Source of the DNA: Phoronis australis
Lineage: Eukaryota > Animalia > Phoronida
DNA: 64,000 nt
Direction of reading: 5' to 3'
NCBI GenBank assembly: GCA_002633005.1
Contig: NMRA01000066.1
Coordinates: forward strand, 651,199-715,198
A program made the translations under genes and the position numbers. Shown piece by piece: positions 1-64,000 of the stretch (within the stretch, counting starts at the first letter, position 1; each line of letters starts with the position of its first letter). The notes under the pieces were generated by a model. The model was given only the letters and a program-made list of their open reading frames with translations. It did not search any database and was not told the DNA's origin.

Positions 1-3000
1 GGCAATTAAGACAATGACGATAATTGGCAATTTATAGAAACAAAATACAAAACAACTGATGCTCTGTTATATCTCTTGTTAAGCTAATATCTCTAAGACC
101 TCTATCCCATCCAACAATGCGTTTTTGACAGTAAAACCAATAGTGTCCCTTCAACAAGACATTGCATAAGTCAAAAACATGCTTTATTTCCTCCAGGTAC
201 TGTAATTTTGATTATTAAAATACAGATAGCTGTGAAGTAAGTATTACATATTATGACGATTAAACCGTGACGCATCTTACGACCTACGAGAAATCTAGCA
301 AGATGTTGAGCGAACCACTTCCTGATACTTGCCTTGGACGTGATCTTACTGACTTTCACTGTTCTTTTTGTGAATGCACACCAGGGATGCGATTCGTGCG
401 AGAAAACGACATCACGCAAGTCTTCGCGAGATATCCCCATGTGCTACAGACGATCGCAAGGAAATGGTTACAAAAATTAAATCGCTAGTTGTTTGTATTT
501 ACTTTGAGGTTATGCGAGCGGAAAGTGCCAACTGAAAAAGACGCAAAGCAGCCGCTGTTGCAATGTACCATAATGGTCTATGATTGAAATTTACATTCAA
601 TGGGCAATCATGATCTAGAAATTAGTGACCATTTAAGAATGTCAGATTGCGCAAATTTCTATGTGACAATCTTGATAACTAAAATGTGTTCGACTCCTTC
701 CTTTTTATTTTATAGAAAACAAGAAGGGTATCAGCAGTAAAATGTTAAAGACAAAAATTGACGGTGTTATTTTTTGTGTAAATCTCAAAACGCAAAATTT
801 GAGCCACTCAAAATCTAGAAAAAAACGTTTTCCTGTGCCAACGCTAAGTGAACCCGGAAATATATTAAAAGCATTTCGCAGCTAAGTTAGTCTGTTTACA
901 AAAGAAATTGTATTAAATTGAGATAGATTTTCAGCAATCCATGTTTTGACTTCACATTTTACTAGAGATGTCTCTGTTTAGGTGTCTGGATCCGAAAATC
1001 CCAACTCGTGGTCCGCCCTTGCTTTGCAGATTTGCAGTGAGCAAAGACCGAAATAAAAATATCGAAAATTAAAAAAAAAAACAATAATAAATTACAGTTG
1101 TATTGAATATCCTTAGTTTGTCGTGTTTTACTTTGTCGATTCAATGTTGTGTATGAAATGATCCCTTCGTCTTTGTAGTACAGAGTTGGCACCTATCACA
1201 ATCATGTCACATTTGCAAAATGGAACAAAACTCGGAACATAACTGCCACGGAATCTTCTCTTACGTATTAGTAATTCTTCATGTACTTTTTGCTAGTTGC
1301 AGTTGTTTGAACATTTATCAATAGACCTAATAACTTTGTCACCAATTTTTGTTCACAGGCCCACATCACTTGCGTCGACTTCCCACTGAATACAAAGGAG
1401 ACTGATATATACGCCCTCTTTAATAATTACGTAGTTCACTTGCCTCGTTTGCAAGTCTCTGTAGGTGGTAAGTACTCATTTTTTATGTTAGAGCGAAGAC
1501 GTTTGTTACAAACAATGGACATGGCGCCACTTGTTTTCTATGTTGTAAAGTATTTGAAATACTTTACAGTCCAACTTCCATAATCTTTACATTTTCGTGA
1601 AAAAATTTCAATCGAAAAGTTCACACTAGAAGATATACGTAACATCCACCAGCATCGCTCTTTGCTACCATGCATGCAGTTAGTACAACCAATGGGATCA
1701 TCTATAGTGCGGCCACCATAGGGAATACATATTTAATCTCCTACCCATTACGTCATTCCTGTTATATACGGGAACGGTGTCACTGGAAGATTTAAATTGT
1801 ATTTCAAGTGCTTCATGTATCAATCCCACAAGTAGGTCTCTATGCTATTCATGTCTCGTGCAAAAGGTCACTGGATCCATATCCTTTACGTAAAATCCTT
1901 CTCTAAGTTTATTTGCTGGTTTGCAACACTATGTATGCTGTTCAATGTAGTTGTGTAATACAATTTCTGACAAATCAATTGTTTTGTACGTACAGGCTGG
2001 TCGCATTCTTATAAACGATTAGATGTTACGTTATCTTTTATAGCCTTTCTGTGTTCCGTCAAACACTGTGTTACAAACTTTGGTTTTGCAGTAAACTGGA
2101 ATGGAATTTTCGTTGTCAACAGCAACTCTACGTATGCCAACACGACCGCTCCAGTAGTGAAGTGGGATGAGCTTTGAAAGATCACTGTGCTCGTACGTCT
2201 CGTGTTGAAGCTTCGCCCCTTCGCATTTTTGAACACTTACACAAAGTAAACCACACCGTTTTGAAGAACACCAGGCGGCGCTCGATAATCTGCTACCGTG
2301 CCCATGTTGAGTGTAGGCTTCAATCAAGGACACAAAGATAGTTTAGAAAAAAGTTGCTCTTTACAATTTATTATTATATTGAAACAATTTCCCGAGACGC
2401 ATGTGTAACGACACGTATAAGGCTACCATTGTAACAATACATAGATAGACGTTCAAGGTTTTTTAACTATGGTGCACTTGTTCAACTCTACCATTGTGCT
2501 ATTTCCTAATACATGTACGATGATTGTGTTATCGTCAAAATATAAGGAAACTTCTCATAGGCACGTTTTCGTCTTATTTTGTAACCGTGCTTGTGTCATT
2601 GCTGTTCTCCGGTATATTAGAAAATACACTCTGAGGAAAGTAAACGTTACTGGGGGAATGAGGTGTAGACATTATGAACGTTAACTTTGCCTTTCGTCAA
2701 CACGGTCGACACAAACAAATGTCACAACATTCGGTCGCTAACATTTCCCACCACTTTTCTGGGTAGTCACAACGTTCAAAACTGTCCGCAGTGGCAACCT
2801 TAGAGCTGCTAATTAGTGCGAAGGACAAGTGCGTCCCGCCTCCTACGCTCATACTAACAAGCTGTATGGTGCGAACGCATGTGTATCTTTAACTCCAAAG
2901 GTACACCACTTGCGGTGCCTCTACGCACTACGCATATAAAGTAACTTCTAGTTCCTTATAGAAGAAATTGTCAAACAACGATAATTTCTGCCAATTTCGT

Positions 3001-3317
3001 CCATACCAAAGGTCAGTTTTTAGGAAATGGAAACGGAATTTTCAAAGAAGCAACAAACTCAATCTCGACGGTTTAAGAGCGTCAGATTTCGTTAGGGATG
3101 ACGTATCGAATCTCCGGTTGCTCATACCTGTAGGTGTCGTGTGCGTCTGTTCCATTGCCAGTTTTTCAAGATGGGGAAATCAGGAATGTATCAAGAGCAG
3201 CAGCAGATCTCTTAACAACGAAAGAAATGTTTCACTAAAACTTCACGCATTAATTTGCAGTTATTCGCTCCTCCAAGGTCCTTTCTTCAGCCCAAACCTT
3301 TTTACTACTGTAACGTG

Positions 3318-3431
3318 TCACAGCTCGGAAGACCGTCGTGTGTTCTGGCGTTCGTTCAACAGTTTGGTGGATTTTCCTGCTGCCGTTATCTTGTTCAGCA
3401 CTTCTTCCAAATCCGGCCTGAGCGCGTACGC
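3318..3431 (-). CDS. JmjC-TPR gene exon 9 (terminal)
   Basis: AYALRPDLEEVLNKITAAGKSTKLLNERQNTRRSSEL*; completes the TPR begun in exon 8. Confidence 0.75.
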   Translation of the reverse strand, partial: AYALRPDLEEVLNKITAAGKSTKLLNERQNTRRSSEL

Positions 3432-6400
3432 CTTGAATAAAATTGACAAAGCTGATTGCATTCCCATTCGTAGTAATCACAGACCGCTATGGAAGACCCC
3501 TAGGCTTAGCCAACGTTAACATGGTCTTATCACAACGTTTTAAGGATTCTGGACACTGTCGCATTTTCGTGAATGATAATGTTTCATTTTTGACACAAAC
3601 AACGTTGTATTTCCTATCACGTGCAGAGGCGGATCTACAGGGGGGGCTCATTGGGTTCAAGCCCCCCCCTCGGGACAGAATCAAAAATAAAAATTAAAAT
3701 AAATTTCGCCAGAAAAAATGAAATCAGCTGCTAAAAACCACAAAAAATGTTACCCGAGAGGAGGGAAACCCCCTCCCAACCTTCCTTTCGCTCGGTGCTA
3801 CGCGCCTCGGACAAAACCGCAGCTACTTTTACACCTAATTTTTCTTCTCGACTTTTGCAATATCTTACACGATATTTGAAAAATATTCACTTTTTCTTTT
3901 AAAATACTGCAATAGAGGTAGTTTTACACTACCTCCAAAAACTGGTCCAGAGCAGCAGGCACGTTATCCTGCCGCGTAAGAAATTCTCCATATTCCAGGT
4001 ACACTGCGGAACCAGGTTTTTGCTTCAAAGCTCTTTTGAAAATCTTTGAAGCCTCTTTAACACGACCTTGCTGAAAACACAAACAACAAAATCAAACTTA
4101 CAACAAGGTCATTTTGTACCTTTGATTAACATTTTGTAAAAAATTACAAAATATTTATAAAGAAAGTTTTGTAAAATGTTCCAGTTACAAATAGTAGCAT
4201 GACAACAAACTCTTAATCACACCACAATGGCGTGTCTCCACGTGACCAGAGTTCAGTGTAAAGTTCAATAAAAGTCTCGCTGCGAGAAAATACGATATCT
4301 CTTGCTTTTGGAGCGAGATATTTGCGTTACTAAACACCTTACAGTTGAGCAATGTGAGATTTTTTTTGAACTGAGGATTTTTGAAATAAGCATTGCGAAA
4401 ATATTAGAGAGTGGTAATGTTTATACACACGAACATTTGAACAGAAATTACCCTCTCCTTTGTCTTTGCTAGAGTAGTGCACGCTCTTGTGTTGTAAGGA
4501 TCCATGAGCAAAATTTGGCTTAGTATGTTAATTGCACCTGTGGAGTTCCCAGTCACGTACTCGTATTCAGCTAACATATTCATGACTTCTGTGTTTCCTA
4601 AAACAATGCAGTGGGCAGTTGTAAAACATACTCCTGTGGTAGTACGATAACCGGATCAAGTAACCTTGCAAAGTCTCTTGGCAGTAAATTTGAGACATTT
4701 TTTTGATGTGCTGAGTTGATGCATGCCAATGGGTAGGCATATTTCTGAATTCAACATGGCCGACAGAATGGCCACATTTGATCATAACTTTCTATCTCAA
4801 TACAGTAGGAAAGGGCCTGATAAAAATTCTTGTATTTTCAATGTCAAGTCGTCTAATGCTGTAGTTATTTTATCAACTGGAAATATAAAGAACGCTAAAA
4901 AATTCAAACTTAGATCAATACCACAAAATGTGCGTCTATTGATAAGCGTATGTGTTGTATGAATGTGTGTGAGCGCGTGTGTGTGTAAGGATACTTGTAC
5001 ATGTTTCCACAGCTCTGAAAGATTAAACGATCCTAGTGGGTCCAGCGTTTAATTACAACGGAAACACGAACACGCGGGGGGCTCTCACGAGCACCCTAAT
5101 TTGGCGAATTGGGCAAAAAGGTCCGCCTCAGCGAAACAAAAAGTCCAAGTAAACGAGACAAAAGTCCACAAAATTCACGGGAAGTCGGCGCGGATGCAAG
5201 GTACGTCGGCCTGAACCTAGTGTCCCCGTTTTGTTTAGTCCTCGTGGATTTCTTTCAGTAAAAGGACCGCTTACCGAAAAATTTGAGCCCCCTACATTTT
5301 AGGCTGGATGCGTGCAAGTTTTACTCAAGAGTCGAGAGCTTCATTCGTGAGAGGACTAGCTCGTTGGGGAATAAATGCATCCGGTCCTCTGTGAGCTCAG
5401 TAATGCCCGGTGCTTCGTTTTAAGCAGAAATTCCATGTGTCATTTTCCTCTACATGCACATGTAAGTAACCGTTGACAACCAACATATGTTCGAAGGTGA
5501 AGACATTCAGGTAACCTTGTTGACTGAGTTTTTGCATTGCATCCATAGATGACAACTTAATCTTTACGACACGTGGGTGGGCAAGAGGGTTGATTGACCA
5601 TTGGAAACTTGTCAAGCTATTAGTTGAATAGGATCGCAACATCGATTAAAGCACAGATAGACACCAGTTTCAGGCAAGCACTGTGACTGCCGTCCTTTGG
5701 AGACTGGCGAATGCGTCACTGGTTCCACGTCTTTGCTGCCAGTTCAGTGTTCATAGTATTGCTGATACGACGACTACGCCAGTTGTGGGTCAGACGGTTA
5801 GGCGTTTCGACACTTCCTACAGTAAAAGATTTTTTAGCTGCGAATTTCCACTCGCTATTTCCATTCTTCCTTCGAAGTGTGTAATTGACGAGGTATGTGG
5901 TTACGTCACACATCAAGATGTGCTGGCTCACCGTAAGAATGGCAATTGTCCGAACATAAGCCGCAGACAGATTTTATACCAAAAAACAAGCAAGTGCAGT
6001 TGCCTGTTTTTCCGAAGTGAAGTGCAAATCCACGAAGACGTGGCGCGTAAAATATTCTCAGTTGATCAGCACCAATCTCAAGTGCTTTGATTTAGTTTAG
6101 TGATGTTCGTAACTAACATAAATTATTATTATACTTTTAAAAATTCCCTATGTTACTGTTGAACCAGGGAAAGTAACTCTTATGGTAATTAGCTCTATAT
6201 GTTGGCCGTAGCAGTGCAGTCCAGCATGTGATACCGTTGGATTTGGGGGCTGAAACTGATTTTTACTGCTTTTGGATGATTGCGTAAACTATTGGAAATA
6301 ATGGGGTTAAAGGTTTCTGGCCAGAGCACCTTTTTGGGAGCTCGTCCGCATTCAACCCATAACATCAAATTCCTAGTTTGCAACGTTATGGCAAATCTGT

Positions 6401-9400
6401 AAAAACGTTGCAATTTCAGTTCCATCGTTATCCATAGAAATGTGGCCCTGTGAAATGCTGATGTCACGTGACGCATAGACAACAGTTTCCAATGCAATAA
6501 ACTAAGAATGCTTCCGTTGATGGTGTGCGGTTATTGCATACGACAATGATATGAACAAATGCTGAATCACATACCTGGTAGTCTTACTAATAACTGTCGT
6601 GTCTGTCGCAGTGTCTTCTTGAAACCAACTTTAACCTCTTGAAGGAAAGGAGGATGTATGTTAGACTTATGTTCCAGGAATCATAGAACACCGTCATGAT
6701 ATTGTCAAAATATAAGTACATAAACAAAAATTATTTAAAACCAAAGGCATAATGACGGCAGGACGTAAGATTATGAGCATATTTTAGATGCCGCTTGTGC
6801 GTAGATTGCCAATTTTCAATGTGTGAATCTCAAGATGTAAAATGTAGATAGGTAGGTAATCGTTTACAGATCTCCTTTTTGTTCAGGTACCTTAGGTAAT
6901 CATGCATTTGTTAACTCAGAACAGAGGATTTCATTACGTTTTCCTAACACCGATTAATTTTTGTGCCAGGAACACTTGGTAAAGTGCTTCAAAATTAATG
7001 TGATATTTTCAGCGAGAAATTTCAAAATGGCGCGAAATCGAACCTATTGCTTCATAGTTCTGGTCAAACTTATAACTTCAAAAATCTACAATAATCCCAT
7101 TTTTGGTTGAAAAACCATAATGTCACGTTAACTTTTGACTTAAGAATACATTAAGCACGACTGGACGGCATTAATTAACATTTAATCAAATCACCTTTAT
7201 CCAGAACACTGAACGTGTCATCTTGTCGATCTATCGATTCTACAGTGACGTCAATGTTTTGTGCCGAATCCACAGTCGCATAGTAAAAGTTTTCAGGCTG
7301 AAATTTTATATTTGTGTAAGATCAAACCGACATGAACTCTGAAAAAAAGTTACATCTAGCAGTAGCTCTATGAGGGCAGTCGTTGGTGATTAAATCGTAG
7401 GGGTTTAGAAGAGTTGGCATTGGGTAATATAACCCTCGTTAAAGCTGCCCTCTGACAAAGCGCCACCTATACTGAAAAGTGGCCCTGTGGAACCTGATGG
7501 ACGACACATGGAATTCCGTTCCTGGGCATCAATGCGCATGCCTTAATCGAAAGTATACTGATCACATTGCCACCACTTACTCACGCCTTTATGTACTGTA
7601 CTTGTTTTGGGCTTGATTTTGTTCAATTCGATCACTGCCCGTTTTAGTACATTGCAACTATTCAAGTCAAATGTGGTCTCCATACTACGTGACAGTAAAC
7701 TGAAAGGGGTTTCCCAGATTTCAACCAGTGGGAATGACTGAATGTTATGACGTCGGTTTCATTATTTTAACCAATGAGAAGCCATGTTAAACAACAATCT
7801 ACAGTGCTACCTTTCATAGCACTGTGAAAGAGTGTTGACGTTAAGCATTCGTTCTCATGAAGCTTCTTCCGGTCTTCCATGTTGCAGCGACCTCACGTGA
7901 CCAGGTTTTCACCTTACTTTACTGGGCTTTCGCTGAGAGAAGCTCACAGCAATTTACGTAATGAAGTTCGTAAATTATACATATTGTACTGACATTTTCA
8001 TCCTTTATGTAAATTTTACGAACACGGATGTTAATTGCAAGATTGGAGATTCGCCAGGCCACAGAAAAAGTTGAATACTCGCGTTGAACTCGAATTATTG
8101 CTAAAACGATAACGCTTGAGCAGTTTAACACAGGGTTAAAGACTACAGAAACTGCAAAAGACTTACTATGTACACGATATCGCCAGGAAATTGAATGCAC
8201 TCCAGCGGCCTTTGTTTCTTTGTCAGTTTCGGGTACACTGAGCTCAACCAGGTTACGGGACTAAACGCACGAGACACGCCTATATAATCAACATTGTTTA
8301 TTTACTGATTCCCATAAACATTCAAATGTTGTGCTATGATCTGTGTGGTACAAGACTGCCATTCAATGAGGTACACTGAGAACACACGGGTTAAGTTACT
8401 ATTGGCTCACATGCTAAATAAATTTCAGGTCTTATACCTTTGCTCGAGTTTTTGAGCTGATTGTTGGTTGCATTTCGTGTTGCAGCTAAGTATAACGACG
8501 TCTGTTTTTACGAGTCAATTAAGACTTAAAAGATTGAATATTTTTCTTACTATCCCACTTCACAATTGCTGAAAAAGGTTTAGTGAAATAATCATAAGCG
8601 CATCATAATCCTGAGATATTTTATAGAAATTATCTCACAAACTAGTAGTTAGTGTGTGTGTATTTTCAGACTTCGCACTTTTGATCAGGGAAGATTTTGA
8701 TTATTCTATGGAAGTAGCCGTGTAAAGCGAAGGCCAAATTACTGACTCAAGTATTAAATGACTTTTCATGAAACAGATACAAGGCCATGGAACCTGATTA
8801 TTCTTAATAAAATCACCGTTGTCTAGTATACATGTGAATGTAAGTCGATAAAAGGTTTTGCGAATACTTACCACCAGGGGGTGTTGTTTCCTTGGGATAC
8901 ACAAACCATCGTCGTTGTCCGGATATAAGACCATTCCATAATTCTGAACCCCGCTTAAAGCTGAGGTAATTTGTGGCGGCACTGACGGAAATGTATGTCG
9001 CAAAGTCACCCTGACGATGATAAGTCCTTAGAGTTAGTGCAGAACATTAAAATGAAGGCCGATCACTTACTGATGGTACATGGGTCAAAGGGGAATGATA
9101 ACAACTATAACAAAGATTTTTTTTGTTGACAATTAAAAACATTGTGAGTTTTTCAAAAGGTACAGGATTTTACCTTCTGAATTTGAGTTACTGCTTGTTG
9201 GCGAGAACCGATTATGGTCACTCAAAATAAAAACAACAATTTAGGCTCGCATGTTTTCGAACGAGATGCACTGTAATGGCTCGATCGGGAAAATTTTGTA
9301 GAAAGAAGCGTGTTAATGTTTTTAATTCGCGGCTACATTTCGTTCCGTTCCAGCATTAGCATGTACCCCCTCTATTGTTCAGAATGTGAACAGAGATTTT

Positions 9401-12400
9401 ACCCGGTGCTCATTATTTTCTTCAACAATGATTTTCTAGCTTGCACTGTGACGTTCGCTTCTTGAGAGACCAGGCTAAAGTTGAACAGCTATCTCGAAGC
9501 GAGAAAAACCTAGCCACGTGCTCTCATTGAAAATACACAGCAACATCTGGTTGAATATCTCGACATCTTGTTCTTCACTGATATCTGGGTTCAGGATCTA
9601 ATCTTTTTACTCAAAGATGCATTTGTCATTTAGCGTTCTCCTTCAACACTAGCTTTAAGACAATCATATACATGTATTAGTCTGTACTTGAGTATATTTT
9701 GAATTACAAACCATGTGTACTGGTCCCAGCTAGATTCGAGCCACAAATTCGACCTTTCGAGTAAAAACACAAATTTCAGAGTTCAAACTCCAACTTACAA
9801 GTAAATGAGAAATCTTCGAATGCATTTTTTCTTCAAGGCTATGATAATTGATTAACGCAAAAAAATTAGAAAATCCGTCTACCGGTTGTGTAGAAAATAA
9901 AAACCCGCAATGTCGTAAACGTGAACGGGGATAAAAGCATTATAAGCAAAACGTTGAAGCTTCATCATTCTTCGGCTAAGCTACTCGACTTATTTCACGA
10001 AACATACCGAATTTTATAGTAAACCGAGAGACCTCTTACTGAAGAATCCATCTCCATCATTTCCGTTAACAATCGGATATTTGACATTTTAGCCTCCTGT
10101 AGTAAGACATCGAGCTTATCCAGGAGACATTGCATTTCACTCACTCGTGTGATTTTGCGTGTTCTTCCGTAATCTCGCTATCTCTACAAAACGCACCATG
10201 TTCAGACAAAACAGCTCCTAGAAACAAAAGTTCATTTGTGCGTACGGTTAGTGCGCCTTCACGATTCTTATGGTTTATTAAAGCAGCAAACTGATACAAT
10301 GCGCCTCTACTCACCAGGTGGCGAGACCGGCTCGACCTTGGGTCGACTAACCGAGAATTGCGACAGCCCGTCATCCAATAATAACGTTCAGCAAATAGAC
10401 AATTAATGGGTATTGCAATCAGAGGAAATAAAGTCCTGTTATCAAAAGCAGAAATGGGCACTAAGTATTGCTGTTGTTTCCTGATATTACAAGATAAAAA
10501 CTATTATAATAATAATCAGGAGCCGAGATATTGTATAAGTCGAAATCGAACTCGAAAACATTTTAACATTTTCCGATCTGCTTTGCTATAAACTCAAGAT
10601 ACGTGTCTGCCTTTGTATGCTAGAGTATATTGTGATTTACGTGGGTGACATTTGATGACAAATATCCATTGTTAATTGCAATGATGGGCATGGTTTCTTC
10701 CGTAAGAGGTCTCTCGATTTACTGCAAAAATCGGTAGGTTTCGCGAAATAAGTTGAGTAACTTAGCCGAACAATACTGACGCCTCAACGTTCTGCTTATA
10801 ATGCGTTTATCTCCGTTCACGGTTACGACATAGCGGATTTTTATTTTCTTTGCAACCGTAGACGGATTTTCACAATTTCTGCGTTAATCCATTATCTTCG
10901 TCATGAAGAAAAAAATGCTTTCGTGGATTTCTCATTTAATTTTTTGACTTATCAATCAACCGTTAAACAAGGAGCATTGTCGCCATTCCTGTTTTCAAAG
11001 TAAAGTTACTGAGACTTTTTATATATTTATTTAAACAAAGTACAGTGTATTTCACAGTACTAAAAGCAGAACACACAAACACGTACACATACATACATCA
11101 CAAACACACCCGGCATCAGAATATTATCAAAGACGAAAATATACAAATAGATGAAACACTTGAGTACCCAGAAGCTATTTCATAACGCNAAAATGCTTTC
11201 GTGGATTTCTCATTTAATTTTTTGACTTATCAATCAACCGTTAAACAAGGAGCATTGTCGCCATTCCTGTTTTCAAAGTAAAGTTACTGAGACTTTTTAT
11301 ATATTTATTTAAACAAAGTATTTCACAGTACTAAAAGCAGAACACACAAACACGTACACATACATACATCACAAACACACCCGGCATCAGAATATTATCA
11401 AAGACGAAAATATACAAATATATGAAACACTTGAGTACCCAGAAGCTATTTCATAACGCATGTAATAGTGGAAAAACTAGTTCCACGCAATTTGAAACCC
11501 TTTGATGACTTTTTGTGTCTTCTGGTGGTCTACTGATAAATTGTCTTTATTGGCATTTCTGTCGGTCACGCATCCATCCACTGTCAAAGTTTCAAGTTTG
11601 ATTGTTAGTTCATACTATGTCTAGATGCTGTAAACATAATTATGTGAAACGTTATCAAGGAGTTTATAGGTCCGTAAACACGCAGTATATGGTTAATTCG
11701 AGCGGATATTTTTCCGGTATATCGTTGATCGGCGTTGCTGGCCTCTCAATTGCACTGGAAACAATCAAACGGCTTTCTTACACCGCGCATGATTGTGTGG
11801 CTAAGATAGCGAACTATCCTTGTGTTAACATGTTTCCGCCACTTAGTTGGCAGGAATGCATTAGCTTGATTGACGTTTCGGAACTGTTGCATTGCCGAGC
11901 AATGTTCGAAACATTGGGGAATGCATCAGAGGTGATGGTGCTTCGGGGTGACCGATATCCAACAATTATTTGTGTGGTCTAAAATTGCGTCTCACTCTAT
12001 CCGCGAAAGGTTTTTGCAGAATAAGTAGAATACCTGTTTATGTAAACACAGTACTAGCATATTTTACCGATGAACAGAATGTATATGTTAATTCAAATAT
12101 GAAAGTTTATTTGACATGTGGAACAATAATTGCTTGTACGACGACCTACCTGTAACTTGAGAAGGTGTTTAATATCAACATGATCGATGAGTTTTTGATT
12201 TGACACGAAATCATCGGGTAAGACGAATCTGAAAACAACATAAACATCATTTATATTCGAGGTCATATCCCAAAATCAATTTTTTTGGATTGTACGGATT
12301 GTCTTGCGTGATCACGACCCCTGCCGTCTGATTTTGCTACTTTTGCAAGAACGCATCACCCGGAATTAAGGCATGTGAGAAAGCATGGACACAATTTCTT

Positions 12401-13982
12401 GGTAATTGGCTCATTAGGGCATTCACGCAAACAAAATAACCGTGTTCTTTCATGAAAGTGCAACACGGGCCTTCACGTTAACAACGCTTGTTTCTCACGG
12501 ATACAATTTTTTTCTCACTAACTGTAGTGTTGTTCTTGTCTCATACAGCGAGCAAACGTCTTTCCTCGTAGTTGTAGCGCAGACAAAACTGATACATTGT
12601 ACCCACACCTGTGCTCATGTGTCCTAACGGAAACTGAAAACATTTGATTCCTGGAGAAAGACATGTGTTCATAAAGCGAAAATGCGGTGCCTGAGAAAAT
12701 AATAAAATCTTCAAGAAAAAGAAAAACGTCAGTCAGAGCGGGGACATTTTCTAGCGTAAAACGAAGCTATAATTTGTATTGTTTCACGTGTCTTGTGCGT
12801 CTAGACATGGACAATCGATTTCAAAATGAGTTTTGGTATAGTCCCTAATCCACTGCACTAGTTTACATTCGGTCGTGACAAATCCTTCTCGCATAGGCTA
12901 ACAACTTACATCTGAGTCGCATGCTGGCTGAAACGCTAGCGTTTTCGCTGGCACCTTCGTTAGGAGAAAAAACACCAGTAACAAGGTCTACGCTCGCAAA
13001 GATCACTTTTACTGGCACTTTGTTGGAGGTTTGAGCTACCCCAAAACTTCTGACGTTTTCGTTAACCCTTTTGCAGGTAGACCACTTATTTCATAGGACA
13101 CACTCATGCAGTGTTGAAAGGCCTTGTTCTATCGTCAAATCGATAAATTTATGTCACACTGTGAACATATTTTGACACCAATATTCGCTTAAAACGGACT
13201 CGGGGGTTAGGAAACAAACTAACTGCTGTCAAAAAGTACTCCTTCCCTGAGAACTCGTCAGCCTGGCTAAAACTCTAGCGTTTTCGGCGCTATCTCTGCA
13301 CGATATCTCTGCAGCATTGCAATGGACAAAATAATATATGATTTTCCAGCTTCTGTGTTTCTCGCCATGGCGACCAAGGTAATGCATGTACGCTTTCCAT
13401 TTTTATTTTTTGATCACATCAATTGAAATAATATTTTAACTATGCTAAACAACGAATAGGCAAACTTTAATCATCTTAAGTTGTGGTTTCTTACCTGTTT
13501 GATTTTGCACCAAAGGCGAAACTGTCATTTTTTGTCTGGAGAAACTCTTCAAAGGGAAGACGAGCAGCGCTTCGTTTATGATCAGTAGCTTTTTGACGCC
13601 ACTTCCTCTCCAAATTTTGCAATTTAGCTACAGAAAACTTGGCTGAATTCGTCCAACTATGTTGGTTTTTCTTAAAAGTAATTATCATTGGGTCCTTATT
13701 TCGATAATCGTTCAACAACAAAGTATCGAGGTTGACCAACTTAATATTACACAGTGCATCCGAATGCGTTTCCTGCGACGAAACGTGCGACACCATCGCG
13801 TCGTCTGCTACCCGTAAAATTGTCGTGTGGTGTTGATGCGCTGTTCGCAGAAAGTGAAATCCGCATTTGTAGTGATATATACACAAACAAGTTACCGCCA
13901 AAACAAATGCTGATCCGAAATTTCTAAAACCTCTAACTAATGTGCTTTGTTTCCCATCACTGCCACTGTTCTCAGGCGCCAT
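3318..13982 (-). CDS. 9-exon JMJD8-like JmjC + TPR protein, 460 aa, N-terminal hydrophobic anchor, likely catalytically inactive
   Basis: Exons 13982-13495, 12228-12150, 9010-8872, 8279-8167, 7297-7195, 6637-6575, 4597-4452, 4070-3933, 3431-3318; all GT-AG and phase-compatible, 1383 nt with no internal stop. JmjC motifs WNGLISGQRRWFVYP and RPLECIQFPGDIVYIPENFYYAT; TPR-like helices C-terminally; ends SSEL*. Confidence 0.85.
3933..4070 (-). CDS. JmjC-TPR gene exon 8 (TPR)
   Basis: QGRVKEASKIFKRALKQKPGSAVYLEYGEFLTRQDNVPAALDQFLE; ttttcag acceptor. Confidence 0.85.
4452..4597 (-). CDS. JmjC-TPR gene exon 7 (TPR-like)
   Basis: NTEVMNMLAEYEYVTGNSTGAINILSQILLMDPYNTRACTTLAKTKER; ttttag acceptor. Confidence 0.8.
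6575..6637 (-). CDS. JmjC-TPR gene exon 6
   Basis: EVKVGFKKTLRQTRQLLVRLPG; pyrimidine tract + AAG acceptor, CAG|GTATGT donor. Confidence 0.65.
7195..7297 (-). CDS. JmjC-TPR gene exon 5 (JmjC C-end)
   Basis: PENFYYATVDSAQNIDVTVESIDRQDDTFSVLDK, equivalent to PxxWWHATLN; tttcag acceptor. Confidence 0.8.
8167..8279 (-). CDS. JmjC-TPR gene exon 4 (JmjC core)
   Basis: GVSRAFSPVTWLSSVYPKLTKKQRPLECIQFPGDIVYI; GTAAGT donor. Confidence 0.9.
8872..9010 (-). CDS. JmjC-TPR gene exon 3 (JmjC N-half)
   Basis: GDFATYISVSAATNYLSFKRGSELWNGLISGQRRWFVYPKETTPPG; GTAAGT donor. Confidence 0.9.
9803..10938. mobile_element. Non-autonomous foldback/MITE-like element with ~285-bp terminal inverted repeats
   Basis: ~9803-10088 is the diverged reverse complement of ~10655-10938 (e.g. 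gagagacctcttac / gtaagaggtctctc, aaaatccgtctac / gtagacggatttt); lies in intron 2 of the JmjC gene. Confidence 0.75.
10912..11459. repeat. Near-identical ~275-bp direct duplication flanking a single N; probable assembly overlap artefact
   Basis: 10912-11188 repeated at 11190-11459 with N at 11189; only a 7-bp indel and about one SNP differ. Confidence 0.8.
12150..12228 (-). CDS. JmjC-TPR gene exon 2
   Basis: ttttcag acceptor, CAG|GTAGGT donor; RFVLPDDFVSNQKLIDHVDIKHLLKLQ bridges phase 2 to phase 0. Confidence 0.7.
13495..13982 (-). CDS. JmjC-TPR gene exon 1 (MAPENS...AKSN)
   Basis: ATG in AAAATGG context at 13982; hydrophobic segment AFVLAVTCLCIY; donor AG|GTAAGA at 13494. An upstream in-frame ATG at 14135 is an alternative start. 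Confidence 0.8.
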
Positions 13983-16900
13983 TTTGAACGTCTGTGTCAA
14001 CGGTGCGCTGTAACGTCTTCCCTCGTCCCTGTGATTGACGGAAAGACTCGTCCTTCTTGGAGACCGTTCCCTTGCGAGTTCAAATGACCTTCGTCTACCA
14101 GTAGGTCGTATGGTCAACCTAGTGCCAATGGCCATGATGATTCGAGGTTTTTATGTCCACGAAAAACTGACAATCCGACCACTTATGACATGATCAACTC
14201 ACTTGATTAGTTACGTGAATGACCACTCCTTTCCTTTCCGAGGTTTCAAAAAGATCAATTCTCGGCCATTGCGTTTCAGTTGTTCTCGTAATTCTGCAGC
14301 TGAACTCTATTGCCGTTTAGAACGACGCCGCGGCATTAGACTTGTGTCTAACCACTAATCACTAGTTCGTCACTGAAGCCACCGTTGTCAATCGATTAGG
14401 GACTGTCATGTGAGCGGTTAGTTGTACATGGAAGATAGGTTCACCATATGCATCTCAAAAATACAGCACTGTGCCAGTTGATGACTTAACTCATTGGTTA
14501 AAACTAATCAACGGCTACTGCTCTTAATCACAAGCTGTAGAACCCTCTCTAGTTCTTTATCAAATGTGAAGTACATTGCACTAATACACGTACATATACG
14601 AATGAATAGACTGTGTTCGCAGCAATTTCCAACTTAAGCCGATAGTTCGAAGTGATTAAATTTAATTGCGCGTAGGAATTAATCATATCATGCTTATTAA
14701 AAAAATCTTGTGTAGTCAGCTTAACTACAATGGGGGGCTAATGCACGTATTGACCATCGCTAATACGACTACTAATAGTGCATTATTCACTGCAATAAAC
14801 TGTGGTGTTTTGCAAACTGACAATCTAGAATGTTAACACGAACAGCACTCACGAACATACTTGCCAACATAGTCAACAGATTCCCAAGACCCGAAGTGCC
14901 AACTTCCTTATTACCCTAAACTGTACAATGGTCCATGCTGCACTTGCTGATTTGATCAACACATTAGGCATTGTGTACTAGTCCCCAAAAACTGTGTAAA
15001 TGTACTTTACGCGTAGGGCTTGACGATAGAACACGCGTAAGTGTCGTCGGCTAAATGGGGAATCTCGAGTAAATTGTTGTTTGGCAGATGTGCGCACAAT
15101 CCAAATTTACACTTTGTGAACCCTATATTCCAGATACTTATCGAGATCCAATTCAAAATTTCGAGTTCAAATTCGAACTATCAATGAATTGTCGAAATAC
15201 TCATGTACTTGTATGACCACTATGTACTCGAGCACAAAATCTTAGACAAATATTTAGAGTAAGAAGAAGAAGTATCATAGAGCACAAATATAGAAAATTG
15301 CACGTGCTCAGGTGGGGTTTCGCAGCCCAGGTGTTTAGTTAATAAGCCATCTCCTTGGTGACTGACTACTCATGAGAACTTCGCTTGTCAAGTCATTTCA
15401 AATAACATACTAATTAACAGGTAAGTGGCTAGGGTGATTCCTACATCTCTCCTGCGCGTTATTATTCTATCATTTTGGCTTATACAATCGCCGAGGGAGA
15501 GTATAAATGCTACGTTCTTCAATATCCAATGACTAAACGCCGATATTATTGCGTTTTACTATCACTCCGTTGGGAAAACAAAGAGTGTACCTGTACGTCT
15601 CCTCAGCTATCGTCGAAATTACCAAGTGTAATAATAGGTCACGCAGTGATTATGTGGTACCTTTATTTCGCTAATTGAAATAGGAATTGAATAGAGCTCC
15701 CCTTTGTGATTGTGAGTGTTTGAGCTGACTATTTCATTTGTTTGGAGATACTCCATAGAAATTTCATTTATTGGTGAGTGTTTCGTCTCTATTGGTGAAA
15801 GTTTTGTATTTGTTGATTCTTTCATGACAGCGGGCGCGTGTTCTGTGACTCGGATGTCATTCGACGAGTTTAGTGGGCAAAACTAATCCACTCGAAAATG
15901 GAAAATTACCTGATTGGAAGTCGGCCAACGAAAGCTGAGTAACATACAAGAGCCAAGATTCACGCCAGTAACGCTATTGCAGTCACGTGCTTTAATTGCA
16001 ATGCATAACGATATTTTGCGAAACTTTCAGTCGCTTGTGTGTTGCATTTCCGGAACCGGCACTGGGTTAGCATAAAGTCTCTTTAGCGTTATTGCGATCC
16101 TGACGGCGGCAAAGAGGAACGAATGAGCTCTTAGACATTAAAGTGGCGTAGACTGTGAAAACCAGAAATCATTCAAAGTGGCTACCTGTCACTAAAACAG
16201 ATTTCAAACTGTTCACTGGGTATTTTTAAGGATTGTTTGTAAAGATTTCGAATTTCTGCTGATGTTAAAGCATTTTCCTTTAGTTTCAAATTTCAAAAAA
16301 GAAAACTATCTGTCAACTGCTTATCATTTCTTCAATTTCTCTCACACAAAACAAAGCACGTCTCATCATGTAGTATGGCAAGACATAGACGTTGCACATT
16401 TTTCCTATATGGAAAATGTGCGTTTTTAAACAGCATTATTGAATACTACGTGAACACTACACGTGGTAAAGCTTTTGAATTTTGAAAATCGGACAAGAAA
16501 TAGGACTTGTATAACTTTTGAACAATTTGCCCATTGCTTGAATCAGTGAGCTTATGAATATGACATACGGTACTTTTTTAATCAGCAGGGTGCATTGAAA
16601 TGTTTCATATTCAAAATTTTTGTAAATAATTTACAAAACCTTTCATGAGCTTTTGAAATATGATGTTGAGAAATATGACATCCAGTTATGACGTTTTTAG
16701 GGGACTATTTTACACATCTAGTAAATTAAACAGGAAGTAAGCAGTTCGTCGGTATAGAAAGATGGAAAAAATGTGCAAAGGGATAGCTACAACATCAACG
16801 AAAACGCATATGCAATCGACTAGGTGGGGTGATGATTTGAAGAAGTGCTATGGAGCATGCACAAAATCTTCACAAGTGGCAGGAGTGAGTGCGGGTGGTA

Positions 16901-17275
16901 TGCTGGCACGATGTCAATTTTCGCCTTGTCAAATTCCACTTGCATTGCGCTATTTCGAAGTTCATAAATTTCGGTTGATTTCTATTTTATATCATTTTTG
17001 TTTTCAATTTAGATCCTAACTCGGCCTAAAGTGGACGATCTCATAAACCGTTATAATGTTGAACCTATACTCTTTCTCCATAATGAAAAATCTGAATGAA
17101 CTGAGAATTCTCCATTATGTCATTTTTTCATTTGTTTTTGAACTTAGGTCAAGCCCATAGACATATACCCATATCTATGATCAAAGAACGGCACTAGTGT
17201 GCGCCATGCTAAGATCACAAAGCAATGCTTTACACTTCAGCGAGAATGCACGTGCTTTGGTTCTGCACTGACCAA

Positions 17276-20200
17276 TAGTCCAGTAATTCTAGGGTTCCAC
17301 AGAATCCAACCTAAAAAAATTGCAACAGAAGGTTTTCTTGCATAAATGGCATCTTCAAACATCCCTTGGTGACGGAAAAAAATTCTACCAAAATCGGAAA
17401 GGCGGAAGTCGGTTTTTCAAGATGGCGGAAAAATGGCTGCCAAAACCGGTGTTTACTGCTTTTTGGCATGTTACTCTTATGCAACAGCTCAAAATAACAC
17501 AGCAAAGCTTGTCATTGGTTGTACACTTTTCATAACAGGCATACCTATTAAAAGATGCCAATTTCTGTAAAATAAAACCAATATGGCCGACAAAATGGCG
17601 GCCGAAACGACAATTTGGTACATGTTGCAAAATTTCTTTTCATATTTTGCCCTAAAAATGACAAAATTTCTATGCATTTGTAAGTTCGACAATTGAAAAT
17701 ATCTGGACCTCACTGATGGTAACTTATTGGAGACAAAAACATCAAGATGGCTAACAAAATGGCCGCCAACTCACAAATAACTCCAGTTTACATGTACCTC
17801 ATGTGCATTCTGGAAACTTTGTTTGTAACCTGAGAAGCAATAAATAAAACATTTTACAATCTACAGTTAAGCTTAATGAGTTGATTCTTTATAAAGTTTG
17901 TTTTTATGATATAGGTACTAATTGTGGAATTTTAATCACATTTTAGATTAATTGACGTAAAATTTGGTGTTTTTCAGAAAAAGCATTAGTTATATTTTCA
18001 TAAAGAATTCCACACACTCAATTATTTTTCTGTAAAATATATTCATTTGAGGCATCAAAAATAATATTTGTTAGAAAAATATGTAATTCTGGTGGAATTA
18101 TTGGCTTATTTAGAACACAAACCCTGAATCAAATTGGGCAGGAAGTGACTTTTCTCTCTGCTATTGGAGATATTGTCAGTTGTTCCCATGCAAAGATTTC
18201 GTCTGCTACTGACATGAGTGGAGAATTTGGCAGCTGATTTCACCTGAATTTGATGAAAAATAAATTTGTGTAACAAAAAGTTGATAATTAAATGTTTAGC
18301 ATTTAGTTCTCAAAATTGCATGCTTTTAATGAACATAGGTAACTGATTTCAGAGGAAATTAGTGCCAGAAAAAACAAACGACAGTGATCTGCAGTCACTT
18401 GTTCTTAGCCAGGCTTGGCGGATTTCATATTGAGATGAGCTTTCTGGGATTTATTGGATAAGTAATGTCAGGCAACAGGTTTCAAGCTATTGACACAGTG
18501 TATGCACCAAACAGTGTGATCCACATATTAAATTGAAAAAGTGTGGATAGAGGAGTGAGGGAGCATTTGTTGGTAGACTCAGCACTGAATGTTATCATCA
18601 CAGCCAGAGCATCCAACATCCCACTCAGATTCCCTTAGCCCCAGACAACTTTTACGATGCCTATCCAGCACGCCCTTTGTATTGATGTAGATCTGAGCTA
18701 ATGAAGTGGAAAGGTAATAGCTAGCATTAACTGTCTCGACAATGGTTGTTGTTAGTACCCCCAATGTGGTTTTCTCTGACATTTGCAGAGTTACAGCCTG
18801 CAACTCTGGAGAGTAGTTTTACCTTGGTACATTATAAATATTACAAAATGACTAAAAAGGTTAACTTAACAAAGGGCCACTTCCCAAAGGAACGGTATGT
18901 TTCATATTGGTTTTCGTTATTTAATTTTTAATGCTTCTGCCCACTTGTTTTTTTTCTTACCGAAAACGGATTGATAACTTTTTATCTATGTTTTAAACTT
19001 GAAGTACCAATGAAAACACTGGTAGATTTTGATCGCCAGCGTAAAAATTAGTTAAGTTCATTGTGAGTCCATACCTGAACTTTCCACATTACAGGTAGCC
19101 CTACACTTAACATTTCACGTGTCATTCATTTATAACAACCTTTATTAGAACTCAAATCATAAAATATATACAAAAGTGAAAATATGGTGATAACCAGAAC
19201 TGAAGATTTGGAATTTTTGAACAATTTCGGTGGCACTGACCATATAACTATTTTAGCTCTTTGTCAGTAATAAAAAATGAAAAATGGGCACAATTTAAGT
19301 ACATTCCATTGTTTCCTGGTCTAAAATCTGATTAAACGAGATTGAAAGAATATAAAAAATGAATCTATGTGATATTGTTAACTCTGATCAGCGTTTGTAT
19401 ATCCAACGAGTATATCAATACGCGCGGTAGTTTATCTTCAATCGTACCCAATGGTTGTGGTTTTTAGATTACTAGTTCATGGATTTTTAAAAACCGGAAA
19501 CCGTATTTGATTGTTGTTTTTCCAACTCAATAGCGTTTTTAACGAAAATTATTGGTTAATGCATCTTGATGCATCACGTAAAAACAGAGATGTTTAATAC
19601 AGTTTATGGTCGGGTAATTGGGTCTTGCTCGCATCGGGCAATGCGGTCATCACAACTGTACCTGACACTTGCGCCGCGCTCTCTTTGGTCCTGGTACAAG
19701 CCCCTCAGAAGGATGAGCGGTGAAAATTCCTGCATATCTTTAGAAAGGCATGACTTCCTTGTAAGCGTATTATTCATGGTATGTGACAGATCAAGTAACG
19801 CCAATCCAGAACCAATGACTTCAGGATTTCAAGAACGAAGTTCCGGTTCTTCAGAAATTCCAGGAGTCCCGAATGTCACCAACACAGAACACATATTCTG
19901 TGCCAAGAGACAGAGCAATTCGATGCTTGTACACAAACGTTGGCTCGTCAGAATATATGGAGACAGATTTTTCAGACATCCCAACTGATGACATAACTAT
20001 AGATGTATACATCGGGACATGCAATGTACAGGCAGTGTCTTCCGATTCTGAACATTGGATTACAGTGAAATACACACACAATAGTTCACTCCTGGTTTCC
20101 GACATACTGCCACTGGTATATTTAAACAGTACTAAATCAGAGTATAGGTCTTCAGAATTTGCAGTGACAGAATGGTTTGTCAGAATAATCGACGGCCACT

Positions 20201-23074
20201 GGTATACTTGATGATGATTTGAAAGCTGGTCTGAAGCTGTATGATGATCTTATTGCTGGAATGACGTCTATGTGCGGAATCCATAAAAAACGAAGCACAT
20301 AAATCAGACTTAGTTTGCAAAGTCGAACGAGCAGTTTCTGGCTACAGTATATGAAAATGGATGACATCCTTCGACTTTTTCTAAAAGCAGAAATAACGTC
20401 AGATTGGGAACTTCACCTATAAGTAGTTTCTAATATGCTGTCGTAGTTTGCAGCTGCTGGTTACATCTCATATGCAAAATCTGCATACATATACTTACAG
20501 AAGATGCACAAACTCAAAGACACCCACCCAGACGTCTACAGCACATTTATTAACGGCCACCATGCCATAACACCAAGTGACAGATTCTGGGCTGGCTTTT
20601 CATCTGACCTTGTAATTGAACAAACCCTCATAAAAACAATTAAACCATCAGGAGGTTTAACTAGAGGTTGCGGGATAGGAGATACGCAGCATGTACTGTT
20701 GCTGCTTTCTATGCAGGTATGCATGCTCAAGTGTAAAATGGCGCGAAACAAGTGAGCAGCATAAACGATGTACCCTGACAAAGACATCCTCAGCCTTGTT
20801 GAATTCCTTCACAACAGAAATCCATTTGAAGGGGATTACAGAACATCGCCACTATTGTGACTGCAAGCACACGCGTCAATGCCGAAAATGTCAAAGAAAC
20901 GGGGAAGTCAATTCTTTTGTCTGTACAGGAGTCGCGTGTAAAATGCTTCACATTCCGAAATAAGACGAGGTTGTGGCAATGACAAGTCCACTAGTTCATG
21001 TTGCCAATATTGACTTTACACAAGTGGATCCACAACTGCTATTTCAGCGATTACTGGCAGCTGCAAAAGACAACAGTGAATGTTTATCAAGCCGTTTGAA
21101 GTTTGAGTTGTGTGTAGCTTCCCCCGCTCTTTTTGTAACATCTGGTCTTCCCAAAGTGGCTGAGCTGATACACTCTGATCCAGGGGAGCACGACCTCCCA
21201 TGTTAGAAGACTGGGTGGGGTAGTAGAAACTGAAGTTCACTTCAGTGGTGACATAGTGATCAATTCAAAAGAAGAAAGTTCACATTTTTGGCAAACAGCA
21301 AAAACAGACAGGCTGGTTGCACAAGGTCAAGGTGACGCAGATATTTAATTGTAGAAACAGCAGTAGAGAATGCAGCACAAGTTCCTACTACCCTCATTGC
21401 AGACGATAGAGACTTGATGGTTTTTTTGGGTTACCATACTACTTCACAACAATTTCCAATATTCAAGATCCGACAAAAGGCACCAAAACGAGAGGAGACT
21501 CCGTGACATCAAGAAACTACAGTTGTCTTTTGGTGCCCAAACTTTGGCGCTTTTGCCATTTGCGCATGCAATACGTGGTTGCGATACAACATCACGGCAG
21601 TTTGGTATTGGCAAGGCTCTCTCATTCATGAAACTTATCGATTGAGAATTCTGCGAAAAGGCTAGTAACTAGACTTGATGAACCTGAAGGAAGACATATT
21701 TGAAGCTGGTAAAAGATTTGGGCATTATGTACTTGCTATGGAAATTTAAATGACTTGCGATGCAGGCGATTTGAGGAAAAGGTGTCATCAAGCATAGCCC
21801 AAGTCCAAATACAGTCATTACCACCAACTGCTTCAGCAAGTCAATTCCTTGCTGCTAGGACAAAAACGAGAGTGGTGAAGTATCGGTGGCAGTGAGCTAG
21901 ACCCGCTGGATTGAGGATGAATGCTGGCAGGTGGAAAACCCATTCCAATTACAACCGACCAGCCAGCAGCACCAGAGAACCTGCTGATGGTAAGATGCTC
22001 GTGCAAGACCAACTGCAGTTCCAAGAGATGTACTCACAAGAAGTTAGAATTGCCGTGCTCGGTTGCATGTGGAGAATGCAGTGATATAAGCTGCAACAAT
22101 TCATTCTCAGTTGAAAGAGATTAGTTGTGTAAATACTTCTTAGTTGTGTATAGATTTTGATTACACACTGAGAATTACAGCTTTGGACACACCTGTAACA
22201 TCACTAAAGAGAACCCGAGTGGGAGCTGTTCAAGCACTTATAAACTGTTTAACTTGCCAAACATACCTTACTAAACCTTTCTCCTGTCTCAACTGTTGCT
22301 GTATTCACTAGCATTTACAACTAACTGGAGGTGACACAACCGGTCAATTGGTGTGGTTAGTAGATTGCTGAATTAATCGCGGAGAATTATTTTGGACACA
22401 ACAATTTTTTTACGGAGAATGACCATCCAGTCTAGCAGAACCTAATGTTTTTCACCCAAATAAGTTATTATCTGTTTAACAATCTTGAAAATGGTAGTCG
22501 TATCAATCAGAGCCAGACAAAAATAATTTTGATGGACATGTTGATCTCTGGAACTCCGAATATGAAATCTGTGAAGATGGCGTGTCTCTGTCTAACACAA
22601 AGCAACTATTTGGTGGCCATATTAGAAAATTGTGGAAGTAATCATTAGAGCCAAACGCAATGAGTCTCAATGGATTAGTTGACCCAGAATACCAATAATG
22701 CCATGTTTGAATCAAAACGATACACTAATCTGTTCGTGCGAAGTTGTGCGACTGGAAGTAGTTTTGGCGGCCATCTTGGGAAAATGGCGGATGGTGTCCC
22801 CGCAGCCATGCAAAACTATTTCCAATAGATTTGTTGACCCACAGAAGATACGTAAATCTTTTTGAATTTTTACTATATCACATTCCACTCTCGAGTTATA
22901 ATGGTCATACTCAAATCTGGCGGCCATTTTGTCCGCCATCTTGAAAAACCAACTTCCGCCACCCCGATTCCAGTTGACTTTTTTCTCACACTAAGGGGTA
23001 TGAGAGGATACAATCTATGCAATAAAACCATCAGCTGCAATTATTTCCGGGTTATCTGTAGAATGACTGGACTA
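17276..23074 (+). mobile_element. Degenerate Academ-like DNA transposon (~5.8 kb)
   Basis: Imperfect ~165-bp TIRs starting TAGTCCAGT..ATTCTA and ending TAGAATGACTGGACTA. Broken + strand transposase: LGGFHIEMSFLG (~18410), YAKSAYIYLQKM..SDRFWAGFSSDLVIEQTL (~20470-20650), XPG-like GCDTTSRQFGIGK (~21580), Cys-rich CSCKTNCSSKRC...CSVACGEC (~22000-22100). Confidence 0.8.
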
Positions 23075-24309
23075 AAATAAAACCATAGTACTTTACTGAA
23101 ATTATATGTTATAGATGATCAGTTTACTCTAGCACCAATAACAGTGACAACATCGGACGGAAAAGTAACAACAAGATAAATTCTGATTTTAACATAAAAT
23201 GTACGTTTTTGCCTTTCTATGTTATTATTGCGCGCAAATTGACATAAACAATAAACAGCATTGGGTACGGACTTTGTGTGTCGCGATTGCCTTGCATCTA
23301 CTGAACGCATCCTATCTTGATGAATGAAAACATTCGAGAAGACCTCGCCAGGAGACATCTTTGGGCCGACCCATTACAACTAAATGTTCAGTTCCAAATA
23401 ATGTGTTCACTTAAATGCAATGACCAAATAATGCCTATTGTCTTACTTTCGTCCACATCGCTGCGACAATTTCAGTGCTTTTCAAATAGCTGCGAACAAC
23501 ACCCTACACAATACGCTGCCTCGTCTTTATTTCAGCTCAATACAGCGGTCACGTAATATGGTGCGCAAAGCCTACTTACCACTTGGACGTACTTAACTTT
23601 GGAATGGTGATTTAACCGTGTTTCCATATATTGCTAGAGCATTGTCCGGACTATGAAAATTCCCCAATAATACAAAATCCAAAAGTTCGTCGGAGGAAGG
23701 CTTTAATGATGTCGTGCACAAGTGATTAGTCAATCGACTTACTTGCACACAATTTTAATTGCATTCTAAAGTAATGAACCAACAACACATGCATAGAAAG
23801 CGTGTATTTCTAATGTCTAGCAAATCACAAATGGTTTTTACTGTATAAACACGTCTCACGTCCATTTAATACAAACTTTTGGTTAAAATCAACTATAGTT
23901 AAGAAGTTGGAGATTACGCTGTAACTCTGGTCTAATTTGGAAGAACTGACAGCTTAATATTGCTTGAAACCATTGCCAGTAAGTTGTCTTGTCACATTTT
24001 GTGCATGATATTAAACTATAACGCATTGCATAATTGAGTTCGTTCTAAGACTTGGTATCTTTTGTCTCTTGAGAATGGAACAAGTCAAAAATCAGTTTTA
24101 AACCTGTCCATGCTCCAAATTACTGTTCTATTTTGCGACGGAAGATTGAAGAGTCTCATAGCATCTTCTTATGACTCGTTCAGTGAGCTAACTACAGTTG
24201 GGATACCAATAGTCCTGCGCATGATGAAATCTTCTGACGAATTTGCAAGCAGATATACTTATGTTTCGAGTCAGTCGGAGTGTCTATAAATGTCATAAGG
24301 TGCTACTGG

Positions 24310-24506
24310 TCAATTTCCATGGCTGCCGCACTTCCGGCAACGGCATGTGGGACAGCCGTTTTTGTCGTAGATCCTGCCGCATGCACATATGTTCTTACAC
24401 AGAGGTGGGCACGTTGGACACGGTTTGCACTTGCAGATTGGACAACCCTTAACTATGACGTTACCACAGGGACAGAATATCTCACAGACAGGAGGACATT
24501 GCTTTT
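24310..24506 (-). CDS. Copy 1 exon 4 (two antistasin-like modules)
   Basis: KQCPPVCEIFCPCGNVIVKGCPICKCKPCPTCPPLCKNICACGRIYDKNGCPTCRCRKCGSHGN*; not in the ORF track; 197 nt in all three copies. Confidence 0.9.
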
Positions 24507-27500
24507 CTGAAAGTTAAAGAAACAAAGAATTGGAACAAGCTGAAAGCGTATGGATCCAACAGGCATCACATTATCATTGTAAGTTGGTGTCAGTACGGTA
24601 GTGATTAAGATATCAATTCTTTGGTAATGAAAACTATGCCTTTTAAAGTTCGAAATCCATCGTATAGCCATTGTAGTTACCGACAATCAGGGTCTAAATG
24701 ACGTCATTTTATGGTCAATCAAATGTTGACCATCTGTCCTTGCCCAAAGTACTCATGTCAAAACAACGGAATTGACGTCATTATTAACGGGGCACTCAAA
24801 GTATCAACTCACAAGACTTGTATGGGCAATATCACAACGAAGTGATAGAAATATGATTTTTCATATGAGAAGTCTTTCTAACCAGGTGCAACTTTTGACT
24901 AATTCTTTGAAATTATCAATCGAAACTGACTTTCATAATCATTTTAGGAAAATGCAACTAAAATACCTTTGGCCAATTTTTGAAATACATTTAGCGCTAC
25001 CTTTGCCGCGAAATCGCACCCTTAACATTTTCAAACGCGAATTACCAATTGCTTAAACTGACTTTGTCCTTATTGATCATTTTAGTGGTATAGATTTTTG
25101 TTTTCTCTGATGTTTGTGCTTGTAAGTCTACAGACAAAACCCCAAGGACCCTCCGAAAGGTGGGGCGGAAGACGGGTCCAACCACACTGATGTAACGCAT
25201 CGACATAGGTCAATGAGATCGATTACAGCAACACAACAGCGTACTTGTACATGTACATGTAGCAAGACACTGAAGAACGTCAGTGGGCTGAAGATACAAG
25301 ATACACCAAGGCAGGATAAAGTGTCTCTGGAGGACTGCAAGGCAGCTCTTGGATGCAATATCCAGTGAGACGGCAGAGAAACTGAGTCAGGAAACGAACC
25401 ACAGCCCCGAAAACCTCAAGTATAAGCAACCGACGCATTGGCGGAGAATGATGTCACGTCGGTTGTGACACAATTTCTTCGGTTGTTGACGTAATACACT
25501 ATTCCACATATCGGATAGGATATGTCTTAATCCTCAGTTTCCGTTGCGGCTGTGGGACTCAATTATCTCATGAATCGCCTCTCTCATCACACGGAAAACC
25601 AATCCTCCAAAACACTGCTGAGTCATAGTTATATCCACAGGCAGGGCAACGTTGTTGATAAACCCTACTTTTAAGCGCCTGCTTCGTTTCCCCCAACAAA
25701 GGACGGTGCACATTCGCTTTTCGTTCAGTGTAAAAGACAAACCACCAAAAGGAACGAATGTGCAGGGCCCTATGTTGGGGAAACGGAACAGGCGCTTAAA
25801 AGCAGGGTTTATATAAACACCGTCGCCATACCTATGGGGATAACTATGACGCAGCAGTGTTTATTCACCTTGCGCATCAGACCATGACTTTTTTCTGAAA
25901 AATGTGGTGATCCTTGATACTGAGGAGGATTGGTTTCCCCTTGGTGTGAGAGAGGCGATTCACGAGAGAATTGAGTTCCCCAGCTTCAACAGACACTAAG
26001 AACTAAGACAAAACCTATCAGCTATGTAGAATAGTGTACTACGTCATCAACCAAAGAAAGTGTCACAACCCGTGATAAAAATGTCCACCAGTGTCGACAC
26101 GCCAGCACTTCGGGTTCAGAAGATCTGTAAAAATCTCCGAGATGGGAACGCTACGTTTTTATTAGTATGCCGTTTGTTTGTGTTGAAGAAGTTTGGTTGT
26201 CTTTAATGGAAGACCATTGTAACACCTTCCACACTGTTTCCAGTTATGCATAGCATTAAAAACTTATTTATTCCGAAAGATCGAACATTGTTCATAATCG
26301 GGTCTCTATTGCGGTGACACTTCCAAAATTACGTAGGTGTGGGAAGCCGGGTGACAAGGGGGCAAACAACCTCTCGACCAAAATATCGGAAGGTGAATGT
26401 ACGTTTTCGACCCCAAATATTCCGGATAGTAATGAGTATCGATTAATTATTCAGTTTCGACACGCAAAATAACATTGAAAATAGAACACTCTCCACCACC
26501 ATGAAATTTTTCCTACGCCTATGTAACAAAGCAGTGATTAAGGCAATATTACACGAGTAATTAATTTTTTTCAAAGACAGAAATGTCTGCTGACCATTTT
26601 TGCAAGATGAATAATAAAAAAATGGAGCATTTCACTAAAATCTTTCACGCCTATTTTAAAAACGATTTTTGGATTGAGAATAAGGCTCCATTCGGTAAGT
26701 AATTTAGATAGTTATACTTTTGTTAATTAATGAAACTTCATCATCTCGGTATAATTTTTTAACGCTACTAAGTCTGCAAGTGATGATAAAGGGCTATGTC
26801 GTTTTGGTCGTCTGACCATCTCAACAAAGCAAAACACAACTTGAACGCATGGTGCTGGAGAATCACTTCGAAAATCGAAATGTTGCCCAGCAACTTTCAC
26901 CCACATGGAAATTGCGACAATCCACAGACAGTTGAATTCTTGCAGTTCAATGGTTTTTAATAACATACCAAAATATTGACAATTTTAAATTCATTTTGTT
27001 GGGGACAGGGATGTTTGCAAACTTCAAACTAAATCAAATCAATTTAACTGCGGTAAACTTTCCTATCGAATCAGTAAGTGAATTTCAATATTAAAAAGTG
27101 TTACACTACAAATAAAATCCTACATCTTAATTTTCAAAGTCAGCACTGCAAGTGGCGTTAAAAGGAAGGGGTGCTGATGTAACTTACCACACATACATTC
27201 TCTTCTCTGGGCAAAGAACCAGATCGTCTTTCTACCGTGTGGAGTCCCACGTCTGCATCTGCCTCGGGCAAGAAAGGTGACGTCGCGCGTTTGACATTTT
27301 CCCAGAGGACTGAAGTTGCACACAGCACTGTAGAATGGTCAAAACATTACCTGGGACAAGATTACATTATCTTTTCTATGTTAAGGTGCAGGTTAAGAAC
27401 ATTTGACGTTTTTGATACAGACCAGCATCCTGTTTTGTGTATTTTATTAGTTGACTGTGGGCAATAACATTCAGGTGACTGAGATTTCAGAAAATTTGAG

Positions 27501-30500
27501 AAGTCCTTCCGACTTTTAATTTTTTTTAGAGAGGGACAGCGAAAGGCAGAGCGATATGGGAAGGAGGTGGAGGGGATGTAGACGGGGGGGGGGGAGAGGA
27601 AGCAGGGAAATTCTTATTATTCGACATCTGCTACCATCTCTAAATGTCATGACCAAATCTGTCCAATATGATGTCATCAGGTTATTGAATACCTTTCCGG
27701 ATAAAGTCAAAGAGGCAAAAACATTGGCTGCAGTAGATTAACTTTGCCGGATCCGCCTGTTAATATCTGGATAAGACATCTGATTGACGGTGTTTTTGCC
27801 TGTTGATCCAGCTCAACAAGTAAAATCCATCAAGTGTACCTAGTTTGTATATCCCAATGAACTGGCGTTTTCAACTGAAGGCCACGTCGTGTGCATCCAT
27901 GAAAAAATACACGGAATGCCCTGAAGAAGTACGAGTATGCTTGGATATGGCCCAAGTCTTCAGGCACTAACAGCCACCTTTACAGTTCACAGTGTTTTAC
28001 AAAACGTTCTCCCACTAGCAAATAATCGACACTCCTATGAGCGAGAACCTGTGAAAGGGTTGCGATTGTGACTGTGGCTTACACTGTTGTGTGGACTAGA
28101 CTTAAAAATCCATTACGACTGACCTATTCATTTCTAATTCCTAATAATTTAAGACGATTACTAGATGACAATGTTAACAACCAACATGAGTGCAATTGTG
28201 AGGCCTTCAGAAACGTACACAATTCTTGGTGAGTTTTTGTTTTTAAGTAATGACGCGATTGAGTTGTATAACGATGCCTGGGCACGCCAGAACCAAGTAC
28301 TCCATTTTGACCTTAACAGAGAATTTCCATCAAGGTTTATTTTTTCTACTTGAAAGTGATGAAGCAAATTTTTTCTTTTTCTCTGCTTATGAGCCATTCC
28401 AGTTGAGGTTCATGAGTTCACATAAATTTCGAGAACCGAAGGGTTACAATCATTGCACTGTCATGGCACTCATCGCCTACTGTAGGTCTGATAAATGTGT
28501 TTCATATAATGTACCTCATGATAAATGTGGGTTTCATATCGAGAGTCGCAGTATGTAAATGATCTTACGACCAGCCTCGAAACCTACATGTAATGACTTA
28601 TATTCATTCTATTCGTGCTTTATTAGAAAAATGTTTCTAAATAAGAATGAACACCCACTTACTTTTTCGGACGACACACTGTGTTCTTTACAGGCCTAGT
28701 GTAATATACGCCTCTGTATGACCGTGAATAGTAAGTCCGCTTTTTACACGGACGGGCAGGTTCATGCCAATTATGTTGTCGCTTCTGAAGCTTCTCTTGC
28801 ACCTCTTCCTCCATGTTTGTTTCTTTAGCTGTCAAATCGTCAGCAAACGTCTCCTCGGTGTTTCTTATGTCGAAGTCACCTAGTCCAACCTGAGCGTCAT
28901 TCGTGACATCATCTGCACGCGCGTACGCGTACAGGCATACCAGGATTAGGGCAAGGAATGCCTGTAAGTTCAAATATCACGCTTAGTTACTAACACTCAG
29001 TTGTCATGTAAATGAGCCTTGTTCAGATCACTATTCATAGAGGGCTATAACAATAAGTGACACTATTTGCTAACGTCACTTCCTCAATTCATTCCTTGCT
29101 GGCAACCACCAGCATGACACGCACATGCACACTACAGGTCTTTGCAACAAAACGTATACCTTAATGGCTAAGAATATCTTGTTATACCAGACGATATTCC
29201 ATTTGCACCTGTAAAGTAGTTATCAACCACGTTCCATTCTCCAAAACAAATTTCTAGCAATTTCAGAAATATTACATTTACGAAACGGCGTGATTGTCTT
29301 CTTGCTTTATGTCAGAAGTGAAATTGGTTTTAAAAATTCATTTAGACAAATCAAACGTTCCAGAACATTTCGAATTTGATCTGAGACATTCAATCCGTGA
29401 ACAGGAAATTATTTAGCCGGGACAGATGCAATAACAACCTGACAGTTCTTCGTGAGTCCAAAGATCTCTTCTAAATTGTGTACGAATTAAGATGAGAAGA
29501 CCATTTTTATACGGGCAAATGACTTGAATCAGACAGTGTTTTATTACAAAAAAGTTAAAACATGAATTTAATGTCACTTTGACATCCTGAATCCTTAATC
29601 CCACCTTTTCGACTAGCTCGTGTAATTAGTTAATTATTTTAAAAACTATAGATTTTAACTTAGTAAAAGTGTACATTTTCTGAAAGAATTTGATGCTTGA
29701 CCTTTTTAACAAACTGACATTAATTGGGTAACGTGACCACGTCTACTGTCTTTTGGTAAAATTGAACAAAACAATTGCATCGATAACGTAATACGAAGGC
29801 CCACACGTGCCATGAAAGAAATTGAATCTGCTAACACGGTTTGCCAGTCTGTTCATAAGGATTGCCAATCTATTCATAAGGATTGCCAATCTGTTCATAA
29901 GGATTGCCAATCTGTAATTACGGATTTCTGATCTCTTAATAAGGATTTCCAAGCTGTATTATGGATTGGCAATTGGTTGGTTTCGACCAGTGACTCATAC
30001 GCAGAGCATTGTAGTGGAAGTGCCATCGACCTTTGAGAATCGTGTTGACTTAAGACAGAGATTTGACAAACTTTGTAGATTTAAAGCACATGCTATAGCA
30101 CTTTTATAAATATTTTATATGTATGTTACAAGTTTTAATTTCGATATTGAAATAGTTAAACATTCTACGCACTAATTTTGTTTTGTATGCTCTCGTTTTT
30201 GTTGCAGTTTGTTTCCTGGGAAAAAGGACAAGTTCCCTCTCTTTGTATTTAACTTATTTCAATCAGTTAAATACAAACATCTAGATCTAGATTCATCAGC
30301 CACCTATATTCCATCGTAGCGATTTGAAAAAAAATATGTGCCTGTACATGATTTGCATTTTGTTTCTTTAAAACCGCATGCTGCGCCATCTTTCTTTTGG
30401 TCAATGTTTTGCACAAAACCATTCGTATTTGTTTCTTTTTAATACGAAGTGTTAGCGTTCCTAATTAGACATAAAATCATGGACCGAATGGTGTTCATGC

Positions 30501-32999
30501 TTTGCTAGAACACGAACTGATGTTATTCTAATTTGATGTTAGTGATTTCGGCATTACCTAGACTACTTGGCACTGCACGGGGCTTTAAGGGGCGTGATTA
30601 CCTTGTTGTCTTATGTCAAAAGTGAAATTGGTTATAATAATTCATTTTCTAACTCAGTACAATTCTTGTCAGCATTGTGCATTTGCATATATTCTTTTCC
30701 AACGTTTCGACAAAAAGCACTTCACCATTCCCAACGAAAATATCCAACCACCACAGCATGGTCAGACGTATCACGAACAATAGCTCACTTGCGAGTTTCT
30801 CGCTAGTCACTGTGACGTCACCGCAAAGGGGGCAAAACCCGCCATATTGCTCTTGTTTTGCCCCGAGTCTTTGCTACACACGCTAAAACTTACTGGAGTT
30901 CTTATGGTGAATTTTACGCTTAAAACGTTAAAACAACTTAAGATATGGTAGATGGGTCGTGGAATAACTGTGAATAGACGAAGAAAATGTGACCTTGTTA
31001 TGTTGTGNAGGCTCTCCTTATTAGCTAGGGTTTCACTGATTCTGGGGTCGGTTGAGCTCACCCTTTGGGGATATCTTTGACCTCTGCATGAAACTACTTT
31101 ACAAGGGACCTTTGGTTTAGTTGTTCGTGTTACTTGTAACCATTCTTGAGGTGGTAGGAAATTTTTCTTGAAAGTGGTGAAGTGAATTTCATGGAAACGT
31201 TGAACATGTATGTATGTAAATTCACGATGCTAACAACAATTATGCTGAGTTTTCTAATTTTACTAATGTGACCCAAAACAACTATCGCTAATAATTCATT
31301 TTGACAAGTCAAACGTGCCGGTACATATCAAATTTGATCTGAGACATTCAGTTCGTGATCTGGACATTAATGGACCTAGTATGAATCAATAACAACTTGA
31401 CAGCTCTTTGTGAGTCCAAAGATTTCTTCTAAGCTGTGTAATAAATAAGATGAGACCATGTTTGTACTAGTAAATGACTTAAATCAGACAGTATTTCATT
31501 ACCAAAAACATTACTTTAAATCAGCTCTAACATCCTTAAACTTTTATCAGACTTTACCGACTGGCCCGTGTAATTATCAAACTACTTGAAAACACATAGA
31601 TTTTAACTCAGTAAAAGTATACATTTTCTGAAAGTAAAGGTAGCGTAGAATTTGATGCTTAAACTTTTTAACAAACTGCCGTGATTTGGGTACAGTATCT
31701 TTTGGTAAATTTGAGCAAGACAGAGATATCAATATCGTAATACGAAACCCCAATAGTGTCATGAAGAAATAAAATTTGAATCTGCTAATACGCTTTTTCC
31801 AATCTGTGAATATGGATTGCCAATCTGTTATGTCGGATTGTCATTCTGTTATTACGGATTGTCAATCACTTATTACGGATTGTCAATCCGTTAATTATGA
31901 TTGGAAATCCGTAATAACAGACTGGAAAACCATATTAACTGATTGGCAACCCGTATTAACAGTTTGGCAAAATGTAATTACAAATTGGTATTCCCTATTA
32001 ACACATCCATTTTTATTTTTTCTTGGCACGAATGGGCCTTCGTATACCCTTCCATACTCTTTATGTTATTTCTGATTTTCCTGTGTACAGTTGTAAAGCA
32101 AACTGCCAACAAAAGAAGTAAAAATATTACCCTCAGGCACATGGTAAAATGAACGTGGTGGAAGTGAAATCAACGGTGAAATAAACAATGTCAGAGAATG
32201 TGAATAAAAAACGGCAGAGGTCTAACTGAACACAACCATCGTGCAGTAAGCTGCTTATTCAGCACAAATTTTGAGACTAATTAATAGAGGCTAAAAATCT
32301 GAAACCGAAATGGGTCATTTTATACAAGCGAGAAGTCGTGTTGCTTGTTATCTCGTTCTATTTATTTTCCAGCCATGTTGGTGTAAAATGATCTTGAATG
32401 GACACACCTTTCAAATGCAAGGACAACTGTCGGGATAGAGAACATAACGTGCGTTCAATGTAACGCTATTCACAAGAATGAATACGAAAACATTTATCCA
32501 TAAGACTTGTGAATTCTCATTAACAACATTACATTTGGCCACTGGTCGCAATCGTTACCAACATGGGTTGTTCCTCATGACAAGGTTACGAGACTTTATA
32601 TTGTGATAGTAAATAAGTACATTCCGTCTATCACCTGGTTTGTTGTTGTCTCTTGCGATCTTTTTCAGCGCATATTTGTCTATCAGATAATCATTTTATA
32701 TGTTGTTGTTATAGTACACATTATTAATGGTGCTGCCGCTTGGTTTAATGCCAACATGAGAGTCAAACCTAGGTACGAAAGTCCTGATGTTATTATCAAC
32801 AAACGAATTAGTGTAACAATTGTTAAATAGAACTTTTTATACGACATATGGCAAGCTATGCCTACCCCTTTTAAAACGAATGAGGAAAGGTGAGAGGCAT
32901 TTGATAACAAATTAAAAATTGAAACCAAAAACACAGTATATAGATTGCGTTCTATATCAATACACTGAGAACAAGTTGTTTACTTACAAACTTTTTCAT
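24310..32999 (-). CDS. Copy 1: secreted cystine-knot (NGF/Spaetzle-like) + 2x antistasin-like precursor, 215 aa
   Basis: Exons 32999-32988 (MKKF), 28961-28663, 27327-27188, 24506-24310; GTAAGT donors and CAG acceptors, phases 0/2/1, 648 nt open. MKKFAFLALILVCLYAYARA-DDV...LQKR-QHNWHEPARPC...TVCRPKNAVCNFSPLGKC...GRC...ECMC-EKQCPPVCEIFCPCG...GCPTCRCRKCGSHGN*. An N at 31008 lies in intron 1. Confidence 0.88.
25430..26160. mobile_element. Inverted pair of Penelope-like (GIY-YIG C-terminal) fragments in copy 1 intron 3
   Basis: + strand ~25910-26040 reads ILDTEEDWFPLGVREAIHERIEFPSFNR, like PLE GIY-YIG tails; ~25450-25715 is the inverted homologue of ~25770-26085. Confidence 0.6.
27188..27327 (-). 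CDS. Copy 1 exon 3 (cystine-knot core)
   Basis: AVCNFSPLGKCQTRDVTFLARGRCRRGTPHGRKTIWFFAQRRECMC; 140 nt in all three copies. Confidence 0.9.
28663..28961 (-). CDS. Copy 1 exon 2 (signal peptide, acidic propeptide, start of knot)
   Basis: ttacag acceptor; AA|GTAAGT donor. The track's TTG start and TAA stop are intronic. Confidence 0.9.
29790..29975. mobile_element. Partial MITE (TACGAAGGCCCA terminus) with 21-bp tandem repeats
   Basis: tacgaaggccca end followed by aggattgccaatctgttcata units; same family as 31741-32044 and 43898-44265. Confidence 0.6.
31741..32044. mobile_element. MITE with tacgaa...ttcgta termini (Tc1/mariner-like TA ends) and internal 21-bp repeats
   Basis: tacgaaaccccaatagtgtc ... 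gcacgaatgggccttcgta; internal (cggattgtcaatc...)n. Confidence 0.65.
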
Positions 33000-33512
33000 C
33001 TTGACCGCACGGCAGAATGAGATAAAGTACAACACATATCCTTCACAACCCCCTTGTTTGTATGCAAGTACATGCGAGATCGCGATGTCATGACCTTGTC
33101 ATAACCTCAGTTTTGTTCTGCAACGCGGAACACTTCATTTTAAAAAGTCACAAATTTCATTTTTTGATGTTCCTTACATACCGGAAAGAAAAGGTAATTT
33201 ATGTCGAGAAAATTCACTTGTCCATAATGAATGAACCAGCCTAGATTCCCTGGCTCCTTTTAAAAAGTCTGCAGACCTTGGCGTCCAGTTTAACCATGCT
33301 GTGTCTCATTAAAACCGTGAATATTCGAATTCGTAACAAGCCCACCAAGTGATTTCCTGGAGAACTGTTTGTCCAAGTATAATCGGGTAAAGAGAGTTTT
33401 CTAAATAAATTGTAGTCTTAAAGAAAACGCCACTACTGATACACTTTATAAATGAAATAAACAAATAATAAAAACTATGCCTCGTTTCATTAGGGTAGAG
33501 TCAATGCTGTAT

Positions 33513-33533
33513 GGAATTTCCCAGGGTTTTCCT
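33513..33533 (-). promoter_or_regulatory. Paired kB-like sites ~515 bp upstream of the copy 1 ATG
   Basis: GGAATTTCCC (=GGGAAATTCC) at 33513-33522 and GGGTTTTCCT at 33524-33533; not preserved in copies 2 and 3. Confidence 0.3.
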
Positions 33534-36500
33534 GTGTCGTCCTAAGAAGTTTTCACTGCTAAAGACGTAAAATATTATGATGCTTAATGTTGTCCAAGGT
33601 GACGGCAAACTGAAATTACAGAACGAATGCTTTAGTTGTGGTCACAGTAAGGAGTGTCGGCCGAGTAGTCAGACTTCAGTTGTCGGTGGCCTTCAGGTTC
33701 CATACATACTAAGATCTTGTACAGACTTAACTATAGAGACATTTTAAGTGGATCTGTTTCGATGCAGAGTGCTGCAGGAAAATTAGGATACCTACCCGTT
33801 TATGGAATAATTGAATGTAGAAATTCATGATAATTTCCACATCATTGTTCCAGAACATAACAGAGAATGTTTTTATTATTCGTTTCTTTCACTACCAAAT
33901 AACGATTTCGTCATATTTGGAACTACTAGGATTTTTTGTTCCATTTATTTTCAGTGTATCAGTTGTGGTGCTGTTTAAACCGCGATTTATTTACTGCACA
34001 TACTAGCTGGAACCTGTGCTCTGCACGATTACCAGCTTGTGTAAGGGAATCAGCTTTAGCCGGGTTTACTCTACACATAGGAAGTTGCCCTGGTGATACA
34101 TGCATGAGGAAACAAAAATATCACCTAAAAGGTGTGGTGTTATCAATGCTTTTAAGTATTATTTGCTATTGCCATCCAACTTTTTGTTTATCGCATTTCA
34201 TTCTTTGTCGAAAGTCCGTTTTTATAGTTATTTCACTGCACACAAATGTGATGTCGGTAACACCACAAAGTACAAACCTCAAATTCTCACGTACAGATCT
34301 ATATGTGAATGTGTGTTTCGCGTGTTTAGCTGTAGCGAACAAAGTCTTCACGGACAATCAAATTAGCTTGGTGCTGTTCCCATCACATTAGATTTTTGTT
34401 GGATCGTTGTGCGAACATAATGTGGAAAAGAGAAGTGCAGTGGCCATGGAATATAGAATATAGCAGCTTCCGCGGAACACATGCCTCACACTTTGTTGTC
34501 TTCCAACAAATGGAGTCTAACCACACACCTCTTTCAACGTTTCCAGTACCTGGCCCTGTATTGCACGCAGATATTCAAATGATGTTCCATTGGGTTCATG
34601 GAGGTTTTGTGCACTAATCATGATCGTAGGCAGTAAAGTTCAAAGACCTTCGCCCAATAAAATTTTTTGCTTCCTAATTTCCATTTATGAAGATGAAGTT
34701 TTCAACTAATAATCGATATTTTTAAATAATTATTTACAAAAAGGCATTTCTAATCTTGTGTTGTTGTTTTCGTAGTAACCGGTGGCTGTAGAAGAGAAAA
34801 GAAAAACAACGATCAAATATACTTGGAGCCATAATACATCAGTGTTCTCCACGACCAGTTTTAGCTCGTCACTTCATCAGGGTAGCCTTCAATAATGCTA
34901 TTTTAGGTTAATAGACAGCGCACAACAAGAAACGTTGTGCACTGACACCTGTCCTTTAGAATTATTTGCTACAAGTGACTGATTGCTAAAGTTTAATAAC
35001 TGTCAATTCCACGTCATGAGACAATACACAATAGAGAAACTTTCATTACACCAGACGTTCACTCATTTGGGATTCATTTATTCATATTACTGAATGCACT
35101 CTGGCGTTCAGACACTTGCATTAATTTTACATAAATATGTACGATGTCCCATAAAGTATCGGTAAATAAAAAAGTGTTACAGAAATACAGTCAATTCATT
35201 TATCCCTTATATGTGAGAATACAGCCATTGAATACGCCGTGAAATATACCATTGAATACGGAAAGTGAAGCCAGTAAATTTACATTGTTCGAGACCTTAT
35301 TTCTCGGTTGGTTTAGAGTCTCCTGGTGAAGTAAATTCATGTGTACGACGGCAAATTTTGATTGGGCTCGTTCCTTTGTTCTATTTAAAAATAGTACGAC
35401 GCGTCGTTCTTGAAAAAGTAGCAACTACAACTCTAAAACTATGAACTTTCAGCAAAGAATACTTATGAAAACTGCTACGCACAGTGATCAGCTGGCTAAT
35501 TTTAGGCTTCGCTAGTTTTAAGCTGGTTCATCATCAATATGTAAATGAACTACATGACGGCCCCAACAAAAACAGGCAAACATCTAATTCAAATCAAACA
35601 AAAAATTTTTGTTATTAACGCATACAGTATATCTACACTGAGAACTTTTAAGTTTAAAAATATATGCAGGAAATTGCGACCTAATATCTAGACAGGCGAT
35701 GAAAGCCAACTCGCTGGTTCCCTGCGTGAAGAGAACACACGCAGGTACTATTCAGTAGCACGCACTTCATCACTGGTTGATGTAACCTCGGCAGTCATTG
35801 GTTAGCTTTGCAACAAAGTGGGAAAGTGGCGGACTATGAACGATTTTTAGCCTTGTCATGCAATTGGCGTAGCAGCAACTATTTCGTTTCAGCAGTAATG
35901 TTTAATAGCCGCTTGCTTGAAACACTGTAAAATAAACACGCATCTGGCCGATTTAACCGGTGTGTTATTCATACTGTATGAATACAGAACAGCAACGTAA
36001 ACAAAAGTCAGCAACAGTACAAAGATGCACTCCGAAAAGGCGCAAACGCAATTTTCTGGTATTCACATTTCTTGAACATGAATGTTAAGCACCGATTTGT
36101 CAGTAAAACAGATAACCTTAATTTACACTTCCTCCATCAGTCATGCCAGTTAGTTTGCGTCAAGCGCTATCTTTTGAGAATTTGACCAGCCAATCAGTAA
36201 GGCCGGGGTAAGAAAAATTCTCGAGGAAAATTAAATGATACCTGCGTGATGGCTACCACCTAGCGGCAGGCAGGGAACAAGCGAGTGAAAGCCAATGGCT
36301 CCATGTATGACGTCACCACAACCTGGGCCCATCTCATCAATTGCACCCCTTGCCTTTGCCTATTGATACTCATTACCAACAAACATGAAACATTACATAT
36401 TAAAAAGCACCACCATGATTATAGAACACACAGAATTTCACGAAGACTGGAAATGTTATTTTTTCTTTCGGCTTCTGTGTTTACACTTGGCGACGTCAAT

Positions 36501-39500
36501 CATAAGACTTCTAGTTTTTATCGACTACCATTGCAATTCTCGACCTAAAAGGCAGCGTATTTTTTCTATTGCAAAAGGGAGCCTTATGAATCAGAGGCAA
36601 ACCTATCACTGCACTACTTAAGTTGACTTTTCGCCAGCAGATGTCAAAGCGAGCAAAAGTGGCAACAATGGCACGATATAGGGTAGAATGCACAAACCAA
36701 GAATTGTACCCATTTAAACGATTACAATTTACTCCGGCTTCAGAAACCTGCGCAAAATTCAGTTCCATGCACACGTCATTGCCTGCTGGCATGGCCGTTT
36801 CGCGGTCGACGGAGAGAGGTGGGTAAAAAGCATTCGCTGTCATCATGAATATCCGCCAGTAGTGCCGTCAGCTACAGGGCCTTGTACCGTCTGTCGAACC
36901 TGAGGTGCACACTTCGCTGGGATGCCACTGTATTGGGGCACGACGTGACAGCTTGCACCCAGTTTCACCTTGGGTGGTCTGCTTGCCCAGGACGACTTAT
37001 CACGTACTTGGCCACTACCGACCCGCTACTTTTATTCGTAAACCCTGCACTTTGCAGAAAACGCTCTTCTAGTGAAACCGACAACAAAAATTGACCGATA
37101 AATGGTGCATTTCTCGAGACTCCAAAAATTTCAACGACCCATTTCTGAAACCGGTAACAATCGCCGATAAACGCTGCGTGCTTTTCTTGGCACCTTTTAA
37201 GAAAATTTTAAGAAATTCACTGAGGCCAGCCCGGTTACGTGGCTGTGGACCACATAGCGAGTCGGCAACGTGGGAACTTGCCACACCGGCCACTTTCGCT
37301 AATTTTGTAGGATTTCGGGATGTATGCTTGCCGAGATAGCTTTTATGCCCAAGACCGACAGGCTGTATTTTGGGGGCCATTCAAGGCCCGCCGTTTGCAG
37401 AAGACTCACTTCTGAAACCGTGACAACGATAGGGCTTTTCTCGGGACCCATATCTAAAATCGACAACAATAGCCGATAAGCGGTGCATTTCTCGGAAATT
37501 AGCTTGCCACACCGGCCAGCTTGCGCTTACGTCAATTTTGGGTGTTTGCTTGCCGAGGTTGTCTCACTGCACACGACAGACCGGCAAGATTTGGGTAGCC
37601 ACCCCCTGCCTGCCTTTTGTACTACACCTTCTGAAACCGACAGCACAAGCCGATAAACGGTGCTTTTGAGTGTTATGACATGGCCATGGCTTGCGATCTG
37701 GCAAATCTACAAACAAGGTGCTTATGAGGTACACTTTTTCATTCTGTCGGGCGGCAAAAAAAGCAGTTTATAAGTGAAGCAACTTCTTAGCACTCTGTTG
37801 ACATACTGTAGCACACGTCCTAAATGTATACTTTATGTTTGTGATTTATAAATTGTTATCAAATGCCCTTCCCTTCCTTTCTATCGTTTTAAGGGTGTTT
37901 GTAAAGGAGTATTTGACATTGACAAACTTATAAGACATTTGAATGTTTGATTTCAAATAACGTGACTGTTAAACCGTGACACATCTTACGACCTTCGATA
38001 AATCAAGCAAGATGTCAAGCGAACTACTTTCTGATACTTGCCTTGCACCTACATGTAATCTTCCTGACTTTCACTGATCTTTTTGTGAATGCACTCCTGG
38101 GATACGTTCCGTAGAGACAGTTTTGTGCGAGAAAACGACATCACGCAAGTCTTCGCGAGATGTCGCCGTGTACTACAGGCGATCGTAAGGGAATTGTGTC
38201 AAAAATTAAATCGCGAGCTGTTTGTATTTAATTGGAGGTTATGCGAACATAAAGTGCCAAAAAAGACGCAAAGCAGCCGCTGAAGCAATGCAGCATAATG
38301 GTCTACGATTGAAATGTACATTCAGAGTGCAATCGTGATCTAGAAATTGGTGCACTTTCAAGAATGTCAGATTGCGCAATTTCTTATGTGACAATCTTGA
38401 TAACGAAAAAGTTTTCGACTCCTTGATTTCATTTCGCAGAGTGGTATCAAGAACAAAATGTTAAAGACAAAAATTGACGGGGTTATTTAATGATACTTCT
38501 ATGCATAATTGACCTATTGGTACGAGCTATGGTAATGTGGTTATAAAACAATAAAACTGGTGAAAAATATTATTGTTGAACAGTCGTGAATAGTATTACA
38601 CAGAAGCCTTAGCACACATTTACGCCAGAAGCAACATTTTAGTTTCTTGACAATTCACCAGATAGCTTACCTGCTTCAACCATTTTGCCATAAGTCAATT
38701 GTTTCATTTGAGGCTCGATTACGTTTCGTCCTCAGAATCCATCGTTTGGGGGAATCGGGGTGATGTGATATCCGTAACCGATGCGGAATTTGCATATCTC
38801 TCCCATGTCCTTCCCACAAAGACAAAAGCGTAGATTCATGTGCATCAAGTAATCAACAAACGGGCACACGCACGTTATCCGAGAATTAAGTACAAACTTC
38901 TCACCGAAAAAAATACTAGTTTCAAAAAGCGAGAGAACGTGCGGGACGCTTTCCATTTGCACAAGCAAAATGGCCCATAATGAAATAGATAGCGATGCGA
39001 GTTATGGAAGTTTATTTCTGTTTCATGAAAAAATACTTCTCCCGGAAGTGTGTAACGATTGCACATCGTGAAACATGACAACGTTCGAGAGGACCTCGCC
39101 AGAGGACGTCATTTAGGTGGCCCGTTCAACGTTACTGTTTGTTTGCAAACATCGTGTTGAGAACAACACCATTTACAATACGCTGCTCCATCCTTATTCT
39201 TCCTCAGTACAGTGGGCGTTTTGATGCCCTATCTTCTAGCGTTCACATAGTATGGTGCGTAAAGTCTATTATCCCCTTGGACGTATGAACATGGAGAGGT
39301 GATAAAACCGTGCTTCCATATATTGCTTCAAAATTGTCTAGACTATGAAAATAGTCCAATAATCCAAAATTGTAAATTCTTTCGGATGAAGGCTTTAATG
39401 ATGTCGTGCACGGGTGATTAGTCAACCGACGTACTTGCACACAATTTTAAATGCATTCTAAGATAATAAATCAACAAAACATGCATAGAAAGCGTGTATT

Positions 39501-40014
39501 TGTAATGTCTAGCAAATCAAATATGGCTGCTACTGTATAAACACGGCTCACTTCATTCAAAAACAAGTTTTTGCTAAAATCAACTGTAGTCAGGAAACTG
39601 GTCAAAGTTATACCTTACATAGATAAGACTCGAACTCTCGTCTAATTGAGAAGAACTGACATCTTAATGTTGCTTTAGGGCATTGCAAGTATGTTGCTTT
39701 GTCACATTTTGTGCATGATATTGAACTATAACGCATTACATCACTGAATTCTTTCCGAGACTAGGTATCTTTTGTCATTTGAGTGTGGAACAAGTCGAAA
39801 TCAGTTTTACACCTGTTCACGCTTTAAATAAAAAGTCATATTTTTCGACGGAAGGAGGTCTCATTGTATCTTTTTATGTTTCGTTAAGCAAGGTAAGTAC
39901 AATATGAATATCATTAGTCTTGCACATGATGGAATCTTCTGACGAATTTGCAAACAGAGATACTTATGTTTCGAGCCGGTCGGAGTGTCCATAAATGTCA
40001 TCAGTTGCTACTGG

Positions 40015-40211
40015 TCAATTTCCATGGTTGCCGCACTTACGGCAATGACATGTAGGGCAGCCGTTTTTGTCGTAGATCCTGCCGCATGGACATCTGTTTT
40101 TACACAGAGGGGGGCACGTTGGACACGGTTTGCACTTGCAGATGGGACAACCCTCATCCATGACGTTACCGCATGGACAGAATATCTTGCAGACGGGAGG
40201 ACATTGTTTGA
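40015..40211 (-). CDS. Copy 2 exon 4 (two antistasin-like modules)
   Basis: KQCPPVCKIFCPCGNVMDEGCPICKCKPCPTCPPLCKNRCPCGRIYDKNGCPTCHCRKCGNHGN*. Confidence 0.88.
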
Positions 40212-43200
40212 CTGGAACTTAAAGGAAAGAAAAATTGGAACAAGCTGAAGCTTATGGAACCAGGAGGCATCACTTCCTGATATCAACGTAAGTTGGCCTC
40301 AGCACGGTTGTTATTCAGATATCATTTCACTGGTAATGGTAATCTATCGTATAGCCATTTTAGTTACCGACAATCAGGCTCTAAATGACGTCATTTATGA
40401 TCAATCAAATGTCGACAATCTTCCCTTACCCAACGTACTCATAACGATATCACAACATTCATTGCTCTTGATTGGGATTTGTCAACGCCTGATCGTCACT
40501 CTGTCAGCAAACAAATCCCAATCACGTTTTATGCCCCTTGACGTCATTATTTACTAGACCCTGAAAGTTTCAATTTATATCGTCACTCGATTGCCAATAC
40601 CACCACGATGTGACAGAAATAGCAATTTTCTCTCGTGTGTGGTATTTGTAGGTACGGCTGTGTTGGGATACATCACAAGGCAGACAAGGGAATGTCCAGG
40701 AAATGGCTTTTGGCGTACACAAACATCTACTAAGTATTTCCGAAAGTTGACTCTTTATATAGTGGGTCAGAAAATATCCTACAACATAGCAAATTTTGGG
40801 ACAAATTGTATTTTGAAAATGTCAACTTCCATCCAAAAGACGCCCACTCAAAAGAAGAAGTTTGGATCAACGCATTTTAGATAGGTGTTAATGACTGTTA
40901 AGTAAACTACGCTCATAAATTCAGACTTTTTAAAGTTTTAAAAGCTCTTTCGTGCATTTTATATAATAGTTGGAACTTTTACTCTGGATTGTAAATTTTC
41001 GTGTGCGACGAAGAATCAAAGTTGGTTTAAAGATGATATCCTTCGTGCCAATTGCCGTTTCTTTATGCTTAAGAAGTTTGGTTGTCTTAAGTGGAAGATC
41101 ATTGTAACATCTTACATATATGCAGAGCATCAAACAATTTTTTTTCTAAAAAAGAGAAAGATCCTTTTCAACATCGGGTCTCTATTGCGGGGACACTTCC
41201 AAAATTATTTAGGTGAAGGAAGCAGGGAACAAGGGGTGAGCACCCCCTCAACCAAAATGTTGGAAGGCTGATACAAGTTTTCGACCCCAATTATTCCGGA
41301 TAGTAATGACTATAAATTAATTATTCAACGTTTGGAGACGCAAACTCTGTTTTAAAATAAAACTGAAAATAGAACACTCTCCCCCCACCATCGAATTCTT
41401 CCTACGCCTATGTAAAAAAAGCATCGATTGATGTAAAATTAAATGTGAAATTAATTTTTTCAAAAGACAGAAAGATCTGTTGACAATTTTTGCATTATGA
41501 ATAGTAAAAATTGGGGGAAATTCACTAAAATCTTTCACGCTTATTTTAGAAAAGATTTTCGGATTGAGATTAATGTTTTACTATACCGTAAGTGATTTTG
41601 ATTGTTATACTTCATTAATTAATGAAACTTCATCATTTCGGTAGAGTTTTCTAATGCTACTAAGTCTGCAAGTGATGATAACAACTTTTAGTCGTCTGAC
41701 TTTCTTACCCAAACACCACACAACTTGCACGCATGCTGCTGGAGAATCCCTTCTGAACACCGAAATATTTCCCAACAACCTTCACGCATATGAAAATTGC
41801 GACAATCCACAGAGCTGAATTCTTCGAGTTCTATGGTTTTTAATAACAAATGTTGATCATTTTAAATTGAGGTTGGTATATAATAGGGGCGCTTGCAAAC
41901 TGAAATAAATCAATTTGACTGCTGTAAACTTTCCTATCGTAGCAATAATTGAACTTAAATATTAGAAAGTGTTCCACTGTATATAAAATCCAACATGTTA
42001 GTTTTTATAAAAAAGCACTGCACGCGGCGATAAAGGGGAAGATTGGTCAAACTTACCACACATACATTCTCTTCTCTGGGCAAAGAACCAGATCGTCTGT
42101 CTACCGTGTGGTGTCCCACGTCTGCATCTGCCTTGGGCAAGAAAGCTGACGACGCGTGTCAGACATTTTCCCAGCGGACGGAAGTTACACACAGCACTGC
42201 AGAATGGTCAAAACATTACCTGGGACACGATGATATTATCTTGTCTATGTTAAGGTGCTGGTTAAAAACAATTTGAGTTGTCTAATACAGACCAACACCT
42301 TGCCTTGTGTAACTACAGAGTTTATTAGTTGAATGTGGGCAATACCACTCAGGTGGCTGGTATTTCAGAAAAAATTAAAATACCTCTCGACTTTTGGTTT
42401 TGTAGTTCAAATGCAAGATAAAAAGGGAAGAGCGAACTGCAGAGGAAGAGGGGAGGTAGGTAGGTGAGCGGGNAGAGGGGGAAAGGTGTCAGGGAGAGAG
42501 AAAGCAGAAAAATTCTTGTGAGTCGACCTCTACTACAATCTCTAAAAGTGATTTAAGTCACAATCAGATCCGCCCAGTATGATGCCATTAAATTAGTGAA
42601 TGCCTTTCCGGATAAAGTCAAAGATGCTAAAACCTTTGCTGCGTTTAATTGACTTTGAAGGCCCCACCTGTCATCACAGTTGTAAAAACCATACTTAAAA
42701 ATCCATTGCGACTGGGTTATTCATTTCTAATTCATAATTATTTTAGACGATTACTGATTAGACGGAGTTATTCATTTCTGATCTACAATCATTTTAGATG
42801 ACAATGTTAAAAACTAACATGAGTGGACCTACGTAAATGTAAACATAAGTTTAGTTAATTAAACCGTGTGATTATTTGTTCTATTAACATGATGTATCAT
42901 ACTCTAGTAAGTTGTAAAGATATGTTGTTGGGGCTACCCAACCCAGCCCGATCTACTTCTCACTAATGACATGCTTTATGGGTAAATAAACGTATTGAAA
43001 AAAAACATGGGTGCATTCGTGAGCCCTTTAAAATCACACGCAAGCCTTTTGTTTTTAAGCAAGGACGCGATTGAGGCGTAAAACGATGTGAGTGCACACC
43101 AGAACAGAGTATTCTATTTTGACCTTAACTCAGAATTTGTTTTTGCGTTTTATTTCCTCTGCTTGATCGTGAACAAGCAAACTTACATTTTATTTCTTTT

Positions 43201-45441
43201 CCCCTGTTTCTGAGCCACTCTGGTTGACCAACTTCAGGACCATGAGTTCAAAATAAATTTCGGGAACCGAAGGGTAACATTCATAACACTGCTGTGCCAC
43301 TCCTCGCGTACTGTAGGTCCATCAAATGTGTGTCATTTAATGTACCTAATGATAACTGTGGGTTGTCACATCGAGAGTCGGAATGTGAAAATGAATTTGC
43401 GACCAGCCTCGATACACACATATAATGACTTTTATTCATTTTGTATTACAAAAACGTATCTCAATAAGAATGACCATCCACTTACGTTTTCGGACGACAT
43501 ACTGTGTTTTTTACAGGCCTAGCGTAATACACCCCTCTGAAAGACCGGGAATAGTAGGTTCGCTTTTTACACGGGCGGGCAGGTTTATGCCAATTTGCAA
43601 ATTGTCGAGTCTCAAGATCATCTTGCGATTCTTTCTCCATGCTTGTATCTTTAGCTGTAAAGTTTTCAGCAAACATCTCCCCGGTGTTTCTTATGTCGAA
43701 GTCACCTAGTCCATCGTTAGCCTCATTCGTGACGTCATCCGCACGCGCGTGTATGTACAGGCATACCGCGATTACGGCGAAGAAATCCTGTAAATTCATC
43801 TATATCACTCTTAGTTGCTAATACTATGGTGTCATGTAATTCGACCTCGTTCCTATCAATTCATGGACGATTGAGCAAAACAGAGATCATTATCGTAATT
43901 CGAAATCCCATTACTGTCATGGAAAAATATATTTTGAAATTGCTGATACGCTTTTTCCAATCTGTTACTACGGATTGTCAATTTGTAATTACGTATTGCC
44001 ATTCTGTTATTACGGATTGCCAAAATGTTAATACGGATTGGTGATCTGTAATTACACATTGTCAATCTGTAACTACGGTTTGCCAATCTGTGATTACAGA
44101 TTACCAGTCTGTTAGTACGGATTTCCAATCTGAAAATACGGATTGCCAATCTGTTAATAAGGATTGGCAATCCGTAATAGCAGATTGGCAATCCGCATTA
44201 ACAGTTAAGCACTCTGTGTTAACAGATTAAATTTTTATTTTTCACGACTCTAATGGGCCTTCGTATAAATGAACTTGGTGGAACTGAAATCAACGGTGAA
44301 ATAAACAATGCCAGCAGATAGAAGGGCATACAAGCTGAGAGTGTGAATGTAAAAAAAAACGACAGAACAGAACCATCGTTCGGTAAACTGCCCATTCAGT
44401 AAATTTTTTCTGACTAAAATTCTTTAACCGAAATGGGTCATTTTCTACAAGCGAGTAGCCTTCGTATACTCTTCCATACTCTTTATGTTATTTCTGATTT
44501 TCCTGTGTAGAGTTGTAAAGCAAATTGCCAACAAAAGAAGTAAAAAAATTACCCTCAGGCACATGGTAAAATGAACGTGGTGGAAGTGAAATCAACGTTG
44601 ACACACACAATGTCAGAGAATGTGAATAAAAAAAACGGCAGGAAGTCCAGAGGTCTACATCTGTATCTGAACTTAACCATCGTGCAGTAAACTGCTAGTT
44701 CAGTACAATTTTTGAGACTAATTAATAGAGGTTTAAAAATCTGAAACCGAAATGGGTCATTTTCTACAAGCGAGAAGTCGTGTCGCTTGTTATCTCGTTC
44801 TATTTATTTTCCAGCCATGTTGGTGTAAAAATGATCGTGAATAAACCTGCCTTTCAAATGCATGGAAAACAGTCGGTAGAGAGAACAGACCGTGCGTTCA
44901 ACGTAACGCTGATCACAAGAATAAATACGAAGACATTCATTCATAAGACTGGTGAATTTCCATTAAAAACATTACATTTGACCACTGGTCGCTATCTTTA
45001 CCAACATGGGTTGTTCCTCATGGCAAGGTTACGAGACTTTATATTCTGATAGTAAATAAATACGATCCGTCTATCACCTGGTTTGATGTTATCTCTTGCG
45101 ATCTTATTCAGAGCACATTTGTCTATCAGATAATCATTTTATATGTTGTTGTTATGGTACGCATTCTTAATGGTACTGCCGCTTGGTTTAATACCAACAT
45201 GAGAGTCAATCCTAGGTATAAACATCCCGAGGTTATTATCAGCAAAAGAATTAATATAACGATTGTTAAATAGACGTTTTATACGAAATATGGCAAACTA
45301 TGCAAACCCCCGTTAAACAGAATGGGAAAAGGTGAGAGGCAATTGATAACAAATTAAAAACTGTAACCACAAACACAGAATATAGATTGCGCTCTATGTC
45401 AATACACTGGGAAAAGTTGCTTTACTTAAAAACTTTTTCAT
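40015..45441 (-). CDS. Copy 2: cystine-knot + 2x antistasin-like precursor, 216 aa; exon-1 donor mutated (possible pseudogene or alternative start at 43799)
   Basis: Exons 45441-45430 (MKKF, followed by TTAAGT instead of GTAAGT), 43787-43486, 42196-42057, 40211-40015; exons 2-4 intact with all Cys; in-frame ATG at 43799 gives MNLQ-DFFAVIAVCLYIHARA. An N at 42473 lies in intron 2. Confidence 0.75.
42057..42196 (-). CDS. Copy 2 exon 3 (cystine-knot core)
   Basis: AVCNFRPLGKCLTRVVSFLAQGRCRRGTPHGRQTIWFFAQRRECMC. Confidence 0.88.
43486..43799 (-). CDS. Copy 2 exon 2 (including the in-frame ATG extension)
   Basis: ATG AAT TTA CAG|GAT...; AC|GTAAGT donor at 43485. Confidence 0.85.
43898..44265. 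mobile_element. MITE with 21-bp internal repeats in copy 2 intron 1
   Basis: attcgaaatccca ... taatgggccttcgta; repeats ggattgccaatctgttaata. Confidence 0.65.
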
Positions 45442-45626
45442 CTTGACCGCACGGCAGAATGAGATAAAGTACAATACATGTACATATCCTTCACAAACAC
45501 CTTGTTTATACGGAAGGATATGCGAGGTCGCAAAGTCATGACCTTGTCAAAACCTCAGTTTAGTGCTTTGCGTCGTAGCACACCTCATTTTAAAAATTCG
45601 TAAATTGTATTTTGATGCTCCTTACA

Positions 45627-46545
45627 CATAGGCGGATTTAAGGGGGGGGGGCACGCCCCCCCTTGGCTGCCGCAAAACAATAAAACAGTAAGAGCGTTTC
45701 TTAATTAACCCCGGTAATTAAAATTATACGGATGAAAAAAGATTTAAATGTGTGCAGTTTTAGTGTTGGAGAGAGGTGGGGGGGGGGACTCAAATCCAAT
45801 TTCAAGTGTCAAATTCAGAACACAGCGAATTCGTAACGGAACTATGGCTAAGTATAGGCTCTCCCGCGATATCCCAGGCGACCGGCTGTGGCGCTGCACA
45901 CTACGACTCCGTTTCTATCGTCTGCTCCTCTATGCACTGAAGAAAATTTACTTCAATTTTTAAAGAAAATGGAATCTGAGTGACGATGAAAAAACAGAAG
46001 CTTCCGGTAAAATGTGAATTATAATCGAAGCCTTAGTGAATCACTCAGAAACTCGCAATACTCTCGTTGTCAAACCTTATCTTAAGCCGATTTCCAAAGC
46101 AATCCCGTCATCATTGCCAACACGAAAAATGGATTTGTTCTTTTGGGCATTTGAAGACTATTTCAAATACGACAAAAATATTAAGAATTGATCGCATAAA
46201 ATATAAAACGTGTAATAAGCATTACAAAAAGAAGTAGGTTTCGCGCGCAAACGCTGTGGACCGTATCCAAGTAGGTTTTTTAGTATGAGATTAGTAGTTA
46301 AGTCGTGGTGGTGAGTTCGAGTCTTTGGTACGTGCAGTTTTTCCTGTTTGACACGTTCTCCATTTTTTTCTTGGATAATACTTCAGGAGCAAAGGAAAAT
46401 GCTTGATTTTTAGAGGTAAAAACAGAAAAATTTCCTGACCTCCCCCCATTCGGTGCTATGCGCATCTACAATCGTTCACTTTGCGCAAATGCTTGTAGCC
46501 GGACAAAATGTTGCCCCCCCTTGTGAAATCCTAGATCCGCCACTA
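45627..46545. mobile_element. 919-bp non-autonomous DNA transposon with 5-bp TSD in the copy 2 proximal promoter
   Basis: Termini CATAGGCGGAT ... ATCCGCCACTA; TTACA duplicated at 45622-45626 and 46546-46550; empty site tccttacataccgg in copies 1 (~33171) and 3 (~61430). Related end at ~3624. Confidence 0.85.
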
Positions 46546-47439
46546 TTACATACTGGAAGGAAAAGATAATTCATTTCGAGAAAATTCAAGTACTCATAAT
46601 AAATGAACCAGCCTAGATTCCCTGGCTAGGATTGTGTTACCCCCTTCTAAAAAGGCTGCAGACCCTCGCGGCCAGCTAAAGTTGCTATGCGTCATTAAAA
46701 CGCTGAATATTCAAATTTGTAGCAAGTGTCACCTACTGACTTCCTGGTGAACTGTGTGTGCAAGTACAATCAGGAAATAAGGCAGTTTTGATGCATTTAA
46801 TATATAAAATAAACGAATAATAAAAACTGTGCCTCGTTTTATTAGGGTAACGACAATGCTGGGGGGTTGGGGGAGGGGGTACCCAGGGATTACCGTATCG
46901 TCCTCAGAAATTTTCACTGCCAGAGACTCAAAATGGTATGATGCTGAATGTTGTCCAACGTGACGACAAACTGAAATTATACAAGGAATGCTTTAGTTGT
47001 GGTCACCGTAAGGAGTGTTGGCCGAGTAGTTAGACTTCAATTGTCTGTGGCCTTCAACTTCTGTACACACTAAGATCTTGTAGGGACTTGACAATAGAGA
47101 CATTTTAAAGGTATCTTTTTGGATGCAGAGTGCCACAGGAAAATTAGGATACCTACCCATTTACAGAGTAATTCCATGTGAAAAATCATGACACCGCATT
47201 GTTCCAGAAAATCACAAAAGGCAAAATTTCATAGAATGTTTTTATTATTTGTTTATTTCACTACCAAATGAAAATTACATCATATTTGGAATTACTGGGA
47301 TTTTTTACACTTAAACAAGTTCTTGTTTAAGTGTATCAGTTGCAGTTTTCTGTTTAAAACCGCATTACAAATTGATTCTTTCCCTGATTATATTTGTACT
47401 CACAGTTCTCCAGTAAGTCACTAGGTTAAAAACCAGACG

Positions 47440-48010
47440 ATCGCCCCACAAACAAAAAAGTTCATGTTCAATTCAACGTTTCGTCTTTCCATTAGACATC
47501 ATCAGGATCATATTTACAACAATTTAGGACAACAAGTGCCAACATACAGCTCAGGTAACATCCATAGAGTGAAGTGAGAGATACATACATGTAGAATATA
47601 GTCAGTAGCTGGTTATCACCATAGTTGCAGGATCATTGAGCTCTGCATGTTATTCAGAGAATCAGTGGCATGCCGGTTCTGAATGCCCAATGACTCTTTA
47701 ATGTACAGAAACTCCTTATTAGATTCTCTGCAGATAATAATAACAGAATTGGCTTGGTGATTGTAGGTAATACAATGCCTATATATGTTAATTTTCTCTG
47801 AGTTGTGATGTTCTTTCAACCTGTTACAGAGGCGTCGCTGTGTGAATCCTATATAGAATTGCTTACAGTTGTCACATTCAACCTTATACACAACATTGCT
47901 CTTTTTCAATAAAGGGATGGGTGACTTCAGTTTACACAACATATTGGAAAGTTTCCGAAGGGGTTTGAAAACAACTATCAGTTCAACTGCTGGGTCCACA
48001 GGCGTCCTCA
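47440..48010 (-). mobile_element. 3' fragment of a Penelope-like retroelement (GIY-YIG endonuclease)
   Basis: ORF 47616-47999: VVYKVECDNCKQFYIGFTQRRLCNRLKEH ... YIKESLGI ... SLN, a GIY-YIG with CCHH-type zinc ligands. Confidence 0.85.
47473..47507 (-). ncRNA. Minimal hammerhead-ribozyme-like motif in the Penelope 3' region
   Basis: Minus strand CUGAUGA-U-GUCU-AAUGGAA-AGAC-GAAA-CGUU: core boxes, 4-bp stem II, palindromic AACGUU stem III; stem I weak. Confidence 0.5.
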
Positions 48011-51000
48011 GCTTCTGATCGTCACCAATACACTACATATAATACTACAAGGTATGACACTCCTGACTAGAAATTCCACGGGTGCTTCACTTCAGCCGTC
48101 CACAGCAAATATAAAACTCAATAAATTTACACAAAACAGAGGTTCAACAAACCATGATAAATTGTTCTTTCTCCCAATACCATTCATGGTGTCCTGTTCC
48201 GGCGACTTCGTAAGAAATTCGCAGTCAAATAACAAAAATGTTCACAAAAAGCCCCCACACACTTTCATTGTGGGCCGCTCGAGGTCAAGGACTGTACGGA
48301 AATTGCCGGTTTGTCATGTAAAATCACGATGTCGATAACTCTACACTTAGCCGCCAGTAGAAAAACTATTGAGTACTTCCGTAACTCACCGGCAATTTCC
48401 GTACCGTATTTATCCCACACGCGTCAAAATTCCTAAGTTTCTTTCATTTTTTCCGCAGATTTTTTAAATACTTCACAAACTGTTCACGAGGCGGATCACA
48501 TCCTATATGTGTGTACTTGCGCGTTAGGCTGCACGTTTTCTTTAGTAAAAGAAACGGTTTTAAATGTGACGATTTATTACTTGAAGAGATAACAAAGATG
48601 AAAGCAAGGGTTACATTTCATTGAACTTGTAACATCTCCTGAAAATAGTTAAATAACAACAATATTTTGATATTGTAGTTACCGAGGAATCGGCGCCTGA
48701 GTTGCAGACGATAAAATATTTAGCGAATGAAAACTGAGACAGATCTGTCATAGAATTAACAGTCCTGTTACGGTTAAGCCATGATTGTATGTTGAGCGTT
48801 ATTTACACTGCTATAATTTTATTACTTTAAACTATTTTCCGAAAGTTTGGTGATCGAACCGGCTAACGACGTCGAGACGACACAGACCTACCTTTTGAAC
48901 TTTCCATGTCACAGGTCACTGTTGAAGTAGTGCGGGAGGTGAATACGGAAGACTTTATTACATGGCCGTATTTCGTTCGACAGATTGAACACGTATGGGA
49001 TAAAAACTAGGGAGTACGATACCCGTCATATGAATATGCTTGCAAACTAAACGACACATTTAATAATCAAAAGTACACGGGAACGTAATTTGAGAAATAG
49101 CAAAGGTCATTCATGAATAAATGAATCCCAAATGAGTCAACGTTTGGTGTAATGAAAGTTTCTCTATAGTGTATTGTCTCATGACCTGGAATTAACAGTT
49201 ATTAAACTTTAGCAGTCCGTCAATTGTAGCAAATAATGAGATTGATGGCACTCTGACATAAATCCTATTATTTGGGGAAATACAATTATACAGCCCTTCA
49301 TCCTTCATTTCCAACTCCTAGTTAGTTCTTACCAAGCCCGATGGGAGCGCTGCTTGTTCTTTCCCTCCAGCTTCATGTTGGCCCAGCCTCAAGCAACAGT
49401 ACATTCACTCGTAAGTTTTCGTAATTAGACAATTTTATACCTCTCCCACCCTCCCTACCCAGGGTCCCGCAAAATCTCAAATCAACCGATTTATACCTTT
49501 CCCGCGCTCTCTCCCTTTTGTCGAACAAAATCTGCTGTTGGTTATTGTCGTTTTTACTGTCACTGCTGGTACCTCCTTCAAAGCAGGAGTGTGTTACCGT
49601 CCAGCAATAACCGACGTCATTGGCTAGCGACCCGACCTGTACTCTAGCGTCCATCCCTGCAGTTTGCTTCTCTCCACCCCGGTCACAGCTCTCGGCACAT
49701 ACTGAGCTACAACACCACGTTCCTTACAATATCTATTTTTATCACTCCGGCTGGTCTGCTCACTCAGCTTGTCCGGAACCTGCTTCGCAGGTTGTTATAG
49801 CCCAGTTGGCTCTTTGGTGTACCCACTTGGTACTTTATATGATATTTGCCCATTTGGCAGTTTGTACCCGTTATTGAATTTGCCATTTTGCTCGATCCAC
49901 TTGGTAGGCAATCGGCCAATACCCATTTGGTATTATGTACCCATTTGGTACTATGCTAAACTGTGCCACTTACATGTAGTATCCGATACTCAATTACACA
50001 TTGGGTATCGTAAATGTGTGTGTTATCTCTTATAATTAAGGAACCCATCTGGTTCCTTCCGTGAGATATTTACTTGTAGAGCTGTGACCCTGAAATTTCC
50101 AATACAGCTTGAAATATATATTATTCTTATTATTTTATTTGTCCCCAATAATTGTAAAGTGAACGAAGGACAGGTGTCATTGCAGAACGTCTCTTGTTGT
50201 GCGCTGTCTAGTAATCTAAACTAGTCAGGAGCTTGATAGAAACAAAGCTGGTCTCACATATTCACAAAGTGGGCATTTATTTCGTGCTTTAAAACATGAA
50301 TGTTAATAAATTCTACAGTTGGTGTACATTTTCCTCTCCAAGTCGCGTTCATGGTTTACACCATCAAAGATCAGCTTTGACTGATAAGAGGCACTCCTTC
50401 CAAAAATTAAGTCGGTTTGGAACTCCTCTTCAACTTGCCGATGCAATGGTTAAACAGATCTGCCTAAGAAGGAAAATTATTCACAATACTGAGTGGATAA
50501 GGTAATCGAAACCCGCGTTTGTCACCAGTAAACACATATGGAAAACTTTGTTTCCACCAGGAGGTGTTCAGAAATAAAGGTGCTTCTTTTTGACAACTGA
50601 AATACATTGAAAGCGGAAAGCAGTTGACAAATATGAGGTCGTTCCTGTAATAAAGTGCTGTAGGCATATGTAAATCAGACCCTGTTTTTAATAAATGCCA
50701 TGACCGGTCGAGACTGCACATTTCACTGGCTTTTTGATAGACAACATTTGCGATGGTGTTAAGAAATGACGCAGATAAAAGTACGATCTCTATGTCTCTG
50801 GTGGCATTATTTTGGGTAAATCTAAGTATTTGCTGTCGCGACAGTTTTTATGACAGTGTAATGATGACCACGCTATAAACACGCCACATCAAATCTGCAT
50901 GTCAAAACCGCTACCTACATGTACTCGCACATGTAGTATGGCAGTAATGAAATTATTTACTAGCTGTAACTACAAGTCTGTAAAAGGAAATTAGTGATTG

Positions 51001-53029
51001 TAAAAACAAAAAAGTTCTACGTCGTCAAAATCGATGGTAACCCCTCTCAAGCTCCTTTTCCCTAGCTTTACATAGTCGCAAATTCCGGTCGTTGGCGATT
51101 TACCCCGCGCCACGATAACCCAAGCCACTCTAACCCTGTAAATTAGTGGGAGTCACCGTTTACCGTGTTCTTACGGTCATGCGGTGAGACCAACTTAAAA
51201 ATTAATTTTATTCCAAAACAGATTTCCCTTTAGTTATCAGTCACCTGAATTTGTAATGTTCGAATTTCCCTGATACTCTCCACATATCCCCATGCATTCA
51301 AGCGAGGCACGTGATCACATTAGCATTACGCGTGTCCCGCACCTACAGAAAGTTCCGTACACCTGGTAGAGCTCAGTGGCTCTCAGGCAAATGTGAAAAT
51401 CTAGCGGAAATCACGTGTTCACATTTAAAATACATGTACGCGGTAATATCAGAGGTAATCTCACAAACTCTTGCTTTTTAGCGGGGTCCTAGCAAGGTCT
51501 TATTGTTATTGAACTCTTCCCTGGCTGTTCCTTGACGCCACGTGCAATACGTTATTCCACCAAACGACGGTGGCGTTCGAAGCAGTTGCTGCAACCTTTG
51601 CGTAACGTTTTCGCAGCCTTTCTCTCATCATTGTAAACAATTAGTTCTTGGATCAGTATTTAACTAACCTTGGATTGTTGGAATCATTATACAAGTACTG
51701 TAAAATTTTAAATGGATTAAGATAGAAAAAGATGCTTAATACATATTTTCCTTGGTTTGACTCTGTCGAACGGGTTTTATTCAATGATGTGCATCCGTTG
51801 TAAGACTTAATTCTAATTTCAAGCATGGAATTGCTCACTAACTGTTACATAAGAAACATTTTCAGTGTTTGCTTGAGTGTAAAAGACACTGAGCGCAGCA
51901 ACTCGTTCTGTGAAACAATTTTACACAGCGGGACGTCCCACCTATTGGATGGTAAAATTTAAGCTTCATATATGTACTAATGTTAGTAATGCATCTTCAA
52001 ATTCTGTTTTAAATTGAAAGCATCTGCCTACGTTTTGTTAAATTAATAAATTAATTGATTTTAACATATCAGATAAGTTAGCATGTCCGCCTTAGCTATG
52101 CAACACATCGGTTGTATTTAGTATTGCAAACACGATTCTTTATTCTTTACAAATTTTATGATCTTGCTATTTAGCGTTGTATGAAAATTTAGAACTAATA
52201 AAGTGTGTGCCATCTTCGTGTGGGATGCTTTCTATATTGTTTTTTCAGCATAATGGTTGCGACTCGAGAAAACTGATTCGATACCTTGCTGTGCAAAGCT
52301 TGTACAGTGAATCTCATGGCGTACAGTACATTGAACAGATACATCACGATTGCAAGAGAATAAAAAGCACACGGAACAAAGTACATGCAGTAAAGGAAAA
52401 ATGACTTTAGAGGAATTCACTCTTTCAGGCTCAGCGTGTTCCATTGGTACGTTACATAGAATTGTAGTTGTGACCTTTGTTTAGAAAGCATTTACTGGCG
52501 CTAGGCTGTAGCTGTGATGCAGAATTTAAACGTCGAAAAATATTGATTCGGAACTATCACTATATTTTACGAAAACATCGGAAGTAAAACGCCACTCATG
52601 TGCCGTATTGGGACTACACTGGTAAGATTTTGCTGGTGCCTATTTTTAGCTGGTTTTGCAACTTCCTTCTGTTCTATGGGCGCAATTTGTTTGCTTATCC
52701 TGTCCACATATTGCTTATATGCAAATTTACGAATATTATTAATTGCACAATCCTATCAAACTCGTTTTCCTCAAGAAACATTGCTTGAATTAATAAAAAG
52801 TCGCATCACAATATGGACAAATTTGCGATACCAATTGCGTTGTGAAAATGACCTTAATGCTTTGATTTTGGTACACTGACTTGTAGTTTTATATTTCTTC
52901 TATAGATAGTTGTTATTGTTCCTATTACATGTTTTACGATACAGATTTTGTCTATGAAATATATAGTATATTTTGTCCGTGAGAAGAATAGTGGGATCTA
53001 AAACCTGTACAAAATTGCTTAAATGTAAG

Positions 53030-53820
53030 CCAGGCGATTTGAGAACTTGGGACAGAGGTGCTTAAATTTAAGCGAGATTTATTTAACACTTGTGCTTAAT
53101 TTTAAGCCAGAGTAGGAGATGTAGATTCCAGAACTTGTACAGCTATTCTTAACTTTAAGCGGGATTTATGTTACACTTGCCCTTAATTTTAAGCCAGACT
53201 AGGAGATGCCCGGCGATTCCAGAACTTGTACAGCTATTCTTAACTTTAAGCGGGATTTATGTTACACTTGCCCTTAATTTTAAGCCAGACTAGGAGATGC
53301 CCGGCGATTCCAGAACTGTTACAGCTATTCTTAACTTTAAGCGGGATTTATGTTACACTTGCCCTTAATTTTAAGCCAGACTAGGAGATGCCCGGCGATT
53401 CCAGAACTGTTACAGCTATTCTTAAATTTAAGCACGATTTGTTACTTACACTTGTGCTTAATTTTATGGTTGAGTGGGAGATGGCGGTTTTAAAACTTGT
53501 ACAGCTATTCTTAATTTCAAGCGGGATTTATGTTACTTACACTTGTGCTTAATTTTAAGCCAGAGTAGGAGATAGCAATTTTGAAACTTGTACAGATATT
53601 CTCAAATTTAAGCGGGATTTATGTTACACTTGTGCTTAATTTTAAGCCAAAGTAGGAGATGTTGATTCCGGAATTTGTACAGATATGCTTAAATTCAAGC
53701 GGGGTTTATGATACTTACATGTACACTAACCTTGTGCTTAATTTTAGACTCGAGTATTAGATGATGCTTTTAAAGCTTGAACAGATATTCTTAAATTTAA
53801 GCGGTATTTATGTTACTTGT
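53030..53820. repeat. Minisatellite, ~91-bp unit, ~8-9 copies
   Basis: Unit ...cttaactttaagcgggatttatgttacacttgcccttaattttaagccagactaggagatgcccggcgattccagaacttgtacagctatt; central three units near-identical. Confidence 0.9.
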
Positions 53821-55696
53821 TTCATTATTTATCAAAATCTGCCTATAAAATCGTGACTTTGGACCAAAATAAAAAAGTTTGAATTTTCAGTGGATTCGGT
53901 TTTCAAATGTTTATGTATCTACGAAAATGATAGCTGATTTTCTGACAGAAGCTAATCCTGTAAGAAATAATGATGCATAACTGAACTTATTTGCAAGTTG
54001 ACATTCGGAAAATTCGATCCATCATCAGATCCCCAAATACAGAAGTACACTAAGGGTATCAACAGTAAAATGTTAAAAGACAAAAATTGATGGTGGTATT
54101 TACTCATACTTCTATGCAAACGTGTCCTTTTGCTATGAGCTATGTCAATATGGTTATACCCTAGCAACAAAACTGGTGAAAAACATTATTGCTGCATGGT
54201 CGTGAGTAGTATTACACAGAAACCTTAACACACATTTGCGTCAGGAGCAACATTTTAGTTCTTTGCCAATTAACCAGACAGCATACCTGCTGCCGCCATT
54301 TTGCCACAGGTCAAATATTTCACTTGAGGCTCGGTTACGTTTCGTCCTCAGAATCCATCATTTGGGGGAATCGTGGTGATGTTATATCCATAACCGATGC
54401 GGAATTTGCATATCTCTTCCATGTCCTTCCCATAACAACAAAACCGCTTTTACATGTGCATTCAGTGATCAACAAACGAGCACACCCACGTTATCCGAGA
54501 ATTAAGTACATACTTCTCACCCAGAAAAAGACTATTTTCACAAAGCGAGAGAACGTGCGGGACCCTTTCAATGTACACCGGAAAAATGGTCCACTATGAA
54601 GTATTTAGCGATGAGAATTACTGAAGCATTCTTCTGTTTCATCATCAACTACTTTTCCCTGTGTCGGGATTACCTTGCATTTATTGAACACAGACTATCA
54701 TGAAGAGTGACAACGTTCGAGAAGACCATGCCAGAGGAGGACTTTTTCACCACCCGTTACACGTAAATGCTCGTTTGCAAACATTTTGCTCAGAACACCA
54801 CTTAAATGCAATGACCGGTTAGTGTTAGTTGTCTTACTATAATTTCAGTGCATGACAAATAGCTGCGACCAACACCCTTCACAATACGCTGCTCCATCCT
54901 TATTCTTCCTCAATACAGTGGACGTTTTGATGTCCTATATATCTTCTCGCGTTCACGTAATATGGTGCGTAAAGTCTAATTTCCCCTTGAACGTACTTAA
55001 CATAGAGTGGTGATAAAATCCTGCTTCCGTATATTGCTAGAGCATTGTCCGGACTGTGAAAACACTATAATAATCCAAAATCGGAAAATCCATCAGAAGA
55101 AGGCTTTAATGATGTCGTGAAGGAGTGATTAGTCAATCGACAAACTTGCACACACTTGTATTTGTATTCTAAGATAATAAATCAACAAGACATGCATAGA
55201 AAGCGTGTATTTCAAGTCAAGAATTGCTGCTACTGTATTAACACGTCTGACCTCCATTTAAAAAAACTTTTGGCTAAAATCAACCATAGTTAAGAAATTG
55301 GAGATTAGAATCGAACTCAGGTCTAATTGAGAAGAACTCACAGTTTAATATTGTTTTAGACCATTGCCAGTAAGTTGCTTTGTCACATTTCGTGCATCAT
55401 ATTGAACTATAACGCATTACATCACTGAGTTCTTTGAAAGCCGAGATATCTATGTTACTTGAGTTTGGAACAAGTCGAAAATCAGTTTTATACCTGTCCA
55501 GGCTCCAAATGAAAAATTATATTTAGCGACGGAAGAAGAGTCTCATAGCATCTTTTTATGATTAGTTAAGTGAGTTAACTACAGTATGAATATCAATAGT
55601 CGTGCGCATGATGAAGTCTTCTGACGAATTTGCAAGCAGATATACTTATGTTTCGAGTCGGTCGGAGTGTCCATAAAAGTCATCGGGTGCTACTGG

Positions 55697-55893
55697 TCAG
55701 TTTCCATGGCTTCCACACTTCCGGCAAAGACATGTAGGGCAGCCGTTTTTGTCATAGATCCTGCCGCATGCACATCTGTTCTTACACAGAGGGGGGCACG
55801 TTGGACACGGTTTGCACTTGCAGATGGGACAACCCTCAACCATGACGTTACCGCATGGACAGAATATCTTGCAGACGGGAGGACATTGTTTGA
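55697..55893 (-). CDS. Copy 3 exon 4 (two antistasin-like modules)
   Basis: KQCPPVCKIFCPCGNVMVEGCPICKCKPCPTCPPLCKNRCACGRIYDKNGCPTCLCRKCGSHGN*. Confidence 0.9.
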
Positions 55894-58800
55894 CTGGAAC
55901 TTAAAGCAAAGAAAAATTGGAACAAGCTGAAGCTTATGGATCCAGAAGTCATCACTTCCTGTTATCAACGTAAGTTGGCCTCAGCACGGTTGTTGTTCAT
56001 ATAGCAATTCACTGGTAATGGTAATTAGGCCTTTTAAATATCAAAATCTATCGTACATGTATAGCCATTGTAGTTACCGACAATCAGGCTCTAAATGACG
56101 TCATTTATGATCAATCGAATATTGACAATCTTCCCTTACCCAACGAACTCACAACGACATCACAACATGCATTGCTCGTGATTGGGATTTTTCAACGCTT
56201 GGTCGTCGCTCTAACGGTCACCAAACAACCCTCCATCACGTTTTATATCCCACTACGCCCGAACTTCAGAATTGACGTCATTATTAACTAGAACCTCAGA
56301 GTTTAAACTTACACCAATTGTCGATTGTCAATATCACCATGATGCGACAGAAGTAGCAGTTCTCATGCGAGAAATCTTTTTAACCAGTTGTATCATACAA
56401 CTTTTGACGAATGCTTTGTAATTAGTTATCAATCAAAACTGAATTTCATAATCTTTACGGGAAAATACAACATAGATACTTGTGGCCAATTTCTGAAATT
56501 CATTTAGCGCTTCCTTGTGCTGCGAAATTGCACCTTTGAGATTTGTAAACGCGAATTGCCAATTTTTTAAACTAATTTTGTCCTTGTTGATCATTTTGTG
56601 GCATCGACTTTTTTGTTCTCTTTGATGCTTTGGCATTTAAGTCTACAGACAAACGCCCTAAGGACCCTCCGAGAAGTGGGGCGGAAGTTGGATCCAAACA
56701 GACGGATGTAATGGACCAACACGGATCAATGAGATCGATTATAGCAACACAACAGCGCACATGTAGCAAGACACAGAAGAATACATCAAAGCAGAATGAA
56801 GTGTCTTTCGAAGATGGCAAGGCAGCGCTTGGATGCAATGTCAAGTGAGACAGCAGGTGAGCTGAGTCAGGACACTAACCACAGCACCAATTTATGCAAC
56901 CAATGGGGATGCAAGCCTTCCCAAAGAGAGGCCACCCACCTGAAGAAGGAAAAATGCAATCAAAACATAAATCAATTTAGGGACATGCTGTATACTATTG
57001 ATACAGTAGCGTAGCGTTCCCATTTCGAAGACTTCTACCGATCGTCTTAAGCCGAAGTGCTGGCGTTTGGGCCTTGGCGGAAAATGCTGTCACGTGTTCT
57101 GTAACGCATTTTCTTTGGTTGTTGATGTAATACACTAGTTCACACATATGATAGGTTTTGTGAGCACCCCCGCAACCAAAATGTCGGAAGGCTGATAAAA
57201 GTTTTCGACCCCAACTCTTCCGGATAGTAAGGACTATCAATTAATTATTCAAAGTTTGGACACGCAAACTTGTTTTAAAATAAAACTGAAAATAGAACAC
57301 TCACGCCCCACCATCAAATTCTTTCTACGCCTATGTAAAATTGAATGTGAAATTAATTTTTTCGAAAGACAAAAAGATCTGTTGACAATGTTTGCATTAT
57401 GAATAATAAAAATTTGGAGCATTTCACTAAAATCTTTCACGCCTATTTCAGAAAAGATTTTCGGATTGTGATTAATGTTTTTCTATACCGTAAGTGATTT
57501 AGATAGTTATGCTTTTGTTAATTAATGAAACTTCATAATCTCGGTTTACTATTTTAACGCTACTAAGTCTGCAGTTTATGATAAAAACTATGTCGTTTTG
57601 GTCGTCTGACTATCTCAACCAAACAAAACACAATTTGAACGCAGTGTGCAAGAGAATCTTTTGAACACCGAAATGTTTCCCAGCAACTTTCACCAACACG
57701 AAAATTGAGACAATCCACAGAGTGTTGAATTCTTTTATTTTCTTTAGTTTTGGTAGGGACAGGGGTGCTTGCTCATCTCAAACTAAAACAAACCAATTTA
57801 ACTGCGGTAAACTTGGTTAATAGAGTCCAGGTCTTTGTAAATAGATGTCTGCGACAAATCCTGAAGATTAAATGGTCGGATAGAATCACAAATAAGGAGA
57901 TTTGGCGAAAAACTCGGCACGAGAGGGTAGAGGCTCACATAAAGCGGCGAAAATGGAGGAGGGTGGGACACACCCTCAGAAAAGCTGACGAAAGCATCAC
58001 AAAACAAGACCTGTACTGGAACCTGCAGGGAAGTCGTCGACGAGGCAGACCAGTCTAAACGTGGAGGAGGACAATGGAAGCCGAACTCCGTGAGACCGAA
58101 TACAACATGCAGCAAATAAAACAGATGGCGAACAACAGGATTCGATGGCGTTCGGTCACACGCGCCCTATCCACCACGAGGTGGCAAGCGTTTTAACTCA
58201 AGGTAAGTGAAACTTTCATATCGAAGCAGTAAGTGAATTTAAATATTAAAAAATGTTACACTATAAATAAAATCCAACATCTTAATTTTTAAAGACAGCA
58301 CTGCAAGTGGCGTTAAACGGAGGGGGGGATTGATGTAACTTACCACACATACATGCTCTTCTCCGGGCAAAGAACCAGATCGTCTGTCTACGGTGTGGAG
58401 TCCCACGTCGGCATCTGCCTTGGGCAAGAAAGGTGACGTCGAGCGTTTGACATTTTCCCCGAGGATGGAAGTTGCACACAGCACTGTAGAATGGTCAAAA
58501 CATTACCTGGGACACGATTACATTATTTTTTCAATGTTAAGGTGCAGGGTAAGAACATTTGACCTTTTGATACAGACCAACATCTTGTTTTTTGTGTCTA
58601 CGGAGTTTTTTAGTTGACTGTGGGCAATAACATTCATGGGGCTGAGATTTCAGAAAATTAAATGAGATGTCCTTCCGATTTTTGATTTTTTAGTTCAAAT
58701 TCAAGATTGGGGAGGGACAGCGAAAGGCAGAGAGAGAGAGGGGAGGGGCGGGGGGGTTGTGGGGATGCAGGGGTTGTAGACGTGGGGGAGAGGAAGCGGG

Positions 58801-61255
58801 AAACTTCTTGTTAGTTTACATCTGCTACAATCTCTAAACGTCATGACTAGATCCCTCCAATATTATGCCATTAAGTTATTGAATGCCTTTCCGGATAAAG
58901 TCAAAGATGCTAAAACATTGGCTGCACTAAATTGACTTTCCGGACCCACCTGCCATCTGGCTAAGACATCTGATGGACGGTGTTTTTGCCTGTTGAGCCA
59001 GCACAACAAGAAAAATCCATCAAGTGTACCTAGTGTGTATATCCCAATGAACTGGCGTTTTCAACTGAAAGCCACGTCGTGTGCGTCCATGAAAAAATAC
59101 ACAGAATGTGCTGACCGAGTACGAGTGTGCTTGGATGTGGCGGAATTATTTTACAAGGAATGTATCAAGTTAGGCTCAAATCTTTAGGCACTAACGGCCA
59201 GCTTTACAGTTCACAGTGTGTTACAAAATGTTCTCCCACTAGCAAAAGATCGATCACTCCTATGATTTTCATGGGTAGCGAAAATCTGTGAAAAGTTTGC
59301 GACTGCGACTATTCTTACACAATTGTGTGGACCAGACTTAAAAATAAATTGCGACTGATTTATTCATTTCTATATTCCTAGTAATTTATGACGATTACTA
59401 TATGACAACATTAAAAACCAACACGTGTGCAAAATTCTTGGTGAGTTTTTGTTTGTAAGTAATGACGCGATTGAGTCGCAAAACGATGCGTGGGCACGCC
59501 AGAACCAAGTACTCCATTTTGACCTTAACAGAGAATTTCTATCCAGGTTTATTTCCTGTACTTGAATGTGAGGAAGCAAATGTGTGTTTTTTTCTTTTTC
59601 TCCGCTCATGAGCCATTCCAGTGGAGCAAGTTGAGGTCCATGATTTCAAATAAATGTCGAGAGCCGAATGGTAACTGTCATTGCACTGTCATGCCACTTA
59701 TTGCGTACTGTAGGTCCGATAAATGTGTTTCATATAATGTACCTTATGATAACTGTGGGTTTTCTCATCGAGAGATTGGCATGAGCTGTCTTACTACATC
59801 TCCTGTAGCGCTTTTCATTTTCCCATCTTACCAGAGATTAGTATTTTTTTACCCTACTTATGTTTAGTCACTACCTAATACTTGTAATTGTATTAATTCG
59901 GGAAATATGTCGATCATAAATGAGCTTACGACAAGCCTTGAAACATAGGTGTAATGAGTTATAGTCATTCTATTCGTGTTCTAAATAAGAATGACCACTC
60001 ACTTACGTTTCCGGACGACACACTGTGTTCTTTACAGGGCTAGAGTAGTATACCCCTCTGTATGACCGTGAATAGTAAGTCCGCTTTTTACACGGACGGG
60101 CAGGGTTATGCCAATTAAATTGTCGTGTCTCAAGCTCCTCTTGTACCTCTTCCTCCATGTTTGTATCTTTAGCTGTCAAGTCGTCAGCAAACGTCTCGAT
60201 GTTTCTTATGTCGATGTCACCTAGTCCATCTTTAGCCTCATTCATGACGTCATCTGCACGGGCGCACGCGTACAGGCATACCAGGATTACGGCGAGAAAA
60301 ACCTGTAAATTCAAATATCACGCTTAGTTGCTGACACTCAGCTGTCATGTAAATCGGTCTCGTTTTAAAGCAAATTGCCAATAAAAGAAGTAAACATATC
60401 ACCCTCACATAATAAAATGAACGTGGTGTAAGTGAAATCAACGATGAAATGAACAGAGTTAGCAGATAGAAGGGCATACAAGCAGAGAGCGTCGATGTAA
60501 AAAACGGCACGAAGTCCATAGGTCTAACAGAACAGAACCATCGTTCGGTAAACGGCTTATTCAACACAGTTTTTTGTGACTTATTAATAGAGACAAAAAA
60601 ACCTTTGACAGAAATGGGTCATTTTCTGAAAGCGAGAAGTCGTGTTGATTATTGTCTGGTTCTATTTATTTTCCAGCCATGTTGGTGTAAAAATGATCTT
60701 GAATGGACCCGCCCTTCAAATGCAAGGACAACCCTCGGGAGAAAGAACATACCGCGCGTTCAGTTTAACGCTGTTCACAAGAATGAATACTAAGACTTGT
60801 GAATTCACATTAACAACACGACATTTGGCCACTGGTCGCAATCTTTACCGACATGAGTTGTTCCTTATGACAAGGTTACGAGACTTCATATTCCGATAGA
60901 AAATAATTACATTCTATCTATCACCTTGTTTGATGTTGTCTCTTGCGATCTTCTTCAGCTCACATTTTTTCTCAGATAATCATTTTATATGCTGCTGTTA
61001 TAGCACACATTCTTAATGGTGCTGTCTCTTGGTTTAATGCCAACATGGGAGTCAATCCTCCTAGGTATGAAAGTCCTGACGTGATTATCAACAAAAGAAT
61101 TAGTAAACTTTTATACGACATATGGCAAACTATGCCTATCCCCTATAAAACGAATGGGGAAAGGTGAAAAGCAATTGATAACAAAGCACAGAATATAGAT
61201 TGCACTCTAGGTTAATACACTGCGAACAAGTTGCTTTACTTACAAACTTTTTCAT
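55697..61255 (-). CDS. Copy 3: secreted cystine-knot + 2x antistasin-like precursor, 214 aa, intact and gap-free
   Basis: Exons 61255-61244 (MKKF), 60302-60007, 58483-58344, 55893-55697; canonical GTAAGT/CAG sites; 645 nt open. Confidence 0.9.
57815..58209 (+). mobile_element. 5'-truncated RTE-clade LINE in copy 3 intron 3
   Basis: QVFVNRCLRQILKIKWSDRITNKEIW...WRRVGHTLRK...WNLQGSRRRGRP*TWRR; AAACTT TSD (57809-57814 / 58210-58215); empty site in copies 1 (~27055) and 2 (~41925). Confidence 0.88.
58344..58483 (-). CDS. Copy 3 exon 3 (cystine-knot core)
   Basis: AVCNFHPRGKCQTLDVTFLAQGRCRRGTPHRRQTIWFFARRRACMC. Confidence 0.9.
60007..60302 (-). CDS. Copy 3 exon 2
   Basis: VFLAVILVCLYACARA-DDV...LETR-QFNWHNPARPC...TVCRPE; AC|GTAAGT donor. 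Confidence 0.9.
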
Positions 61256-61270
61256 CTTAACCGCACGGCA

Positions 61271-61320
61271 GAATGAGATAAAGTACAATGTATTTCCTTC
61301 ACAAACCTCTCGTTTATATG
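61271..61320 (-). promoter_or_regulatory. Putative core promoter of copy 3
   Basis: TATAAA at 61318-61313, ~60 bp upstream of the ATG; also TATAAA in copy 2 and TACAAA in copy 1; conserved TCATTC nearer the ATG. Confidence 0.4.
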
Positions 61321-62664
61321 CAAGTATAAGCGTGATCGCAATGTCGTGACCCTGTCATAACCCCAGTTTAGTGTTTTACAACGCAGCACACCTCATTGAA
61401 AAAAATCGCAGATTTCATTTTTTTGATGTTCCTTACATACCGGAAAGAAAAGACAATTTATGTCCAGAAAATTCACTTGTCCATAATAAATTAACCAGCC
61501 TAGATTCCCTGGCTCCTTATAAAAGTTTGCAGATCTTGGCGTCCAGCTTAACTATGCTATTTCTCATTAAAACCGTGAATATTCAAATTCTTAGCCAGCT
61601 CCACCAAGTGATTTCCTGGAGAACTGTTTGTCAAAGTCTAATCAGGAAAAGAGAGTTTTCTAAATAAATTGTAGTCTTAAAGAAAACGCCTCGACTGTTA
61701 CACTTAAAAAATAAAAAAATAAAATAACAAAAACTGAACCTCGTTTCCGGTAAGTGTAAAAGAGAAAAGAAAAACAACGATCAAATATATTTGGGTGCCA
61801 TTTTGATACATCAGTGTTCTCCACGACCAGTTTTAACATGTAGCTTCAACAGGGTAGCGTTCAGTGATGCAAGGACCTCGCAAAAAATTTAGCCAAAATC
61901 ACGCGTCCTCATTTAAAATACATGGCAACATCTCTCGTAATCTTGCGAAGTCTTGTTTTTCAACGAAGTCCTGGCGTTACCGTGAACTCATGACAGGTTT
62001 GCCGGTGCTCCCATCAGGTTGGAGTAACCTTCAACACACGGGCTTTTTGCAAATTAATAAAGAATGGTTGCCAGGTCGAGTGCAGTTAGGTCTTTCTGAC
62101 ATGTTTGAGTTTTCACTGACTATCATTTGACATACAATAACACAATAACAGGAAATTGTCACACATGAATGCGACTCTAGACGCGATCAATCTTATATGA
62201 TAATTTGAAAATTTTAACCATTAAAAGAAAGTGCCTCAGTGGGATTATGTCAATCTGTACCAATCAAATGTGGCAAAGCTTTTTTTCATATTTTTATTTT
62301 CCACCATCCAAAACACATATTTAAAACAATCTCTTCAACGAAACGAAGCATACATTGTAGCGTTTCATACCAGTATTGGAAATAATTTTCCTTCTTAGAT
62401 AGACCATTCTAATCATTGCATTGGCAAGTTCCAAATCGACATTAATTTTTGAAAGGGGTGCCTCATATCAGTCGTAGTTGGTTTTGATGGTGCAAACCAA
62501 GAAGTAATACGCGACTTGCCCAAGAAAATCATACATGAACTGCAGAATTGATTAGCCTACGTCTTGAATTTCATGTTAAAGTAAGAAATAAGTGCCAACT
62601 TCATCAATATGTGAGACTAGTTTCATCACTATCAAACTCCTGACTAGTTTAGAAAGCGCACAAC

Positions 62665-63165
62665 AACCCTTACAAAAATGAACTTAAGTTTTATCGAAAA
62701 ACTTAAGTTTTCATTCCCGAAAACTTAAGTTTTTGTCGAAAACTTAAGTATTTTGGAACAAGTTTTTGGAACGAACTTAAGTTTTCATAACTTAAGTTTT
62801 CAAAAACTTAAATTTTTCAAAAACTTAAGTTCTGAAAACTTAAGTTTTTCAAAAACTTAAGTTCTGAAAACTTAAGTTTTTCAAAAACTTAAGTTCTGAA
62901 AACTTAAGTTTTTCAAAAACTTTTCTGAAAACTTAAGTTTTAAAAACTTAAGTTCGTTCCAAAAAACTTGTTCCAAAATACTTAAGTTTTTGGAAAACTT
63001 AAGTTTCAGAAACTTAAGTTTTTGAAAAACTCAAGTTTTGGAACAAGTTTTTAGTAACAAACATAAGTCATCAAAACTTAAATTTTTGAAAACTAAGTTT
63101 TCCGAACATAAGTTTTCAAGGAACTAACTTTTGAATACTGAAGTTTTCTAAAAGCAATAAGTTTC
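62665..63165. repeat. Array of the palindrome AAACTTAAGTTT with a higher-order inverted repeat (probable DNA-transposon end)
   Basis: More than 20 perfect or degenerate aaacttaagttt units; 62740-62785 is inverted at 62942-62990. Confidence 0.8.
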
Positions 63166-64000
63166 AATAGGATAGACATTCAAAAATTTCGACTTTCACT
63201 AAAACAAGAGTGGAGTACAGTAACAAATTTAATGATTCTGATATAGTTCTAACATTACATTAACAGTGATTAATTGCAGAAAATAAAATGCACTGCCTAA
63301 AACACACTAGTTCCTTAAAATAAGTGAACATAAGTGAAATATCAAAATCTTAAAAACCAGAAACATTTCAAAAATCAGTTCATCAAGTGTCATGCATACA
63401 ATGCAGTGAAAACTAAATGAGGCTAATAATATGTTCATTATTTGCATCGTTCTTAATCTATGACAATTATGCGATAACTGAGGGAGCAAAATGGAATGTA
63501 CAAACAGAGAAATCACTACCAAATCATGAAACACAACCAAAGAAAATGTGATTACATAGCCAGGAAAGTCACAACAAAAGTCTACGTTTCAACTAAAATT
63601 ACAGCAATGACACCAAGAATAACAAGTCACATAATATGCAAAATCCAAGAATATCTGCAGAGACAAAAGCATAACATAAAACGTAACAGGTAACTAAAAG
63701 TTTATCGACAATGGCGACAGGTCTGATTTTGGGAAGTACAATCCTTATGCTAGAAATAGTGCCTAGAATCACCTATAATTGTTTGCAACCTTAAAAATAT
63801 CAATTTAAATGTCAAAGTTTCGTTTTGTTGACAATCATAATAAAAGCAAATCCAATACACTCCATGGTGCGAACAAGTTTCACTAAAAGTAACCCTAAGT
63901 ACAACCTGGTTATACGAGATGGAAATTAGAAAACTTAGACCATTGACCACAAAAATATTCATTTTCCTTTAATTTAAAGCTACTGAACTTCATACAAATA

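Follow-up and report, generated by a model that had tools for sequence, protein, structure and literature searches.

Results

A family of three spliced genes

The window analysed here, a 64,000-nucleotide stretch of Phoronis australis DNA, contains three adjoining minus-strand paralogues, A (24310–32999), B (40015–45441) and C (55697–61255). In each copy four exons join to give an open frame (215, 218 and 216 aa, respectively) with the layout signal peptide, acidic propeptide, basic 7-Cys domain and two antistasin modules. Exon 1 of copy A (32988–32999) encodes the first four codons, start codon included, with many RNA 5′ ends at 33005 and a joint to exon 2 at 28960/32987, and 5′ ends lie at 45447 and 61261 for exon 1 of copies B (45430–45441) and C (61244–61255). 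The exon-1 donor of copy B is TT instead of GT in the window, yet spliced reads are present there (joint 43787/45430, CT..AA).

Stranded RNA reads from three runs that share one species label (11–13 million reads each) span 9/9 exon joints of the three copies. The reads per run were 16/108/354 (A), 21/52/57 (B) and 6/47/10 (C) for the exon 1–2 joint, 68/190/437, 44/97/96 and 115/326/19 for the exon 2–3 joint, and 60/111/258, 73/239/108 and 123/393/110 for the exon 3–4 joint; reads cross-map partly among the paralogues. Rough arithmetic from the exon 3–4 joint reads (60–393) gives ~40–300 reads per kb per million per copy, which is a high level for a receptor ligand. The three copies are a spliced and abundantly transcribed gene family. 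Both the phase-compatible four-exon splicing that the initial annotation had proposed and its junction of exon 3 to exon 4 are borne out in A, B and C and in all three runs, as is its remark that the ORF track is blind to the family; these are real, highly expressed genes that standard ORF views overlook.

Precursor layout, charge and selection

Exon 2 (A, 28663–28961; B, 43486–43787; C, 60007–60302) encodes the signal peptide, the propeptide and the beginning of the mature domain (Cys 1 and 2 of the putative knot in A and B); in copy C the signal occupies aa 1–20 and the propeptide aa 21–64. The N-terminus is hydrophobic (Kyte-Doolittle 11-mer 2.9–3.5) and ends in A-R-A, and the propeptide of 44–45 aa has 14–16 D/E versus 4–5 K/R (net about −10). 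The mature part has a net charge of +24 to +26 and 23 cysteines, 16 of them in the tail, and the pI of the middle domain is 10.6–11.2. Cleavage is predicted before the mature Gln, at a dibasic KR in copy A and at a monobasic TR in copies B and C; the signal peptide, acidic propeptide and basic site described at first are in keeping with the sequences of all three copies. Among the copies dN/dS is 0.09–0.16 in the tail, 0.19–0.34 in the mature part and 0.46–1.43 in the propeptide; the tail and mature part are under purifying selection, and the propeptide is relaxed. The A-versus-C value of the middle domain is 1.69, calculated from only 3 synonymous changes.

The middle 7-Cys domain

The middle domain (aa 65–149 in copy C) is split by an intron, and exon 3 (A, 27188–27327; B, 42057–42196, supported by RNA joints; C, 58344–58483) encodes its latter half, which in copy A comprises Cys 3, Cys 4, the extra Cys and the final CxC and is predicted to include a long hairpin. 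The spacing originally claimed, C-x23-C-x6-C-x7-C-x12-C-x19-CxC, is present in 3/3 copies (23-6-7-12-19-1), as is a six-Cys knot-type spacing ending in CxC with gaps of 23/6/7/32/1, which are near those of Noggin (22/5/7/35/1) and PTTH (22/7/5/41/1). When 7 Cys were placed at random in 85 aa, 89 to 376 of 200,000 placements fitted the knot spacing, a chance of 0.04–0.19% computed with windows picked post hoc. The domain lacks the CxxCC core of PDGF/VEGF.

No true relative of the middle domain was found in three database searches, and searches found no relatives outside the window; it is an orphan without detectable relatives in the searches made. An NGF/Spaetzle tie had been suggested, but with half a domain per query the NGF/Spaetzle profile gave no match at E up to 10 (Pfam, 6/6 exon 2 and 3 translations) and PDB sequence searches with the exon halves gave no NGF or Spaetzle match; the NGF-like motif CQTRDVTFLA is present in copy A but not in B or C. 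We also compared the domain with the knots of Noggin, Noggin-like, Trunk and PTTH proteins (PF05806, PDB 1m4u and 5aoq). The Noggin profile scores the middle domains at 2.9–4.8 bits, values equalled by 82–173 of 1000 Cys-fixed shuffles, and in hhalign against Noggin 142/200 shuffles score as high (anchored z 0.95–1.58); a comparable profile scores PTTH at 23.4 bits. At these shuffle-level scores no significant profile similarity to Noggin, Trunk or PTTH is seen beyond the cysteines. The residues F-W-P-R, a Trp and the finger-2 Cys pair are invariant in 10/10 Noggins, and only the Arg (A and B) and one finger-2 Cys are present here; the extra Cys of our domain sits near Noggin's finger-2 Cys.

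In cystine-knot growth factors, beta strands in two pairs lie between the cysteines of the knot (excerpt of PMC11087794). The two exon halves, modelled separately and at low confidence from three near-identical input sequences (pLDDT 66 for one of five models, the other four 35–40, and 58), show strands immediately behind Cys 1 and behind Cys 4, and further strands that run into Cys 2 and into the CxC. Because the spacing is near that of Noggin and PTTH and the four modelled strands lie where a knot needs them, a growth-factor-type cystine knot (predicted pairing 1-4, 2-5, 3-6) is plausible and somewhat more likely than not. The knot first claimed keeps its fit of spacing and predicted strands, but none of the knot families tested resembles the domain statistically; that lack and the low confidence of the models are what a different disulfide-held beta fold, of an orphan cationic antimicrobial type, has in its favour. 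Such a fold, which would leave the rest of the function as in the reading favoured below, is a plausible but less probable solution that would make the terminal-CxC spacing and four well-placed strands a coincidence. The choice of fold cuts across the other alternatives discussed below.

The antistasin tail

Exon 4 (A, 24310–24506; B, 40015–40217; C, 55697–55899) encodes the tail (aa 150–216 in copy C) and, in A, the stop; the A acceptor is displaced (24506), which makes the linker two residues shorter. All three exon-4 translations match PF02822 above the Pfam gathering threshold of 21.2 bits (A 27.3, B 32.0, C 26.3 bits), each in two stretches. The antistasin assignment of the initial annotation is upheld by these matches. 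Each module has 8 cysteines, not 6 (spacing 3-3-1-7/8-2-1-2, with one more past the final CxC). Domains of the hirustasin group have ten conserved cysteines (excerpt of PMC10671345), and with 8 the modules here lack this 10-Cys layout of the hirustasin/antistasin inhibitors (MEROPS I15 type members). Many antistasin-like domains are without known function (excerpt of PMC12482156).

The predicted P1 residue after the second Cys is Lys in 5/6 modules (both modules of B and C and module 2 of A) and Glu in module 1 of A. The module 2 sequence C-K-x-x-C aligned onto the bdellastasin loop C-K-V-K-C (PDB 1c9p, E 0.042), and we take the Lys, placed as in that loop, to be P1, where a basic or hydrophobic residue is expected. 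The tail lies alone on its own exon, behind a phase-1 intron, and was therefore likely acquired by exon shuffling.

The architecture of signal, propeptide, 7-Cys domain and two antistasin modules was not found in the literature or protein searches made, and within those searches the earlier statement that no described family has it stands. As judged from sequence, it appears to be a new domain combination, apparently narrow in range.

Discussion

The sequence features suggest that the mature protein likely has a role in defence, and the form of this that we tentatively favour is a secreted cationic effector that would bind anionic surfaces and block trypsin-like proteases there. The signal peptide would export the precursor, and the acidic propeptide would mask the cationic mature part until a cut after Arg leaves an N-terminal Gln. 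The 7-Cys domain would form the knot, the odd cysteine (23 in total) would bridge two chains, the cationic domain would anchor the protein to mucus, to sugars of the matrix or to the envelopes of microbes, and the Lys following the second Cys of each module would be P1 in a canonical inhibitor loop. Points against this reading are the low-confidence half-domain models, the shuffle-level Noggin profile, the lack of a 10-Cys layout, the many antistasin-like domains without known function, the Glu at P1 in A module 1, the A-versus-C dN/dS of the middle domain (on few synonymous changes), and the strong charge itself, which would also suit a matrix protein or a growth factor that binds heparan.

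The self-limiting cytokine imagined at first is possible, but the defence effector is favoured over it because of the high transcript level, the net charge of +24 to +26 and the acidic propiece. Such a protein would be a cytokine of the knot type (Spaetzle/Trunk/IL-17-like) that is activated by a trypsin-like protease, acts on a Toll, Torso-type or IL-17 receptor and inhibits its activating protease through its tail; signal, unstructured pro-domain, cleavage, knot and spare Cys together are the Spaetzle layout (excerpt of PMC9427763), the monobasic Arg site (B, C) and the P1 Lys would agree in specificity, and knot families bear great sequence change (excerpt of PMC11087794). The searches and profile comparisons gave no sequence link to any ligand family, a ligand would not be expected to be transcribed at so high a level, and relatives outside the window were not found although receptor ligands are usually conserved; we consider this reading rather unlikely. 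The narrower scheme, in which a trypsin-like protease would cut at the Arg and the two Lys-P1 modules would then inhibit that same protease as the cytokine's own brake, is likewise unlikely. Abundance, a masking acidic propiece, the odd cysteine and a first strand rich in Tyr/Arg could also indicate a structural, clotting or adhesive protein (coagulogen-like, or of mucus, egg coat or cement). Its cationic domain would polymerise or cross-link once cleaved, and its antistasin modules would shield it from proteolysis or be no more than disulfide beads; the lone 8-Cys modules in one antistasin-like hit, P0009, agree with this. We find it unlikely, as the protein has neither repeats nor a long low-complexity linker and retains the predicted P1 Lys in 5/6 modules, and as sequence searches with the two halves matched no clotting protein of solved structure.

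Toxin precursors commonly have a signal, an acidic pro-part, a basic site and a Gln start. The same layout here and the tandem copies might point to a secretion for offence or deterrence, such as a toxin of venom or mucus, with a cationic disulfide-rich domain directed against another animal and inhibitors that shield this domain or impede clotting, and antistasins occur in the venom and toxic-mucus literature; this is improbable, as selection on the copies is purifying overall, not positive, and no toxin relative was found in the searches. A clip-less Noggin-like BMP antagonist, a growth-factor trap with antistasin modules as in the vertebrate regulator CRIM1, would draw on Noggin's spacing being the closest among those checked, on the extra Cys near its finger-2 Cys and on aphid Noggin-like 1, which is clip-less and still inhibits BMP (excerpt of PMC9071555). 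It is very improbable, given that Noggin's invariant F-W-P, Trp and second finger-2 Cys are absent here and that the profile score is at shuffle level while PTTH reaches 23.4 bits.

In this real, highly expressed gene family an orphan domain is fused to inhibitor modules of a known kind. Should the knot be confirmed, the family would be a new branch of the growth-factor knot superfamily and the first knot-plus-inhibitor fusion (none was found in the searches made). Under the favoured reading it would serve invertebrate defence by inhibiting proteases at the surfaces it targets; a bolder one would make it a signal with built-in feedback. Its significance is limited by the apparently narrow distribution.

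Among known systems, Spaetzle and the neurotrophins are similar in having a signal, a pro-domain, a basic cleavage site (predicted here), a terminal CxC and a spare Cys that could link a dimer. In Spaetzle the junction of pro-domain and knot is cut by the trypsin-like protease SPE, and the dimer is covalent (excerpt of PMC9427763). The proteins described here differ from these in the short acidic propeptide (44–45 aa), the C-terminal inhibitor modules and the lack of a Pfam or PDB sequence match of the halves, and from Noggin and PTTH in the antistasin tail, the strong basicity and the absence of F-W-P-R and the second finger-2 Cys. CRIM1 contains antistasin modules and is a binding partner of growth factors of the knot type, but is a large membrane protein without its own knot, and VEGF-C/D carry a Cys-rich tail behind the knot that is built of another repeat. 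Among 13 antistasin-like hits (P0001–P0013; Hydra, Pomacea and Gordionus proteins) none has an acidic propeptide and orphan 7-Cys domain ahead of the modules, and one, P0009, shares the 8-Cys module; these variant modules also occur alone there. With antistasin-type inhibitors the family has in common two tandem modules, a basic residue after the second Cys and predicted secretion.

Gene Structure and Expression

A six-frame scan of the window found three antistasin-like exons on the minus strand, and self-comparison of the window found three tandem blocks of ~75–87% identity, introns included. Exons joined by coordinate gave open frames of 215, 218 and 216 aa for paralogues A (24310–32999), B (40015–45441) and C (55697–61255), respectively, all with intron phases 0, 2 and 1. 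The initial annotation had proposed four-exon splicing of the three copies, with exon 3 (second half of the 7-Cys domain) fused to exon 4 (antistasin tail), and raw reads from three RNA runs labelled as the same species (X1, X2 and X3; ~1/5 of each examined) bear out both claims: all nine exon joints are spanned, and the exon 3–exon 4 joint is crossed in the three runs by 60/111/258 (A), 73/239/108 (B) and 123/393/110 (C) reads. First mates map to the plus strand at these joints, which is what a stranded library should give for an RNA of the minus strand. From the joint reads we estimate each copy's level at some 40–300 reads per kb per million, with A dominant in X3 and C in X1 and X2; since the three proteins are 80–85% identical, reads partially cross-map. 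This is a real, expressed gene family.

Intron ends are canonical at 8 of 9 joints; the exception is the first-intron donor of copy B (45428–45429), which is TT in the window. Since 21/52/57 reads splice at this site all the same, the TT reflects a window error or a rare allele. Only copy B has an in-frame ATG (43799) directly upstream of exon 2, which would yield an alternative signal peptide. Most RNA 5′ ends lie at 33005 (A), 45447 (B) and 61261 (C), only six bases upstream of the start codon, with a minority ~50 bases further upstream in copy A. Loose read ends at 60302 (96 and 249 reads) tie C exon 2 to an M-K-T-F exon 1 absent from the window, which is either allelic or part of a fourth copy elsewhere.

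The nearest pair of copies, intron flanks included, is A and C around exon 3 and B and C around exon 4; dS is 0.05 in the middle domain and 0.49 in the tail for A versus C, and 0.32 and 0.16, respectively, for B versus C. This switch in sequence pairing points to a mosaic history through gene conversion or unequal crossing-over. Among the paralogues dN/dS is 0.09–0.16 in the tail, 0.19–0.34 in the mature part and 0.46–1.43 in the propeptide; in the middle domain two comparisons give 0.21 and 0.24, and A versus C, with just 3 synonymous changes, gives 1.69.

Elsewhere in the window, 49376–50100 carries plus-strand reads (depth up to 160, many loose ends, no ORF family) and is probably repeat-derived. 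A GIY-YIG fragment (47616–48032) is a mobile-element remnant, as presumably are a LINE-like tail in the third intron of C (57729–58058) and a Cys-rich transposon-like fragment (21921–22121), both without a fitting Pfam match. A weak 7tm_1 match at 2962–3519 (E 0.009, below cut-off) is perhaps a receptor fragment or chance.

Precursor and Antistasin Tail

Copy C comprises a predicted signal peptide (aa 1–20; hydrophobic core, A-R-A end), a propeptide (aa 21–64; 16 D/E, 4 K/R), a 7-Cys domain (aa 65–149; net +16, pI 10.7) and a tail with 16 Cys (aa 150–216). The predicted mature N-terminus is Gln, after KR in A and TR in B and C, and the predicted mature part has an odd number of Cys (23) and a net charge of +24 to +26.

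The C-terminal antistasin modules claimed initially were recovered in all three copies, whose exon-4 products score above the Pfam cut-off for PF02822 in two stretches each. Each module has 8 Cys, a six-Cys core plus two, and module 2 aligned to the C-K-V-K-C loop of bdellastasin (E 0.042). At what we take by analogy to be the P1 position of antistasin modules, the predicted residue is Lys in 5 of 6 modules and Glu in the first module of A, so trypsin-type proteases are the predicted targets of the Lys modules.

A search for longer antistasin proteins gave 13 matches from 195 candidates (sources include snail, Hydra, horsehair worm and mussel), none with an acidic propeptide and knot-like domain ahead of antistasin. 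A regex flag for a knot-like domain in the antistasin-like protein P0002 was rejected, the flagged stretch lying inside its own antistasin repeats. The 8-Cys variant occurs in one of the 13, P0009 (138 aa), which is secreted and built of this variant without a knot domain.

The Middle Domain

The proposed tie to NGF or Spaetzle found no support in any search: neither exon half of the 7-Cys domain has a Pfam family or PDB sequence match, and database searches returned no true relatives. For comparison with Noggin, 118 metagenome loci with a Noggin motif were reduced to 27 by a Cys filter and to 22 by removing 5 unrelated ones by eye (PF05806 confirmed in 12/12 checked). The Noggin profile gave the middle domains 4.8, 3.2 and 2.9 bits, equalled by 82, 163 and 173 of 1000 Cys-fixed shuffles; Cys-anchored scores against a non-redundant set of 10 Noggins, in which the end of L021 was mis-parsed, had z of 1.58, 1.12 and 0.95, and hhalign was equalled by 142 of 200 shuffles. 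A profile from 10 of the set retrieves only Noggin and PTTH from the PDB, so it is this branch, and not a knot, that the comparison excludes.

The knot superfamily, two strand pairs knotted by disulfides 1/4, 2/5 and 3/6, tolerates great sequence change (PMC11087794). AlphaFold models of the half domains have two strands in the exon-2 half (pLDDT 58), one following Cys 1 and one leading into Cys 2, and a long hairpin in the exon-3 half, from just after Cys 4 into CxC (best pLDDT 66, other four models 35–40). With the Cys pattern, these models suggest that the domain more likely than not folds as a cystine knot.

Possible Function

Established features are a spliced, abundant transcript, pro and mature parts opposite in charge, and two antistasin modules. 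Our preferred, still tentative reading is a cationic dimer that presents protease-inhibitor loops on anionic surfaces: the precursor would be exported, cleavage after Arg would free the mature part, and cationic chains joined by disulfide would adhere to anionic surfaces, where as many as four inhibitor loops would face trypsin-like proteases, whether microbial or of host wound cascades. The self-limiting cytokine proposed initially has in its favour a precursor layout that is Spaetzle's (PMC9427763), and a cleavage site that matches the predicted P1 in specificity; we consider it unlikely. A structural or clotting protein seems slightly less likely, a venom or deterrent quite improbable, and a Noggin-like trap (PMC9071555) highly improbable.

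In the open full-text literature, no paper combined antistasin with neurotrophin (subscription papers or supplements could name the family); antistasin with spatzle gave only a silkworm inhibitor survey, with noggin only a Hydra transcriptome preprint, and with cystine knot venom and secretion papers, judged by title; four-term combinations gave nothing relevant. The family joins known inhibitor modules to an orphan domain that is probably knotted, a combination that is new. With knot-type spacing windows set post hoc, 89 of 200,000 random Cys placements fell within the narrow version and 376 within the broad one. The gaps between the six candidate knot Cys are 23/6/7/32/1; human Noggin has 22/5/7/35/1 and PTTH 22/7/5/41/1.
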